This document shows positions 1 to 64,000 of a stretch of DNA of 64,000 nucleotides, one piece after another. Positions within the stretch are counted from its first letter, which is position 1. Each line of letters starts with the position of its first letter. The position numbers and the translations under genes were made by a program. This DNA is from Raillietiella orientalis. Its lineage: Eukaryota. The notes below the pieces were generated by a model, which made no database searches, was not told where the DNA came from, and was given only the letters and a program-made list of their open reading frames with translations. The stretch lies in contig JAYWIR010000033.1 of assembly GCA_036172245.1 (NCBI GenBank), positions 496,001 through 560,000 of the forward strand, read 5' to 3'.

Positions 1-1437
1 TTTCTATCATCCTAGACGACGCGAGGTCGTTGTGGTTGATCTACATCTCGCGGGTCATGTTGGTGAGCCTTCCTAACATGATCTCTATATACCGAAGTAT
101 ACGAGTGTGATGTAGGTAGCCTCCTCTTCTTCACTCCTAAATTCGATGCAGGGTAACTCTGGTCCGCCGGTAGATAAAGCTTCTCATATCCGAAGGAACC
201 GGAAGCATCCATGGGATCACCAGGATGGACTCGTCCTGCCAGAGTTCCCTAATTCTCTGCACGATCTTGATTTTGCCCTTACGGACCAGCCGTTGCTTCC
301 TCCTCCAGGTTGGGTCGATGCATGTCCACTCTCCTGCTCGGCCAAGCAGCGCAGTCATCAGGCCTTTCGAGTTGTTCAGCAACAACGCATAGGTCCTGTG
401 CACCGCATATGGCCAGTCATCCCAATGGGTGGCGATATCCAGGATGTGTCGCATATCCATGATTTCCATGGAATGTGCAGGCGACTTCATTCCGGAACAG
501 CCTTCTTCCCTGGGACGACACAGGGGTTTCAGACGAACTTTTGGGCGATAGTGGCTCCACAGTGTTTTGCGTTGCAGCTTCTCTACCTCTCTCGTGGTTT
601 CTTTGTTCACTCTAGCGAAGGCGGCCTCAAAGAGTACCTTTGGAAGGATTACTCCGTTTGACAGGTTAACCCTTCGCTCCATCCCAAAGTCCAGTCGAGT
701 GTATTTGGCTGCCTCCGTGGCCGTTTTCTTCAGGATTTCCGCCCACAGTAGCTTCGATGCGGAGTCGTCGCCTATGTAGTGTCCCAGGTACTTGGCTGTG
801 TCTACCGTACGGAATCCACTCCCTGTGAAAGCGAAGAGATCCAGTATTCCGACGGGCAAAAGCTGGCTCTTCCAAGCATTGATCTTCAGGCCCAGTCCAT
901 CTCTCATAAGGCTGACCACATCCAGGAACGTCAGTTGATCCCTCTCACCTCTTATTAAGAAGAGGAGATCGTCCGCGTAGGCTAGATGGGCTCGCTTCTG
1001 GTCGTCTACGTTCACTTCGTTCAAACGTCCGTTCTTCTCGACGAAAGAAGAAAGCTCTTCCATATAAATAACAAACAGCATCGGACTTAGCGAGTCGCCC
1101 TGCCGAACTCCTCGTTCCATCCGAATGACAGCCGTTTCCATTCCATTGATTTCATTCCGGAAGCGTTGATTCCGGAGGATCATTTGCACGTTACTGAAGT
1201 ATTCTGGAAGTCCCAGCTTTTCCGAAATCTTCAGCAGCATCTCGTGGTCGACTGTGTCGAAGACTTTTTCCATGTCTGTGAACGCAAGCACCAGGTACTC
1301 GCCGACGTATCGGCTAAGTCCCACGATAGCCTGGGCGCACTTGACATTGTCCAGCATGTAGCGTCCAGGTACTGCACACATCTGAACATTCAATATCAGC
1401 CTCGACATTACTTTGCCTAAGCGGTTGGCCTTGATCT
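1..1437 (-). mobile_element. Family A LINE (L1/Tx1-like) ORF2 fragment, RT domain onward; diverged copy running off the window edge
   Basis: ORF 137..1408 has DMEKVFD, GVRQGDSLSPMLF, YADD and YLG motifs and is collinear with ORF 38208..40769. Confidence 0.92.
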
Positions 1438-1474
1438 TACTGCCCGCTCGCCAGGTGAGGCGAGCACCACGGCC

Positions 1475-1510
1475 TCGCTTTCCCAGCCGTGATCACGGCT
1501 GGGAAAGCGA
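1475..1510. repeat. Perfect 36-bp palindrome at a family A / family B junction
   Basis: TCGCTTTCCCAGCCGTGA is followed directly by its reverse complement TCACGGCTGGGAAAGCGA. Confidence 0.97.
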
Positions 1511-1529
1511 TCGCGAGGGCGATCGCATC

Positions 1530-4290
1530 TTCTCGTCGTGACGTGCTGGAACGTCAGCGGTCTCCAACGCGGAGAGAAGAGGCGACTAGTAGCTAACGCT
1601 CTGCGCGCCTTCGACTTGACGCTCCTGCAGGAGATTCACAGCATCTCCGAAGACCAGGCTGCCGAAATCAAACGGCATGTGGGCGGAACGCTACATTATA
1701 GGTGCTGCGTCGAACGTACGTGCAGCGTCGCTTTCCTCGTACGAGGAACTATGGCGGGTGCGGTGCGCGGCGTTCGCTTCGACACGGAAGGCCGAGTGGG
1801 ACAGCTTGTACTCAAGTTGTCCGAATCGATAGAACTTGTCGTAACGAACGTGTACGCGCCGAGCAGTGCTGGATGATGGGCCAGAAGGATCGAGTTTCTC
1901 GGTACCGTTCGAAGCCAGTGGCTCACTCGTTCTCACCCTACTGTGGCGCATCTCATCGCGGGGGACTTTAATATCCACCTGCTGACCGAGAATAGCGCAC
2001 ACAAAAGGGGAAATTTGCTAGTGGGAGAGATGTACGCGTCCGTGCACGCGTGCAACTTGTTCGCTAACGACCCTGTTATGGCGACATTACCGGACCATGT
2101 ATTCCTCGATGAACACTTGCTCTGTCGAGTGGGTCGGAGAGGTCCCATGCCGTCCGTGCTTTCAGACCACATTAGGCTCGAGTTCGAGATGCTCCCGCCA
2201 GGCAAGGGGCCTCCAAACTGTTTTTGGAGGATGCCGGCAGACTAACTAAGCCACCCGGAGGCGGCTGAGCATCTTCGCCAGTACCTCCTCGGCTTTGCCA
2301 TAAGTGAGCTCGAGGACTGGGACGATCTGAAAAGATGTGTCCGCGAGTTTTGCAGCCGGTTTTCCTTGCACCAGCTTCCGCGCGGCTTCGGGGAGGGTGT
2401 AGCCAACAGCAGAGATTTTCTGCAGGCCCGCTTCTACTTTAGGCGCGCGCACGTTGGTGGATTATCCGAGTACAAGGCCAAGGCTGAGCGCAAGGCCTGC
2501 CAGTCCGGAGCGACAGTTCTGTTCGACGACCAGGACGGGGAATGCTCGGCTACAGCCGACGTTTCTCATCCGGATATGATGGGGCATTTGTTTATCTAGT
2601 CCTCACAGAATTAGTTAATAAAGTATTTGAAAAGTTTGTTGTGGGGAAACACTTGTATTTCCCACCTTGGCTCACGTGTCGGGTGCCGGTGCATATACCG
2701 GTTAGGTCCATTCCCGAGGCGCGTTGGAAGAAGAAACTAGAACAAAAAGAAACCAAAAGAGCAATAACGGAGAGAAAAACAGTTATATGGAGCTGTGGAG
2801 GGGGCAGGGAATGGATCACTGGGCGCCTAAGTCGGTCCTCTGCATCCTGTTTAGGAGTCAGTCAAGTTCTGCGGATAGTCTGGCGCTATTACTCTTCTCT
2901 GTATGCAGAGGCACCGACAGAACGCAGTCTCTTCGAGCTGCTTCTGCCGATTGATGCACCTGTCGTACACGAGGAGGAACGCGCGCGTCTCGATGAGCCC
3001 TTCACGGCAGAGGAAATTTCTTCGGCCATCTCGCGGCTCAAGAGACGAAAAGCGCCAGGCAAGGATCAACTCTCGCAGAATTCTTCCAGTGCTTTGCGGT
3101 GGAGCTCATCCCCCTAGTGCTCCAACTCTCGTCGCTGATGCGAGACGCGGGCGATGCTCCGCCTAGTTTCGCTCAGCGAAGGTGCGTCTCCTGCCTTAAG
3201 ACGGAGATTTGCGCCAACTGAACAATTGACGTCCGATCACATGAATGAATTCGGAGGTCAAGTTGTTCTCGAAATTTTGGGTGGCGCGGATGGGGAGGAT
3301 CGCGAAGTCTTTGGTAAGTACGGAGCAGACCTACGCTGTTCCTGGGCGGTCCATGGACGCGAACCTCTTGTTCATCCGCACATGGCTACAATTGAATCAT
3401 CGCGTGGCGATGGATCGTCATGCGGAAGCGACGCCTTCGATCTCTCACCGACGGAGGCGCGGGTCGCAAAGGGAAACCCCGAGAGCCTTAGCGCTTGCAG
3501 TCGATTTGCACAAAGGTTTCGATTGTGTGAACCAAAAGCTTCTTCTTGAGCTCTTGGAACGCCTGGGGCTCCCGGCATCCCTGTTAGCGTACTTGCGCTT
3601 CTGCTGGCGCCACGCGATTGCATCCATTGTTTTGAGTGGCTGTCCCGTGTACGGCGTGCCGGTTAGGCGAGGTATTAGGCAGGGCGATAGCTTAAGCCCG
3701 TTGCTCTTTAGCATCTATTTTGAAATGGTGCTAGAGGCTTACAGGCTGATGCTAGCCAACCTGCCGAGCTCCTGTCCAGGTACGCCGGCCGTGGCAGCCT
3801 ATGCCGACGACCTGCTTCTCCTGTTGCCCATGTCCACCCCGGCAGCGTCGCTTGAATATTTCCTTAAGTTGATCCGTCGCGATGCGGGTGACGAGTTCAA
3901 AGAGGACATCGCCGGCATCCTTCGCCTGTTTACAGACTTTTAAGAACGGCGCAATCGTTTGACCATTGTGACCTGTAGCCCACCGATACCCCTTTCCCGC
4001 TCGCTCTGCTAAAATGCCGGCGCCATTACTATTATCCCGTTGCGAACCAGGGCAATCCCAAAGATCCTTGTCCCGGCGTCCCCAATTGATTTCCTCTTAT
4101 TTTGTTTTTGTTTGTTTGTATTCCCAGTTTCCCCACACCGTTCTGTGTTATTCTGGCCTGCGTGCCAACAATTTTCTTGTAATCGTCGTTCAGTCGTCGA
4201 TTGGGAGCATGGTTCCCAGCTGGTTCATTTAATATAATTGATTTTGTTTACATTATATGAAATAAGCGCCCCTTATTGACCGGGTGAGAA
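1530..4290 (+). mobile_element. Family B LINE: disrupted ORF2 (EN, RT up to YADD), internal deletion near 3865, 3' UTR and terminal motif
   Basis: WNVSG, LQEIH, NVYAP, GDFN, DHV and SDH in ORFs 1538..1876 and 1943..2245; DLHKGFD, GIRQGDSLSP and YADD in 3245..3943; ends AATAAGCGCCCC..GACCGGGTGAGAA. Confidence 0.88.
2563..2857 (-). mobile_element. 5'-truncated family B 3' end (about 300 bp) inserted antisense in ORF2 of the preceding element
   Basis: Host peptide ..ECSATADV stops here and resumes ..LRIVWRYYSSLY; the insert is homologous to 59205-59496 in reverse orientation. Confidence 0.8.
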
Positions 4291-6190
4291 GTCTCCTGCG
4301 CTTATTCTGCAGAGATCACATGGATCTCCTGCAGCAGCTCAAGGTCGAACTTTCTCAGAATGGCGGCCATGTCTCCTCTCCTGCCGGCGTCGGTCATGCC
4401 GTTGATGTTCCATACGGCGATGCCTACACGACGGCGGGAGGAGATTCCCTGCATTACTTCCGGGATGATGGTGTGAGGGAACCCGACTCTTCCGAGGCGG
4501 GTAAGATACCCAATAAGGTTTCAGCCTCATCAGGCACCTGCGGTACTTTTTCGGTGTCCACTTTCTTTATCTCCTCCGTGTCCGTACATGGTGGTTCCTC
4601 GGGTGACGAGTCCCGGGATTCTTCCACTCTCATGGCACCCTCGCATTTGTATGTCATTCCAACGCCTCTCTCGTGGAGAAGGGCCTTCCTTTGCTGGACT
4701 TCCGTCCAGCCTTACGGCAGGGTGGCGCGGAGATGGAAGCTTCGTTTCCGGCCTGCGACTCGGGTTTGGAAGTTCTCGACTCCTCGGTGGAAGCCGGACG
4801 CCTAAATGTCTTTTTGTCAGCCTTGATGGGGTGTGGCTGTAACGATGCAGCCAGCTCCTCTGCATTACGCTCAAAGGCGGTGTTATCCATTGCGGTCTCA
4901 ATGACGTACGCTTTCGCCGGCTCGCTCCGCTCGCTGTTGACATTTTCAACAGTGGGTTGCTCGGCGGTAGAAGCGAGTTCTGCCTTGCAGCGATCGGCAG
5001 GAATGCGTATCACGACGACGCTGCATTCTTTCAAATTCTCGCTAACCTCCTTTTTTTTCATTTTGGTATGCGATCTCTTTATCATGTCGTCGTTTTCTCT
5101 GTGACATTTTCTTTTTCGCTGTTAATTCCTGCCATTCAGGCACTTGACCGCTTCTCTCGATCTTTTCTGCATTGGTTGCCGAGATGTCGGCCGCGGCCTG
5201 GGCCATGGGCGTGGGTGGCAAAGCTTGAGCGGCAGCCTTCGCTGCCAGGCTTTCCTGGAACGGCCAAGCGCGTTTTTAAACTTCCTCGCGGAAACCACGC
5301 GCTCAGCGGTTTGTGGGCACACTTTCCTCGTGTGGTCCATTGTTCCACATACCTAGCACTGTACGTTGGGTTACCTCCTTTTGAGGTATTTCGACGTTTT
5401 GCAGAAGCCACAGTATTTGGGTTCCCCACGTACCAGAGGTCGACGCTTTCGGCGCCGACCACCAGTTTGTGGAAAAGGGTAGAACCCATTTGCGTACGCT
5501 CACACGTGCAGCTGTGAGGCCGCACTGAACTGTAGGCCAGTCCTGGAAATGACTAAGCTTGGTCCACACTGCAAGGACCGTGCCTTGTTCTCTTAACGCG
5601 GCGCGTACTTGTTCTTTCCGCATCCGCGCGGTCACTTCTAGAAGGTGGACTACCATACTGTGGTCCGCCGTAATGGGAAGGAGCCTGCGTTTTCCCGTCA
5701 CCATGGGGGTTTTGAGGAGAGGCTGGGAAAGATCTGCGTGTTTGCAGATCACCTCTACGTGCTGCTCCCGCTACGGATGGTCATAAATCAGAGCTCTTGC
5801 TCTTTAACATCAAGAGTGCGCATCCCCTTTGAAAAAGCGCACGCACTCTAAGAACAAAACAGATTGCCTACCTTGTAGAATAGCGAGGGGCTGTATCCCT
5901 CTTTCACGTAGGCATTTAATTCTGTCGCGGCTGCAATCGATGTCGTCGATACGACGGCGCTACACGCCCTCGCTGCAGCGGTGACCGGTTGTGCGTGGGC
6001 GGATGCCCCCACCTCCTCCGCCACTGAAGGCGACGTTGCCGCTGCCCCCTGGCACTCCATGTTTTCTGGAGAAGACGTTGCCGCTGCCCCCTGGCACTCC
6101 ATGTTTTCTGGAGGAGACGTTGCCGCCAACCCCTGACACGCACTGGTGGTCGTGTTAGGCATTGCTGCCTGATCGATTACCAACAAACAC
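4291..6190 (-). mobile_element. Family B LINE 5' part: frameshifted ORF1 and start of EN, cut at AQE|
   Basis: ORFs 5848..6186, 5303..5752, 4654..5085 and 4454..4657 resemble other family B ORF1s; the minus strand then reads WNING..FDLELLQEIHVISAE. Confidence 0.85.
6032..6140. repeat. 42-bp tandem repeat (about 2.5 units) in the ORF1 N-terminus
   Basis: GACGTTGCCGC.. recurs at 6032, 6074 and 6116; encodes AATSSPENMECQGA on the minus strand. Confidence 0.92.
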
Positions 6191-6199
6191 GAAGCTTAC

Positions 6200-6850
6200 A
6201 CCTAGGGACTGTTAGCTTCGCGAACGGCGATGCTTTCCAGTGCTACCGAGCACTCACGGAGGGTTTCGAGACGAGGCTTCTTCTTTTTGTAAATCGCGCC
6301 GGTCGCGACTTTATCCGCGTTTTTCTCAGTTTTCGCAGCTGGTTTTTGCTTTTTGACGTTTTCGAACTCGCAGCCCTTCTGAATACCCACGTCTTCGGAA
6401 ACTGTTTCCTCAGACACCTGTGTTGGAGGAAGGGGGAATGGCGGCTGCCGTCGGCCGCTTTCTCTTTTAGGTCTTTCAACCTTATTTTTTCTCTTTGCCT
6501 GCGCCTTTTTGTATGCAGGCGGTACCGGGGTGAGGTGTTTCGGACACACGCTTCGAAGGTATCCCTTTTCCCCGCACAAATAGCACTCAATATTGGGGCA
6601 CCTCTCACGGAGGTGCCCTAATGCATTGCGGTACTCGCAATGACGTGGCTTTCCCACGTACCAGAGGTGGACGGCCTCGTTGGCCACTTCCAGTTTGTTG
6701 GGGAGCCCACAACCGCCTTCTATTGTAACACGCGACGCGGATTGACCCCCGAAGAGGCTGTTCTAGCTTTCGGATATCGTGGGCTTCTCCCACAGCGCGT
6801 GCACGTGCAAAAGAATGCGATCGATTTGGCGAGACAGCTTATGCCACTTG
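6200..6850 (-). pseudogene. Second family B ORF1 fragment (zinc-knuckle region)
   Basis: ORF 6202..6687: LWYVGKPRHCEY..GHLRERC and CYLCGEKG..VC. Confidence 0.82.
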
Positions 6851-7299
6851 GCTCCTAGACGTTCGTAGGGAGGAGATCGATTGACTCGAACCATTTAACG
6901 ACAGCTTGGTCCAATAGTCCGGTCTTGTCGTAATCAACGCCACGCATTGATTTCTCGAATTTGCCTCTTGCGAGAAACGCCACTGCATTCATACGTGCGA
7001 CACCGCACCACAAAGGTGGCATTCCCTCATCGCGTTTCTCGATTTCGGCAGGGTTTAGTATTGGTAGGTTTTTTTTTTGTAAAGTTGTCAGTTTATGGTG
7101 TTCATTTGTGACTTCCAAAAGCTCATGTGGAGTGTATTTCTTATGGTTTTATGATTCTTTCTAGGAATATATTAGAATAAGGAGGGTATGGAATAGAGCG
7201 GTGGTTTGTGAAGTATAACTATGGAATGCGCGAAAATCTCCAAAGAGATTATGGTGCATTCCCTACGGAGGCACGAGCTTAATGGAGTGAAGGGCGTTG

Positions 7300-8330
7300 C
7301 CTACTAGTCGCCTCTTTTCGACGTCCTGCATTTCGTTTAAGTTCGCGCATGCAACATACAGATGGCAATAAGATGCATTTCTTCTTCTTAGTGCTGATAA
7401 GATGTCAGCTTTTTGCTAGTTTTATCAGTCAGGAGGACAGTGAGCAGCACCACTTGTTGGACGGTAATTTCGCCCACGGCCGCTATAGCTCTGCATGCAG
7501 CCGTGTGGCAACTCTGCAGTGCTTTCCTGAATCTTTTTCACTTCCTCAGAAGCGGAGCACGTCCACGCTATCCACCTGCTTTCGCTTTCAAGGTCTTGTC
7601 CTGGTTCCTTATCCTGAGTGACTCCAGCAAATCTGCGGAAGGTGCAGACTTTTTGTAGGACAAAAAGCAATCGATGATCCCTGAATGACAACTTGATGGA
7701 ATTCAGAAATCACTGGCTCTTCGCCTTCAGCGAAAAACTGGCAGTGTCTGCTAGCTCCAAGGCAGTTCTGGCATTGGGTTCCGTGATCACAGCGTCTCTT
7801 TTGGTTACGGTTGCTTTGCGGATGCGCGAGATTTGTATAGCGAATCGCGCTATTGCGTGAGGAACCTTCTCACGAATACTCATCGCTCTGCGCTTTTCAG
7901 AGAATCTTGGAACCAGGTATTCGAGCGACTTTTGTAGCCTTTTTATTTCTGCTCTTCTTCACAACCATGCGTCTTACTTCACCATCGTTGGAAGCGATCG
8001 GATATTACTACCCGAGAACTTCCGACGTTTCCACCACGACAAACAGCGGCAGTGCCTTCGCAGCAGGTTTGAACCGCTTTTTCGGGGTCTCGTTGGCAAC
8101 TGCCAATGCTCGCCCTCTCACTGTGGAAGTGTTAAGAGCCTCTTGGCTGCGCGCCTGCGCGCGGCAAGTGTTTTGGAGCTCCAACATTCCAAGGTGGATT
8201 TCTCCTGCCTCCATCGAGGCATGAACGCTAACCAGCTACTGCGATAGATCGTAAAACGATAAACGACGTAAAACTTATGAAGGCGTGGACGCCCCGGAAA
8301 CTAGCAGGAGCTTAAACAACGAGTGTGTCG
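7300..8330 (-). mobile_element. Highly decayed probable family B 5' end / ORF1 relic
   Basis: Minus strand at 8329-8307 (GACACACTCGTTGTTTAAGCTCC) resembles the 5' end at 59503 (GACGCACTTGTTGTTCGCTCC); coding similarity is weak. Confidence 0.35.
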
Positions 8331-8399
8331 CCAAATGAAATTGAGCGCTAGAGTTAGCTGCTCGGTATGTCTACGGAGAAGCTGAAGTGGTTCCAAGCG

Positions 8400-9114
8400 T
8401 CTCGTGAATATGACATTCTCCCCCTGCAATGTTAGGAGACGGCGTTGCTTCTGCTCCATTGGGGACGTTTAAGCAGAGCGCGCCTGTCACACAGGACAAC
8501 GGGGAGTGTGGATGCCAACTGCGCAGAGTGCGGAGAAAGAGAGACCTGCCCCCACGTACTCGTCGAGTGTGGTGCCCTCCGTCAGATGTGGGATCGACTC
8601 TCATCGATCCTGAACATTCTGACCCGAAGAACATTTTGCGGGTGTGTAGCAGTGCTCTGTTGCATACGCGGAATTCTGGATAAGTAAACCGCCTCAAGGA
8701 GAGGCCTCATCAGTCGGACTGCCATCCACTGGGCAGCCATCTCGTTGGAGAAGGCCTGCCGTTGCCGTCGACTGAACAAACATTTGCCGGCACTTGTTCA
8801 CATTCAAACCCGGATGCAAATGCCTCCCTACGGCGTACCGTGATCCATTTCCTTCCCTAACCACCCTATAGACATTGTCCCCAAAGCGTTTTTTTTTTAT
8901 TTGTTTCTTTGTTTTGTTTTTTTTGCTCTTCTTCCCGTTTCCTTTGTCAGTGGAGAAGACTTCATCAGCATACATTTCGGGAATTACAAGTGCATAAGAC
9001 AAAAAGAACAATGTGTTCTGAATGGAAAACAAGTACAGACGAGAGGACTTCATTATAAAATACGTGATTGTAAAAATTTTCAATGATGAAAGCTCCGGCT
9101 AACCCGAATGAAAA
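8400..9114 (+). mobile_element. Decayed family B 3' end (C-terminal CCHC motif, T-rich UTR, degenerate terminal motif)
   Basis: CAECGERETCPHVLVEC and AVLCCIRGILDK in ORF 8445..8687; terminus homologous to 29581-29630 in reverse. Confidence 0.75.
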
Positions 9115-9900
9115 TCCGAGGTGTATTGGATCTCTCCTTATTTTCTTTTTCTTTTTAGCCACTCGGGGGGGTAAGAAGAGAACAAACACGCTTTGCTTCA
9201 TCGGCATTGCTATTCTTTACATATTTTGTCACTGCCAATCACTCGGGCTTCATGAAGCCCGATGGCGCTAGTGTGGTTACCCGACCTGAGGCAAGAGCGC
9301 TTTCCATAGGCGCGAATTTCCTCTTGGGGCTACCCTGCCCTAAGAGGGGCACTCGTTGCTTCAAGAGCGAGGTCTTTTGCTGCTGACAAACACTTTTACC
9401 TGTCTTCTACCGCACTTTTTGTTTTTCTCCTGCGGTGTTCTTTTTTACCGCCACCTTTTCCGCACGGCAGTGCCTTCAATCTGCCTTTTTGCGTTTAATT
9501 TTCATACAATTTCTTATGTCGTTTCCGGGTAACTTGTTGTATCGGCATTGACACAAAGGGCAATTTCTGGATTGGTGTCCTCGTTCTCTGCATTTTGAGT
9601 CTGATAGAAACTTGAGTGCGAACTACAGATGAACGTAAGTGTTTTTCACCTATTGATTCGTAGGCAGAAGACGAAGATCGGACGTGATGAGACGCACCGC
9701 ATTGGTTCCGCTGTGAATAAACAGGATGTCCTTTAAGGTGCTGTAAACCATCCATAGTGCGTGGACCTTGGCGAATCTCGCTAATGGGCTGCATATTTCG
9801 CGCTCGAAAACCTGGAGCTGCGAATATTGTGATTTTGAATAAATAATAACAACGCTCGTTATATAATGAATACAAGTCAACAGGAAAGCATCATAAAGCA
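9115..9900 (-). pseudogene. Decayed family B-type ORF1
   Basis: LARFAKVHALW..LKD matches LAKFATVHALW..LKD at 47.1 kb; knuckle remnant KCRERGHQSRNCP near 9560-9595. Confidence 0.65.
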
Positions 9901-11039
9901 CTTCGTAGAATACCGAATGGTCATAAAATATTGTAAACGCAACTCTGAAAAATGTCAGTTTCTTATGCTATTTGCAATTTTCAAGGGTTCAGTTGACACA
10001 TAGAGCATGTTGTGGTGTTTTCTCAGTACATCATCTCAAGTTCTCATCGCCAAGCTAGGAATTATGAGCTCTGCGACTCTTATGTAGCTGCAGTTCGTAT
10101 TCCCTTAAAAGACAAAACCGGAAGCTACAGGGAATTTATTCTACGCAGCAACTAAATTGCAGCGTCGTTCAATCAGTTTCTCCCTTCAACTTCACCGCCA
10201 CAACTGTTCCTGCAGGCCAACGGCATCTTAGGCTGCCAGGTACTGGCTGAAGGTTACGGCCTGTACGTAATCTGAAAAATTTCCTAGTGTCCTGTTGGGA
10301 ATCAAATAATCTTCATGGAAATCCGAAAATACATCCAATGAAGATAGCTCACATGCAATTCTATGAGGAACTGTTGAGATAGAATTTAGAAACAGTGTAA
10401 GAAAAGAAGTCGGGACAATCTCAAATAACCACAACCCAATACAAGAGAAATTATGGGTGATCTGAGAAGGAACTTGCGCCGAATTCGAGTGCTTTCTTAT
10501 GGAAAAAAATGCTTTCTCTGCTCAAAGATTCCACAAATTTAACATGTGCAAGCACGATATTTGGTACGTACTGTCACACACCACGCGTTATAATGAATGG
10601 AAACGTGAAATAGATTCCCATAGCTCAAAATGGTATATGCAAAGCCTCTGGAAAACCAAACTAGATTGTGGAAGGATACGTACGTCACAATTCTATCTGA
10701 GTAGTGTACAGTACAAGAATCATCTGGACCATCAAGAAAATAATTAATATACTCCGTAGCATAAGGTCCTCCCACCTAGAGGCATTATAATAACCAGTGG
10801 CTAAGTGCACTTCACTTACCTCGATGTCCAGCCGACAACCCCCTGCACGTCGAACAACATATCGATTACTATATAACATTTCACACTTTGTAGCAGTGTT
10901 GTCGAAAAAGAGATTGCAAGGTCCATCCAAACGTGTAAAGAATAGTACATCCACTATGATCCTATCCTTATTCAAAGTTACGTTTTTACTGACACAAGCG
11001 CAGTCAGTTGGGATACTGCAGAGCATACTAACAGTGGTC

Positions 11040-12000
11040 ATCTACACAAAATTAAATTCAGTGACATTTTAAAATACTTAAAAACACTAGAGCAGAAAGC
11101 AAAACACCGATATGCGCAACTAGAGCAATAAATTTTTTTCATAGTAAAACTCTGACTTTAAATGCCACAAATACCCACAAAAGCATGCAAAAACTGAGAA
11201 CAATTTACCCTAAAGAAAATACTAGAAAAAAAAATTGTTTCTCAGAGACTAAAGTTCAGTCGCCATACTACGAAAAAGCATTTACTTCGAGACAAAAAAA
11301 AAAAGTTTAAGACTCCACTTCTTGAGCATCAGCAAAAGAACTAGAGAACAAAACATGAAAACCATGCTAAAGAGAGCAATAGTGCCCATCTCCTGCTTCA
11401 GCAACTATTCTTACAACAAAGAAAAAGATTCTCCAATGCATCTTCCCTCCGATAGATCCACACAGAATTAGTCCGAATAACCAATGCCGCACTCTAACGA
11501 AATGCACCAACGCATCTAAAGAAATCAGAAATTACGCGGACTGCAAACCAATAAGAACCGTGGTCAACACTTGCAACGATATGAGCCAAACTTGTCCAGC
11601 ACACACAGCTTTCGAAATCATCCCACTCGAGTACACGTGATGCAAAGATCCAGGATTCCCAGCTGAAGGGGCGTTTGCTGCCAGACGGAGAAGCGGAGCG
11701 AGTGCAGAACCAAGATCACAAGCTGCGTACAGCTCGTCGAGAGAAAGATGTCATAGCAATTTAGCAATCCAACAGGCCACACGGCAAAGAGCTTTACGCT
11801 CCTACTCCAAACGTCTTAACCGCTGAATTCATGCAACGGTTCCCATTCACCGAACCTGCAAGGAGAGATCAGGCTACTCGCTGAATGATATGCATGTCAA
11901 AACAGGAAAATATGGCAGCCTGATAAATCGTCCACAGCAAGAGGCGATGTTGAAAATACAATAAAAAGCAATCGGCATTCGTAGCAGTCTCCCTATTTGA
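11040..12000 (-). mobile_element. Old LINE 3'-end relic
   Basis: Reverse-complement homology to 15.8-16.8 kb, for example GACTGCAAACCAATA(A/G)GAAC and AGTACACGTGATGCAAAGAT. Confidence 0.55.
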
Positions 12001-15000
12001 ATCAGTTCCAGCTCGCTGCAATATACTGTAAAGTAAGGCGCCAATGCAGCAAGATGTATTTCAGCTGGAACATCACGACACACTTATCCAACACTGCTGA
12101 CACTGATCTCTTTTACGTGCATCGTTCCGTGTTTCCAACGCAACTCACCCCCTTTCCAGCGGATCGGATACGATGATGCTCACTTTCTTACAAGAAAAGT
12201 AACAAGCGTACCGTTTTGCTCTTAGAATCTTCGCAGTTGTTCCCACTTCCAGCATCTGCTGCGTGTACGCGCTCGCCATATACATCTCCCTAGAGAAGCA
12301 CGATATATTTAGACGATAGTTTAAGCACGATAGATTCTCCAAAATACCGTTCACATAGCCTGCCGGCTATCCATGGCCACTATGTGAAATTCTTTGTGTA
12401 GGTGAAGCAGTCGTGCGCCGAGTGGTTATCCCCCAAAGATGATCATTGAAGCATCAGCAGGATTCGCCATAAACCCAGCGCGCGTTCTCCTCGCCTCCAC
12501 TCCCTGTATAGTTTGGGAAACGGAAGGGGGAAGCCTTGCGCCGACAGGAGAGCATCGTTTAACAAGGTGTGACACGGTTGCATCCAGTTCGGAGTTCAGC
12601 CATCACAGTCTCAGTTCTTACTGCGTCATCTGAGTTTCTAAATTGAAAGTTCTCAGGATAATACCAATATTCAGAAGCGCCTTTTCCCAGCAAGGAAACT
12701 GGAAGAAAACCGAATAAACGACACGATCGTGCGTCAGCTCAAAGCGTTCAGGTGCAAAACAAGGTACAAAAATCAACCTAGAGGGAAAAGCAAGAGAAGA
12801 TTCACGATAACGGATGGGTTTATCGTTCGAGAATGATTAGAGGAAGGCAAAGTGTTCTTCAACACGCAAATAAACAAGAAGCTCACAGCTACGATGCAGA
12901 ACACTTGAACTTAGAGCCGAAAGTGACTGATGATGCTATCGCATTTACTTCGACCCATCTCTGCATAGAAAAACAAAAAATGGCAACACTCATCAAAGAG
13001 AACGCATTCGAATTCAAGTGGCTTCTCCGGATACGCTGTTAACTCTTCTAAAGCTGAACTCCTCTGGGTCGTCTGAAGCCGCTCATAGCTGGAAGGCAGT
13101 TGCTGCGTAGAAACGGAAAATAAAGACCCAAGTAAAAAGGAATTGATTGCAAACTAAAATTATGCAGAAAGAGGACAGACTCTTCAGCTTCGTTCATGAC
13201 GATCCAAGAGCTAAGACCTTGCATTTCGGAAATGCGTGTTCATGAGCGGTTCATCTCTCAAAACCGCAGTGTAATGGCTCCTTAGTAATCCGCTGCAATA
13301 AAACTCCAGACGCTTAAATTACACAGAAGGAGTAAAATCCAAGCGGTGGTTGCGCGAAGGTGCAGCAGCGTGAAGCTTGCATTGCCGCCGTACCTTTTGA
13401 GAAAATCTCTCTCGATAGATGCCTTAGAGTCTAGTCGGATAAAGTAGAAATTTCCGGAGATCTAACTTGGATCAGATTGGCAATTTTTATCTAGCGTAAC
13501 GAGTCAATACAGTACAGCCGTACTGATCCATGCGGTTCAGTTCACGACTCCACCAAAGGTGCTGAAAGCAAGGAACTTTAGATCGTGCCACGTAACAACA
13601 ACGAGTTGAACTGCTACAAAATCCCGTGAGCTCCTACAATTCCGTCATAATTCCGATGAAATCTTCGTTTATCATAGGACTTGACATCCGCATCTGGCAG
13701 CCGAGTTGGGACGTCAAGTCTCTTCTGTTACGTAGGAATCAACCTTTTCAGTATCTTCACTTCTCAGAGTTTCCCTCTTATTCTCGGCACTTTAAAAGAA
13801 ACGGCGCTGCTTAGAGCAGCCGTTTAGAGAAATGGTGCAACCTTGAGGAATATTTCTCTTGGACTGCTAGTACGCTTAGTGTCGCAAAACTTATCGAGCT
13901 CAAACTCTCCTACTCCACGATGGTACTGTATAATTGACATGAACAGTGTTGTTTTGTTGCGCTTCCATCTCCTTCTTGTAGTTTCATATTTCTCCACCCG
14001 CAACGCTTGAAAGTTTTCTACCCAAAGCTCCAAGAATTTATCTCCTTCATTTCCTTACGGTGTACTCTTTGTAGCATCTGTTACATAAATGTCTTCAGTG
14101 TTTTTGGATGCACGTGTTTTCCATAAAGAACGTCATGATATACAAGAATATCCTACGACTCCCCCATCATCCAGTACGTCCACATTTCTACGATCCCAGG
14201 CTTGTGATGGACTTAATTATGATGTGATGCAACATTTCGTCCTAATTTCTTGATTTGAAAAACGGCCACAGTCGATCTTCGAAAAGCAAACCATTGGATA
14301 GCAATGCATCTTCATGCCCTCATAAAAAGTAGATTCCCCTGCTGACTCCTAGCACACAAGACAACATGAAAGTAAATCAACTTTGGAACAAGTTTGATAC
14401 CGCACGATCTTCATCCACTTTTCGTATTAAAATCAACTGGTAATGTGGTGCTAAATGTGTTAACTTCTGTAAGTTGCAGTCCTCACGTGTATTCACATCT
14501 GTGGGTTTGAACTTAAAGGTTATAGAAGAAATACCAAAAAACCGTCAATTTTTCGCAGGTGCCGTGAAACCAGAAGTAGCAACGAAGCAACAATTTCGTG
14601 ATTTCAACATTGGCTGCTTTTCTCCTCGTTACCACCGCAACTCGTAAATCTAAGCTGGAGGGGAGTGCATCTATCATGCGTCAGTGGCTCAATCCCCCGA
14701 GGAATTTCCAAATGACTTTCGGCGCACAGATTGCAATTTGGATAGAGATGCTCTTGTAAGCAACCTGTTTCGCATCGCGTAAAGTCAATTGATTTCGCAG
14801 AATATTCCATGGACTTGAAACATAAGAATTTCCTACTGAAAGGTCAAATTGTCCTTTATTGCTTCGCACAGGAAATATCTTCATCATGATGGGGAGTGTA
14901 GACTTTTCACCGAAATGCGTATTCTCATTTGGACGGGTCAGAGTACTCGTCCTGAAAAGGAAACTAAATGATAAGAGAAGAAGAGTCAACAGGAAATTCA

Positions 15001-15074
15001 AAAGGCCTTCTTCCGCATACGGTATTTAATCCTGCGGACTGAGCGTGCTACGGATCATGTCGCAGCTAGAAGCC

Positions 15075-15110
15075 ATTCGCCAGAGAAACCAACTTGTTTC
15101 TCTGGCGAAT
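15075..15110. repeat. Perfect 15-bp stem, 6-nt loop inverted repeat
   Basis: ATTCGCCAGAGAAAC-CAACTT-GTTTCTCTGGCGAAT. Confidence 0.95.
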
Positions 15111-15759
15111 CAGTTTAAAATAAAAACAGACAAAAAAAGGTGATGGAAAAAATGAATGAAACAAAAGCAGATAGTTTTAAATCTTTCAGAAAGAGCTGGA
15201 GCCCAAGTATCACAGAGTATTCCGTTAGCATCTTCTCAACGATGTTTGCGATCTCTTGGTTACGTCAGATAAGAGGTTATGGGGATGCTGTTTCACAAGA
15301 AAGAAAGGAATCGCATAAACTACCTCTCACCCTGTCCACGAGATTCCCTGCCAGCAGGCGATTAAGGGAGGACCGTAATTGCCGCTTCAGGTGGCATTAT
15401 ATTAAGGGCGAAGAAGATCCTGAATGATTCCTTCCGGCTGTTTAATGGTAAATGCACGAACGCTATCTGCCGCTGTTTCCCCAAAACAGACGTCAACGCT
15501 TTGTTGTGAAAAAGTATCCGCGCTTGCTTCTACGAACAAAACGTATGGAAAAAATGTGGAAGAGCTGACTGCTTTTCTTCGATAACAGCGATCTCTGAGT
15601 CGCGTGGGATACTTTCCGATTTGTTATTCCCTTCCTTTCTTCCCTTCTGAAGACTGCGACAAATGCGCCGCGCGGCCATCGTTCGTACGCACCTATTCCT
15701 CATCCGCTGCATGCAATTCAGTGCCAAAAATTCACGCCTGACTGAATTCTCCGTAGAGC

Positions 15760-16780
15760 CCACTCGACCTGTGCAGCGAATGCCTTGCACGGGTGTTTTT
15801 CGTGCTGCTTGTCGAATGAAAAGAAAGAAACACCGAGGAAGGCAAAGCAGTCATTTCCATTAATCAGTCGCACATTTCTTTGCTTTTCAACATGCATAGC
15901 ATTCTCCGAGCATCCTGATCTCTTCTTGCACGTATTGTGAGTGGAAATTGTTAAAGCAACTCTGCGGTTAAGCCGCTTGGAGTAGATGCGTAAATTTCTT
16001 CGCTGTGTGGTCACTTAAAATGAATAACTGCAATCACAGCTTTCTCTGGACGCGCTGCACGCAGCTTGTTAGGTCTTGGTTCTGCACCCGCTGCATCTGA
16101 AAGCAAACTCTCCTACAGCTGGTAAACCTGTATCTTTGCATCACGTGTACTGGAGTGTGATGTTTTTGAAAGCTGTGGGTGTTGGACATGTTTTTCTCTT
16201 GTCGTTACAAGTGTTGACCGCAGTTCCTATTGGTTTGCAGTCTGCGCAATTTCTTATTTCTGTAGAAGCTATGGTGAATTTTGGTAGCATGCGGCATTCG
16301 TTATTATTTCTCATCCCGTGTGCAGTATTGCAAGGCAGGATGCTGTGGAGATTCTTCTTCACCTACGTAAGGAAATCCATCTGCATATCAGCGTTTCTTC
16401 GCATAAATCCTGGTTCTTTTTGTTAAGGGCTGTCTCATCTAGCGTACTTTTTATATTCATGGCTAAACTTATAGAAACCAGTTTTTTTTTTTTTGGCTTG
16501 CAATTTCTCTTTTGAGCGTGTTTTGACCTTCCAGGGAATCTTTGACATTCCACTGTGCCTGCACTGTTTGTCTTTTTAAGTTTCCTTGGAGATTGAGATT
16601 TGTTGCAGCGTGTTTCGATTGTGATTTCACGCAGTTTACTTTGTATGTACTGTTTTGGTGCTCAACAAACGGTTCTACTCAAGTGGCTTTATGTATTTTG
16701 TTGGTTGTTCTCTAGAATGGTTTGCTTTTTGTTGGTGTTTCTCGTCTATTTATTTTTGCAACGTAGTTCTGACATTTTCA
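15760..16780 (+). mobile_element. Old LINE 3'-end relic
   Basis: Allowing frameshifts it reads CTRC..SLHHVLLECDVF.KLW, like the family B C-terminal motif, followed by a T-rich tract. Confidence 0.55.
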
Positions 16781-19700
16781 CTTCACTCACTGAGTGGTCT
16801 TTCATTTGTTCAATTTCGTGTTCTAAGCGATGTTTGGTGCGCTTTACATCTCATTGCTTTATGCAAGCAGTTCAATGTAAATGGAACGAACGACTGTGAG
16901 CCGAGTGCTGCTTGTTGTTCTCTTTGAAGAAACACGCTCATTCTTTCGATTGTTCTATATGCAAAAGCAACTGCCTTAGCGTAAAGGAGCATACCAGTTG
17001 TAGTGTGATGAATTCTTTCCTCTTTTCCTTTTCTGCATACTCTCTTTCTGACTTTGCCTTCGTTCTTGTAACACTTTTGAGCACTTCGTTGTTGCTGATG
17101 CCACTGTTTCTAATTTTCGTAAATGTTCGCAATAATGTTTCAATTATTTTATTGTGGGAAAAGATAGGAATAGAGCTGGCTGTTTGACGACAGCGTCGAA
17201 CACAAGCCACGTCTTAAAGAGGACAGATGGTGCTCAACCTAATCAAAGAGTTTGCTGATCGGGAATCCGTGAGTGGCGTGTGGAAACCTTTTTCTTTTAG
17301 CTATGTATACTGCTTAACCTAATTCTCTTGTGTACATTTGTTCCCGCATGCTTTCTTTCAAGAGTAAGGTAATTTTAGTAGCCATTTTACGTCACTGAGA
17401 ACTGAAGTTTTGTACTCCATGTGTCCTTTCGGACGCTAAATTGTCACCGAATCATTTCTCTTTTAGACTGTGCTGTTGAGCTATGCTGCGATTGCTGCAA
17501 AATCTTCCGACAAGGAAAACATTACGATTCCATTGGAAAGATCTCTCGCACATGTCATTGGACTTAAGGACAAGAGAGGACCTTGTTCTCCTACATTCGC
17601 AAATGATTTTGGAAAGTGTCAACTGTCGCTTACTAATTCGCGGGTTCCACTGCCACGTGGCTCGTGTTCCCTGTCTTTTTTTGTAAGCGCAGATTTGCAA
17701 TGTGATAGAACTTAGCAGAATTCTAGCTACCAGACTTCCGAGGAAGTATGATTGTGGAATTCACTGTGAATGCATTCAATGGGGATTGCTACCTACAACC
17801 TAAAGGAGGTGTATCTCGGAGGTATGTTTCAATTCGATTCTTTGCGTGTGTTCGGATACGCTGCACTTTGAACACCAGTGTCGCTTTTTATTTTTGTTGA
17901 TGAGAAGTATCTAGAAACGTGGAAAAGCGTGGTTTGATTTTTACTGTTTGGAACTGATTGCTTTGTCTTCTTTGAATTATGTGGGAAGTGTAAAGATGCA
18001 TTTTTCGAGAACAGTCGTTTCCATGTATTACTTTGTTTACAATGGAAAAAGTTTCGTAAAGATATTTGACATTCTTTTACTCTTTATTTCATCATATGAT
18101 GTTTCAGTTACACAAGAAAACAAGAACTCACGATTATCATTAGGAATATGCTTGGAAAGTTTGAATCCACGTAAACATCATGTGTGTGTTGGATCTTCTG
18201 ATAACGTATTGTGCTTTGATTATGCTTCAGGCTCAACCCTGGCAAAAATACTGGATATGTTCCGAGTACACTGAAGTGTAGCTGGAAACCTCCACCAAAT
18301 AAGGATTTTGTAGTTATATTGGCAAGTCCATCTGCGTGAACTAAGCGTTCTCTGAGGGATATTCAAAGGTTCGATCACATCATTCATTGATAACAATAAA
18401 AAGTATTTTTACTTTATTTAAAACCACCTCAAGTAAACTTTTCTTGCTTTGAATAGAAAAGACACTAAAGATCTCAAATATTCTACGTAAGCAGAACAGA
18501 AGACAGGGGAATTTGGAATTGAAATATTTCAAAAAATTCCTTCAAAGCATTACGAATATTCTAGTCTTAGTTTTGAATTCCATGTGACCTAACGCCTGTA
18601 ATGTGTATTTTACTTTCTTTTCGGACCGCAGTGCTTTTGCGTGACCCTCTTACCATGGCAATTCGGAAAGGGAATGCGGGATGATTTTTGTTCTAAAAAC
18701 AGAAAGCATTTGCGTGCTTTAGTGATGAAATCATCAATTACTTACGAAAGCACAACACGATGACTGTGATTATTGTCGTACAAAACTTCCCGGAAAATGG
18801 ACACTATCTTGTGGGAATGAAATGATAATGAAAGCGTCCATAGACTCTCAGTTGATGCTTAGGTTTTCCAATAGCGTCTAGAATACGTGGCTTACCTGCA
18901 TCATTCGCAGATACATACTGATGCTAATCTGGAACCACATATGCATCACTAAAAAGAAGATTTACTTAAATTTCGTATTGCTATACCGAGAACCAGTTGC
19001 AAACTTCATTACTATATGACGTACTCAAATCTTGTGACGGAACTTCACTTATGTCCTTTGCTTATTAGAAAGCAAGCATAATATTTTTTTAACATGGGAA
19101 TCCAATGTTTCGTTTGTCCGTTAAACGATGCTAGAACGATTTTCTCAGCTGCAGGAGTTTCTGTGGAGTCAATACTATTTTGATTACTCGTCTTCGTTGT
19201 TTTTCAATTAAGTCAGACTGATATATAAGGTTTTGGAACAAAATTCAGACAGCAACTTTCCAAAGAAGATGAGTCCATTTTCACGTAGAGAGCGGGAAAG
19301 AATACATGATATTTCGTAAGACAGCAAAAATTATATTTAGAGGCGTGATCAGCATGTAGAAGGAGACCCACGCAAATAAGAAGAGGATTATTCTAAACAG
19401 ATTACGACACTGATGTTGTTCAGTCTTATGATTCTCCAAATGCTGCAAGCTGTTCACGCTACGTCCCCTAAAACCAAAACGCACAATTGATTGCACATGG
19501 AAGAAAAATAAAGCAATACACAAGGAAGACAAAACCGGGTTCTGAATGGTAAAGAACTTTCTTTTCGTTGTTTATTGTTTCACGATGTGCGGAGTAGGAT
19601 TTTTGTGAGATCTACATCTTTGTAGGTCACTCGTAAGCCTTCGTTTATCTCCGCCATCATGAAGGAATTCAGTCCTTCTTTGCGAACATTTACTCTCATT

Positions 19701-21259
19701 CATCGGCCTGTTTTTCCTCGACATTCCTTATTAAACGAAATAATGACAAACTCCTGCCATAAATGCCCACATATGGTGGAGCACTTGTTTGAACCATGTG
19801 CCGTGAACGGTATCACATTACGCTTGCATCCCTCCTTGGCATTGTATCCAGGATACTGACAAGTAGTGTTTCGATGTTGCCTAGGTAGAGACGCTTTTCA
19901 GGCATCTTTAAAAGCATCTGTGACAACTAGATGCCGTGCCTACTATTCGCGCTTATACTTTTCGCCTTTTAGGCTGTCACCAAATTGCGGATGCAGCATA
20001 GAACTGCTAAGGATGCGGTTGAATTCAGAGAATGACGCATTTGAAGCTGTATGAATCAGTCGCTGGATTAACCTTTCGAAGTTCCTAGGATCTTCGAGAA
20101 ACGATCCGAGAAAAAGAGAAACGCAGAACACTCTACCGGAAGGCACCGTAATGTTTTGTTCTCTTCGCTATTTGCAAGTGCGCATGGATACTACCGTGTG
20201 TACAATAATGGTCGCATGCTGTAGTTGAAATTTCGCTTCGTTTACTCTTGCAAGATGAAGAGAACAATGTCACTGTTGCAAAACACTGGAGGCTACTTTT
20301 CTATCTCCAGAAGTGATGCCATCAGCCTGTTCCAGAGTGATAATCCTAAAGACTTGATCTGTTAATTTATACATGCACTAAGCAGTTCAATATTTCGCGT
20401 ATTCTGAAAAGAAGCTTCAATATGATCAATGCCACAGCAAGCCCTAATGGCAAACGTGGGCCACGGATAAAGTAAATTTTTCTCTGCTCCAGCTAGTTCA
20501 GGTTTCGGATGTGTATCTAGTGTTTTTGCGGCCGATAGAGTTCACGAATACCTAAGAGCGCGACAACTTTTCTCAAAGGAGGCGCAAGGACGACGTTTAT
20601 TTAGATTATGAAGTAGGGTCATGCCCTAACACCCAATGGTTCTGTGCCGTTCCGACGAGAGCAACGAGCGCGGAGACAAAAAAAAAGACACCTGAAGATG
20701 GAGCGAACTTCGAAGCCTGCATCCAATAACGGCGGCTTAAATATCGAGTACTCATCCTCGCGGCAAAATTATGCACAATGCGATCGTTTAAAACCTACAT
20801 TTCTTTTCCAGCAGATCAACCGGTTGCAAACGATTTTCTTGCATTCTGGTGTCTTACGGACGCAGCAATATCCAATGGAATCCTTAGATGCTCCAGAAGG
20901 TTACCCTAGTGATGGAGAACACGTGAACCGTCTGCCTTCCCGCGAACCGGTGCCTGATTTCAGGAATTAATTTTCGCAAGGGAAAGAATCAACAGCTCGA
21001 GTGAGGGGGAATATGTCTGCCTCCCACTAGCAACATATGCCCGGGAGCCCTTGAAGGAGATTGCAAAGAATCCACGAAAGATCCTTTGACTTTCCTTTAC
21101 TTCACTTGCCTCCATGCTGCCTCCCTTAGGTAAGCTAGGCAGAGCAACGATCGAACATTGTAGCAGTGTTCTGTACCATATGATGCACGAAAAAACTGTT
21201 GTTGGCGTGAAGAACTTCGTAGTTATCTGACGCTGCCATCCCGAGCGTCCCATCTTAAG

Positions 21260-21541
21260 GACTTCTGCGCTGAGATGAGCTGCTCACAATACCTCAGGGT
21301 TAGGCGAAATGACCCTTAGCGCGTCGGAACACTGGTATCTTTTCATGAAGAGTCAGGAGACGGGTTTCATGTTGTTGCATCGAGAAACCCCATAAAAGGC
21401 ACGCCATTATCATGGAACACTTCAGTGTGAATGTCCGTTGTGCAGACTGCGGCGAAAGTGTTCTTCCATCTCCTAATGGACTGCGCCTCCCTCTGGGCAC
21501 TTTGTGGTCGACTTCCGTAGATCGTCAAGATTGCTACAGCC
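21260..21541 (+). mobile_element. Decayed family B ORF2 C-terminal fragment
   Basis: Reads NVRCADCGE..FHLLMDCASLWAL with a frameshift. Confidence 0.6.
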
Positions 21542-24500
21542 GGGTCAGCTAATGGAACAAAAGCAGGTAGGCATGCAGGTACCGCTGATAGTGCGTGATG
21601 GGTACGCTGTCAGGACCCGCTGCCACGTCCTTGCGTAGTTGACCAAATGCAGTCTTTACCTCATCTTCGGAGAACTCCTCCTCCAGTCTGTTCCGCAGGA
21701 GTTCGTCGGTCCTCTTCTCCAGATAGCTCAAAAAGGCCTGTTGACTAGAGCGACAGAGATGTTGGCGCCTGAAGTGTTTCGTGTAATGTCTGTGAAAGGC
21801 ATCCACGATTTCCTCACACGACTGTCGCTTTTGGCCGTCCTACTGATTGCAGAAGATATCTGTTGCCAGATTCCTCTCCTCCAGCACGCCGACTTCCTCT
21901 TTTACATTATGGAAGACGTACCGACTCTCCTACTCCTCAAAGTACTTGGAGAGTGAGCGATCTTTGATGTCCAGCTCCCGGTACGCTTCCTGCCTCAATC
22001 GTCTATCGCCAAATTGCATGTTCGCAAACAGGTGTATCCTGTGCTTCAGGCTGTCCCATTTGGCGACTCGTCGAATTGTTGTCGCTTTGAGAATTGCCGC
22101 CAGGACCTCATGATGTCCTGGATGTGTTTCGAACCAGACGGGCATGATGATGAGCGCTGCCATGGTGCCTTGCTTTCGCCGAGGATTCTCCGTCCTCAGG
22201 GAAAAACGCACTATCGAGTGATCGGACATTGTGGTCATAATGTCTCGAAAACCTTGGATGCGATTCCCAAGTTCGGTACTGCGCAGGACGTGATCGATCG
22301 GCTTATAGCTTGCCGTTAGCCACATCAGTCCGAACTCTTCGGATAGCCGACGATACGCCGTCCTTCGTCTGGCGTCTTGTGAATAGGTGATCTCATCCAA
22401 GATGTTCAGATCGCCAGCAACAATCACGACGTCCTTAGGGGCGACTTTTTCCCGGAGTGCTGCATGCAGCGCCTCCGCACAGCGATGTTTCAGCCTGTGC
22501 GGCCCGTACAGGCTCACCAGGATGAGGTGATCATTTGAGGACTAGGCCAGTCGAAGGCCGATGATTCGTCCTGGTTGGGGACAGAACACTTCCAGGATAG
22601 TAGGGGCCAAATGGTTCTTGATTAATACCCCCCACACCCTGCGTGTTCCGTTCTTCCTCCCTGACGAACATATGCCCGTTGAAACGCCGTTTTATCCGCT
22701 GACTAATCTTGAGACCCATCTTGTGGGTCTCCTGCAGGCAGACGATGTCTTGTTGTGCGATGCTCCGCACAATTCTTTTCCTCTTGGTCTGGTCGATCAA
22801 ACCGTTCACGTTCCAGGAGGCGATGTTCAGCCTCCTGGCGGTCGATAGGAATGAGGCCATAAAGGGGAAGACCTACTTTTTGGCCTTCCTGAGTTTCTTC
22901 TGTCTGGGAGAGCGTGATCTCCCAGACGTTGAAGAAGGACCCGGTTTATCACTTGCCGCGTCACTCTCCGTTCCGGTGAGGTCGGTTACTTCCGCTTCCT
23001 TCGTAGAGTGTTCGGCACGCGCGATCATTTTTCGAGATAGAGCCTCTAATTCAACCTTGGCGCAGAAGTTGGCCTTCACTGCGAGAAGCTGTTCCTCCAG
23101 CTTCTCTCGCTCAGCTACCTCCACCATTTGGTTCACAGTTTCCTGTGCATCGCAGATCTTCTGCAGGATTTGCACCTGCTGGGGCCCGCTTTGCACCTCC
23201 ATCATTTCTTCGGCAAGTTTTGTCAACTCCTCGGTTGACTGCAGGGCCTCCTGCGACACCGGAGTGACTTCTTCCGCTACTTGCTCTTCCTTCTAGACTG
23301 TCCTTATTTTTTCGCCTTCCACCGCTACTTCTGGGGTAAGAGAGGCTTCCTGCTTCTTGACGAGCGTCTTCCTCTTCCCCTTCTTTCCGACTCCTATGAA
23401 GCCGTCCGCCGATACCGGGACGACTTCCTTAATCTTCTTCGGCCTTCCTGCCATCTCTTGAGTCTGTTCCGCCTCCCTCAGATTCCTCTCTCTCACGGGA
23501 GAGAGTCCGCGGATCCTTCTGCAATTAGCGAATTCCGGACAGCTCCATTTAGCGTGCCCGTGCTTCTTGCAGAAGGAACAAACCTCCGGTTTCGGGCAGT
23601 TTCGGACTTGGTGCCCAATCTTGCCGCAGCGGTAACATCGTGATGTAGGGCAAGCGCCGGCCCTGTGGCCAAACTGCTTGCATCCAATGCAAAATACCGG
23701 TTGCTGCCTGTAGCGTACATTTACGCAGTGGGATGGTTCGTCTATGACGGCTATTTCGGGAATCTGCGCTCCTTTATTTAGCTTTATCTTGGCGATCATG
23801 TCGCCAGAAAAGATTTTTCCAGAGAAGTTCTCGCACTCGTGGTCGAGAACTTCTGAAAACTGTTCAAGGTATTTCCACACCGTTAGTTGTGGTGTGTAGA
23901 TGGAAATACCGCTCATATAGACGGTCGTGTACGGCATCTCGCCGACACCACAGACCATCCTGCCTTGAATGTTGATCCCTTTCAAGATCAACGTTTCCCT
24001 GATGTTTTCACAGTCTGTAAAGACTGTGAATCCGGAGTTGTTGGGGATGATCGCCTGAATGCGATCAAAGTCCAAATCGGTCTTGTCTAGGGACAGATAC
24101 ACTTCCCAAATGTTGCTGAACTTAATCAGCCCTGTGCGAAACATAATGGGTTTGACCTCCGGGCCTAGCTGGACAACCGGCCGGTCCACCCTTTCAACTT
24201 TCTCCCTTAGGGGCTTCCCAAATTTCCTCGGCGGGTGGACACTAACTTGTCCCGCCGCAACCGACGCGTAAGAGAATGGCTGAGATGTCGCAGCCGAGCA
24301 AGATGGCGTCGCATCTTGCGCTCCCTTCGCCGCATGGACGCCCGCTGGTCCCGCCTGGGACGCCGCCGCGGGCGCAACCCTCGATGTTGCCGCCGCCGCC
24401 GCGGGCGGGACCCTCGGCATCGCCGCCGCAGGAGCGGCCGTTGCCGCCGCGGGCGCCATCCTCGGCGTCGCGCCGCGGGCACGACCTCCGCCGTCGTCGC

Positions 24501-24790
24501 CGCGGGCACGACCCTTGGCATCGCCGCCGCCGCTGCAGCAAAGCCCGCCGCGGGCGCGATCTTCGGCATGCCTACCACCGCCTCGCCGTTGCCGCACGTC
24601 ACCTCCATGGCTTCCATGGAAGACGACGGTCTCTCCACTCCTCCTCCAAGTGCCTGCATCCTGGCAGCTGGTATTGCTGCACAGGACAACTGCAGGTTTT
24701 CCGCCGTGATAACCTCGGCGCTTCTTTTGTTGTTTTGTCTGGAAACTTTCCCTCTCCGGGCACACACGAGCACAATCAACTGATTAATCG
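21542..24790 (-). mobile_element. Family A LINE, 5' portion (ORF1, EN, linker); duplicate of 40924..44172
   Basis: ORFs 23293..24765, 22873..23259, 22531..22860 and 21930..22517 with WNVNG, LQETH, GDLN, IDHV and SDH. Confidence 0.93.
23293..24765 (-). pseudogene. Family A ORF1 (gag-like, three CCHC knuckles); 5' frameshift and premature TAG; probable true span 24659..22873
   Basis: CIGCKQFGHRAGAC, CYRCGKIGHQVRNC and CSFCKKHGHAKWSC; translation identical to 40949..42421. Confidence 0.9.
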
Positions 24791-24804
24791 TCGCCGACTC
24801 GGCA

Positions 24805-27800
24805 ATTTTCCCCAAGCCCCACGAGGGGTGAGGTGAATTTATTTTTCTAAAATTTTTCTATAAGAACATTCACACTACAATCTCATCCATACCATTGGCA
24901 CTTTTTTACCACTATGAAGTCCTAGGTTCTCACAAGTTCTGCACTCATGGTGGGTTTCCTGCTGTTTGGTTCCGGGCGTCGTCTTCTATCCTCTTCAGGA
25001 TGAATCGGTACGTCCAGGCTTGAATTTTCCCACAGTTTCTAATGCCGATTTCCCTCTTCAGGAGCCCTTGTAGGATCTCCATCGGTGGTGCGGCTCTTCT
25101 GGCTTTCCTCATTTTCCACCACCGCACAAGTATGGCGGTGATGAAGAGGGCGATGGTCGTCCTCACCATGGGATTGTAACAGGGAACATTACCATCCCCC
25201 TGAAACATCCCGGCGAGGATCTCCATTACGGACCTGGTGGTGAGTCCGATGATCCTTTTCAGGATCAGCCAGTCATGCAGCGATGTGGGACACGTCAAGA
25301 CGTCAAGTCTCGTGTCGATGTCTCCACATGCTGTGCAGTCTCGATCTTCCCTTCTTCCGGTGTAGTGCTGCAATAGGGACCCACTCTGAATTCCTCCATG
25401 ATAAAACATCAGGAGGTCATCCTGGGTGCCCGGCGGAAGGTCACTCCTCCAGAGCGACGTGCCAATCGCTAACAGGTTGATCCGGTCACTCCCGTAGCGA
25501 ACGGCGGCTTCCTGGAGGGCACTAATATCACTGTGTTCTTCTTGAATTAGTCTTCGGAGGTTTGTTCTGGTTACCCTGGACCACGCAAAGTCGTTGTGAT
25601 TGAACCACACCTCGCGGGTCATGTGGGCAAGCCTTCCAAACATTATCTCTCTATACCTCAGTATACAAGTGTGATGTAGGTACCCTCCTCGTTTCCACTC
25701 CTGGATTCGTTGAAGGGTAACTCTGGACCGCTGGTGGATCCAGCTTCTCGTGTCCGGCGGGACAGGAAGCATCCAAGGGATCACCAGGATGGACTCGTCC
25801 TGCCAGAGTTCCCTACTTCTCGGCACGATCTTGATTTTGTGCTTTCGCACCGGCCGTTGCTTTTTCGTCCAGGTTGGGTCGATTTTTTTCCATTCGCCTG
25901 CCCGGCCTAGCAGCGCAGTTATCAGGCCTTTCGAGTTGTTCAACAACAACGCGTAGGCCCTGTGCGCCGCATACGGCCAGTCATCCCAGTGAGTGGCAAT
26001 GTCGAGGATGTGTCGCGTATCCACGATTTCTATGGAGTGTGCAAACGACTTCATCCCGGAACCGCCTTCTTCCCTGGGACGACACAGGGGTTTTAGTCGG
26101 ACTCTTGGGCGATAGTGGCCCCACAGTGTTTTTCTCTGCAGCTTGTCGAACTCCTTCGTGGTTTCCTTGTTCATCCTCGCGAAGGCCGCCCCGAAGAGCA
26201 CTTTTGGAAGGAGTACTCCGTTCCATATGTTGGCGTTTCGCTTCATTCGAAGGTCCGTTCGGGTGTACTTGGCTGCTTCCTTGGCCGTTTTCCCTAGGAT
26301 CTCGGTCCACAATAGCTTCGACGCGGAGACGTCGCCAATGTAGACACCCAGGTACTTGGCCTTGTCCACCGTTCGGAATCCTCTCTTCGCAAGAGTGGAG
26401 AGATCGAGGATTCCAACGGGCAAGAGCTGGCTTTTCTGGGCGTTGATCTTTAGCCCGAGTCCTTGATCCATCAGGTCTACCACATCCAGAAACTCTCGTT
26501 GATTTCTCTCTCCCTTGATAAAGAAGAGTAGATCATCAGCGTATGCCAGATGGGTAAGACCCTGGCCATCGATTGTTATGGCTTGCAGTCGTCCGCTCTT
26601 CTCGATAAAAGACGACAACGCCTCCATGTAGATGACGAACAGCATCGGACTTAGCGAATCGCCCTGCCGGACTCCCCGTATCATCCGGATTGCTGCCGTC
26701 GCCTGGCCGTTGATTTTGATTCGGCAGTACTTGTTCTGGAGTACCACCCTCACCATGTTGCTGAAGTGTTCCGGAATTCCTAGCTTCTCCAGAACCATCA
26801 GCAGCATCCCATGGTCGATGGAGTCGAAGGCCTTCTCCATGTCAGTGAACACCAGCGCCAGATTCTCGCCGACGTATCGGCTGAGTCCGACGGTGGCCTG
26901 GGCACACTTGACATTGTCCGACATGTGACGTCCAGGGACTGCACACGTTTGGACCGGAGAGATGAACGTCGACGTGACCTTGCCGAAGCGGTTGGACCAG
27001 ATCTTCGCCAACCACTTGGCATCGGAGTTCAGGATCGGGATTGGCCTCCATTGAGCGACCTGCGTGAGGTCGCCTCCTTTTGGCAACAATCTCATCCGAC
27101 TCTCGTAGAAGAACTGTGGAAGTCTTTCTTCTTCGCGGATGCAGAGGGTCAACTGGTGGAACAAACGCAAGTACCGCTGAAAGTGAGTGATGGGTACGCT
27201 GTTAGGGCCCGCTGCCACGTCCTTGCGTAGTTGACCAAACGCAGTCTTCACCTCGTCTTCGGAGAATTCCTCCTCCAGTCTTTTCCGCTGGAGATCGTCG
27301 GTCCTTTTCTCGAGGTAGCTCAGAAAGGCCTGTTGACTAGAGCGACAGAGATGTTGTCGCCTAAAGTGTTTCGTGTGATGCCTTTGAAAGGCGTCCACGA
27401 TATCCTCAGACGACTGTGGCTTTTGACCGTCGTACTGGATGCAGAAGATATCTGTTGCCAGATTTCTTTTCTCCAGCACGCCGACTTCCCGTGTTAGGTT
27501 CTTCAAGACGTACCGACTCTCGCACTGATCGAAGTACTTTGAGAGTGAGCGATCTTGGATGTTCAGCTCCCGGTCCGCCTCCTGCCTCAAGCGCCTATTT
27601 CCAAACTGCATGTTTGCAAACATGTGTATCCTGTGTTTCAGGCTGTCCCAGTCGGCGACTCTCCGGATTGTTGTTGCCTTCAGAATCGTCCCCAGGACAG
27701 CCTGATGTCCGGGATGGGTTTCGAACCAGGCGGGCATGCTGATGAGCGCCGCCCTGGTGCCTTACCTCCGCCGAGGATTCTCCCTTCTTAGGGAAAACCG

Positions 27801-28032
27801 CAGCAGGGGGTGATCGGACACCGTGGACATAATGTCTCGAAAACCCTGGATGCGATTCCCAAGTTTGGTGCTGTGCAGGACGTGATCGATCGGCTTGTGA
27901 CCTGCAGTTCGCCACACCAATCCGAACTCGTCGGATAACCGCCGATACGCCGTCCTTGCTCTGGCGTCTTCGGAGTGAGTGATCTTATTCAATATGTTGA
28001 GGTCGCCAGCAACAATCTCGACGTCCTTGGAA
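24805..28032 (-). mobile_element. Family A LINE, 3' portion (EN truncated, RT, C-terminus, 3' UTR)
   Basis: Reverse complement of 37682..40909. Confidence 0.94.
24945..27737 (-). CDS. Longest open part of family A ORF2 (930 aa): linker, non-LTR reverse transcriptase, C-terminal Cys motif; lacks most of EN
   Basis: WRPIPILNSDAK, DMEKAFD, GVRQGDSLSPMLF, YADD, YLG, PREEGG and CTAC motifs. Confidence 0.9.
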   Translation of the reverse strand: MPAWFETHPGHQAVLGTILKATTIRRVADWDSLKHRIHMFANMQFGNRRLRQEADRELNIQDRSLSKYFDQCESRYVLKNLTREVGVLEKRNLATDIFCIQYDGQKPQSSEDIVDAFQRHHTKHFRRQHLCRSSQQAFLSYLEKRTDDLQRKRLEEEFSEDEVKTAFGQLRKDVAAGPNSVPITHFQRYLRLFHQLTLCIREEERLPQFFYESRMRLLPKGGDLTQVAQWRPIPILNSDAKWLAKIWSNRFGKVTSTFISPVQTCAVPGRHMSDNVKCAQATVGLSRYVGENLALVFTDMEKAFDSIDHGMLLMVLEKLGIPEHFSNMVRVVLQNKYCRIKINGQATAAIRMIRGVRQGDSLSPMLFVIYMEALSSFIEKSGRLQAITIDGQGLTHLAYADDLLFFIKGERNQREFLDVVDLMDQGLGLKINAQKSQLLPVGILDLSTLAKRGFRTVDKAKYLGVYIGDVSASKLLWTEILGKTAKEAAKYTRTDLRMKRNANIWNGVLLPKVLFGAAFARMNKETTKEFDKLQRKTLWGHYRPRVRLKPLCRPREEGGSGMKSFAHSIEIVDTRHILDIATHWDDWPYAAHRAYALLLNNSKGLITALLGRAGEWKKIDPTWTKKQRPVRKHKIKIVPRSRELWQDESILVIPWMLPVPPDTRSWIHQRSRVTLQRIQEWKRGGYLHHTCILRYREIMFGRLAHMTREVWFNHNDFAWSRVTRTNLRRLIQEEHSDISALQEAAVRYGSDRINLLAIGTSLWRSDLPPGTQDDLLMFYHGGIQSGSLLQHYTGRREDRDCTACGDIDTRLDVLTCPTSLHDWLILKRIIGLTTRSVMEILAGMFQGDGNVPCYNPMVRTTIALFITAILVRWWKMRKARRAAPPMEILQGLLKREIGIRNCGKIQAWTYRFILKRIEDDARNQTAGNPP

Positions 28033-29180
28033 AATTCAGCTGTCGGCTTATGCGCACGCAGCGGAAAGCATTTTGTAGAGTTGAACCGCGTATGTGTAGA
28101 ATTCACTAAACAGCAGCTACGAACTTTTATCACGTTCAATAAACGCCTTATATTCCCGTTCACTTTGGACAACGATATTTGGTGACCTAACCGCATCGAT
28201 ACTCCGCATGAAGAAACCCGCTGTGCAGAGTAAACTTGCAAAATTGGACAGGGTCTATTCGGAATGAGAGACACCCTACGTTTTTCCTCGTTGCATAGCT
28301 ATTTAGCAAGTTTTGAGCTGCGCGCGTAACGGTCCGCGAGGACAGTGGGCTGTCGTGGAAGGCTTGCTGCCACATAAAACGCAGAAAAAAATCCTGAAGG
28401 CGTGGACAACTCGGTAACAAGAAGACTCTGCAACTCCGAGTATCCGAACTGAGGGACTCATGCACTGGGCCTGCTGGGTAGGAGCTGCGCGCAATACCTT
28501 CAAAGTAAGGTGAAGTGGTATTCAGAGCGTAGGCACAATTGCATTCTATCCTTAGAGTGGCAAAAGAATGAGTTGATTGTGTTGCATTTGGGACTCCTTT
28601 GCAGAGCTCACCTTTCTTACTGGACTCGCGAACGTGTGAATGCCAGTTGTGCAGACTCTGGTGAAAAAAAAATTCCTTCCCGCACCTTCTAATCGAGTGT
28701 GCAACGCTCCTTCCAATGTGCAATCGGGCGTTGTCAAAAGTGTTCATTCCAGTTGGCCATAGAAAGAGCATTCCGCGTCGCTCCCTGCTCCAAGACGCCT
28801 TGCCAGCAGTCGCGTGTATGGCAGTTCTCTGTTTCGTGCGCGGAATCCTGGACAAGTGGCTTGCATTGATGATCGTCTGCAACAACGGGAATGCCATTCC
28901 ATGGAAATAAACTCCCGATGACACTGGTTTTAAACTCTAGCACCTGTACTTGAGCGCGTCTTGAACGCAGGACAGCTAATGCAGAACACCATCCGTGGCG
29001 AACAGTGTTCACTTCCCTTCCCTCATCGAAGAACACCGCTCTCTTAGTTTTCTTTGTTTTTTATGTTTTATTTGTGGGTTTTGTATTCAAGGATTTTGTA
29101 TTTAGCAAGGCGACCTGCGTCAGGTGTCCTGGAATGGAAACGATTGTTTAGGTACGCTTCATTCCTTAATGCTTCTCCAA
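28033..29180 (+). mobile_element. Decayed family B 3' end
   Basis: HLLIECATL..; LPAVACMAVLCFVRGILDKW (ORF 28716..28910); T-rich UTR at 29045-29100. Confidence 0.65.
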
Positions 29181-29199
29181 ACGTATATTGAGCGAATGC

Positions 29200-29580
29200 G
29201 TCTGCACCGCTCTACAGAGCAAAAATTGTGTCTGGGAACTTCTGTTTAGGTGTGTGTACGTTCATAGTGTTGCCTATGTCCCATGAGAGCGATGCCTGTG
29301 GACAACGCGATCGAAATTAGAGTAGGGAAGGCGAATCTTCGCTGCGTGTGGAGGATGTGCAAGCGACCGTTCCTATGGAATGCTCTCCTCTGGAGCTTCG
29401 TGCTATTTGAGGTAGCCATAGCAGAAGCCACCGCCTATAAGGCAACAAGCTGCATGTGCAGAATTATACACAAGGAAGGTGGCAAGTTCATGGAGACACC
29501 TTACGCGCGTTCGCCAATGAAGTACCAAGATTTGAAGTTAAGGATAACTTTCAAGATCTCATCGTGCAGCGTGGGGGTTT
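29200..29580 (+). pseudogene. Decayed family B ORF1 N-terminus
   Basis: MPVDNAIEIRVGKAN and AEATAYKA resemble VPEDTAMDVVVGEAS and AEEAAYRV at 32.5 kb. Confidence 0.6.
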
Positions 29581-30910
29581 TTGCACTCGTGTGAGCCGTG
29601 GCTTTTATTATTGAAAATTTTTACAATGAGAATCTCATAAAAAAGTCTTCTTAGCTTGTCAAGGAAAGTATTTATTTTTCTAATTGATTCCTTTCAAAGT
29701 CGGAACACATGATTCGACTGTCTTGAAGAACTTGACCATACCGGACCGTAGGCAGATGAGGTCCTTCACACCGGCGCAAGGACGGAAAAAACAAAAATAA
29801 AGCAACAAAAAAGAAAAAAAGGATAACGCCCAAGGAAGACAATGTTCTTTAAGAAAGGGGGGGTAAGGGAGGGGATCACGATACATCCTGAGTAGGCCTC
29901 TGCAGCAGGTTGCAGAGTCCTTCAGTCCTGGATACACGTGTGACGAGAAGCTGATACTGCTGGCAGAACTCTCGGACTAAGACCTTCAAATGGTCCCAGT
30001 CATGGAGACTCTGGAGCGTGACACTTCTGAGGAATTCGCGAAGGTGCTCCTTCGCACCTGAGAGTCGCGTCCAGTACCACGGCAGACGCCACTACCTGAA
30101 TGGCGGTCCCTTGTCGCAAGGCCACACCTCGAAAATTAGCCGGGAATGCTCCGACAGCGACGAAGCGAGCTCCCCCCGTTTGTCGACCCATGAACACAGG
30201 TCTGCGTCGAGGAAGACGTGATCAATGCTGCGGACCATTCCTTCTCACTCGTGAACAAGCTGAGCGCACGCATGGCGCTGCACAACTGGTTCATCGCGTT
30301 CTCCTGTATTGCCGGCTCACCTGTTAGCAGACGGACATTGAAATCATCCGCTATCAGGTGAGCCTTTCGCACATTTATGTTCGCCAACCAATCGCGCTTC
30401 AGGGTTTCCAGCAACCTGTTACGGTCGTTGTAGCCCTGTTTGCCGCTGGGGGCATGCAGGTTTGTGAAGATCAGCTCGATCGAATCAGACCACCTGAGTA
30501 TCAGCTAACCGACCCGACCGTCGTCATGAAAGCGTACGACCTTCACGGCAGTCTCGATGGGTGGCTTGACGAAGAACGCGAACCCGTAGGTGTTGCGGAG
30601 GCCGCAAGTTTCTCGGTGCGACCGCGACTCCGCGCGTCACACCGAGAAAATTGAGTTTTTCGAGAGACTGCGCGACCGCTGGCTCAGCAACTCCTGCCCT
30701 GACGTGGCTCACCTCGTAGCCGGGGACTTCAACGTCCACGCGCTATCGGTGGAGTCTCACCGTCGCCCGGAGAAATGGCTGGTGAACGAGGTGTGCGCGT
30801 CCGTGCAAGCCTTGAATTTGCTGGCCGACGATCCCGGTATGCGTGCTTTGCCGGACAATGCGTTCTTCGACGATCACCTGCATTGTCGAATGGGTCGTTT
30901 CCTGCAGCCA
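29581..30910. mobile_element. Mosaic of family B pieces: minus 3' end (29581-29950), minus EN (29950-30620), plus EN fragment (30625-30910)
   Basis: AHLIADDFNV in ORF 30136..30414; AHLVAGDFNV in 30590..31036; A-rich reverse UTR at 29785-29820. Confidence 0.7.
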
Positions 30911-32181
30911 TGCAGGTATGTTAACGGGGCGACAGCAGAGCCATCCTGCGTTCTTCCTCATCAGGTCAGCCACTCTCCGCAGCTGCAACCCGCACTGACC
31001 GACTTGGTGGCGACGACGAAGCGCAAGGATGGATGACGGTCCCACCTTGCCTGCAGCCTTTTCGACGAATAGACGTGCGGGCTCGCACCACCTGCTCTTT
31101 CAATATTTCGCCACTAGGGCGAGCAACCGAAAGTGGAGCTGGAGCTCTAGCCGCTCTAGCGTCAGGAGGCCGAGACCGCCGTTTCGACGCGGAGCGCTCA
31201 AGTCCTCAAACCGGACTCGGGCCCTCTGATCACCTCACAGGGCAATCCTTAGGAGGTCCTTTGTCCGCTTTTTAGTCTTTGGAGTGGAGGGAAAAACAAA
31301 AACCAGGTAACGGAGGAGGGGAACCGCGAACGCGTTTCACACCGCGGCCCGTTCCGGCAGGAATAACCTGCGGTCTTGGAACGGGACGAACGCCGTCTCT
31401 ACCTTTTGAAGGCAGCTGGACCACGCATCCGAAGGAAGATAATCACCCATCGGTACACCGAGGTACTTGAAGTACTGTACCGTGGGGTTCCTCAAGCGGA
31501 ACCAGTCCGGCTTCCCTGCCCACGCCGCACCGATTGGCATGACGGACGACTTCGCCCTGTTCACCTAAAGCCCGGTTCCCCGACTTGGAAGGTCGAACAA
31601 CTCCTCGACCGCCGATGCCGAAATGGACATAGGGAGCAGCAGCAGAAGGTCGTCCGCATATGCTGACACCGCAGGCGTACCGGGATAGGTGTGCTAGAGT
31701 TTCCCTGTACGCTCTCAGTACCAACTCGAAGTAGGTACTCAAGAGCAAGGGAATCAGGCCGTCTCCCTGCCGTATGCCGTGTCGCACCGATACGCCGTGC
31801 ACGGTCTACCCGCTCAAAAAGATCTGGATAAGCGCGTCGCGCCAGCAGGATCGCAGGTACGTCAGCAAAGAGACCGGGAAGTCCAAGCGTTCCAGGAGCT
31901 CCAGGAGAAGCCTCTGGACGAGACAGTCAAATGCTTCATGCAAATCGACTGCGACTGCGAGGGCTTCCTCCCCCACAACAAAATCCCGTTTCCTAGAGGC
32001 GGACATTCCGGAAGTCCAGTTGCCCATCCTGACCCTTTCCATTTAGAGCGCGAAAAAGGTGCTGGGGAAAAACAGATTGGCATCCATGCTCCGCCCGGGA
32101 ACAGCATATGTCTGCTTCGGGCGGATGAAGGTTTCCACTAACTACCCCAGGCGTTCAGCCCACAATTTCGCCCAGAATTTT
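30910..32181 (-). mobile_element. Family B RT 3' half; proposed continuation of the outer host broken at 63423
   Basis: Begins AKLWAERLG..QTYAVPGRSMDANL, directly after the DAK motif, then VDLHEAFD and GIRQGDG. Confidence 0.78.
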
Positions 32182-32380
32182 CAATTTTTTTCCTTTCTTA
32201 TTCTATTGTATTTTTCTTTTCTCACTCATCCCCTTCCTCTGCCGATGAGAGCTACACCGGGCTGCGTTCCGGTGTCCCGGCAGGTCCGGTATTGCGTGGC
32301 CGTCAGTGGGGCCTTGTACTACGTTCTTGAATGACGGAAGAAATGCTTTTTAGTAAACGTCTTGGCGTATTAGAGTGACA
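32182..32380 (+). mobile_element. 5'-truncated family B 3' UTR
   Basis: Homologous to 63240-63420; ends AGTAAACGTCTTGGCGTATTAGAGTGACA. Confidence 0.75.
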
Positions 32381-32429
32381 TCGCCAACCCCTCGTTATGT
32401 GTTGAGCCTTCGCCGAAAGTCGGTGTGGG

Positions 32430-34429
32430 TGGACGTGTTTTTTGGTCGCTCCGCCAGTGCTTGTCTAAGAAGCAACCGGAGTTTTTTGTGTAGTTAGGTG
32501 TCAAGTGTGGATCATCGGTGTCCGATGACAGCCGTGCCAGAGGACACCGCGATGGATGTAGTTGTGGGGGAGGCAAGTCCTACCACAAGACCTACAGCTA
32601 TGGGGGCAATAGTCCCTGGAACGTCTTCGCAGCCGGCGAAGACTTGGAGTAAAATGGTCGCCGCCACCAGTGCGGAGGCCATGGCCGAGGAAGCCGCCTA
32701 TCGGGTCTCTGAATACAAGTTATCGCTTGTATACAAGGCAGGCCCTTTGTTTGAAGGAAACACGGCGCGCTCTTTCAGCAGAGCGCTTCAAAATGCTAAT
32801 GACCGTGAGGAAGATCTGGAAGGTCTGTGCGTGCTCAGCGGGTTGAGCTGGTGTGCAAGAGCATCAGCCTAGTCGATCGCCTTATTAATACCCCGCTGAT
32901 CATGGACGGCCGTGAGATCTTCCCGGTGTCAATGGACCACTCGGTAGAGGTCCACTTGACAGGAATATCCAAGCGCATGACGCGCACTGCCGTGAAAGCA
33001 GAATTCAGTAAGTACGGGGACGTACACGCGCTGTGGCCGAAGTTCACAATCTTTGAGGGCTACGGACGCCACTTCGTATGCCTCGCCACGGCACGCGTAA
33101 CCCCCAAAAACGAAGCGAAGCTACCCCACAAACTCGAGATCGCAAGAGAACCGGTAGACCTCTGGTATGCGGGCAAGCCACGGTATTGCGGCTACTGCGA
33201 TGCGGTCGGACACATCCGTAAGAGGTGCCTAAACATCGTATGCTACTTGTGCGGAAAGAAGGGACTAGTCCGTCCCGTGTGCCCTAAACGCCCCACCTTA
33301 ATTTCCTCGGCTGCCAAAAAGGCGCAAGGGAAACGCGCAAGGAAAGAAAAAATAGAAAACCGTGAAACTGGCCGAGAAAAGCTGCCAATAATTCAAGCTC
33401 CAAGCGCGGCATCTGAGAAAAATCTTCCCGAAACCGCAGAGGGTGAACAGGGCTGGCAGCTAGTCAAAGCCAAAAAAGAAAAAAAGGAGAAGCATGTCCC
33501 AAAGAAAGGAGAGAAGGCGGCGGCCGGAACAAAAGCCCAATCCGTGTCGCGGGTAAAAACTCTCCGGGAATGCACGGTTACGCTGGCGCGCATTGACGTT
33601 CCCGCCGACACCACCGGAGGCGATACGGCTTCGATCGATTTTCCCGCCGCGACGAATGCGCGCGAAAACCCAGCCCCTGCTTGCGAAGAGGGTCAGCCGG
33701 ACGACAAAATCGCCAAAACCAAGAAGGCAGCCTTCGAGAAGGCCGCCGAAGAGTTTGCGGCAACGCTTGCCGAACGCGAGAACCCTTCGCGAAAGGGGTT
33801 GCGTAGGCCGGCAGCGGCTAAAGTGGCCCCCGCAGGTGAGTCGGACCGGGAGGCAGGAAGTGCATCCTCCTCTGCGGAAGCATCACCAAGGTAAGCGGGG
33901 CGAAAATCCCAGAAACCCCGAAGGTGCATTCCGCCTCCGCGCGAGGGGGATGCAATGGTGGAGGAACCAGTGGATGGCAGCGTGGGAGCCCAAGTCGGGC
34001 ATCACCCACGTGCGGAAGCCGACGAGGAGGCGACTCCGAAGGAGGAGGGTAACCAGGGGTCAGCAATGCCCTCTGAAACCGCCGAACTTGAACCACCCGC
34101 ACCAATGGATGTGGGCCAACAGGTACGAACAACACCCCCTTCGCACGCGCAGCCGGAGACGTCGGCACGTAAGAAGGATGGGGAGTTGGTGGGCAAGACG
34201 CCAGCCCCGTCCAGCGACCCGCCCCAAAAGGTGGCGGGCGCAACACCGCCAGGTTCCTAGGAATAACACCTGGACTCGCCTGTCGCCGTCGGATCCGCGC
34301 GGTCTGTTGTAATGTCAACGGGCTGCGCGACGACAGACACAGAAGGGACACAGCCGCCACCTAGCGAGATTTCGACCTGGTGCTTTTGCAGGAGATCCAC
34401 GTGATCACTGCAAAAGACGCACAGGAGAT
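32430..34429 (+). mobile_element. Level-1 family B host, segment 1: 5' UTR, ORF1 (about 32525-34266, disrupted), EN start up to AQE|
   Basis: GGACGTGTTTT 5' motif; ORF 32827..33894 with CGYCDAVGHIRKRC and CYLCGKKG; then NVNG..LLQEIHVITAKDAQEI. Confidence 0.88.
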
Positions 34430-35324
34430 TTCTCACCCGGTCACGCCGGGGCGTTTATTTCATATAAATACAATAGAAATAAATATATAAAAAAAAACAG
34501 TTAGGGACCACGTTCCCAACCGACGACGGCACAAGTATCAGGAGAATATTGCTGGTACGCAGGCCAGAATTACACAAAACGGTTTGTGGAAACTGAAAAA
34601 ACAAAAACAAATACAAAATAAAAAGAAATTAACGGGGGACGCGGGGCAAGGGTCTTTGGGATCGCTTTGGTTCTCTCCGGTATCATAGTAATGGCACCGG
34701 TATTTTAGCAGAGCGAGCGGGAAAGGGGTATGAATGAGCTTCAGGACGTAGTGGTCACCGGATTGAGCCGTTCCAAAAAGTCTGTAAACCGGCGGTAGAT
34801 GCCGGTAATGTCCTCTTTGACCTCGTAACGAAGATGAGACCACCATGCAGCGTTTTTCATAGATTCTGCTGCAAACCGGTGAGCCTCCCTTCGCTGCGCT
34901 GACAACTCCAGGGCGTAGCGGGCCTTCAAGATGGCGTGAATGCAACACATGGTTGCATCTGTCCGATCACACCGAAATCGTCTTATCGTTGCTCAAAGAG
35001 GTGTAATTGCTAGCGTTGACGCCGCTTTTTCCTGGGAGGAAGAACCCTACGCGCGTGTTTTCCAGTTCATGCAGCTGCTCTTTGCCTTTGAAGAAGAAAC
35101 GAATAGAGGTTGCGAAGCGTTCTCAAGAGATTGTTCTTTTCTCGACTCCACGACCTGCCATTCCTCGTCACGATATTTACGCGCTTCCGCGACTTTCGTC
35201 TCGAAAACCTCCGGAGTTTTCGCTACCGCCTCTAGGGGCGTCGCTTTCGCCACGTTTTAAAAGGACGCAACGGAGTAACCTTCTTGGCAGTCGGGAGATT
35301 GCTCCTCTCCTGCCGAGTCGGTGA

Positions 35325-38300
35325 ACTTGCTTCGCGGCTCAAAGTATTGTGCGCTCGACAACTTAATCAGTTAATTGTGCTCGTGTGTGCCCGGAGAGGG
35401 GAAGTTTTCCAGACAAAACTACAAAAGAAGCGCCGAGGTGATCGCGGCGGAAGACCTGCAGTGGTCCCGTGCAGCAAGACCAGCTGCCAGGATGCAGGCA
35501 CCTGGAGGAGGAGTGGAGAGACCGTCGTCCCCCATGGAAGCCATGGAGGTAACGTGCGGCAACGGCGAGGCGGTGGCAGGCATGCCGAGGATCGCGCCCG
35601 CGGCGAGCTTAGATGCGCCGGCGGTGGCGATGCCAAAGGTCGTGCCCGCGGCGACGACGGCGGAGGTCGTTCCCGCGGCGGGGAAGGTCGCGCCTGCGGC
35701 GGCGATGCCGAGGGTGCCGCCCGTGGCGGCAACGGTGGCGACGTCGAGGGTTGCGCTCGGAGCGGAGGCGTCCCAGGCAGGACCCGCGGGCGTCCACGCG
35801 GTTCAGGGCGACACGCCATCTTGTTCGGCTGCGGCGGCGCAGCCCTTTTCCTATGCGTCGGTGGCGACTGGACAAGCGAGTGTCCACCCACCAAAAAAAT
35901 TCGGAAAGCCGCTATGCGGTAAAGTCCAAAGGTGGATCGGCCGATCGTGGAGTTAGGGCTGAATGTGAAGCCCATCATTTTCAAGACTAAGCTGATCATG
36001 TTCAATAATATCAGGGAGGTGTATCTGTCCCTCGATAAAACGGACATGAATTTTGATCGCATACAGGCGATCATACCAGCAAACAACGGGTTCACAGTTT
36101 TCACAGACTTTGAAGAGATTAGAGAGCGATTGATCCAGAAGGGGATCAATATACAAGGGAGGATGGTTTGTGGTGTTGGCGAGATGCCATACACAACCGT
36201 GTTTCTGAACGGCATCTCCATCCTCACACCGCAACTAATGGTTTGGAGCTTTTTGGAGCAGTATGGGAAAGTTCTGGACCTTGAATTCCAGAACTTCTCT
36301 GAAAATATATTTTCTGGCGACATGACCGCCAAAATGAAGTTGAAAGAGGAAGCTGTAATCCCTGGATTAGCCGTTCTTGACGAACAATCCCAGGGAGTGA
36401 AAGTGCGTTACCGGCAACAACCGATATTCTGCACCGGTTACAAGCAGTTCGGCCACAGGGCCGGCGCTTGCCCAACGTGTCGTTGTTTCCGCTGCGGCAA
36501 AGTAGGACATCAAGTCCGAAACTGCCCGCAGCCGGAGGTGTGCTCCTTCTGCAAAAAACACGGACATGCCAAATGGAGCTGTCCGGAGTTTGCAAACTGC
36601 AGAAGGATTCGAGGTCTCTCTCCCGAGAGAGAGAGAAACACCAAGAAGGCGGAACAGCCTCAGAAGGCAGGAAGGCCAAAGAAGGTGAAAGAAGCCGTTT
36701 TGGTATCGGAAGACGGCTTCATACAGGTAAGGAAGAAAGGAAAGAGGAGGATACTCGTCAAGGAGCAAGAAACCCCTCTTATCCTACAAGGTGAAGAGCA
36801 AGAAAACGAGAAGATGGAGGTAGCGCAGGCAGGCCGGAAGAAGAAATAGCCGAAGCCACTCCGGTGTCGCAGGAGGCCCTGCAATCCTCGCAGGAGTTGA
36901 AATCACTGGCTAACGAAGTCCTAGAGGTGCAGAGCGGTCCCCAGCAAGAGAAAATCATGCACAAGATCTGCTCTGCACAAGACAACATCACATAGGTTGT
37001 GGAGGTCGCTGAACGCAAAAAGCTAGAGGAACAGCTTCTCGACGTAAATGCGAACTTCCGCGCCAAGGTCCAGATTAAGACGCTATCTCCAAAACTGATC
37101 GCGCGGGCAGAACACTCGACGGAGGAAGTGGAAGAAACCGACCTCACCTGAACAGAGAGTGACGCCGGCAGCGAGAAGCCCGCTGCTTCTTCATTGTCTG
37201 GAAGAGCACGCTCTTTCAGACAGAAGAAGCTCAGGAAGGCCAAGAAATAGGCTTCCCCTTTTATGGCCTCTTCTATATCGACCGCCAGGAGGCTAAACAT
37301 CGCCTCCTAAAATGTAAAAGGTATGGTCGACCAGGGAAAAAGAAAAAGGATTGTGCGGACCATCGCACAACAAGACATAGTGTGCCTGCAGGAGACCCAC
37401 AAGATGGGTCTTGAGATTAGTCAGCAAATGGAACGGCGATAAAACGGGCAGATTTTCGTCAGCGAGGGAGAACGGAACACGCAGGGTGTGGCGGTCCTAA
37501 TCAAGAACAACTTGGCCCCCACTATTCTGGAAGTGTTCTCTCCCCAACCCGGACGAATCATCGGCGTGCGACTGGCCTGGTCTTCTACTGTTTACCTTAT
37601 CCTGGTGAACGTGTACGGGCCGCACAGGCTAAAACATCGTTGTGCGGAGGCGCTGCATGCAGCACTCCGTGAAAAGGTTGCTTCCAAGGACGTCGTGATG
37701 GTTGCTGGCGATCTCAATATATTGGATGAGATCACTCACTCCGAAGACGCCAGAGGAAGGACGGCGTATCGGCGGTTATTTGAAGAGTTCGGACTGGTGT
37801 GGTGAACTACAAGTCACAAGCCGATCGATCACGTCCTGCACAGCACCGAACTTGGGAATCGCATCCAGGGTTTTCGAGACATTATGACCACGGTGTCCGA
37901 TCACCCCCTGCTGCGGTTTTCCCTAAGGAGGGAAAATCCTCGGCGAAGGCAAGGCACCAGGGCGGCGCTCATCAGCATGTTCGCCTGGTTTGAAACCCAT
38001 TCCGGACATCAGGCTGTCCTGGAGACGATTCTGAAGGCAACAACAATCCGAAAAGTAGCCGACTGGGACAGCCTGAAACACAGGATACACCTGTTTGCAA
38101 ACATGCAGTTTGAAAATAGGCGCTTGAGGCAGGAGGCGTACCGGGAGCTGAACATTTAAGATCGCTTACTCTCAAAGTACTTCGATCAGTGCGAGAGTCG
38201 GTACGTCTTGAAGAACCTAAAAGGGGAAGTCGGCGTGCTGGAGAAAAGAAATCTGGCAACAGATATCTTCTGCATCCAGTACGACGGTCAAAAGCCACAG

Positions 38301-40908
38301 TCGTCTGATGACATCGTGGACGTCTTTCAAAGGCATCACACGAAACACTTTTGGCGACAACATCTCTGTCGCTCTAGTCAACAGGCCTTTCTGAGCTACC
38401 TCGAGAAAAGGACCGACGATCTCCAGCGGAAAAGACTGGAGGAGGAATTCTCCGAAGACGAGGTGAAGACTGCGTTTGGTCAACTACGCAAGGACGTGGC
38501 AGCGGGCCCTAACAGCGTACCCATCACTCACTTTCAGCGGTACTTGCGTTTGTTCCACCAGTTGACCCTCTGCATCCGCGAAGAAGAAAGACTTCCACAG
38601 TTCTTCTACGAGAGTCGGATGAGATTGTTGCCAAAAGGAGGCGACCTCACGCAGGTCGCTCAATGGAGGCCAATCCCGATCCTGAACTCCGATGCCAAGT
38701 GGTTGGCGAAGATCTGGTCCAACCGCTTCGGCAAGGTCACGTCGACGTTCATCTCTCCGGTCCAAACGTGTGCAGTCCCTGGACGTCACATGTCGGACAA
38801 TGTCAAGTGTGCCCAGGCCACCGTCGGACTCAGCCGATACGTCGGCGAGAATCTGGCGCTGGTGTTCACTGACATGGAGAAGGCCTTCGACTCCATCGAC
38901 CATGGGATGCTGCTGATGGTTCTGGAGAAGCTAGGAATTCCGGAACACTTCAGCAACATGGTGAGGGTGGTACTCCAGAACAAGTACTGCCGAATCAAAA
39001 TCAACGGCCAGGAGACGGCAGCAATCCGGATGATACGGGGAGTCCGGCAGGGCGATTCGCTAAGTCCGATGCTGTTCGTCATCTACATGGAGGCGTTGTC
39101 GTCTTTTATCGAGAAGAGCGGACGACTGCAAGCCATAACAATCGATGGCCAGGGTCTTACCCATCTGGCATACGCTGATGATCTACTCTTCTTTATCAAG
39201 GGAGAGAGAAATCAACGAGAGTTTCTGGATGTGGTAGACCTGATGGATCAAGGACTCGGGCTAAAGATCAACGCCCAGAAAAGCCAGCTCTTGCCCGTTG
39301 GAATCCTCGATCTCTCCACTCTTGCGAAGAGAGGATTACGAACGGTGGACAAGGCCAAGTACCTGGGTGTCTACATTGGCGACGTCTCCGCGTCGAAGCT
39401 ATTGTGGACCGAGATCCTAGGGAAAACGGCCAAGGAAGCAGCCAAGTACACCCGAACGGACCTTCGAATGAAGCGAAACGCCAACATATGGAACGGAGTA
39501 CTCCTTCCAAAAGTGCTCTTCGGGGCGGCCTTCGCGAGGATGAACAAGGAAACCACGAAGGAGTTCGACAAGCTGCAGAGAAAAACACTGTGGGGCCACT
39601 ATCGCCCAAGAGTCCGACTAAAACCCCTGTGTCGTCCCAGGGAAGAAGGCGGTTCCGGGATGAAGTCGTTTGCACACTCCATAGAAATCGTGGATACGCG
39701 ACACATCCTCGACATTGCCACTCACTGGGATGACTGGCCGTATGCGGCGCACAGGGCCTACGCGTTGTTGTTGAACAACTCGAAAGGCCTGATGACTGCG
39801 CTGCTAGGCCGGGCAGGCGAATGGAAAAAAATCGACCCAACCTGGACGAAAAAGCAACGGCCGGTGCGAAAGCACAAAATCAAGATCGTGCCGAGAAGTA
39901 GGGAACTCTGGCAGGACGAGTCCATCCTGGTGATCCCTTGGATGCTTCCTGTCCCGCCGGACACGAGAAGCTGGATCCACCAGCGGTCCAGAGTTACCCT
40001 TCAACGAATCCAGGAGTGGAAACGAGGAGGGTACCTACATCACACTTGTATACTGAGGTATATAGAGATAATGTTTGGAAGGCTTGCCCACATGACCCGC
40101 GAGGTGTGGTTCAATCACAACGACTTTGCGTGGTCCAGGGTAACCAGAACAAACCTCCGAAGACTAATTCAAGAAGAACACAGTGAAATTAATGCCCTCC
40201 AGGAAGCCGCCGTTCGCTACGGGAGTGACCGGATCAACCTGTTAGCGATTGGCACGTCGCTCTGGAGGAGTGACCTTCCGCCGGGCACCCAGGATGACCT
40301 CCTGATGTTTTATCATGGAGGAATTCAGAGTGGGTCCCTATTGCAGCACTACACCGGAAGAAGGGAAGATCGAGACTGCACAGCATGTGGAGACATCGAC
40401 ACGAGACTTGACGTCTTGACGTGTCCCACATCGCTGCATGACTGGCTGATCCTGAAAAGGATCATCGGACTCACCACCAGGTCCGTAATGGAGATCCTCG
40501 CCGGGATGTTTCAGGGGGATGGTAATGTTCCCTGTTACAATCCCATGGTGAGGACGACCATCGCCCTCTTCATCACCGCCATACTTGTGCGGTGGTGGAA
40601 AATGAGGAAAGCCAGAAGAGCCGCACCACCGATGGAGATCCTACAAGGGCTCCTGAAGAGGGAAATCGGCATTAGAAACTGTGGGAAAATTCAAGCCTGG
40701 ACGTACCGATTCATCCTGAAGAGGATAGAAGACGACGCCCGGAACCAAACAGCAGGAAACCCACCATGAGTGCAGAACTTGTGAGAACCTAGGACTTCAT
40801 AGTGGTAAAAAAGTGCCAATGGTATGGATGAGATTGTAGTGTGAATGTTCTTATAGAAAAATTTTAGAAAAATAAATTCACCTCACCCCTCGTGGGGCTT
40901 GGGGAAAA
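35325..40908 (+). mobile_element. Family A LINE copy 1, full-length but defective (ORF1 about 35492-37250, ORF2 37263-40769)
   Basis: ORFs 35375..35956, 35932..36849, 37488..37805, 37884..38159 and 38208..40769; several stops in EN. Confidence 0.93.
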
Positions 40909-43900
40909 TTGCCGAGTCGGCGACGATTAATCAGTTGATTGTGCTCGTGTGTGCCCGGAGAGGGAAAGTTTCCAGACAAAACAACAAAAGAAGCGCCGAG
41001 GTTATCACGGCGGAAAACCTGCAGTTGTCCTGTGCAGCAATACCAGCTGCCAGGATGCAGGCACTTGGAGGAGGAGTGGAGAGACCGTCGTCTTCCATGG
41101 AAGCCATGGAGGTGACGTGCGGCAACGGCGAGGCGGTGGTAGGCATGCCGAAGATCGCGCCCGCGGCGGGCTTTGCTGCAGCGGCGGCGGCGATGCCAAG
41201 GGTCGTGCCCGCGGCGACGACGGCGGAGGTCGTGCCCGCGGCGCGACGCCGAGGATGGCGCCCGCGGCGGCAACGGCCGCTCCTGCGGCGGCGATGCCGA
41301 GGGTCCCGCCCGCGGCGGCGGCGGCAACATCGAGGGTTGCGCCCGCGGCGGCGTCCCAGGCGGGACCAGCGGGCGTCCATGCGGCGAAGGGAGCGCAAGA
41401 TGCGACGCCATCTTGCTCGGCTGCGACATCTCAGCCATTCTCTTACGCGTCGGTTGCGGCGGGACAAGTTAGTGTCCACCCGCCGAGGAAATTTGGGAAG
41501 CCCCTAAGGGAGAAAGTTGAAAGGGTGGACCGGCCGGTTGTCCAGCTAGGCCCGGAGGTCAAACCCATTATGTTTCGCACAGGGCTGATTAAGTTCAGCA
41601 ACATTTGGGAAGTGTATCTGTCCCTAGACAAGACCGATTTGGACTTTGATCGCATTCAGGCGATCATCCCCAACAACTCCGGATTCACAGTCTTTACAGA
41701 CTGTGAAAACATCAGGGAAACGTTGATCTTGAAAGGGATCAACATTCAAGGCAGGATGGTCTGTGGTGTCGGCGAGATGCCGTACACGACCGTCTATATG
41801 AGCGGTATTTCCATCTACACACCACAACTAACGGTGTGGAAATACCTTGAACAGTTTTCAGAAGTTCTCGACCACGAGTGCGAGAACTTCTCTGGAAAAA
41901 TCTTTTCTGGCGACATGATCGCCAAGATAAAGCTAAATAAAGGAGCGCAGATTCCCGAAATAGCCGTCATAGACGAACCATCCCACTGCGTAAATGTACG
42001 CTACAGGCAGCAACCGGTATTTTGCATTGGATGCAAGCAGTTTGGCCACAGGGCCGGCGCTTGCCCTACATCACGATGTTACCGCTGCGGCAAGATTGGG
42101 CACCAAGTCCGAAACTGCCCGAAACCGGAGGTTTGTTCCTTCTGCAAGAAGCACGGGCACGCTAAATGGAGCTGTCCGGAATTCGCTAATTGCAGAAGGA
42201 TCCGCGGACTCTCTCCCGTGAGAGAGAGGAATCTGAGGGAGGCGGAACAGACTCAAGAGATGGCAGGAAGGCCGAAGAAGATTAAGGAAGTCGTCCCGGT
42301 ATCGGCGGACGGCTTCATAGGAGTCGGAAAGAAGGGGAAGAGGAAGACGCTCGTCAAGAAGCAGGAAGCCTCTCTTACCCCAGAAGTAGCGGTGGAAGGC
42401 GAAAAAATAAGGACAGTCTAGAAGGAAGAGCAAGTAGCGGAAGAAGTCACTCCGGTGTCGCAGGAGGCCCTGCAGTCAACCGAGGAGTTGACAAAACTTG
42501 CCGAAGAAATGATGGAGGTGCAAAGCGGGCCCCAGCAGGTGCAAATCCTGCAGAAGATCTGCGATGCACAGGAAACTGTGAACCAAATGGTGGAGGTAGC
42601 TGAGCGAGAGAAGCTGGAGGAACAGCTTCTCGCAGTGAAGGCCAACTTCTGCGCCAAGGTTGAATTAGAGGCTCTATCTCGAAAAATGATCGCGCGTGCC
42701 GAACACTCTACGAAGGAAGCGGAAGTAACCGACCTCACCGGAACGGAGAGTGACGCGGCAAGTGATAAACCGGGTCCTTCTTCAACGTCTGGGAGATCAC
42801 GCTCTCCCAGACAGAAGAAACTCAGGATGGCCAAAAAGTAAATCTTCCCCTTTATGGCCTCATTCCTATCAAATGCCAGGAGGCTGAACATCTCCTCCTG
42901 GAACGTGAACGGTTTGATCGACCAGACCAAGAGGAAAAGAATTGTGCGGAGCATCGCACAACAAGACATCGTCTGCCTGCAGGAGACCCACAAGATGGGT
43001 CTCAAGATTAGTCAGCGGATAAAACGGCGTTTCAACGGGCATATGTTCGTCAGGGAGGAAGAACGGAACACGCAGGGTGTGGGGGGTCTTAATCAAGAAT
43101 TATTTGGCCCCTACTATCCTGGAACTGTTCTGTCCCCAACCAGGACGAATCATCGGCGTGCGACTGGCCTAGTCCTCAAATGATCACCTCATCCTGGTGA
43201 GCCTGTACGGGCCGCACAGGCTGAAACATCGCTGTGCGGAGGCGCTGCATGGAACACTCCGGGAAAAAGTCGCCCCCAAGGACGTCGTGATAGTTGCTGG
43301 CGATCTGAACATGTTGGATGAGATCACCCATTCACATGACGCCAGACGAAGGACGGCGTATTGGCGGCTATCCGAAGAGTTCGGACTGATGTGGCTAACG
43401 GCAAGCTATAAGCCGATCGATCACGTCCTGCGCAGCACCGAACTTGGGAATCGCATCCAAGGTTTTCGAGACATTATGACCACAATGTCCGATCACCCGA
43501 TAGTGCGTTTTTTTTTAAGGACGGAGAATCCTCGGCGAAAGCAAGGCACCATGGCAGCGCTCATCATCATGCCCTTCTGGCTCGAAACACATCCAGGACA
43601 TCATGAGGTCCTGGCGGCAATTCTCAAAGCGACAACAATTCGACGAGTCGCCAAATGGGACAGCCTGAAGCACAGGATACACCTGTTTGCAAACATGCAA
43701 TTTGGAGATAGACGATTGAGGCAGGAAGCGTACCGGGAGCTGGACATCCAAGATCGCTCACTCTCAAAGTACTTCGAGGAGTAGGAGAGTCGGTACGTCT
43801 TCCATAATGTAAAAGAGGAAGTCAGCGTGCTGGAGGAGAGGAATCTGGCAACAGATAACTTCTGCATTCAGTAGGACGGTCAAAAGCGACAGTGGTGTGA

Positions 43901-44172
43901 GGAAATCGAGGATGCCTTTCACGGACATTACACGAAACCCTTCAGGCGCCAACAACTCTGTCGCTCTAGTCAACAGGCCTTTTCGAGCTATCTCGAGAAG
44001 AGGACCGACGAACTCCACCGTAACAGACTGAAGGAGGAGTTCTCCGAAAACGAGGTGAAGACTGCTTTTGGACAACTGCGCAAGGATGTGGCGGCGGGCT
44101 CTGACAGTGTACCCATCACGCACTATCAGCGGTACCTGCACGCCTACCTGCGCTTGTTCCACCAGTTGACCC
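37682..44172. repeat. Right arm of the 6.5-kb inverted duplication
   Basis: Reverse complement of 21542..28032. Confidence 0.96.
38208..40769 (+). CDS. Open RT and C-terminal part of family A ORF2 (853 aa)
   Basis: Same RT motifs as 24945..27737, with only a few amino-acid differences. Confidence 0.9.
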   Translation: MKNLKGEVGVLEKRNLATDIFCIQYDGQKPQSSDDIVDVFQRHHTKHFWRQHLCRSSQQAFLSYLEKRTDDLQRKRLEEEFSEDEVKTAFGQLRKDVAAGPNSVPITHFQRYLRLFHQLTLCIREEERLPQFFYESRMRLLPKGGDLTQVAQWRPIPILNSDAKWLAKIWSNRFGKVTSTFISPVQTCAVPGRHMSDNVKCAQATVGLSRYVGENLALVFTDMEKAFDSIDHGMLLMVLEKLGIPEHFSNMVRVVLQNKYCRIKINGQETAAIRMIRGVRQGDSLSPMLFVIYMEALSSFIEKSGRLQAITIDGQGLTHLAYADDLLFFIKGERNQREFLDVVDLMDQGLGLKINAQKSQLLPVGILDLSTLAKRGLRTVDKAKYLGVYIGDVSASKLLWTEILGKTAKEAAKYTRTDLRMKRNANIWNGVLLPKVLFGAAFARMNKETTKEFDKLQRKTLWGHYRPRVRLKPLCRPREEGGSGMKSFAHSIEIVDTRHILDIATHWDDWPYAAHRAYALLLNNSKGLMTALLGRAGEWKKIDPTWTKKQRPVRKHKIKIVPRSRELWQDESILVIPWMLPVPPDTRSWIHQRSRVTLQRIQEWKRGGYLHHTCILRYIEIMFGRLAHMTREVWFNHNDFAWSRVTRTNLRRLIQEEHSEINALQEAAVRYGSDRINLLAIGTSLWRSDLPPGTQDDLLMFYHGGIQSGSLLQHYTGRREDRDCTACGDIDTRLDVLTCPTSLHDWLILKRIIGLTTRSVMEILAGMFQGDGNVPCYNPMVRTTIALFITAILVRWWKMRKARRAAPPMEILQGLLKREIGIRNCGKIQAWTYRFILKRIEDDARNQTAGNPP

Positions 44173-46404
44173 TCTGCATCCGGGAAGAAGGAAGACTACC
44201 TCAGTCCTTCTACGAGAGTCGGATGAGATTGCTGCCGAAAGGAGGCGACTCTACCCAGATCGCCCAATGGAGGCCAATCTCGATCCTAAACTCCGATGCC
44301 AAGTGGTTGGCGAAGATCTGGTCCAACCGCTTAGGCAAGGTCATGTCGAGGCTGATCTCTCCGGTCCAGACATGTGCAGTCCCTGGACGTCACATGTCGG
44401 ACAATGTCAAGTGTGCCCAGGCCACCGTCGGACTCAGTTGAAACGTCCGAGAGAACCCGGCGTTGGGGTTCACTGACATGGAGAATGCTTTCGACTCCAT
44501 CGAACATGGGATGCTGCTGAAGGTTCTCGAGATGTTAGGCCTTCCGGAACACTCCAGCAACTTCGTGAGGGTGGTACTTCAGAACCAGTACTGCCGAATC
44601 AAAATCAACGGCCAGGAGACGGCAGAAATCCGGATGGAACGGGGAGTCCGGCAGGGCGATCCGCAATGTCCGATGAGGTTCGTCATCTACATGGAGACGT
44701 TGTCGTCCTTTATCGAGAAGAGCGGACGACTGCAAGGCATAACAATCGAATGCCAGTGTCTTACCCATCTGGCATACGCTGATGATCTACTCTTCTTTAT
44801 TAAGCGAAAGAGAAATCAACAAGCGTTTCTGGATGTGGTAGACCTGATGGATCAAAGCCTGGTGCTAAAGATCAACGCCCAGAAAAGCCAGCTCTTGCAT
44901 GTTGGAATCCACGATCCCTCCGCTCTTGCGAAGAGAGGATTTTTAATGGTGGACAAGGCCAAGTACCTAGGTGTCTAAATTGGCGGCGTCTCCGCGTAGA
45001 AGCTATTGTGGATCGAGATCCTAGGGAAAACGGCCAAGGAAGCCGCCAAGAACACTTGAATGGACCTCGGAATGCAGCGAAAGGCCAACATATGGAACGG
45101 AGTACTTCTTCCAAAAGTGCTCTTCGGGGCGGCCTCCGCCAGGATGAACAAGGACACCACGAGGGAGTTCGACAAGCTTCGGAGAAAAACACTGTGGGGC
45201 CACTATCGCCCAAGACTCCGACTAAAACTCCTGTGTCGTCCCAGGGAAGAAGGCGGTTTGGGATGAAGTCGCTTGCACACTCCTTATAAATCATGGATAC
45301 GCGTCACATCCTGGACATTGCCACTCCTGCAATCTACACAAGAGTTGGCATCACTGGCTAATGAAGTCATAAAGGTGCAGAGCGGTCCCGAGAAAGAGAA
45401 AATCTTCCAGATGTTCTGCAATGCATAGAAGAAGGTTAATAAGGTTGTGGAGGTCACCGAGCGCGAGAACCTAGAGTAACAGCTTCTCCTAACAACGAAT
45501 CCAAGAGTGGAAACGAGGAGGGTACCTACATCACACTCGTATACTTAGGTATGTAGAAATGATGTAAGGAAGGTTTACCCACATGATCCGTGAGGTGTGG
45601 ATCAATCGCAACGACTTCGCGTGGTCCAGGGTATTCAAAACAAACCTCCAAAGATTAATTCGAGAAGAAGACCGTGACATCAGTGCCCTCCAGGAAGCCG
45701 CCGATCGCTACGGGAGTGACCGGATCAACCTGTTAGCGATTGGCACGTCGCTCTGGAGGAGTGACCTTCCGCCGGGCACCCAGGATGACCTCCTGATGTT
45801 TTATCATGGAGGAATTTAGAGTGGGTCCCGATTGCAGCACTACACCGGAAGAAGGGAAGATCGAGACTGCACAGCATGTGGAGACATCGACACGAGACTT
45901 GACGTCTTGACGTGTCCCACATTGCTGCATGACTGGCTGATCCAGAAAAGGATCATCGGACTTACGAACACATCCGTAATGGAGATCCTCAACGGGATGT
46001 TTCAGGGGGATGGTAATGTTCCCTGATACAATCTTATGGTGAGCACGACCATCGCCTTCTTCATCACCGCCATACTTGTGCAGTGGTGGAAAATGAGGAA
46101 AGCCAGAAGAGCCGCACCACCGATGGAGATCCCACAAGTGCTCCTGAAGAGGAAAATCTGCATTAGATACTGTGGGAAAATCAAAGCCTGGATGTACCGA
46201 TTTATCCTGAAGAGGATAGAAGACGACGCCCGGGACCAAACATCTGGAAACCCACCATTAGTGCAGAACTTGTGAGAACCCAAGGACTTCATAGTGGTAA
46301 AAAAAAGTGCTAATGGTCTGGATGAGATTTAAGTGTGAACGTTTTTATAGAAAAACCTTAAAAAAAAATAAATTTACCGCACCCCTCGTGGGGCTTGGGG
46401 AAAA
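40924..46404 (+). mobile_element. Family A LINE copy 2, head-to-tail after copy 1, defective (ORF1 about 41055-42841, ORF2 42854-46275)
   Basis: ORFs 40949..42421, 42455..42841, 42854..43183, 43197..43784, 44055..44441 and 44463..44978; many stops; same 3' UTR as copy 1. Confidence 0.93.
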
Positions 46405-47767
46405 CTGCCGAGTCGGCGATGGGGCGACTGCATGCAGCGTGCTTTTGCTTGTCGCGACGCTGCTTTTTACGGCTTTCGTAGCCTTTGTCGAGGGGCCGGC
46501 TCTGCAGTAGAGCTGTCCGGAACTCGAATGGGACAACGGAAAGGGGCAAGAAGTCTTCGCACTGTTGCGATCTTCTTGTTTTCCTACCTTTCCCTCCAGG
46601 GTGTCACCGAGATTTCCTGGTTCCTGGCTCGGAGAGGTGCCTGCGAGTTCGGCAGCGAGGGAGGGCACAGCACCCGTCAAACTCTCGCGCCCCTTTTTAA
46701 TTGGCTTCTTCGCCGTGACTTTCCCTTTTCGGGGCGTTGCGGGCGGGGATGCTTTCTTTTCATTCTCGGATCGCTCGTTGTTTTTTCCGATTTTTTGCGG
46801 ACGACGTTTTTTATTTGCCGCTGCGGCTTTTCGTGCAGTGGTCTCTTGAACCCGACGAATTTCCGCTGCGGCTCTTTTTCTTGCAAGTACCGGGTCCTTT
46901 TTGATCTCGTGCCCGGAATTTCTGCAATAGCGGTATCTTGGAGAGGGACACTCTTTAATTCGATGCCCATCCTTGCCGCACTGCTCGCACGCGTGAGTCT
47001 GGCCTATGAACCACAGGTGGACGACCGTGCTGCTTACCTGCAGCTGCTAAGGCACAACACGCCTGTTCCTGACGGTGATCAGCGCGGAGCCTTGTCCGAT
47101 GTGGACAGAGGAGAAATCCTTTAAAGGTTTCGGCCTCCTCCACAGGGCGTGCACGGTGGCGAACTTCGCCAGCACGCTAACAACATCGCGATCGGAGATT
47201 TCCGGTTCGATGTCGCACAACTGAACGACAAAAGAGTCGTCCATCGCGGTAGTTAGGACATCCTCGCCATTGATGGTCAACGGCGTAGGGAGAAGGCGCT
47301 GCACAAGTGCTGCGTCCTTGCACCGAATCTTCGTATATTCCATCCTGCCAGCAGACATTATGGCAAGGTGTTCCTCCTCGCGAACGCCGATCCGGACGAG
47401 CTCATCATTGAGCTCAAGACCGATTCTCCCGTCAAGGGGCCCCCTGAACTTATAACGGAGTGCAGGCATGTATGCTGATGACACATATGCCTGGAACTCC
47501 GCATCGCAGGGTCCTGGTCTTTAAGAGGTAACAGCGGCGTAACTCCTCACCAAGGGCGAGGAAACCATTACGGAGGATGCGGCCACTTCAAGTGCAGCTT
47601 AAGTGCATCCAGTGGCTTGCTTCTCCACACTATCCTGTGTACTGGCCATGTTGCACTATGCTACTTGGCAAATTGCACAGGAACACACAAGTGCGAGCGA
47701 AAACGCAGGCACAAAGTTGCCCGATCGTTGGCCTCGATAGACGCGGAAACACGTCTGCACTGTACGA

Positions 47768-48503
47768 GCGCAAGAGATCAAACGGATCTCGGGTGGGCGG
47801 CTGTTGTGGCGTTGCGGCCCTGCGAAATCAAGCGGTGTTGCCTTCCTGCTTCAGTTAGCCATCGAGACGGCAATTAAGGACGTTCGGTTCGATGACGGAG
47901 GTCGCGTCGGTCGGCTGACTCTCAGCTGTTCCAATTCAATCGACGTGGTCGTCACCAGCCTGTACGCTCCTCTCGGTAAGGATGCGTTGAGGGCGAAGGC
48001 AAGAAGAGAATTCTACCTTGCCCTCGGATGGGATTCGCTTATCGGAGCAGGTGTTCGCAAAGCGCACCTAATTGCAGCTGACTTGACCCTGCGCCTGCTT
48101 CCACGTGCGCCGGATACACTGAACGACCGCGTCAACGAGTTGTGCGCGCAAATGCAAACGTGCAACTTGCTGTCCGGAGATGCGGACATGGAACGGAGCA
48201 TCGATCACGTGTACCTTGACCAGCACCTATGCTCTCAAGTGGGCAGGCTCGGCTAGTTACCGTCCGAGCTGTCGGAGCATGGCCGAATCGTGTTCGAAGT
48301 GCGTCCGCGCGACAAGGGCCCCCCCTCGTCAGCGTGACGTCTGCCCTGGGACTGGCTGAAGTTTCCCGACACTTCGGAACACCTCAGCGTCTTTATTCGG
48401 AGCTTCAGGATGCAGACGCTTCAGGACAGGGACCGCTTGAAGTGGTCGGTCCAGGAGTTCTGCGACCAGTTCCCTCTGCATCGCCTACCTGCGGGATTTA
48501 AGG
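47768..48503 (+). mobile_element. Level-1 host, segment 2: rest of the EN domain
   Basis: Resumes AQEIKRISGGRLLWRCG..GVAFL, then SLYAP and IDHVYL; ends HRLPAGF. Confidence 0.85.
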
Positions 48504-51500
48504 TTGTCACCCGGTTACGCCCGAAGCGCTTATTGAAAAACTCTACATAAACGTAGTACGAGGTCCCAATAACGGCCACACAGCACTGGACCTGCCGGGA
48601 CGCAAGGACGCGGACCGGTGTGACGCTCCTCGGCAGTGGAGGGGGATAGGGATCAAAACAAAAAGAAAAATAAAGATAAGGAAAACAAAAAAAAAGTTTG
48701 GAGGGAGGGGAAGGGATCACAATCCAATGGGAGAGGGGTTCATCCTTAGCAGGATGCCCTCCAGGTCCATCTTCATGCTCCATAGATGGGGCCATCTCGC
48801 AGCTCTCCGCATGAAACAGACCGCATACGGGATGACATCCCTCGCGTTGGCATCCACTCCTTCGTCGCGAATGTCGCTCCAGGCAGCCACGATGCAGCAG
48901 AGGGCTCCGAGTGCTGCGGCGGGCTGCAGGGCGTCCCGCACGAAGAGGGGCCGAAGAACGAATCTGCGCGCGCTGCCCATTGGGAGCCCGAGGGTCGTCC
49001 CGAACCGTTCCCACAGGGGTCGGAAGGCAGCACAGTCAACAAGTAGGTGGGGGAGCGATTCCCGCTCCCTGCACCTGGCACACTCAGGCCTTACACTTCC
49101 CCGCGTCCAGTGAAAGCGGCGCGCGTTCCAGGGTAGACCCCAGTGCAACAGTAGCAGCGCCGACTCTTGCCACTTAATGGGGAGAAGCCTGGATCCGATG
49201 AATATTGGGGGCCACTTCAGGTCATCCGTCGGGATGCCGAGCAGCTCGCCTTATCTACGAAGTCCACGCGGGAGGGCACTCGGGGTTGTGGCATCTGCCA
49301 GTTCTCCCATGGTCCAACCGCTCATCTTCTTTTGCTTGCCTGCTATTAGGCAGGAGACATCTTACCACTTTGGCTCGCGGCCACTGGTTAAAGCCCTTCG
49401 TAGGAAGGGCAGGATCCAGGCTAGAGGGGTAGTTTCCGCCCACATGCTCCTGGCGGGACACTCCAGAGTAGTCCGCAGTGTGCAGCAGGCGTTGGGGCCG
49501 AATCGCAGGCGGTTCCAGTCCGGAGAAGTATGGAGGTTCAGCTTGGCCCACGTCGCCACGGATTCCTCTAGATAGGCGGAGGAGTTGGCGGGGCTGCATA
49601 CCGTCCAGCCGTTGTCTCTCACCAGAGCTTCCATGCTCCCAAGGAGAAGGACGCATCTTCTGACCTTCCTGCCAGAGCACAGTAGGTACGACCCGAGTTT
49701 GTCCAGGACGCAAGGAAGTCCTTGCGTCCTGGACAAACGGCTGGCGAGGATGCGGGCCGTAACGCCCCAAGGGGTGCTCCATGACTTTGCTGCGATGGCG
49801 AGGGTGCGCCATCGCAGCTGTATGTCCAGGCGCTCCAGCTTCAGGAGGCCGAGACCGCCGTCCCGACGAGAAGCGCATCAGTTATCTAGAGGCACACATA
49901 TATTCCCGCTGCCCCAGAGGGCGATGCGGAGTAGGTCCTTTGTCCTCTTTTTAATGTCATGGAAGACGGGGCAAACAAAAAGCAGGGGGCGGAGGATGGG
50001 AGCCGCAAAGGCGTTCCACACCGCGGCCCGTTCCGGCAGAAGGAACTTGCCTTCCAGGAACGGGTCGATTGCCAACTCTACCTTTTGGAGACGACCTGAC
50101 CAGGCTTCTGCGAGGCAGAATTCCCCCAACGGGACACCCTGGTTCTTCAGGTACCTGTCCGCGGGGATCCCCAAGCGGATCCAGTCTGGCCGTCCCGCCT
50201 ACGTCGCACCCACCGGTACGACCGACGACTTCGCCTTGCTTACCCGAAGTCCAGTCCCACGACTTAGCAGATCGAAGAAATCCTCGACTGCGGCTGCCAA
50301 GGCGGACATGGACAACATGAGCAGGAGGTCGTCGGCGTATGCTGTTACGGCGGGCGTGCCGGGGCACGAGCTGGGCAGGGCAGCCAAAGTCACCCTGTAC
50401 GCTCTCACCACCAACTCAAAGTAGGTGCTAAAGAGCAGGCGACTATGGCTATCGCCCTGCCGTATGCTTCGCCGCACCGGCACGCCGTACACCTGTTGCT
50501 GGAAAAGCAGATGTTAACGATGGCGTTGCGCCAGCAGGAGCGCAGGAAGGAGAGAAGAGAGGGAGGGAAGCCCATGCGACCCAGGAGCTTGAACAGTAGC
50601 TCCTGGTCAACGCAGTCGAACGCCTTATGGAGATCGACCTCGATCGCTAGGGCTTCCTCCCCAGCACGGGTGTCCATTCTTAGCCCAGCTGGCGGCCCCA
50701 AAGTGGGGTTTCCAATCTTTCCACCAGTTTCATTCAGGGAGCGCTGCACATGAAACATGTACTCGCGAAGAACAGGTTGGCATCCATACTTCGCCCTGAA
50801 ACAGGGTATGTCTGCTCCGGGCTAATTATGGAGTCTGCCACCTGTCCTAGACGCGAAGCCCACAGTCCAGCGACCAGCTTGGCGTCCGTATTCACAATTG
50901 TGATCGGACTCCAATTTCCTAAGGATCTCAGGTCTCTTCCCTTAGGGAGGAGCCTCACTCGGGCTGACCGACACGAGGCGGGAACGTCTCCTTCGTCTCG
51001 GATCAGCCCGGTCAACTGGATCACCAGGGGGGCCAGCTCTGTAGCGAAGCATTGTAAAAATTTTGCAGGCAGGCCGTCCTCCCTTGGCGCCTTACGCCTC
51101 TTCAGCCTCTTAATACCGGCAAGAATTTCACCGGTAGAAAAAGGCTCGTCGAGGCTGATCCTCTCCTCCTCCCCTATTGCCTGGCCTCCATCCGGAAGCA
51201 GGAGCCGCAAGGCGTCCCGCTCTGGGGGTGCCCTAGCGTAGAGGAAGGAATAATAATGCCGCACGAGGTGCCTGATCGCGGGTGGGGCCGATCGCTCCCG
51301 GCCCTGGTCGTCAAGCAAGCTGGCCGACCCTTGTTGCCAGGCTTGGCGCTCGGCCCAGGCTCGATACTGGGCCAGGCGACGGACATTAGGGGTCCTCTCC
51401 TACCAGCGGGCCTGTAAATAGGCCCTATGGTTTCGAGCCTCCTCCCTAAATCCGGGGGGCAGGCGGTGCAGGGGGAACTCCTTGCAGAACTCGCGGACCG

Positions 51501-54170
51501 AGGCCTTGAAGTGGTCGCAATCTTTGAGACTGCGGAGGGTGACGCCTCTCAGGAATTCGCGAAGGTGTTTCTTCGCACCTGAAAACCGCGTCCAGTCCAT
51601 AGGCAGCCGCCACGCCCTGGACGTAGGTCCTTAATCGCGCGGGAAAACCTCGGCGATTAACCTGGAATGGTCCGACAGCGTCGACGCAACTTTTCCCCGT
51701 TTGCCGACCCACGAGCACAGGTCTACATCCAGGGAGAAGTGGTAGATGCTGCGGTCCATTCCCTTTGCGTCCACCAACAAGTTGCGCGTGCGCATAGCAG
51801 CGCACAACTCGTTGGCCGTGCGTTCTTGTGCTTCGGGCTTACCTGACAGCAGACGGAGATTAAAGTCCCCAGCTATCAGGTGTGCCTTCCGCACGTTCGT
51901 ATCGGCCAGCCAGTCGCCCTTCAGGGTTTCCAGCAACCTGGTACGGTCGCTGTATCCCCCTTTCCCGCATAAGGCGTACACGTTCGTGACGATCAATTCG
52001 ATAGAATCGGACCAGCTGAGAGTCAGCTGACCGACTTGACCGTCGTCATCGAAGCGTACGCCCTTAACGGCAGCGTCGATGGCCGGCTTCACGAAAAACG
52101 CGACTCCACAGGTGTTGCGGGCGCCGCATTGCCAATACAGTCGACCCCCTGCGATCGTCTCGATCTCCTGGACGTCTGCCGAGGCTATCACTTGATCTCC
52201 TGCAGCAGGGCCAGGTCGAACTCACGCAGGGTGTCGGCCGTATCTCGTCTGTTACCGTCGTCGCGCAGCTCGTTGGCGTTCTAACTGGCCACGCGGATTC
52301 CACGGCGACAGGCGAGCCCAGATGTTACTCCTGGGGAATCGGCTCTGCGGCGTCCGCCACCTGTTAAGGCGGGACGCTAGGTGGAGCAGGAGGGACAGGT
52401 GCCTCGAGCACCTGGTCCCCCTGCTCCATCGGTGACGGCGCGTCGGGCGGGTCATCCTCCGGTAGGGTCGCGCCTACCTGTTGGCCCTCCTCCATAAGTG
52501 TGGGCTGTACAGGGTCCGCGCTGGCAAGAAGGACTTCGCCTCCCTGCTCTCCCTCCTCCATGGGGGTGGCCTGCTCGACGACTTCCGCGCGTGGGATTTC
52601 CCCCTCCGGGATTCCCACGCTGCCGTCGGCTTCCTGCTTCTCCTCTTCGCTCGTGGAGCGGAGGCGCCTCCTCGGCTATCGGGACTTGCGTCCCGTCTAC
52701 CGGGGGGTGCCTCCGACGACGAGGATGCACTTGCGGCCCTCAGATCGCACTCACCTGCGGGGGCCTTCTTCGGCGGAGCCGGCCTTCGCACGGCCTTGCG
52801 TGAGGGTTTCTCACGCTCGGCCAGCGTGGCCGGGAGCTCCTCCGTCGCCTGCGCGAACGCGGCGTCCTCGCTTTAGGCGCGCGCTTCGCGCTGCTCACCC
52901 TCTGTGCAAACAGAGGGTTCGTCGTCGCGAACTTCGGGCGCGGCGGAAACGGCGAGGGGAGGCTCGTCGCCCCGGGTGGCAGCCTCGGGGACGGCAATCC
53001 GTTCGAGTGACACCGTGCACTCGCAAAGAGTTTTCGAGCGCGGACCGGGTTAATTCGTTCTTGCGCTCTTTTCTTTCTTCGCTCTCGTGGGTTCCACGGG
53101 GGGAACTTTTTTCTCTTTTCTGGCCTTTACCAGCTTCCATCCTTCTTCCTCTCCCGCGTCTTCAGCGGGTTTTTCCTCCGACGCCTGGGTGGAAGGAACA
53201 GGAGATGGCGGCTGGGGCCGGCTAGTTTCGCGATAAGCTCTTTCGATCTTTTTTCCTTTTTCAGGCTGTGCCTTTTTGGCAGCAGGTAACACCGGGGTAG
53301 GGCGTTTGGGGCACACTCGACGAACGCGTCCCTTAACCCCGCACAAGTGGCACTCTATATTCGGGCGCCGCTTGCGCAAGTGCCCTACTGCATCGCATTA
53401 GCCACAATAGCGGGGTTTCCCCACGTACGAGAGGCCGACGGATTCCTTTGCGATCTCCAGTTTCTGGGGCAAGCTACTGCCCTCATTTACCGTTACACGC
53501 GCTGCAGCCTGGCCTCTGAAATGGCTATTAAAGCCTTCGAAAATGGTAGCCTTTGGCCACAACGCGTGTATCTCACCGTATTCGCTCAATTCATTACTCA
53601 CCGCAGATCGCGTCATTCGGTTCGTAATGCCGGTTAGATGGACCACTACGGAGCGGTCCATGCTAACCGGCAGGATCTTCCGGCCATCCACATTCAGCGG
53701 GGTGTTAATGAGGCGCTCTGCTAAGGCTACGTCTTTGCAGACGACCTCCACGCGCTGCCCCCGCTGAGTACGGAGAGGCCGTCAAGATCCTCCTCTCGTA
53801 CAGGGAAATCCTGCAGTGCCCTACTAAATGCCCGGGTGGTGCGACCATCAAACAGGGGTCCTACCATATAAACCAGAGATGGTTTATATCCGGAGGCCCT
53901 GTAGGCCGCTTGCTCTGCCAAGGTTTCCGCACTCGGCAAGGAAATCATGGCGCTCCACGTCCTCGGCGTTGCCGGGGATGATTCCGGGGTGGACGCCTCA
54001 GATTCAGCAGGCTGTGAAGGTGGGCAAGCCTCCCCCACACCTACCTCCATCGTGGTGTCCTCAGGCGTCGCTACCATCGGACACCAACGATGTTCCACAC
54101 GAACACACACAAAGAAAAATCCGCTTCCTGTGGACTCGCTCGGAAGCTCAGGAAAAACACGTCCGCTCGT
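48504..54170 (-). mobile_element. Level-2 full-length (about 5.7 kb) family B LINE, defective; best reference copy of the family
   Basis: 5' motif at 54164; ORF1 pieces 53727..54173 through 52364..52618; EN 51631..52191; RT 50734..51318, 50405..50758 and 50199..50492 (YADD); CARC..HLLVDC in 48717..49148; terminal motif at 48504-48534. Confidence 0.92.
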
Positions 54171-54757
54171 CAAGGGATTCGAAGAGAGGCCGCGTAACGA
54201 AAGGTGCTATCTTCAGGCCCGACGTTACGCGAGAATCCCCGACATGAGCAATTTAGCGAAATACCGAGCAAGAGCCGAGAGGCAAGCCTGGTAATCAGGG
54301 TCGGCAAGCTTCTTGGACGACCAGGGCCGGGAGCACTTGGTTCCCGCTCAAAAACGCGTAATAATGGAGAAATTTTACTCCTCCCTGTACTCCAGGGAGC
54401 CTCCGGAGAAGGATGTCTTACGACTTTTGCTTCCGGAAGGTGCTTTAGCGATCGGGGAGGAGGAGAAAAGGAACCTCGACAAGACTTTCACGATGGGCGA
54501 GATCATCTCGGCCATCGGAAAGCTCAAGAGGGGAAAGGCTCCAGGGGAGGACGGCCTGCCTGCGGAGTTTTATCAAACTATCGCGGCAGAGCTTACTCGC
54601 CTGGTACATCAGCTCACCTTGCTGATCCGCGAAACAGATGACGTTCTCACCACGTTTCGTTCAGCAAAGGTGCGTCTCCTCCTTAGAGGAGGAGACCTTA
54701 GGAGCATGAACAACTGACGTCCCATCACAATAGTGAATGCGGACGCTAAGTTCCTAG
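54171..54757 (+). mobile_element. Level-1 host, segment 3: ORF2 linker up to RT DAK
   Basis: Resumes KGFEERPRNERCYLQARR, includes KAPGEDGLPAEFY, ends IVNADAKFL. Confidence 0.87.
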
Positions 54758-56837
54758 TTGCCACCCGGTCACGCCGGGGCGTTTATTACAAATTCTCTAT
54801 GATTCGTGGTACGAGGTCCAACTACGGCCAACTCAACTGGACCTGCCGGGTCGCCGGTACGCAGACCGGAGCGACTCTCCTCGGCAGCAAAAGGAGGTGG
54901 GAGAAAAAACCAAAAAAAAATAAAACATAAAAAACAAAAAGATTTGGGGGGGTTAGGGAGGGATCACTGATCACTGGGAGGAAGGTCCATACTTTGCAGG
55001 ATGCCCTCGATGTCCGTCCGTATGCTTCTAAGGTGGGGCCATCCGGTCGCAATCCGCAGGTAGCGGACAGCAAGTACGACGGCATCCCTGTCGTGACTCG
55101 GTCTTCTGAAGTTGTTGCAGCTGGTCACAATCCCGCGTATGCAGCAAAGTGCAGCCAGGGTAGCGGCTGGACGCAGGGCATCCTGCACGAACAGAAGCCG
55201 AAAAATGGCTTTGGGCTGGCTGCTCTCCTGGATCCGTAGGGAGGCACGAAGACGCTCCCACAGGGGTCGGAGGGCAGCACAATAAACAGGGAGGTGGAAG
55301 AGGGTTTCCCGTTCCCCAGACCTGATGCAGGTAGGATCTACACGACCGTTGGTTCAGTGGTGGCGGTGTGCGTTGCAGGGAAGACCTTGATGCAACAACA
55401 GAAGCGCCGACTCCTGCCGCTTCAGGGGGAGGACCCTAGAACCAATTCATACCGGGGGCCACTTCAGGTCATCCGGCTGGATGCCGAGTAGCTCGCCCCA
55501 TCTCTGAAGTCCTCTCGGCTGGACACTGGGAGTAGTAGAGTCCGCCAGTTACCCCGTGGACCAGCCGCTTATCAACTTCTTCTTGCCTGCGATATGGCAG
55601 GAGACGTGACACCTAGGCTTGCGGCTGCAGGAGAGCGCCCTTCTCAGGAAAAGCATCGCTGTAGCTAGAAGGGTTGTCTCTGCCCACGTGCTTCTCGCGG
55701 GACACTGGAGTATCTTCTGTAGAGTGCAGCAGGAATAGGCGCCGCGTCGCAGGCAGCTCCACATCTCTCCGTTTTTCTGGTATATCTTCGCCCACGTGCC
55801 AGCTGTCTCCTCCAGCCATGCTGAGAAGTTGGCGGAACTGCATACCATCCAGCCGTTTTCCTTAGCCAGAGTTGCCATGCGTCCCACGAGAAGTCCACAT
55901 CTCTTGATCTTCCTGCTACGGCACAGAAGATCAGACGCAAGACCCTCGGTCCCGGATACACGGCTGGCAAGGAGTCGGGCCGAAACGCAACAAGGGGTGC
56001 TCCATAACTTCGCTGCGATAGCAAGGGTTTGCCACCGCATCTGAATCTCTACTCGCTTCATCGTCAAGAGGCCGAAACGCCATCTCGACGTGGAGTACAC
56101 ATGTCCTTCAACGGGACACAAGGCCTCCCTCTTCCCCAAAGGGCAATTCTGAGGAGGTTTTTCGTCCGTTTTTTCAACTCTCTGGGGACGGAGCGAACAA
56201 AAGCCGGGGGCGGAGGAAAGGAGCCGCGAACGCGTTCTGTACCGTGGCATGTTCCGGAAAGAGAAATTTGCCTTCCAGGAACGGGCCGATCGCCGTTCCC
56301 ACTTTTTGGAGGCAGCCAGACCACGCTTCCGCAGGGGAGTAGTCCCTCAACGGCACACCAAGGTTCTTCAAGCACCTTGCCGTGGGGATCCCCAAGCGGA
56401 CCCAGTCCTGCTGCCCAGCCCACGTAGCACAGTCGGGAACCACCGTCGACTTAGCCTTGTTCACCGATAGTCCGGCTAAGCAGATCGAAAAAATCCCCGA
56501 CCGCCTTTGCAAGGGTTTACATCGGCAACAGAAGCGAAAGATCGTCGGCGTACGCTGCTATGGTGGGCGTGCCGGTGCACGAGCTTAACTTGGGGGCTAA
56601 AGTCACCCTGTACGCTTTTAGCACCAACTCAAAGTAGGTGCTAGAGAGCAGGGGACTGAGGCTGTAGCCCTGCCGTATGCCCCGCCGTACCGGCACGCCG
56701 TACGCCATTCGACCTCTGGAAAAGATATTGATCAGCGCGCTGAGGAAGCAAGAGAGCGGGTAGGCCGATAGGAAGGGCAGGAATCCTATGCGTCCCAGGA
56801 GCCTCGGTGGGAGATCCTGGTCGACGCAGTCGGACGC

Positions 56838-58389
56838 TCGATGCGTCGGCCCGTTCCGAGGCGGCAGGTTTTTCCTGCCTGAACGGGCCGCGGTTTAAAC
56901 ACGTTCGCGGCTCCTCTCCTCCTCCCCCTGCTTTCTGTTTGACCCCCCAAAGAGAGAATTAAAAAACGGACAAAGGACCTCATCCGTATCTCCCTTTCGA
57001 GCAACGGGAGGGCCCTAGTCAGTTAAAAGCACTTGTGCGCTCCTCGTCGGGACGGTGGTCTAGGCCTCCTGACGCTGGAGCGGCTGGAGCTTCAGCTCCA
57101 GTTCCGCTTGTCGGCACTCGTTCCAGAGTTGTGGTGCACCTGTTGGTGCGTCCCTGCACGTCTCCTTCTCCAGCAAGCCATTGGCAAGACGGGACTGACG
57201 TCGTTTCTTGCACTCCGTCGCCGCGTCAACCGATGCGGACTCCAGCTACGGAGGGTGCCTGCGCTGTATCGGAAAAACCCAGGATTGGTCACCTTTCGCC
57301 CTTTGAACGGTAGTGCCTGGTTGCAGAAAACCGTTCGAACGTGGAAACAGTTCGGCATGCAACGCTCTTAACAGGAACGAAGGTACCTGTTTGGGGGTTA
57401 CGAAAGTTGCAAGCTCCGCGAGATCCTGGGTGATCCAAAGAAGAGAGCGTTGGCAGGAACAACCCCCCTCGCTGCTGCGCTGCCCTCCCTGATGGAAGAT
57501 CTTAACAGCGATGTGGCGGCGAAGTGGTAGGTCACAGTAACAATCTTCGGGAAAGAGAAGAAGATAGGATAGTGGAAGACGGGTCAGCTGACTGACGCTG
57601 CCTTTCCGAGTACGACTCTCCATGGACTTCTACGCTGAATTGCGCTGCTCCACGTTCCCATTGAACGTTTGAAGTGGCCCCGGTACTTATTAACACCTCC
57701 ACCCTCCTTTTAAAATGGCAGGAGTCGTCTCTCCTGTTGCAGTACTGGGGACTCCCCTGCAACGCTCGCCGACACCACTGGACCTGGGGAGCGGTGGACC
57801 CCAATTGCGTCAGGTGTAGGGAAGGGGAGTCCCTCCGCCACCTGCTAGTGGATTCTGTTGCCCTTCGGCCCCTTTGGTTTTGCTTTGCCGCGGTCATCGG
57901 AGTCCCCTGTGTCAACCTCAGGGACGTACTGAAAGCTCTCTTCGTTGCCGACGCCATTTGGCCAGCGACCTCGTTAGCAGCCCTGTGATGCCATCGCTGG
58001 ATCGTCGCCGCCTGGAATAAGGCTACGGAAGGACCACACGAGCAGGGTGCCATCCAGTCAGCTTCCCAGTTCCTAAGGAGTGCGTCCCGATTGCCCCACT
58101 TGGTTCCAGGAATACAGAAAGGAGCTTGCCGGCATCCTTTAAAGGATGCAACGGCCCCACCAGCAACTGTGATCCCTTCCCTTACCCTACCAACTTTTCT
58201 TTTCATTGTTGTTTTGTTTTTTGTTTTTTCTTCTTCTTCCTGCTGCCGTGATGGATTGTACCGGTCTGCGAACCGGTGACCAGGCAGGCTCTGTGTTTGT
58301 TCGTGCGTGGCTGTAGCAATGGTTTATCCACTGCACGTCTTTGTGAATGTTTATTAAACAATAAACGCCTCGGCGAAATCCGGGTGAAA
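56838..58389 (+). mobile_element. Level-3 5'-truncated family B copy inserted at RT KAFD|
   Basis: PRRDGGLG and CVRC..HLLVD motifs; terminal AATAAACGCCTCGGCGAAATCCGGGTGAAA; host reads DLRKAFD on one side and ASDCVDQDL on the other. Confidence 0.83.
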
Positions 58390-58999
58390 ATCGAACGCCT
58401 TGCGAAGATCGACTGCGACCGCTAAGGCACTTGGCGCTTTCTCAGGCTGAATGCTGCGACATTTAGCTTTGGCAGCCGCAGTTGCGGTTGCCTGGCTTTC
58501 GTGCGCCACGCAATGTTGCAGCTCGACCCACGTGCGCGCCAAAAACAAGTTCGCCTTCATGGTCCGCCCGGGAAGAGCGTATGACTGCTCCGGATTTACC
58601 AAGAATCCAGCGATCCTGCCTAGGAGCGCGACCCAGAGCCTGGAGAACAACTTGACGTCCGCATACACCAAAGTGATCGGACGGCAGTTGCTTAAACGAG
58701 GCATGTCTCCGCCTTTCGGCAAGAGACGCACCCTTGCTGAGCGAAACGAGGCTGGGACATTGCTCGTCTCTCGCATCAGCGCAGAAACTCTTAGCATCAG
58801 GGGGATGAGTTCCGCCGCGAAGCACTGAAAGAACTCCGCAGTCAGACCATTCTCACCTGGAGCCTTGCGCTTCTTGAGGCCCGCTATGGCGGAAGACACT
58901 TCTTCCGCCGTAAAGGGCAAGTCAAGAGAGGCGCGTTCCTCCTCATCGACCGCAGGGGAATCCTCCGGCAGAAGCAGCTCCGAGAGCGAACCTAAGGAC

Positions 59000-60157
59000 A
59001 TTTACCGTCTCCGCTTTCTGAGTGACGGCCTGCACCCAGCTGCGTCTATAGCAGTCCTCTGCTACGTGCGCGGCATTGTGCAAAGGTGGCACGAAGAAGC
59101 AGAGGTTTAAGATGCAGGAACGCCATCCACTGGACGACGATCTCTTTGGAGACGGCGGAAAGGTGGCGTCTACCTTTCACAATAAAAACCGAACTTGACT
59201 GCATCCTCAACAGGATGCGAAGGACCGAACCAGGCGCACAGTGATACCTCTCCTACCCCCCATCTCTTCATAGAACAGTTTCCTTCCTTGTTATTTCCTT
59301 TTTTGTTTTTTGTTTTCCTTTTCCAGTTCCGCAGCGCCTGGATAGGGAACCTTGCCGGTCTAAAGACCGAGTAGCGAGTACATTGTAACGTTGGAGAACC
59401 CAGTGTTATCCTACAGAAAACATTTTTTAAAGACTTTATTATCTAATTTTGGTAACAAATTAGATTAATGAATGCCCCGGCATATCCGGGTGACAAACGG
59501 AGGACGCACTTGTTGTTCGCTCCGTGGATAGGGAGTTTTTTGACTGGTGTTTCGTGTGTGTTTCGCGGCCGTTGACAGGCAGAAATGCCTGTGAACGCCG
59601 CAGTTTCAGGTGAGGGAGGCGGGAAGATCGCGTCTCCCAAGCCAAAGGAGGTGGGATTACGCCCCACCACTACTTCGGCACCTTTCCCCGCCACTACGGC
59701 GAAGGCATGGAGCGCGGTGGCTGCGGTGCAAACTCCCGATGTCGCCCCCGAAATACAATCCTACATCGGGGAGGGCTACAATCCGGCCCTCCTGTACAAG
59801 GTAGGAAATTTATATTCCCCGCGACATTTCTGCAATGCCATCAAAAAGATGGAAATTCCCAACCATGAAATTATTTGCCTCTCAATATGGAGCGGAGGGC
59901 AGTTGGCGGAGCTCATCTGCAAGGATGCTGCTCTTACCCACAAGATGCTCTGCACGCTCGTACAATTTGAGTTGAGGAATTTACTCCCACACACTGTGGA
60001 CCACTCCATTGTGGTCCACCGAACAGGGACAACAGTGCGGATGGATGAGAACGCCATCCGCGCTGAACTGGAAAAATTCGCAAGCGTTTTCGCGATGTGG
60101 AGAAAGCCCAACACCTTCGGAGTGAATGGTGCATTTAGTGGGCGAGTAGGCGCGCGG
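59000..60157 (+). mobile_element. Level-3 head-to-tail junction fragment: family B 3' end (to 59496) plus next element's 5' UTR and ORF1
   Basis: GCCCCGGCATATCCGGGTGACAA then GGACGCACTTG; ORF 59585..60160 resembles the ORF1 at 5.3-6.2 kb. Confidence 0.8.
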
Positions 60158-60749
60158 TAAATGTACTGGGGCTTGCCCACGTTCCAGACGTCGACGGTCT
60201 CGTTGCCGACGTCTAGTTTGTGGGGTAGCCCACTGTTTTCGTGGACGGTTACACGCGCACCAGCCATGCCACTAAACAGTCTTCCGGAACTGTGGAAGAC
60301 AATGGGCTTGGTCCATAGCGCGTAAACCGTTCCGTATTTTCCGAGTTCCTCCTGCACGTCGGCTTTCGACATGCGGAGGGTGACTCCAGTGACCAGCGTC
60401 ACCACGGAGCGATCCTCCGTTACCAAGAAAACCTTTCGGCCTTCCAGTGTGATTGGCGTATTCAGGAGGTGTTGAGCAAGGCTTGCATTTCTGCAAGTCA
60501 GCTCCACCCGCTGACCACCACTCAACACGGAAAGACCTTACAGGTCTTCCTCTTTTACGTTCAACCGCTGCAACTCCCTTTCGAAGTTGCGAGCGGTGTT
60601 CCCCACAAACAGATTGCCTACCTTGTATATCAGGGACGGCTTGTATCCCTGCTCCAGGAAGGCTTTCTGCTCGGCGAGGGCTGCAGGAGATGGGGCTGCA
60701 GCCACTGAACTCTAGGTCTTCGGCGATGCCGAAGACGCATTCGAGGGTG

Positions 60750-60880
60750 CAAATGCCCCCTTTTTCAAGGAGGCGGTTGCGCCCTGTTCCAGCGGGGCTT
60801 TTGCCCCCTTTTTCATGGGGGGCTTTGCCCTTGCTTCCGAGGCGGTGCTTGCCCCCTTTTTCAGGGGTGCGGCTGCCGTC
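60750..60880. repeat. 48-bp period degenerate tandem repeat in ORF1 N-terminus
   Basis: GCCCCCTTTTTCA-like unit three times; encodes PLKKGA, PMKKGA and SLKKGA on the minus strand. Confidence 0.8.
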
Positions 60881-61069
60881 GCCTCCGTGGGGGCGGTTAC
60901 CTTCACCTCCGTGGGTTGGGGAGAGGAGCAAGCCTCTCCCCCTCCTATATCCATCGCGGTGTCCTCAGGCATTTCTGCCATTGGACACCGCAGATGCTTT
61001 ACACACAAACACAATCGAAATCAACCGCTTTACACCAGGCGCGGAAGAGCGCTACAAAAACACGTCCGC

Positions 61070-63422
61070 ACGCCAAGTTGATAGCAGGGCTATGGGCTTC
61101 GCGTCTGGGGCAGGTGGCAGAATCCATAATTAGCCCGGAGCAGACTTACGCTGTTTCCGGGCGAAGTACGGATGCCAACCTCTTCTTTGCGAGCACATGG
61201 ATGCACGTGCAGAGGTGTCAAAAGGAAGGGAAAGGAAAAATCGGCAACCATACTTTGGGGCCGTAAGCAGGACAGGGAATACAATCAAGGGCGGGGTAGG
61301 GGGCCTTAGCGCTCGCAGTCGATCTCTATAAGGCGTTCGAGTGTGTTGACGAGGAGCCTTTGTTGGAGCTCCTGGGTCGCATGGGCTTCCCAACCTCCCT
61401 ACTGACCTACCTGCGCTCTTGCTGGCGCAGCGCGCTGATCAATATCTCTTTCAGAGGACAAATAGCGTACTGCGTGCCGGTACGGCGGAAAATACGGCAG
61501 GGCGACAGCCTCAGTCCCCTGCTCTTTAGCACCTACTTTGAGTTGGTGCTGAGAGCGTATAGGGTGACGTTGGCCCCCTTGCCGAGCTCGTGCCCCTGCA
61601 CGCCCGCCGTAGCAGCGTACGCCGACGATCTTCTGCTCTTGTTGCCGATGTCCACACCGGCAAAGGCAGTCGACGATTTCTTCGACCTGCTTAACCGCGG
61701 AACCGGACTGTAGGTTAACAAGAAGAAGTCGTCGGTGGTGCCAGTCGGTGCGACGTGGACTGGGCAGCAGGACTGGGTCCGTTTGGGAATCCCCTCGGCG
61801 AGGTGCTTGAAGTACCTCGATGTGCTGTTGGGGGATTACTCCCCTTCGGATGCGTGGTTCGGCAGCCTCCAAAAAGTGGAAACGGCAATCGGCCCGTTCT
61901 TGGAAGACAAGTTCCTGATTCCGGAACGGGCCGCGGTGTCGAACTCCTTTGCGGCTTCCATCCTCCGCCCCCTATTTTTTGTTTGCTCCGTCCTCAGAGA
62001 CATGAAAAAAAGAACGAAGAACCTCCTGAGGATTGCACTTTGGGGAAGAGGGAGGCCTCGAGTCCAGTTGAAGGACTTGTGTGCTCCACGACGGGATACC
62101 GGTCTGGGCCTCTTGACGGTGGAGAGAGTAGAAATCCAGCTGCGATGGCGCACCCTGGCCATCGCAGCGAAGTTATGGAGCACCCCATGGTGCGTTCCGG
62201 CCCGACTCCTTGCCAGCCGTGTATCCGGAACGGAGGGTCTCGCGTCTCATCTTCTGTGCCGCGGCTCGAAGATCAAGAGATGCGGACTCCTCCTGGGACG
62301 CATGGCAACCCTGGCAAAGGAAAACGGCTGGGTGGAATGCAGCCCCGCCAACTCCTCCGCATGGCTGGAGGAGACCGCTGGCACGTGGAGGAAGATAAAC
62401 CAGAAGAACGGAGAGATATGGAAGTGCCTGCGACGCGGCGGCTATTCCCGCTGCACTCTGCGCAAGATACTCCAGTGTCCCGCTAGAAGCACGTGGGCAG
62501 AGACAACCCCCCTAGCTACGGCGATGCCCTTCCTGAGGAAAGCGCTCTCCAGCAGCCGCAAGCCTAGGTGCCAAGTCTCCTGCCATATCGCAGGCAAGGA
62601 GAAGTTGATAAGCGGCTGGTCCACGGGGTGACTGGCGGACGCCACTTCTCCCAGTGTCCAGCCGAGAGGACATCAGAGATGGGGCGAGCTACTCGGCATC
62701 CAGCCGGATGACCTGAAGTGTCCCCCGGTATGAATTGGTTCTAGGGTCCAACCCCTGAAGTGGCAGGAGTCGGCGCTTCTGTTGTTGCATTGGGGTCTAC
62801 CCTGCAACGCACGCCGCCACCACTGGACCCGGGGTCGAGTAGATCCTACCTGCATCAGGTGTGGGGAACGGAAAACTCTCCCCCACCTCCTTGTTGATTG
62901 TGCTGCCCTCCGACCCCTGTGGGAACGTCTTCGTGCCTCCCTACGGATCCAGGAGGGCAGCCAGCGCAGAGACGTTTTTCGGCTTCTGTTCGTGCATGAT
63001 GCGCTGCGTCCAGCCGCTACCCTGGCTGCACTTTGCTGTGTACGCGGGATTGTGACGTGCTGGAGCAACGTCGGAAGACCGAGCCACGACAGGGATGCCG
63101 TCGTACTTGCAGTTCGCTACCTGCGGATTGTGACCATATGGCCCCACCTGGGAATTATACGGACGCACCTTGAAGGCATCCTGCGAAGGATGGACCCTCC
63201 TCCCAGTGGTCAGTGATCCCTCCCCAACCCTCCCAAATCTTTTTATTTTTATGTTTTGTTTTTCTTTTTGTTTTTTCCACCACCCCCTTCCGCTGCCGAG
63301 GAGAGTCGCGCCGGTCTGCGTACCGGCGACCCGGCAGGTCCAGTTGAGTTGGCCGTAGTGGGGCCTCGTATCACGAATCAAAGGGAATTTTTAATAAACG
63401 CCCCGGCGTGACCAAGTGGCAA
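61070..63422 (+). mobile_element. Level-1 host, segment 4: RT 3' half, C-terminal CCHC motif, 3' UTR, terminal motif
   Basis: Resumes AKLIAGLWASRLG; ORFs 61360..61713 (RQGDSLSP, YADD), 61735..62631 and 62782..63216 (CIRC..HLLVDC). Confidence 0.9.
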
Positions 63423-64000
63423 CTAGTAACTTGGCGTTCGTATTCACGATCGTGATCCGACGCCAGTTCTTCAAATCTCTGAGGTCTCCCCTTTTCGGAA
63501 GACGCCTCACTCCCGCTGACCGAAACGAGGCGGGAACCTCGCCTTCGTCTCGTATCATCCTTGTCATCTGAAGCAGCAGGGGTGCCAGCTCTTCCGCGAA
63601 GCTCTGATAGAACTCCGCGAGCAAGCCGACTTTCTTAGGAGCTTTCCGCCTCTTGAGCCTTTTGATACCTAAGAGAATTTCGCCGGTGGTAAAAGGCTCC
63701 TCGAAGCTATTGCCGCGGCACCATCCGGAAGCAAGAGCCGAGAAGCATCTTGATCAGGGGGCGCCCTGGCGTAAAGGGAGGAATAATAACTCCGCACGAG
63801 ATGCCGTACCGACGCCGGGGACGAACACTCCCTGCCCTGATCGTCCAGCAAGCAGGCCGACCCGGATTGCCAGGCTTGACGTTCGGCCCCGGCGCGGTAC
63901 TCGGCCAGGCGACGGACATTAGGGGTTCGCTCGTACCTACGGACCTGTGAATAGACCCCATAATTGCGAGGACCCTCGACGAATCCGGGGGGCAAGCGGT
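63423..64000 (-). mobile_element. Level-0 outer family B host, ORF2 linker up to RT NAK; continues beyond the window
   Basis: ORFs 63669..63995 and 63391..63624: YYSSLYA, AEFYQ, WRRITIVNTNAKLL. Confidence 0.87.

Follow-up and report, generated by a model that had tools for sequence, protein, structure and literature searches.

Organization of the nest

The window analyzed here was one 64-kb stretch of assembled sequence, and its junctions are described as they stand in the assembly. Its right half is occupied by LINEs inserted into one another at four levels, with the strand switching at every level (Table 1). The scripted joining of the four plus-strand segments of element B gave a LINE of 5,676 bp. 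When this joined sequence was aligned with the reverse complement of M2, an uninterrupted minus-strand relative that served as the reference for B, a single HSP was obtained (positions 76-5676 against 71-5667, 68.6% identity). A profile search also recovered the colinear coordinates of B and showed that host coordinates match on either side of each insert. The initial annotation had proposed the reconstruction of B from four segments, and the single colinear alignment with M2 bore it out; in silico excision of the inserts, the check suggested there, gave back colinear B. The peptides stop and resume at the breaks as described (...AKDAQE / AQEIKR, ...PAGFK / KGFEE, and ...DAKFL / DAKLIA), and the three interrupting elements indeed run on the minus strand (3' ends 34430, 48504, and 54758). 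We also confirmed the plus-strand placement of the family A dimer (35325-46404) and of the element at 56838-58389, as well as the outer minus-strand element broken at 63423 and resuming at or below 32180, which a short plus-strand 3' fragment and a linker separate from B. The interval 59000-60157, previously taken for a single insert, had to be corrected: it consists of two plus-strand pieces, a 5'-truncated copy to 59497 and then 59498-60157. The four-level nest is real, and at every level orientation is set relative to the host, not to the chromosome.

Table 1. LINEs and junction features of the nest (30897-64000) and other elements of the window
Feature	Position	Strand	Remarks
M0, outer host LINE, upstream part	63423-64000	-	Profile 2747-3369; ends at site X (RT NxDAK); leaves window
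M0, downstream part (RT), after nest	30897-32180	-	Profile 3377-4684
T, 199-bp 3'-terminal fragment of B-like LINE	32181-32379	+	Head-to-tail upstream of B
Linker, 50 bp	32380-32429		Between T and B
B segment 1	32430-34429	+	5' end, ORF1, endonuclease start; ends at site Y
M1, 3' part	34430-35309	-	C-type element with internal deletion; 3' end 34430
Left copy of 15-bp target-site duplication of A insertions	35310-35324	+	CTGCCGAGTCGGTGA
A1, full-length family A LINE	35325-40908	+	ORF1 with CCHC, endonuclease, RT
Middle copy of A duplication	40909-40923	+	15 bp; A1/A2 boundary
A2, second family A LINE	40924-46404	+	83-92% identity to A1
Right copy of A duplication	46405-46419	+	15 bp
M1, 5' part	46420-47767	-	5' end 47767; ORF1 with weak CCHC match
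B segment 2	47768-48503	+	Endonuclease
M2, uninterrupted B-like LINE	48504-54170	-	5,667 bp
B segment 3	54171-54757	+	Ends at site X; duplication copy 54743-54757
M3, 3' part	54758-56839	-	87-89% identity to B 3' part
R, 5'-truncated B-like LINE	56840-58389	+	At RT KAFD motif of M3; start approximate
M3, RT part	58390-58986	-	Upstream of R
P1, 5'-truncated LINE	58987-59497	+	3' end 59497
P2, 5' UTR and ORF1 N-terminal part of LINE	59498-60157	+	Remainder missing
M3, 5' part	60163-61069	-	5' end 61069; ORF1 N-terminal part
B segment 4	61070-63422	+	RT to 3' end; duplication copy 61070-61084
Inverted copy of 37682-44172	21542-28032	-	98.3% identity; A1/A2 junction and duplication; not an independent event
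D1, 5'-truncated LINE	2563-2868	-	Antisense in plus-strand E1 (1537-3882)
e4290, 3' end of C-type LINE	3888-4290	+	Adjoins host H4290 at site Y
H4290, host of e4290	4291 to about 6190	-
e9114, LINE 3' part	8278-9114	+	Adjoins minus-strand ORF1 sequence 9115-9900
e29581, LINE with internal deletion	29581-30607	-	3' end adjoins plus-strand 5' fragment 29240-29577

The cluster has been rearranged as well, as internal deletions or odd junctions in several elements show: e29581 passes straight from about profile position 2741 to its 3' end, E1 is fused to the e4290 3' end at 3882/3888, and M3 lacks about 2.2 kb. The inverted duplicate, 6,491 bp long, shows that segmental copying happens at the locus. 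A perfect palindrome of 32 nt lies at 1477-1508, and truncated ORF1s converge at 60157/60163. The profile and six-frame maps give no clear assignment for some of the junctions in the left 10 kb and between 28 and 31 kb.

Family identity of the elements

Judged from their predicted products, the elements are L1-superfamily LINEs, with an ORF1 carrying CCHC knuckles and an ORF2 carrying an APE-type endonuclease and a reverse transcriptase (RT). RVT_1 matched the 938-aa and 869-aa ORFs (E value = 1e-30) and the interval 137-1492 (E value = 9e-23), and the best solved relatives were human LINE-1 ORF2p (E values of 1.7e-37 to 9e-37), with R2 at 2.5e-24. Exo_endo_phos was found between ORF1 and RT at 37443-37802 (25.2 bits) and 42842-43180 (24.2 bits), with further pieces at 43173-43781, 51634-52221, and 1493-2242; most of these pieces fell under the cut-off of 24.5 bits because the frames are broken. 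The zf-CCHC profile matched family A ORF1 (E value = 1.3e-5) and 35923-36849 (E value = 1.1e-4) and, weakly, M1 (E value = 0.0038), while B ORF1 gave no match to it. The 3' ends carry no poly(A) or A-rich tail; they read ...CCGGGTG(A/G)(G/C)AA or ...GGGGAAAA and are preceded by a short hairpin. The feature search returned generic RVT_1/zf-RVT clusters only, and a metagenome scan found no relatives. Among the 120 relatives listed for family A ORF2, identity was 31% at most (26 to 31% for the best), and none of the named matches, a part of the list, came from Zepp-bearing algae.

Orientation of 3' ends

The window has 14 non-duplicated 3' ends, all of which adjoin LINE sequence. Ten of them adjoin it in antisense; at the other four (40908, 32379, 59497, and about 29226), the 5' end of a LINE on the same strand follows, in a head-to-tail arrangement. 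No 3' end of the 14 was found in sense orientation inside LINE coding sequence in the profile and six-frame maps of the window. Two same-strand junctions near 6190-6210 and 6806-6858, outside the nest at 30910-64000, could be sense nestings. All ten of the 3' ends originally listed as antisense to the adjoining LINE proved to be so; the accompanying statement that none lay in sense stood for coding sequence and is qualified by the four head-to-tail pairs and the two same-strand junctions. By our own arithmetic, the chance of ten antisense ends out of ten is 2^-10, and it is 2^-8 when sisters at common sites are collapsed to eight lineages. The 5'-truncated, dead-on-arrival copies R and D1 also follow the rule, which counts against selection on the insert's own expression. 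The antisense rule comes from one 64-kb window and about 8 to 10 independent events and is not established.

Target-site duplications and shared insertion sites

Target-site duplications of 13 to 15 bp flank all insertions for which both ends are visible (M1, M2, M3, R, and the A pair). Three sister pairs (B/M3, M1/e4290, and A1/A2) each occupy one nucleotide position of their hosts in one orientation, an observation that goes beyond the initial annotation. We compared the 3'-terminal 200 bp of 13 elements in a matrix, and the three closest pairs, B-M3 (90), A1-A2 (90), and M1-e4290 (76), were exactly the site-sharing ones; the more distant sisters D1-P1 (68) and e9114-e29581 (62) had no site in common. 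Site X was used by B in M0 and by M3 in B, both after ...AAGTTNCTAG, and unoccupied copies of it are present in M2, M3, and E1. Site Y was used by M1 in B and by e4290 in H4290, both after ...CAGGAGA(T/C) (profile position 2027/2028), and one 15-mer is common to A1 and A2. The inserts B and M3 are 87 to 89% identical, whereas their hosts are 68 to 70% identical; the inserts M1 and e4290 share 79% identity, against 67 to 72% for their hosts, whose ORF1s have 25 to 35% protein identity. In both cases divergence is plainly greater between the hosts than between the inserts, so these were independent events and the junctions had not been copied.

Of the five mapped sites, three fall within or next to conserved catalytic motifs of the host LINE (endonuclease QEIH, RT NxDAK, and RT KAFD), at LLQEIH...AQE^, NxDAK^, and KAFD^, respectively. 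The target sites vary between lineages, so there is no single target common to all, and a search for a motif across the different sites found none that links them. Independent insertions at the same base in one orientation were seen, with two events per site. The earlier proposal that LINEs serve as orientation-specific targets of other LINEs stands insofar as sister pairs reuse host position and orientation, which is the behavior of target-specific LINEs; its generality is bounded by the same 8 to 10 events in one window.

Alternative explanations

The same picture could arise if both orientations inserted and sense nests were later lost by direct-repeat recombination or slippage. Internally deleted elements or chimeric joins on one strand do occur (E1/e4290, e29581, and M3), as do the two same-strand junctions outside the nest; however, homologous recombination would require more similarity than most host/insert pairs have (68.6% for B and M2, 68 to 70% for M0 and B, and no nucleotide-level match between A and M1), and the internal deletion of M1 sits within one duplication-flanked insertion and is therefore not the recombination scar of a sense nest. 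Such a filter, which also leaves sisters at the identical base of different hosts unexplained, is unlikely. Chance and ascertainment would be at work if a pattern noticed post hoc had been picked as striking from only 8 to 10 independent events, with sense insertions harder to spot and with the left 10 kb and the 28- to 31-kb region containing unassigned junctions. We find this improbable given the odds of 2^-10 and because sense-nested 3' ends would be equally visible in the maps in which none was found; moreover, exact site sharing has a chance of about 1 in 11,000 per pair by our arithmetic (5.7-kb host, two strands), and three pairs show it.

A loose endonuclease preference for a short motif commoner on one LINE strand would involve no real targeting. 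Immediately after the inferred nick, the sequence is often rich in purines (CAGGGC, CAAACG, AGAGAG, and GAGAGG), and GCG occurs within the last 5 nt of the duplication at four of five distinct sites, against a background of 6%, a regularity noticed post hoc. Yet purines make up only 0.51 to 0.53 of the sense strand of B-type hosts and less than 0.5 of it in the 3' parts, GCG is equal on both strands (6.4% versus 5.9%), and a loose motif would not bring sisters to the same base. Strand composition does not account for the antisense bias, and we hold this explanation to be quite improbable. Least credible is a rearrangement or assembly artifact, with a nest mimicked by inverted duplications, fold-backs, or repeat mis-joins. 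The inverted duplicate with its 98.3% identity, the palindrome, and the convergent ORF1s speak for it, but mis-joins make no 13- to 15-bp duplications on either side of full-length elements whose 5' and 3' termini are intact, host continuity is exact once the inserts are excised, and repeated junctions differ in divergence between their insert and host parts.

Proposed mechanism

What can be seen directly at the locus are the insertions with their duplications, the alternating strands, and the sites common to sisters. On the best reading, to which we assign a probability of roughly 0.6, the elements insert by target priming into the antisense strand of other LINEs, at sites specific to each lineage. 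The cluster would have grown as target-primed reverse transcription repeatedly placed new elements in LINE copies already present, with each lineage recognizing its own fixed site in other LINEs. We propose that asymmetric site recognition fixes the orientation, the new copy having been antisense to its host in every case seen. From the geometry, the priming nick would fall on the sense strand of the host LINE, probably the first to be nicked, and the second nick about 15 bp away. Each new copy would bring new target sites facing the other way, which would make the strand alternate level by level, and the head-to-tail pairs may reflect renewed use of the site or an RT template jump. Specificity may be inherited per lineage, either through the endonuclease/ORF2 protein or through an RNA 3' read-through tail pairing with the site, and the rule may extend genome-wide.

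Were the strand chosen randomly per lineage, eight antisense lineages out of eight would still demand a cause. We tentatively consider a guild of mutually parasitic LINE lineages, each homing to its own conserved segment of LINE coding sequence (beside endonuclease QEIH, at RT NxDAK, or at RT KAFD), always antisense, and with the first nick on the sense (non-template) strand via a common mechanism. Such a mechanism might be, for example, nicking of the strand displaced by host-LINE transcription or by LINE RNA pairing. The universal strand choice would then be one mechanism and not eight separate accidents, and clusters would grow as self-renewing, strand-alternating nests.

Comparison with known systems

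Known site-specific LINEs use rRNA, snRNA, and tRNA genes, microsatellites, telomeres, and some transposons as targets, and a few LINEs (Zepp and Cnl1) are known to accumulate in their own copies. The rDNA-specific LINEs R1 and R2 enter a conserved multicopy target at a fixed site and in a fixed orientation, and they have done so repeatedly and independently at one base; the elements described here likewise reuse one base of their target in a fixed orientation. For R1 and R2 the target is a host gene, each lineage using a single site, and the R2 endonuclease is of a different type.

Antisense LINE-in-LINE insertion is best read as a variant of the known self- and transposon-targeting LINEs (Zepp, Cnl1, and Tx1-Mar). 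Zepp and ZeppL of the green algae Coccomyxa, Chlorella, and Chlamydomonas are described as L1-type elements that target existing copies and form nested clusters (PMC3446292, PMC8226300). The LINEs here similarly insert into existing copies and form clusters, four levels deep, but as antisense nests, whereas the algal elements are reported as tandem arrays, mostly of 3' ends; the passages on Zepp/ZeppL in these sources mention no antisense rule, several lineage-specific sites, or coding-motif targets (PMC3446292, PMC8226300). Cnl1 of Cryptococcus is described as preferring its own copies and forming nested arrays in tandem orientation near telomeres (PMC9942834). The LINE-into-LINE arrays are alike, but Cnl1, by that description, is tandem within itself, whereas the nested insertions here are all antisense, their hosts come from other families too, and same-strand adjacency is limited to the four head-to-tail pairs. 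Among Tx1-clade LINEs, Tx1 is reported to insert into Tx1D, Tx1-Mar into Mariner-N4_AMi, Tx1-9_AMi into Harbinger, and Tx1-8_Crp and Tx1-4_AMi into LTR retrotransposons (PMC4494074). Like these APE-type elements, the present lineages use a lineage-specific fixed place in another mobile element, a likeness of targeting habit; the Tx1 targets described are DNA transposons, LTR elements, snRNA genes, and microsatellites (PMC4494074), whereas here the target is LINE coding sequence.

Implications

Should the pattern be a local accident only, the locus is an ordinary cluster of nested repeats. Should the antisense rule and the lineage-specific sites in conserved catalytic motifs prove valid genome-wide, these elements would be a clear case of LINE coding sequence used by other LINEs as a safe, self-renewing target, which would explain how clusters made up of LINEs alone, candidate centromeric or heterochromatic blocks among them, build up. 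They would also offer a natural system for studying how APE-type endonucleases or LINE RNAs gain new target specificities and how the strand is chosen in target-primed reverse transcription.

Structure of the nest

We rebuilt one plus-strand LINE (element B) by joining its four segments by coordinates, which gave 5,676 bp, and compared it with the reverse complement of M2, an uninterrupted minus-strand LINE of 5,667 bp. After excision of the inserts in silico the two were colinear, bearing out the assignment of the four segments to a single element in the initial annotation, and they aligned as one HSP (B 76-5676, M2 71-5667; 5,709 columns, 68.6% identity). The segment positions in a two-sequence profile search (see the table) indicate that the segments are contiguous and that their short overlaps are target-site duplications. 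As had also been proposed, the B peptide stopped and resumed at the breaks, reading AKDAQE / AQEIKR, PAGFK / KGFEE, and DAKFL / DAKLIA. The outer minus-strand host (M0), said to be broken at 63423 and to resume at about 32181, was recovered in the same way.

Elements of the nest, with profile positions where available
Level	Element	Coordinates	Strand	Host	Profile positions
0	M0	63423-64000	minus		2747-3369
0	M0, resumed	32180 down to 30897	minus		3377-4684
1	T (199-bp 3' fragment; 50-bp linker follows)	32181-32379	plus	M0	
1	B (full length), segment 1	32430-34429	plus	M0	4-2028
1	B, segment 2	47768-48503	plus	M0	2015-2769
1	B, segment 3	54171-54757	plus	M0	2769-3363
1	B, segment 4	61070-63422	plus	M0	3358-5750
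2	M1	34430-47767	minus	B	
2	M2	48504-54170	minus	B	
2	M3	54758-61069	minus	B	
3	A1 (family A)	35325-40908	plus	M1	
3	A2 (family A)	40924-46404	plus	M1	
3	R	about 56840-58389	plus	M3	
3	P1	3' end 59497	plus	M3	
3	P2	ends at 60157	plus	M3	

Both the 5' and the 3' termini were recognisable in all three LINEs interrupting B. Because the strand flips at every level, orientation is fixed by the host element and not by the chromosome. One 15-mer, present three times (35310, 40909, and 46405), brackets and separates the two family A insertions and had no close match elsewhere in the window except at 24791, in a duplicate of this region. The 15-mers flanking M3 (54743-54757 and 61070-61084) agreed at 12 of 15 positions by our count, and the duplications of M1, M2, and R were decayed (about 13 to 15 bp). 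Together with the exact continuity of the hosts, these duplications point to true insertions and not to mis-joins. Neither the 50-bp linker preceding B nor the 37 extra bases at the A1 5' end had a recognisable source within the window. The duplicate, 21542-28032, is an inverted copy of 37682-44172 (6,491 bp, 98.3% identity) that holds the A1 3' half, the 15-bp duplication, and the A2 5' half; it is either a segment copied recently or an artefact of the assembly.

The inner insert at 59000-60157 had been read as a single plus-strand element; the strand was correct, and the insert consists of two pieces. The first, P1, is truncated at the 5' side and ends in the usual 3' motif; P2, directly after it, is the beginning of another plus-strand element (5' UTR and N-terminal part of ORF1) and meets the M3 5' part (60163) from the opposite side. 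At this meeting point M3 lacks about 2.2 kb and P2 the greater part of its length, so the spot has been rearranged. Across 59498-61069 the 5' portions of two different LINEs converge (ORF1 peptides 38% identical), and both break off in the N-terminal part of ORF1, no more than about 30 codons apart (60157/60163), a pattern suggestive of a deletion whose end points fell in homologous, inverted segments. Three elements carry large internal deletions that join ORF1 or the endonuclease straight to the 3' end (M1, 34430-35309 plus 46420-47767; 29581-30607; and 1537-4290). Since the M1 deletion lies within one duplication-flanked insertion, M1 may be a non-autonomous deletion derivative. In A2, a 163-bp segment (45326-45488) resembling A2's own ORF1-ORF2 spacer (A2 coordinates 1543-1705, 72% identity) replaces the corresponding A1 sequence.

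Orientation of LINE 3' ends

Ten 45-nt 3' ends, used as blastn-short queries over the window, identified 12 distinct termini; further termini were found at 32379, at 59497, and, decayed, near 29226. The terminus at 24806, within the inverted duplicate, was left uncounted. An opposite-strand LINE adjoins 10 of the 14 counted 3' ends (2563, 4290, 9114, 29581, 34430, 46404, 48504, 54758, 58389, and 63422), in agreement with the earlier claim that eight clear and two decayed ends are all antisense. The other four adjoin a same-strand LINE at its 5' end, via a copy of the 15-bp duplication at 40908, via the linker at 32379, and directly at 59497 and about 29226. The claim that no 3' end lies in sense stood for LINE coding sequence, inside which none of the 14 ends in the window was in sense, and is qualified by these four contacts.

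The left 10 kb holds a run of minus-strand fragments (M2 coordinates 2004-2192, followed by 600-1196 and next by the 5' end of H4290, the host of the LINE ending at 4290), and minus/minus junctions of LINE fragments, out of order, were seen at 6190-6210 and 6806-6858. These same-strand junctions could be sense nestings of which only the 5' junction is visible, or could result from deletion inside head-to-tail arrays.

A 4- to 5-bp hairpin stands a few bases before the terminus in B-like elements (34430, 48504, 54758, 58389, 59497, and 4290) and in family A (40908 and 46404), with stem sequences that differ between the two. A 3' hairpin was predicted in eight of nine folded ends, with a stability no greater than that of shuffles (z from -1.5 to +1.4).

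Insertion sites shared by closely related elements

Site X, at the RT motif NxDAK of the host, received B in M0 and M3 in B, each immediately after ...AAGTT(A/C)CTAG on the host sense strand. Site Y, eight codons past the endonuclease motif LLQEIH of the host, received M1 in B and e4290 (the LINE ending at 4290) in H4290 (4291 to about 6190), each after ...CAGGAGA(T/C), at profile positions 2028 and 2027. A1 and A2 have a single site in common. When 13 elements were compared pair by pair over their last 200 bp, the closest pairs were B-M3 (90), A1-A2 (90), and M1-e4290 (76), and the site-sharing pairs are exactly these three. The next-closest pairs, which involve LINEs outside the nest (D1-P1, 68; e9114-e29581, 62), have no site in common. 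The inserts B and M3 are 87 to 89% identical and their hosts 68 to 70%; M1 and e4290 are 79% identical and their hosts 67 to 72%, with an ORF1 protein identity of only 25 to 35% between the latter hosts.

Elsewhere, R lies right after DLRKAFD, and the site of M2 is at ...HRLPAGFK, between endonuclease and RT. By our reading of its flank, e9114 has a third host, where its position is about 20 nt upstream of Y. Family A entered M1 downstream of the knuckle region of ORF1, at a target that matched no known motif. We take LLQEIH, NxDAK, and the KAFD-type motif to be conserved L1 motifs. No motif common to the different sites was found; GCG occurs among the final 5 nt of the duplication at four of five distinct sites, against a background of 6%, as a post hoc lead. 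The left end of the inverted duplicate was considered for site X and rejected, its homology ending about 100 nt before the DAK codons. An A-like minus-strand fragment (8-1441) has its break no more than about 12 nt from X, at a junction that is not clean, and may be a third use of the site. Exactly between this fragment (minus, A-like RT) and a plus-strand element (1537-3882) stands a perfect 32-nt palindrome (1477-1508, GCTTTCCCAGCCGTGAT/ATCACGGCTGGGAAAGC), which looks like a fold-back junction.

LINE family and content of the window

All results concern the 64-kb window, a single locus, whose DNA is eukaryote-like and LINE-rich. Pfam searches found the RVT_1 RT domain in long frames (E about 1e-30), ORF1 with CCHC knuckles, and an APE-type endonuclease in broken pieces between ORF1 and RT. 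For the 937-aa family A ORF2, the best solved relatives were human LINE-1 ORF2p (E 1.7e-37 to 9e-37), with R2 behind (2.5e-24); among the 120 matches listed, identity was only 22 to 32%, and many of these relatives carry Exo_endo_phos and zf-RVT domains. In tblastn, eight distant full-length relatives matched the RTs of the window and no endonuclease. Rfam gave no match over the whole window, Pfam gave a single weak Zn_clus match and nothing else among 42 ORFs from 6.8-21.6 kb, and the feature atlas returned RT clusters of a generic kind only. A metagenome scan with the B-type 3'-end 18-mer returned 54 loci, all chance matches, none with the rest of the 3' motif.

The stretch 9900-21500 is GC poor (38 to 47%, versus 53 to 61% in the LINEs), had no Pfam or Rfam match except weak LINE 3' debris (19829-20144 and 20690-21514), and contains an inverted repeat (11421-11928 / 15859-16360, 75.8% identity). 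Long open frames of 249 to 346 aa occur on the strand opposite LINE coding sequence (57535-58323, 35370-36407, and 28190-28936, all minus); no family matched them, and they probably stem from the GC-rich composition.

Discussion

The nesting of these LINEs is real, and the duplication-flanked insertions, the strand alternation, and the shared sites are observed directly. We regard target specificity as the best-supported reading, at a probability of roughly 0.6. We rejected strand composition as the cause of the antisense bias: sense-strand purine content reached 0.556 in family A but only 0.51 to 0.53 in the B-type hosts, and fell below 0.5 in their 3' parts. If sense nests arose and were later deleted, internally deleted and chimeric elements like those in the window would be in keeping with such a filter, but it needs recombination between sequences mostly 60 to 70% identical or unalignable and cannot account for exact site sharing. 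Segmental duplication has an instance in the window, the inverted duplicate, yet as the source of the repeated junctions it does not fit the unequal divergences of inserts and hosts: the hosts are more diverged than the inserts, so the junctions were not copied from one ancestral junction. Under chance alone the all-antisense pattern has a probability of 2^-10, or 2^-8 by lineage (our arithmetic), for a finding that was picked post hoc.

Under standard target-primed reverse transcription, cDNA synthesis would be primed by the strand with its 3' end at the insert's 3' junction; an antisense insert would then be primed on the host LINE sense strand, with a second nick presumably about 15 bp away. 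Specificity might reside in the endonuclease or ORF2 protein and be passed on to sister copies. Alternatively, read-through RNA tails carrying the old flank might pair with the same site elsewhere, a property that sister copies would also inherit. Head-to-tail pairs may reflect reuse of a regenerated site, as for A1/A2 with the duplication in between, or a change of template by the RT, which would leave one RNA at its 5' end and continue at the 3' end of a second. LINE RTs are capable of template jumping, and the downstream copy begins at or near its own 5' end in all four head-to-tail pairs.

For Zepp and Zepp-like LINEs, copies already present are the target (PMC3446292, PMC8226300), and the nested clusters so formed are a likeness to those described here. 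Cnl1 inserts "within itself in tandem orientation" (PMC9942834), and Tx1-clade lineages use particular transposons as targets (PMC4494074). The cited passages on Zepp, Cnl1, and Tx1 contain neither an antisense rule nor lineage-specific sites in LINE coding motifs. Full-text literature searches returned no description of either feature, and the claim of novelty is limited correspondingly. Self-targeting LINEs are already known; relative to the literature as described in these passages, what would be new is the antisense rule and the lineage-specific sites in LINE coding motifs.

Follow-up and report, generated by a model that had tools for sequence, protein, structure and literature searches.

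LINEs that are target-specific and LINEs that nest within their own copies are both already known. The Tx1L elements of Xenopus insert into the Tx1D DNA transposon at one fixed site, and the Tx1 group consists of target-specific LINEs of the APE type. R1, R2, TRAS and SART use genes or repeats of the host as targets (rDNA, telomeric repeats, snRNA genes), and not copies of their own family. In twin priming, the 3′ segment of a copy is joined by the copy's own 5′ segment in inverted orientation, while the tail stays at the flank. According to the review of Cosby et al. (2019; PMC6719617), Tx1 non-LTR elements target Tx1d transposons. The Zepp and Zepp-like LINEs of the L1 type, found in green algae (Chlorella, Coccomyxa and the centromeres of Chlamydomonas), are described by Craig et al. 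to target their own copies and to form nested clusters. For Zepp, one cluster of nested elements per chromosome was reported (Blanc et al., 2012; PMC3446292), and the clusters are described as tandem arrays of mostly 3′ ends (PMC8226300).

Here, 64,000 nucleotides of Raillietiella orientalis (GCA_036172245.1 JAYWIR010000033.1:496001-560000), called the window throughout, were analyzed, and the LINEs found in it are best read as a variant of these systems. As with Tx1L, a putatively APE-type LINE of the L1/Tx1 kind picks a defined sequence within another multicopy mobile element, and a CCHC-knuckle ORF1 together with a putative C-terminal zinc motif in ORF2 (weak zf-RVT) would be a further likeness to Tx1 elements. 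Unlike Tx1L, the target is the coding sequence of the own family (RT and endonuclease motifs), which is always entered in antisense, and the site differs between several tail types, so that the elements can nest recursively. With R1, R2, TRAS and SART the elements share one nick position, an orientation that is fixed, a target present in many copies (a "safe haven") and a 3′ junction that is defined independently of poly(A), but the specificity rests here on 2 + 2 events, whereas in those LINEs it is backed by hundreds of copies and by biochemistry. As in Zepp, new copies enter older ones of their own family and produce nested clusters; in contrast to Zepp as described, the inserts are antisense, often 5′-complete and flanked by duplications of 11–13 bp, and coding motifs are reused to the exact nucleotide. 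The tandem 3′-end arrays of the published Zepp clusters (PMC8226300) have no counterpart among the family-B inserts, which are antisense and in three cases 5′-complete. Head-to-tail units were seen in the window only in family A and at M/J. With ordinary L1-in-L1 nesting the locus shares products of target-primed reverse transcription in older LINEs, 5′ truncation (F, K′) and duplications of 10–20 bp, and it differs in the reuse of one nucleotide. A twin-priming inversion was rejected, because its geometry differs from that of the junctions in the window.

Results

The elements of the window are best read as L1/Tx1-like non-LTR retrotransposons with a LINE-type RT and a putative APE endonuclease, the affiliation with Tx1 being putative as well. 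A domain profile search yielded RVT_1 with E = 1.4e-30 for the family-A ORF2 and with E = 2.7e-10 for a family-B piece (61300-61713), and the nearest solved chains were human L1 ORF2p (1.7e-37) and R2 (2.5e-24). Exo_endo_phos stayed below the cut-off of 24.5 bits in family A (8.1e-4, 19.6 bits) and in copy C of family B (7.9e-3, 16.4 bits), and the endonuclease motifs LLQEIH and GDFN-type were recognized by eye. The zf-RVT match at 62734-63216 was weak (E = 0.0099, 17 bits; cut-off 27.5), and zf-CCHC reached 25.5 bits in the family-A ORF1 (above cut-off) and 17.7 bits in the ORF1 of element K (below cut-off). The best database proteins were unnamed and 27–30% identical, the protein Atlas returned generic RT clusters only, and none of the 72 matches to the tail in metagenomes stood in an element context.

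The 3′ tail of the family, AATAAACGCCCCGGCGTGACCGGGTG(R)(N)AA, is conserved over roughly 30 nt and lacks poly(A); the I-type tail reads ...GTGACCGGGTGGCAA. With up to 3 mismatches, an 18-nt tail motif was found four times in the window (34430, 48504, 54758, 63405), compared with 0.05 expected matches, and two of the four stand in contexts other than the DAK site described below. The 5′ motif GCGGACGTGTTTTT is present exactly at 54153-54166 and 61056-61069 and with 1 mismatch at 32429-32442; in total there were 4 matches versus 0.69 expected, the one at 58541 probably being due to chance. The inserts K, C and EI possess the family 5′ terminus, that of K being a variant. Two diverged tails, N (29578) and S (~29224), lie in low-GC DNA without a recognizable LINE.

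Two related LINEs were found at the same base of the RT gene of kin elements, in antisense, and one of them is nested within the other. Junction 1 (54757|54758, host on the plus strand) and junction 2 (63423|63422, host on the minus strand) both lie in the D-A-K motif of the RT. On the plus strand GCTAAGTTCCTAG (54745-54757) is followed by TTGCCACCCGGTCACGCCGGGGCG, and on the minus strand GCCAAGTTACTAG (63435-63423) is followed by TTGCCACTTGGTCACGCCGGGGCG; read this way, 3′ termini ...CCGGGTGGCAA adjoin host ...AAGTTNCTAG at both sites. The sequence past the break is the natural 3′ terminus of the LINE family. A preliminary description of the window had given two junction strings at one nucleotide of the host RT, and both were found at these places. 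The host reading frames are ...ITIVNADAKFL| and ...ITIVNTNAKLL|, and thus both breaks come directly after base 1 of the second codon beyond the K of D-A-K. Across the junction, the loci could be aligned without a gap (inverted pair, arms 54476-56078 and 62102-63704). The exact 13-mer of the DAK site is present within the window only in three duplication copies. Five family-B copies cover the site (G, C, JHI, EI and H2/L1). The two occupied ones read GCYAAGTT(C/A)CTAG and share CTAG at the nick, which is absent from the three empty ones (GCCAAGCTGGTCG or GTCAAGTTGTTCT). Family A has GCCAAGTGGTTGG at this position.

Pairwise alignment across the junction revealed a sharp step in identity, the hosts being 68–73% and the inserts 89–92% identical, and the earlier proposal of closely related inserts in more diverged hosts was thus verified. 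In 100-column windows the identity was 58–72% on the host side and 84–94% on the insert side up to 56746/61424. Over 300 nt per side, 203/298 host positions (68%) versus 265/299 insert positions (89%) were identical (Fisher p = 8e-10), and over 100 nt per side 72/99 versus 92/100 (p = 4e-4). The step and the topology, in which 54170-54757 belongs to the element that ends at 63422, indicated that the junctions are independent events. One insertion that was later duplicated and inverted is largely ruled out by the step at the junction.

The outermost host is a family-B LINE, the 5′ part of which (H2, 63423..64000, minus strand) runs off the window, maps with 74% to positions 2694-3283 of C and ends at the DAK nick, ...AACGCCAAGTTACTAG|. 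Its probable 3′ continuation, L1 (31137..32184, minus strand), starts at the K codon of DAK; its tblastn match begins at residue 249 of the family-A RT, that of the piece at 61072 at residue 248, and L1 starts on the side expected to bear the target duplication. This outer duplication is poor (about 6/10), and the link between L1 and H2 therefore rests on geometry. The element inserted into this host, JHI (plus strand), is broken into four pieces that sum to 5647 nt, compared with 5666 nt for C, whose DAK, endonuclease and KAFD sites are all unbroken and which served as the empty-site reference. Piece 1 (32427..34429) comprises the full 5′ end GTGGACGTGTTTTT, ORF1 and the endonuclease start, and breaks at ...GCACAGGAGAT| (34429) in the endonuclease-coding site. 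Piece 2 (47766..48503), with the endonuclease domain and the linker, is broken at ...GGGATTTAAGG|. Piece 3 (54170..54757) extends from the linker through the RT N-terminus to the DAK nick and includes the left 13-nt copy (54745-54757). Piece 4 (I2, 61072..63422) runs from the right duplication copy GCCAAGTTGATAG (61072-61084) to the natural tail, which at 63422 adjoins the DAK site of H2. JHI is preceded by M (32185..32426, plus strand), a fragment with the 3′ UTR and tail of an upstream unit (32185-32378) and then a 48-nt spacer; M and spacer are read as read-through from a tandem source copy that was brought in with JHI.

Three inverted inserts interrupt JHI. K (34430..47765, minus strand) sits in the endonuclease-coding site, with its tail ...CCGGGTGAGAA at 34430, its 5′ end at about 47760 and a CCHC ORF1 at 46345-47046; it is split by a plus-strand family-A tandem array (about 35316-46424) and has a target duplication at 34419-34429 and 47768-47778 (9/11). 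C (48504..54169, minus strand) is a full-length copy of 5666 nt in the linker, with a duplication at 48493-48503 and 54174-54184 (8/11). EI is 5′-complete and fills the DAK site of JHI itself, and the duplication at its two ends measures 13 nt (54745-54757 and 61072-61084, 10/13 alike). Its 3′ part, I1 (54758..56845, minus strand), reaches from about K-A-F-D to the natural tail at 54758. Its 5′ part, E (58390..61071, minus strand), has the full 5′ end GCGGACGTGTTTTT at 61056-61069, the 5′ UTR and ORF1 start (60163-61071) and the RT N-terminus (58390 to about 58950) with an intact DAK, and it contains the plus-strand fragments R (about 58952-59107) and Q (59576-60157). An endonuclease domain was looked for in EI, and none was found. 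Between the two parts lies F (56846..58389, plus strand), a 5′-truncated inverted insert in the K-A-F-D of EI, whose tail ...CCGGGTGAAAA ends at 58389 and whose two host edges overlap by 8–14 nt.

The inverted, 5′-complete EI with its 13-nt duplication shows that the two-level nesting at DAK is real. The reconstruction in the preliminary description, an inserted element ending at 63422 with its own DAK site also filled, was thereby verified, and recursive nesting at one site was established at two levels by EI within JHI within H2. Overall, the nest has at least three levels (K, C and EI in JHI, which lies in H2/L1, and F in EI). When aligned to C, every joint has a duplication of 11–13 nt, and the one at DAK is a clean 13 nt. 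The earlier insert bounds 54758-56790 and 61370-63422 delimit the well-aligned part, whereas the pieces extend to 56845 and back to 61072, the true bounds having been set by homology and flanking duplications. Self-inactivation is a by-product of the nesting and not a demonstrated function. From 21.5 kb onward the window is almost entirely LINE, and it also contains family-A arrays that are duplicated in inverted orientation with 99% identity.

A second site was used twice. K′ (3888..4290, plus strand), a K-type 3′ end of 403 nt with 79% identity to K and the same tail ...CCGGGTGAGAA, adjoins another family-B host (4291..6801, minus strand) that is broken at the same endonuclease-coding nucleotide as JHI. 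Both tails are inverted at this nucleotide, after ...GCACAGGAGAT| and ...GCGCAGGAGAC|, in a gapless alignment, and over 300 nt the hosts are 64% and the inserts 80% identical (p = 2e-5). With this parallel pair, site choice and not luck becomes the likely cause of the reuse. Taken over the family-B ORF2 and linker, six antisense insertions fall on four sites, two of which were used twice, and the coincident pairs are pairs of the same tail type: within the window 2/2 I-type tails are at DAK and 2/2 K-type tails at the endonuclease site. C and F have the same terminal tail and are each at a site seen once only. Under a uniform distribution two doubly used sites have a probability of 1.4e-6, and the pattern becomes likely only with about 20–50 or fewer favored sites per element. 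The chance probability that all six are antisense is 0.016. Over their last 100 nt the hosts are 72–73% alike, compared with 64–68% further out.

The two inserts at DAK had been regarded as one subfamily, which the alignment did not bear out over their full length: the identity of I1 and I2 is 83–90% only in the part that begins at about K-A-F-D and lies downstream, and it is 68–69% upstream. The identity climbs toward the 3′ end (83%, then 90%), its high part begins 50–90 nt from the F insertion, and I1–I2 is the sole pair at this level, the other family-B copies being 62–78% alike. The sequences fit a mosaic, or inverted repeats that lie close together and underwent gene conversion afterwards. 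The closeness of I1 and I2 could thus stem in part from gene conversion, the inverted repeats being 4.5 kb apart, and not from shared subfamily descent.

Discussion

The window probably contains a pile of L1/Tx1-like LINEs that arose by target-primed reverse transcription into older kin copies with sequence-specific site choice. The data suggest a LINE lineage that aims at the coding sequence of its own kin, and the best reading is a strong, orientation-fixed preference of these LINEs for conserved motifs in the coding sequence of sister copies. New copies would invade older copies of the family in the following way. Within the RT motif N-x-D-A-K, the coding strand of the target would receive a nick after ...GCYAAGTTNCTAG. 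The freed 3′ OH would then prime cDNA synthesis on the incoming RNA, starting at its tail, and the new copy would therefore always be antisense to its host. A second nick in the other strand, 13 nt upstream, would yield the 13-bp duplication. JHI would have entered H2 by the DAK nick, and EI would later have struck JHI's own DAK site. Other tail types would use other conserved coding sites, F the K-A-F-D motif, C the linker and the K type the endonuclease-coding region 30 nt after LLQEIH. An aim at the own RT as such, which had been proposed before, was not confirmed; the targets are any family copies that carry GCYAAGTTNNTAG, and the DAK position of EI, the second insert, differs in sequence and is unoccupied.

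The site choice is inferred to come from sequence-specific recognition by the machinery of the element, the endonuclease or the ORF2 protein being favored as the recognizing agent and the 3′ flank of the RNA being the alternative. Some points weigh against this reading: a single 64-kb window with two events per recurrent site, the placement of C, F and the tails N and S at other sites, the poor outer duplication of H2/L1, and the likeness of I1 and I2, which could be due to gene conversion. In addition, the site choice of EI and K is not attributable to an endonuclease of their own, because EI shows no such domain today and K seemingly has no ORF2. Base-pairing between tail and target did not exceed shuffled controls, with 1 of 12 comparisons reaching z = -2.3. 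It is tempting to speculate, as a tentative extension, that there are sublineages that each home in antisense to a different LINE ORF2 motif (the endonuclease region after LLQEIH, the RT D-A-K, the RT K-A-F-D) via something in their 3′ 2 kb. The determinant might be the C-terminal part of ORF2, or the 3′ RNA or flank, and the K type might be non-autonomous riders of the same system. If true, this would be LINE-on-LINE hyperparasitism, with a safe haven, disabled kin or competitors and Russian-doll nests.

It is rather unlikely that the site is set by an RNA flank, without any protein that reads it. A master copy seated at DAK would then be transcribed beyond its tail into the host antisense (CUAGNAACUUNGC...), and the extra RNA would anneal to the DAK coding strand of other copies and position the primer at the junction, so that the lineage would inherit its site from the location of the master. 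In R2 the downstream 28S sequence positions the primer similarly. The agreement of tail type and site (I–I at DAK, K–K at the endonuclease site) would be accounted for, and so would the precise sites of K and EI, which apparently lack an endonuclease or ORF2 of their own. Three of the four sites fall where the motifs of the family are most conserved, so that RNA could anneal even between diverged copies, and the higher likeness of the last 100 nt of the hosts (72–73% versus 64–68%) points in the same direction. The upstream read-through of JHI (M + 48 nt) indicates that long transcripts of tandem or nested sources are copied. On the other hand, the hosts differ at 6 of the last 34 nt on the junction side, and thus no transduced flank is visible between the loci. 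A nick at the same base would still be required, and no complementarity was found within the last 150 nt of the elements, a test that leaves read-through RNA aside.

Even less credence is given to an absence of true targeting, with LINEs accumulating in a tolerant, repeat-rich region by a loose nick preference, DNA-shape hot spots or luck. Nested hits are expected where nearly all DNA is LINE, as in the window from 21.5 kb, the four sites have no obvious long motif in common, and with about 10–20 nickable places two doubles among six events have a probability of 0.09–0.28. However, if an element offered no more than 20 usable positions over its 5.6 kb, this would already be strong site selection. 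At two sites the exact nucleotide was used again by an insert with the same tail type, all six insertions are antisense, and CTAG at the nick of the occupied DAK sites is missing in the three empty family-B copies. That a single insertion was duplicated and inverted, or its junction copied across, with later gene conversion of the insert arms, is largely refuted and very improbable: the loci do form an inverted repeat 4.5–6 kb apart that is gapless over the junction, the window has another inverted duplication, that of the family-A arrays with 99% identity, and I1–I2 alone reach 83–90% among family-B copies (others 62–78%), but the change in identity, from 73% to 92% between neighboring blocks of 100 nt, coincides with the junction, where a conversion tract has no reason to stop because the flanks remain homologous, the "host" of junction 1 is collinear with the "insert" of junction 2 and completes its full length, the junctions are at different nesting levels and not arms of one palindrome, and the right break at 61072 overlaps the left by 13 nt, an insertion signature.

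A further point against the main reading concerns the target duplications. By count, 9 mismatches are present in about 38 duplication positions, and the duplications thus seem to be more diverged than I1 is from I2 (11%).

Two LINE Families in the Region

Nearly all of the window from ~21.5 kb on is filled by non-LTR retrotransposons. Family A encodes an intact ORF1 of 496 aa with a CCHC knuckle and an intact ORF2 of 938 aa (RVT_1, E = 1.4e-30). Family B, to which the insertions described here belong, has the same plan and is decayed. Its ORF1 resembles that of family A and its RT was recognisable; the APE endonuclease gave a weak match below the Pfam cut-off, and a weak zf-RVT match was found near the C-terminus. 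The nearest solved proteins were human L1 ORF2p (1.7e-37) and then R2 (2.5e-24). With the intact family-A ORF2 as query, the best relatives in a large protein database had 27–30% identity, with no close kin and no clade names, and the protein-cluster Atlas returned generic RT clusters only. The elements are here called L1/Tx1-like, a provisional assignment from protein sequence.

Family-B elements have no poly(A) and share the conserved end block AATAAACGCCCCGGCGTGACCGGGTG(R)(N)AA, and full-length copies start with (G/C)NGCGGACGTGTTTTT. One copy, C (48504–54169, - strand, 5666 nt), is uninterrupted from the 5′ motif to the tail and was used as the "empty-site" reference onto which all pieces were mapped.

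Family A is present in head-to-tail arrays at 21543–28032 (-) and 35316–46424 (+), in which the unit tail ...TGCCGAGTCGGCGA directly adjoins the 5′ TTAATCAG... of the next unit. The arrays are inverted copies of one another, 99% identical over 4919 nt, and this would be due either to a recent inverted duplication or to an assembly fold-back. Family A looks recently active.

Two Insertions at the Same Codon of the Reverse Transcriptase

A preliminary description had claimed that two junctions fall at the same nucleotide of the D-A-K motif in the family-B RT (DAK site), and both junction strings were found as described, at 54757|54758 and 63423|63422. The host frames, ...ITIVNADAKFL| and ...ITIVNTNAKLL|, are each broken after ...AAGTTNCTAG, and beyond each break the family tail follows in reverse complement. 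A step in identity at the junction had been proposed as the test, and it was indeed observed when 54162–57000 was aligned with the reverse complement of 61156–64000. Per 100 columns, identity was 58–72% on the host side versus 84–94% on the insert side. In the adjacent 100-nt blocks 72/99 positions were identical on the host side and 92/100 on the insert side (p = 4e-4), and over 300 nt the values were 68% and 89% (p = 8e-10). Uniform identity would be expected had one insertion been duplicated and inverted afterwards; because this was not seen, that explanation was rejected. The geometry and the identity step likewise led to rejection of twin priming, of 3′ transduction of the host flank and of a simple palindrome.

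The site is covered by five family-B copies in the window. It is occupied in two, with the sequence GCYAAGTT(C/A)CTAG, and empty in the other three, which read GCCAAGCTGGTCG (C) and GTCAAGTTGTTCT (in EI, the insert at 54757|54758, and in a further copy, G). The exact DAK 13-mer occurs within the window only in the three duplication copies.

A Nest of Family-B Elements

After all pieces had been mapped onto C and their edges had been read, a consistent Russian-doll structure was obtained. JHI is a (+) family-B element in four pieces, which were assigned by mapping onto C (32427–34429, 47766–48503, 54170–54757 and 61072–63422). If each duplication is counted once, the pieces amount to 5647 nt, compared with 5666 nt for C. 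The inserts in JHI are on the (-) strand and have the family 5′ terminus: K (34430–47765), which is split by a family-A array, C (48504–54169) and EI (54758–61071). Alignment of the gap edges to C revealed a short duplication at each of the three joints, namely ~11 nt at the endonuclease-site joint (GCACAGGAGAT and GCGCAAGAGAT), ~11 nt at the linker joint (GGGATTTAAGG and GGGATTCGAAG) and a clean 13 nt at the DAK joint (GCTAAGTTCCTAG and GCCAAGTTGATAG). The duplications seem somewhat more diverged than the 3′ parts of EI and JHI are from each other (by our count ~9 mismatches in 38 positions versus 11%).

The "host segment" 54170–54757 had been reconstructed as part of the very element whose tail makes the junction at 63422, and the mapping bore this out. 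JHI is an insert at the DAK site of H2 (63423–64000, -) and at the same time, at its own DAK site, the host of EI. Because of this double role and of the divergence, the two junctions represent different events.

Upstream of the full 5′ end of JHI lie a 194-nt tail fragment and a further 48 nt (together 32185–32426). This suggests read-through, with the inserted RNA having begun in an upstream tandem source unit. It is preceded by a (-) RT fragment (31137–32184) whose first codon is the K of DAK, as expected for the missing half of H2; because the duplication is poor (~6/10), this link rests on geometry.

EI itself carries an insert, F (56846–58389, +), which is 5′-truncated and lies in the K-A-F-D motif of EI, with host edges that overlap by 8–14 nt. 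Rearrangements have affected the 5′ part of EI, and no endonuclease domain was detectable in EI. The 5′ part also contains two (+) fragments, an ORF2 C-terminal-like one (~58952–59107) followed by one resembling the 5′ UTR and ORF1 (59576–60157). Their succession resembles a further tail-to-head junction of units.

A Second Recurrent Site

The tail of K, ...CCGGGTGAGAA, adjoins JHI after ...GCACAGGAGAT, 30 nt past the endonuclease motif LLQEIH. At 4290|4291, a second tail of the K type, K′ (3888–4290, +, 79% identical to K), adjoins host2, a (-) family-B element (4291–6801), after ...GCGCAGGAGAC. The two loci can be aligned without gaps across the junction. Identity over 300 nt is 64% between the hosts and 80% between the inserts (p = 2e-5); the first 100 nt show no step (hosts 72% versus inserts 75%). 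K and K′ are taken to be two events, because K is 5′-complete with a duplication and K′, in other surroundings, is a stub of 403 nt.

K consists of two (-) parts (34430–35235 and 46425–47765) with the family-B 5′ end and the terminal tail; the (+) family-A array sits antisense within it. Its frames comprise a CCHC ORF1-like one (46345–47046) and a non-RT frame ending in ...KEDITGIYRRFTDF. No endonuclease or RT was seen in K, which is split by the array, so that a loss is possible. Elements of the K type are probably short non-autonomous riders. The ORF1 region of host2 contains a 42-nt tandem repeat (6024–6126, 2.5 copies, 93% matches).

Number of Events and Chance Expectation

Six insertions into family-B ORF2 or the linker are readable in the window: JHI into H2, EI, K and C into JHI, K′ into host2, and F into EI. 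Every one of these six is antisense, for which the chance is 0.016. They occupy four sites, two of which were used twice, and the coincident pairs have the same tail type. If positions were chosen uniformly over 5650 nt, two different sites would each receive two hits with a probability of ~1.4e-6; the evidence base is one window with two events per recurrent site. The pattern is unsurprising only if the element offers roughly 20–50 or fewer usable positions, and this is already strong site selection.

A candidate for a third linker-site event, in an internally deleted element (29956), was rejected: homology continues ~30 nt past the nick, and the break is a different one. Two diverged family-type tails were found outside LINEs, at 29578 (-, ...GTGCAAAAA) and ~29224 (+, ...GAGCAAAAA). 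They face each other over 353 nt of low-GC DNA, and no recognisable LINE or domain was found in the low-GC DNA around them. The (-) tail belongs to the internally deleted element (29578–30606), from which the RT is entirely missing. A metagenome scan with the tail motif CGGCGTGACCGGGTGRNAA yielded 72 loci, and the AATAAACGCC context was present upstream in 0/72. We read all of these matches as chance; most of them lie in GC-rich, bacterial-looking sequence.

Mosaic Structure of the Inserts

Between JHI and EI, identity is 68–69% upstream of K-A-F-D, 83% in the core of the RT and 90% over the final 700 nt; all other family-B pairs are 62–78% identical. The likeness sets in at a distance of 50–90 nt from the F insertion and increases toward the tail. 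This pattern would result either from a recombinant (mosaic) element with a switch at a conserved motif, or from gene conversion acting on inverted repeats separated by 4.5 kb. With recombination, the DAK-site inserts would be LINEs with a common 3′ module. Gene conversion as the whole explanation is countered by the sharp stop of the likeness at the tail. The label "subfamily", which had been given to the two inserts, is not secure.

Mechanism of Insertion and Choice of the Site

The incoming tail is joined to a 3′ end on the host coding strand and the insert is antisense, the other host edge repeats 11–13 nt, and 5′ ends are often complete. This pattern is that of target-primed reverse transcription with staggered nicks. 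For the choice of the site, recognition through the element's own protein is favoured, as in other target-specific APE LINEs. However, K is seemingly without ORF2 and EI without an endonuclease, and the site follows the 3′ module and not the 5′ half. Alternatively, the choice might be RNA-based, with read-through into the antisense host flank guiding a subsequent insertion to the position already used. Duplex energies of six tails (the final 150 nt of each) with their targets, calculated on both strands with 40 shuffles each, gave no support for pairing (1/12 at z = -2.3, the rest from -1.4 to +1.7), and read-through RNA lies outside this test. The tails can form a weak 5-bp hairpin (ACGCC/GGCGT, -2.6 kcal/mol, 1 covarying pair), on which no structural claim is based.

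Relation to Known Target-Specific Elements

Target-specific LINEs are model systems for the way in which retrotransposons reach safe places, and their development into gene-insertion tools is under way. To our knowledge, the well-studied ones all aim at host repeats, i.e., rDNA, telomeres and small RNA genes. Mobile elements as targets appear in passages of PMC6719617, where Tx1 elements insert in Tx1d transposons, LINEs thus targeting other mobile elements, and, as a case among DNA elements, Tourist in Tourist. Passages of PMC8226300 and PMC3446292 describe Zepp and Zepp-like LINEs of green algae, which target their own copies, build nested clusters and form tandem arrays of mostly 3′ ends. 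Full-text literature searches gave no report of a LINE with insertion at a fixed codon in the RT of its own family; the original Zepp descriptions are outside this coverage, and absence is unproven. No counterpart was found in print for antisense reuse, exact to the nucleotide, of conserved coding motifs in the ORF2 of an element's own family, with different motifs in different sublineages.

If true, site specificity could evolve fast and repeatedly inside one family, and LINEs could compete through mutual disabling. Nested LINE islands, which function as centromeres in some algae, could stem from exact homing and not just from regional preference. In addition, a natural set of close relatives with different targets would be at hand, suited to mapping the target-setting part, be it protein or RNA. 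All this would be truly interesting should a census across the genome agree, and is unproven until then.

The Left Part of the Window

The stretch 7000–21500 has a GC content of 38–47%, versus 52–61% elsewhere, and no Pfam match was obtained in its 11 frames of at least 110 aa. The left end (1–7400) is a further tangle of elements, including a family-A-like RT. In this family-A-like copy (8–1441, -), homology ends ~2–3 nt past the position of the DAK nick; it was not counted as a further event, as its neighbour is not a tail of the type found in the DAK-site inserts and the nest is too tangled. Between this fragment and the endonuclease start of G (+) lies a perfect 34-nt palindrome (1476–1509, CGCTTTCCCAGCCGTGATCACGGCTGGGAAAGCG), with hairpin-forming stretches on both sides (~1447–1530).
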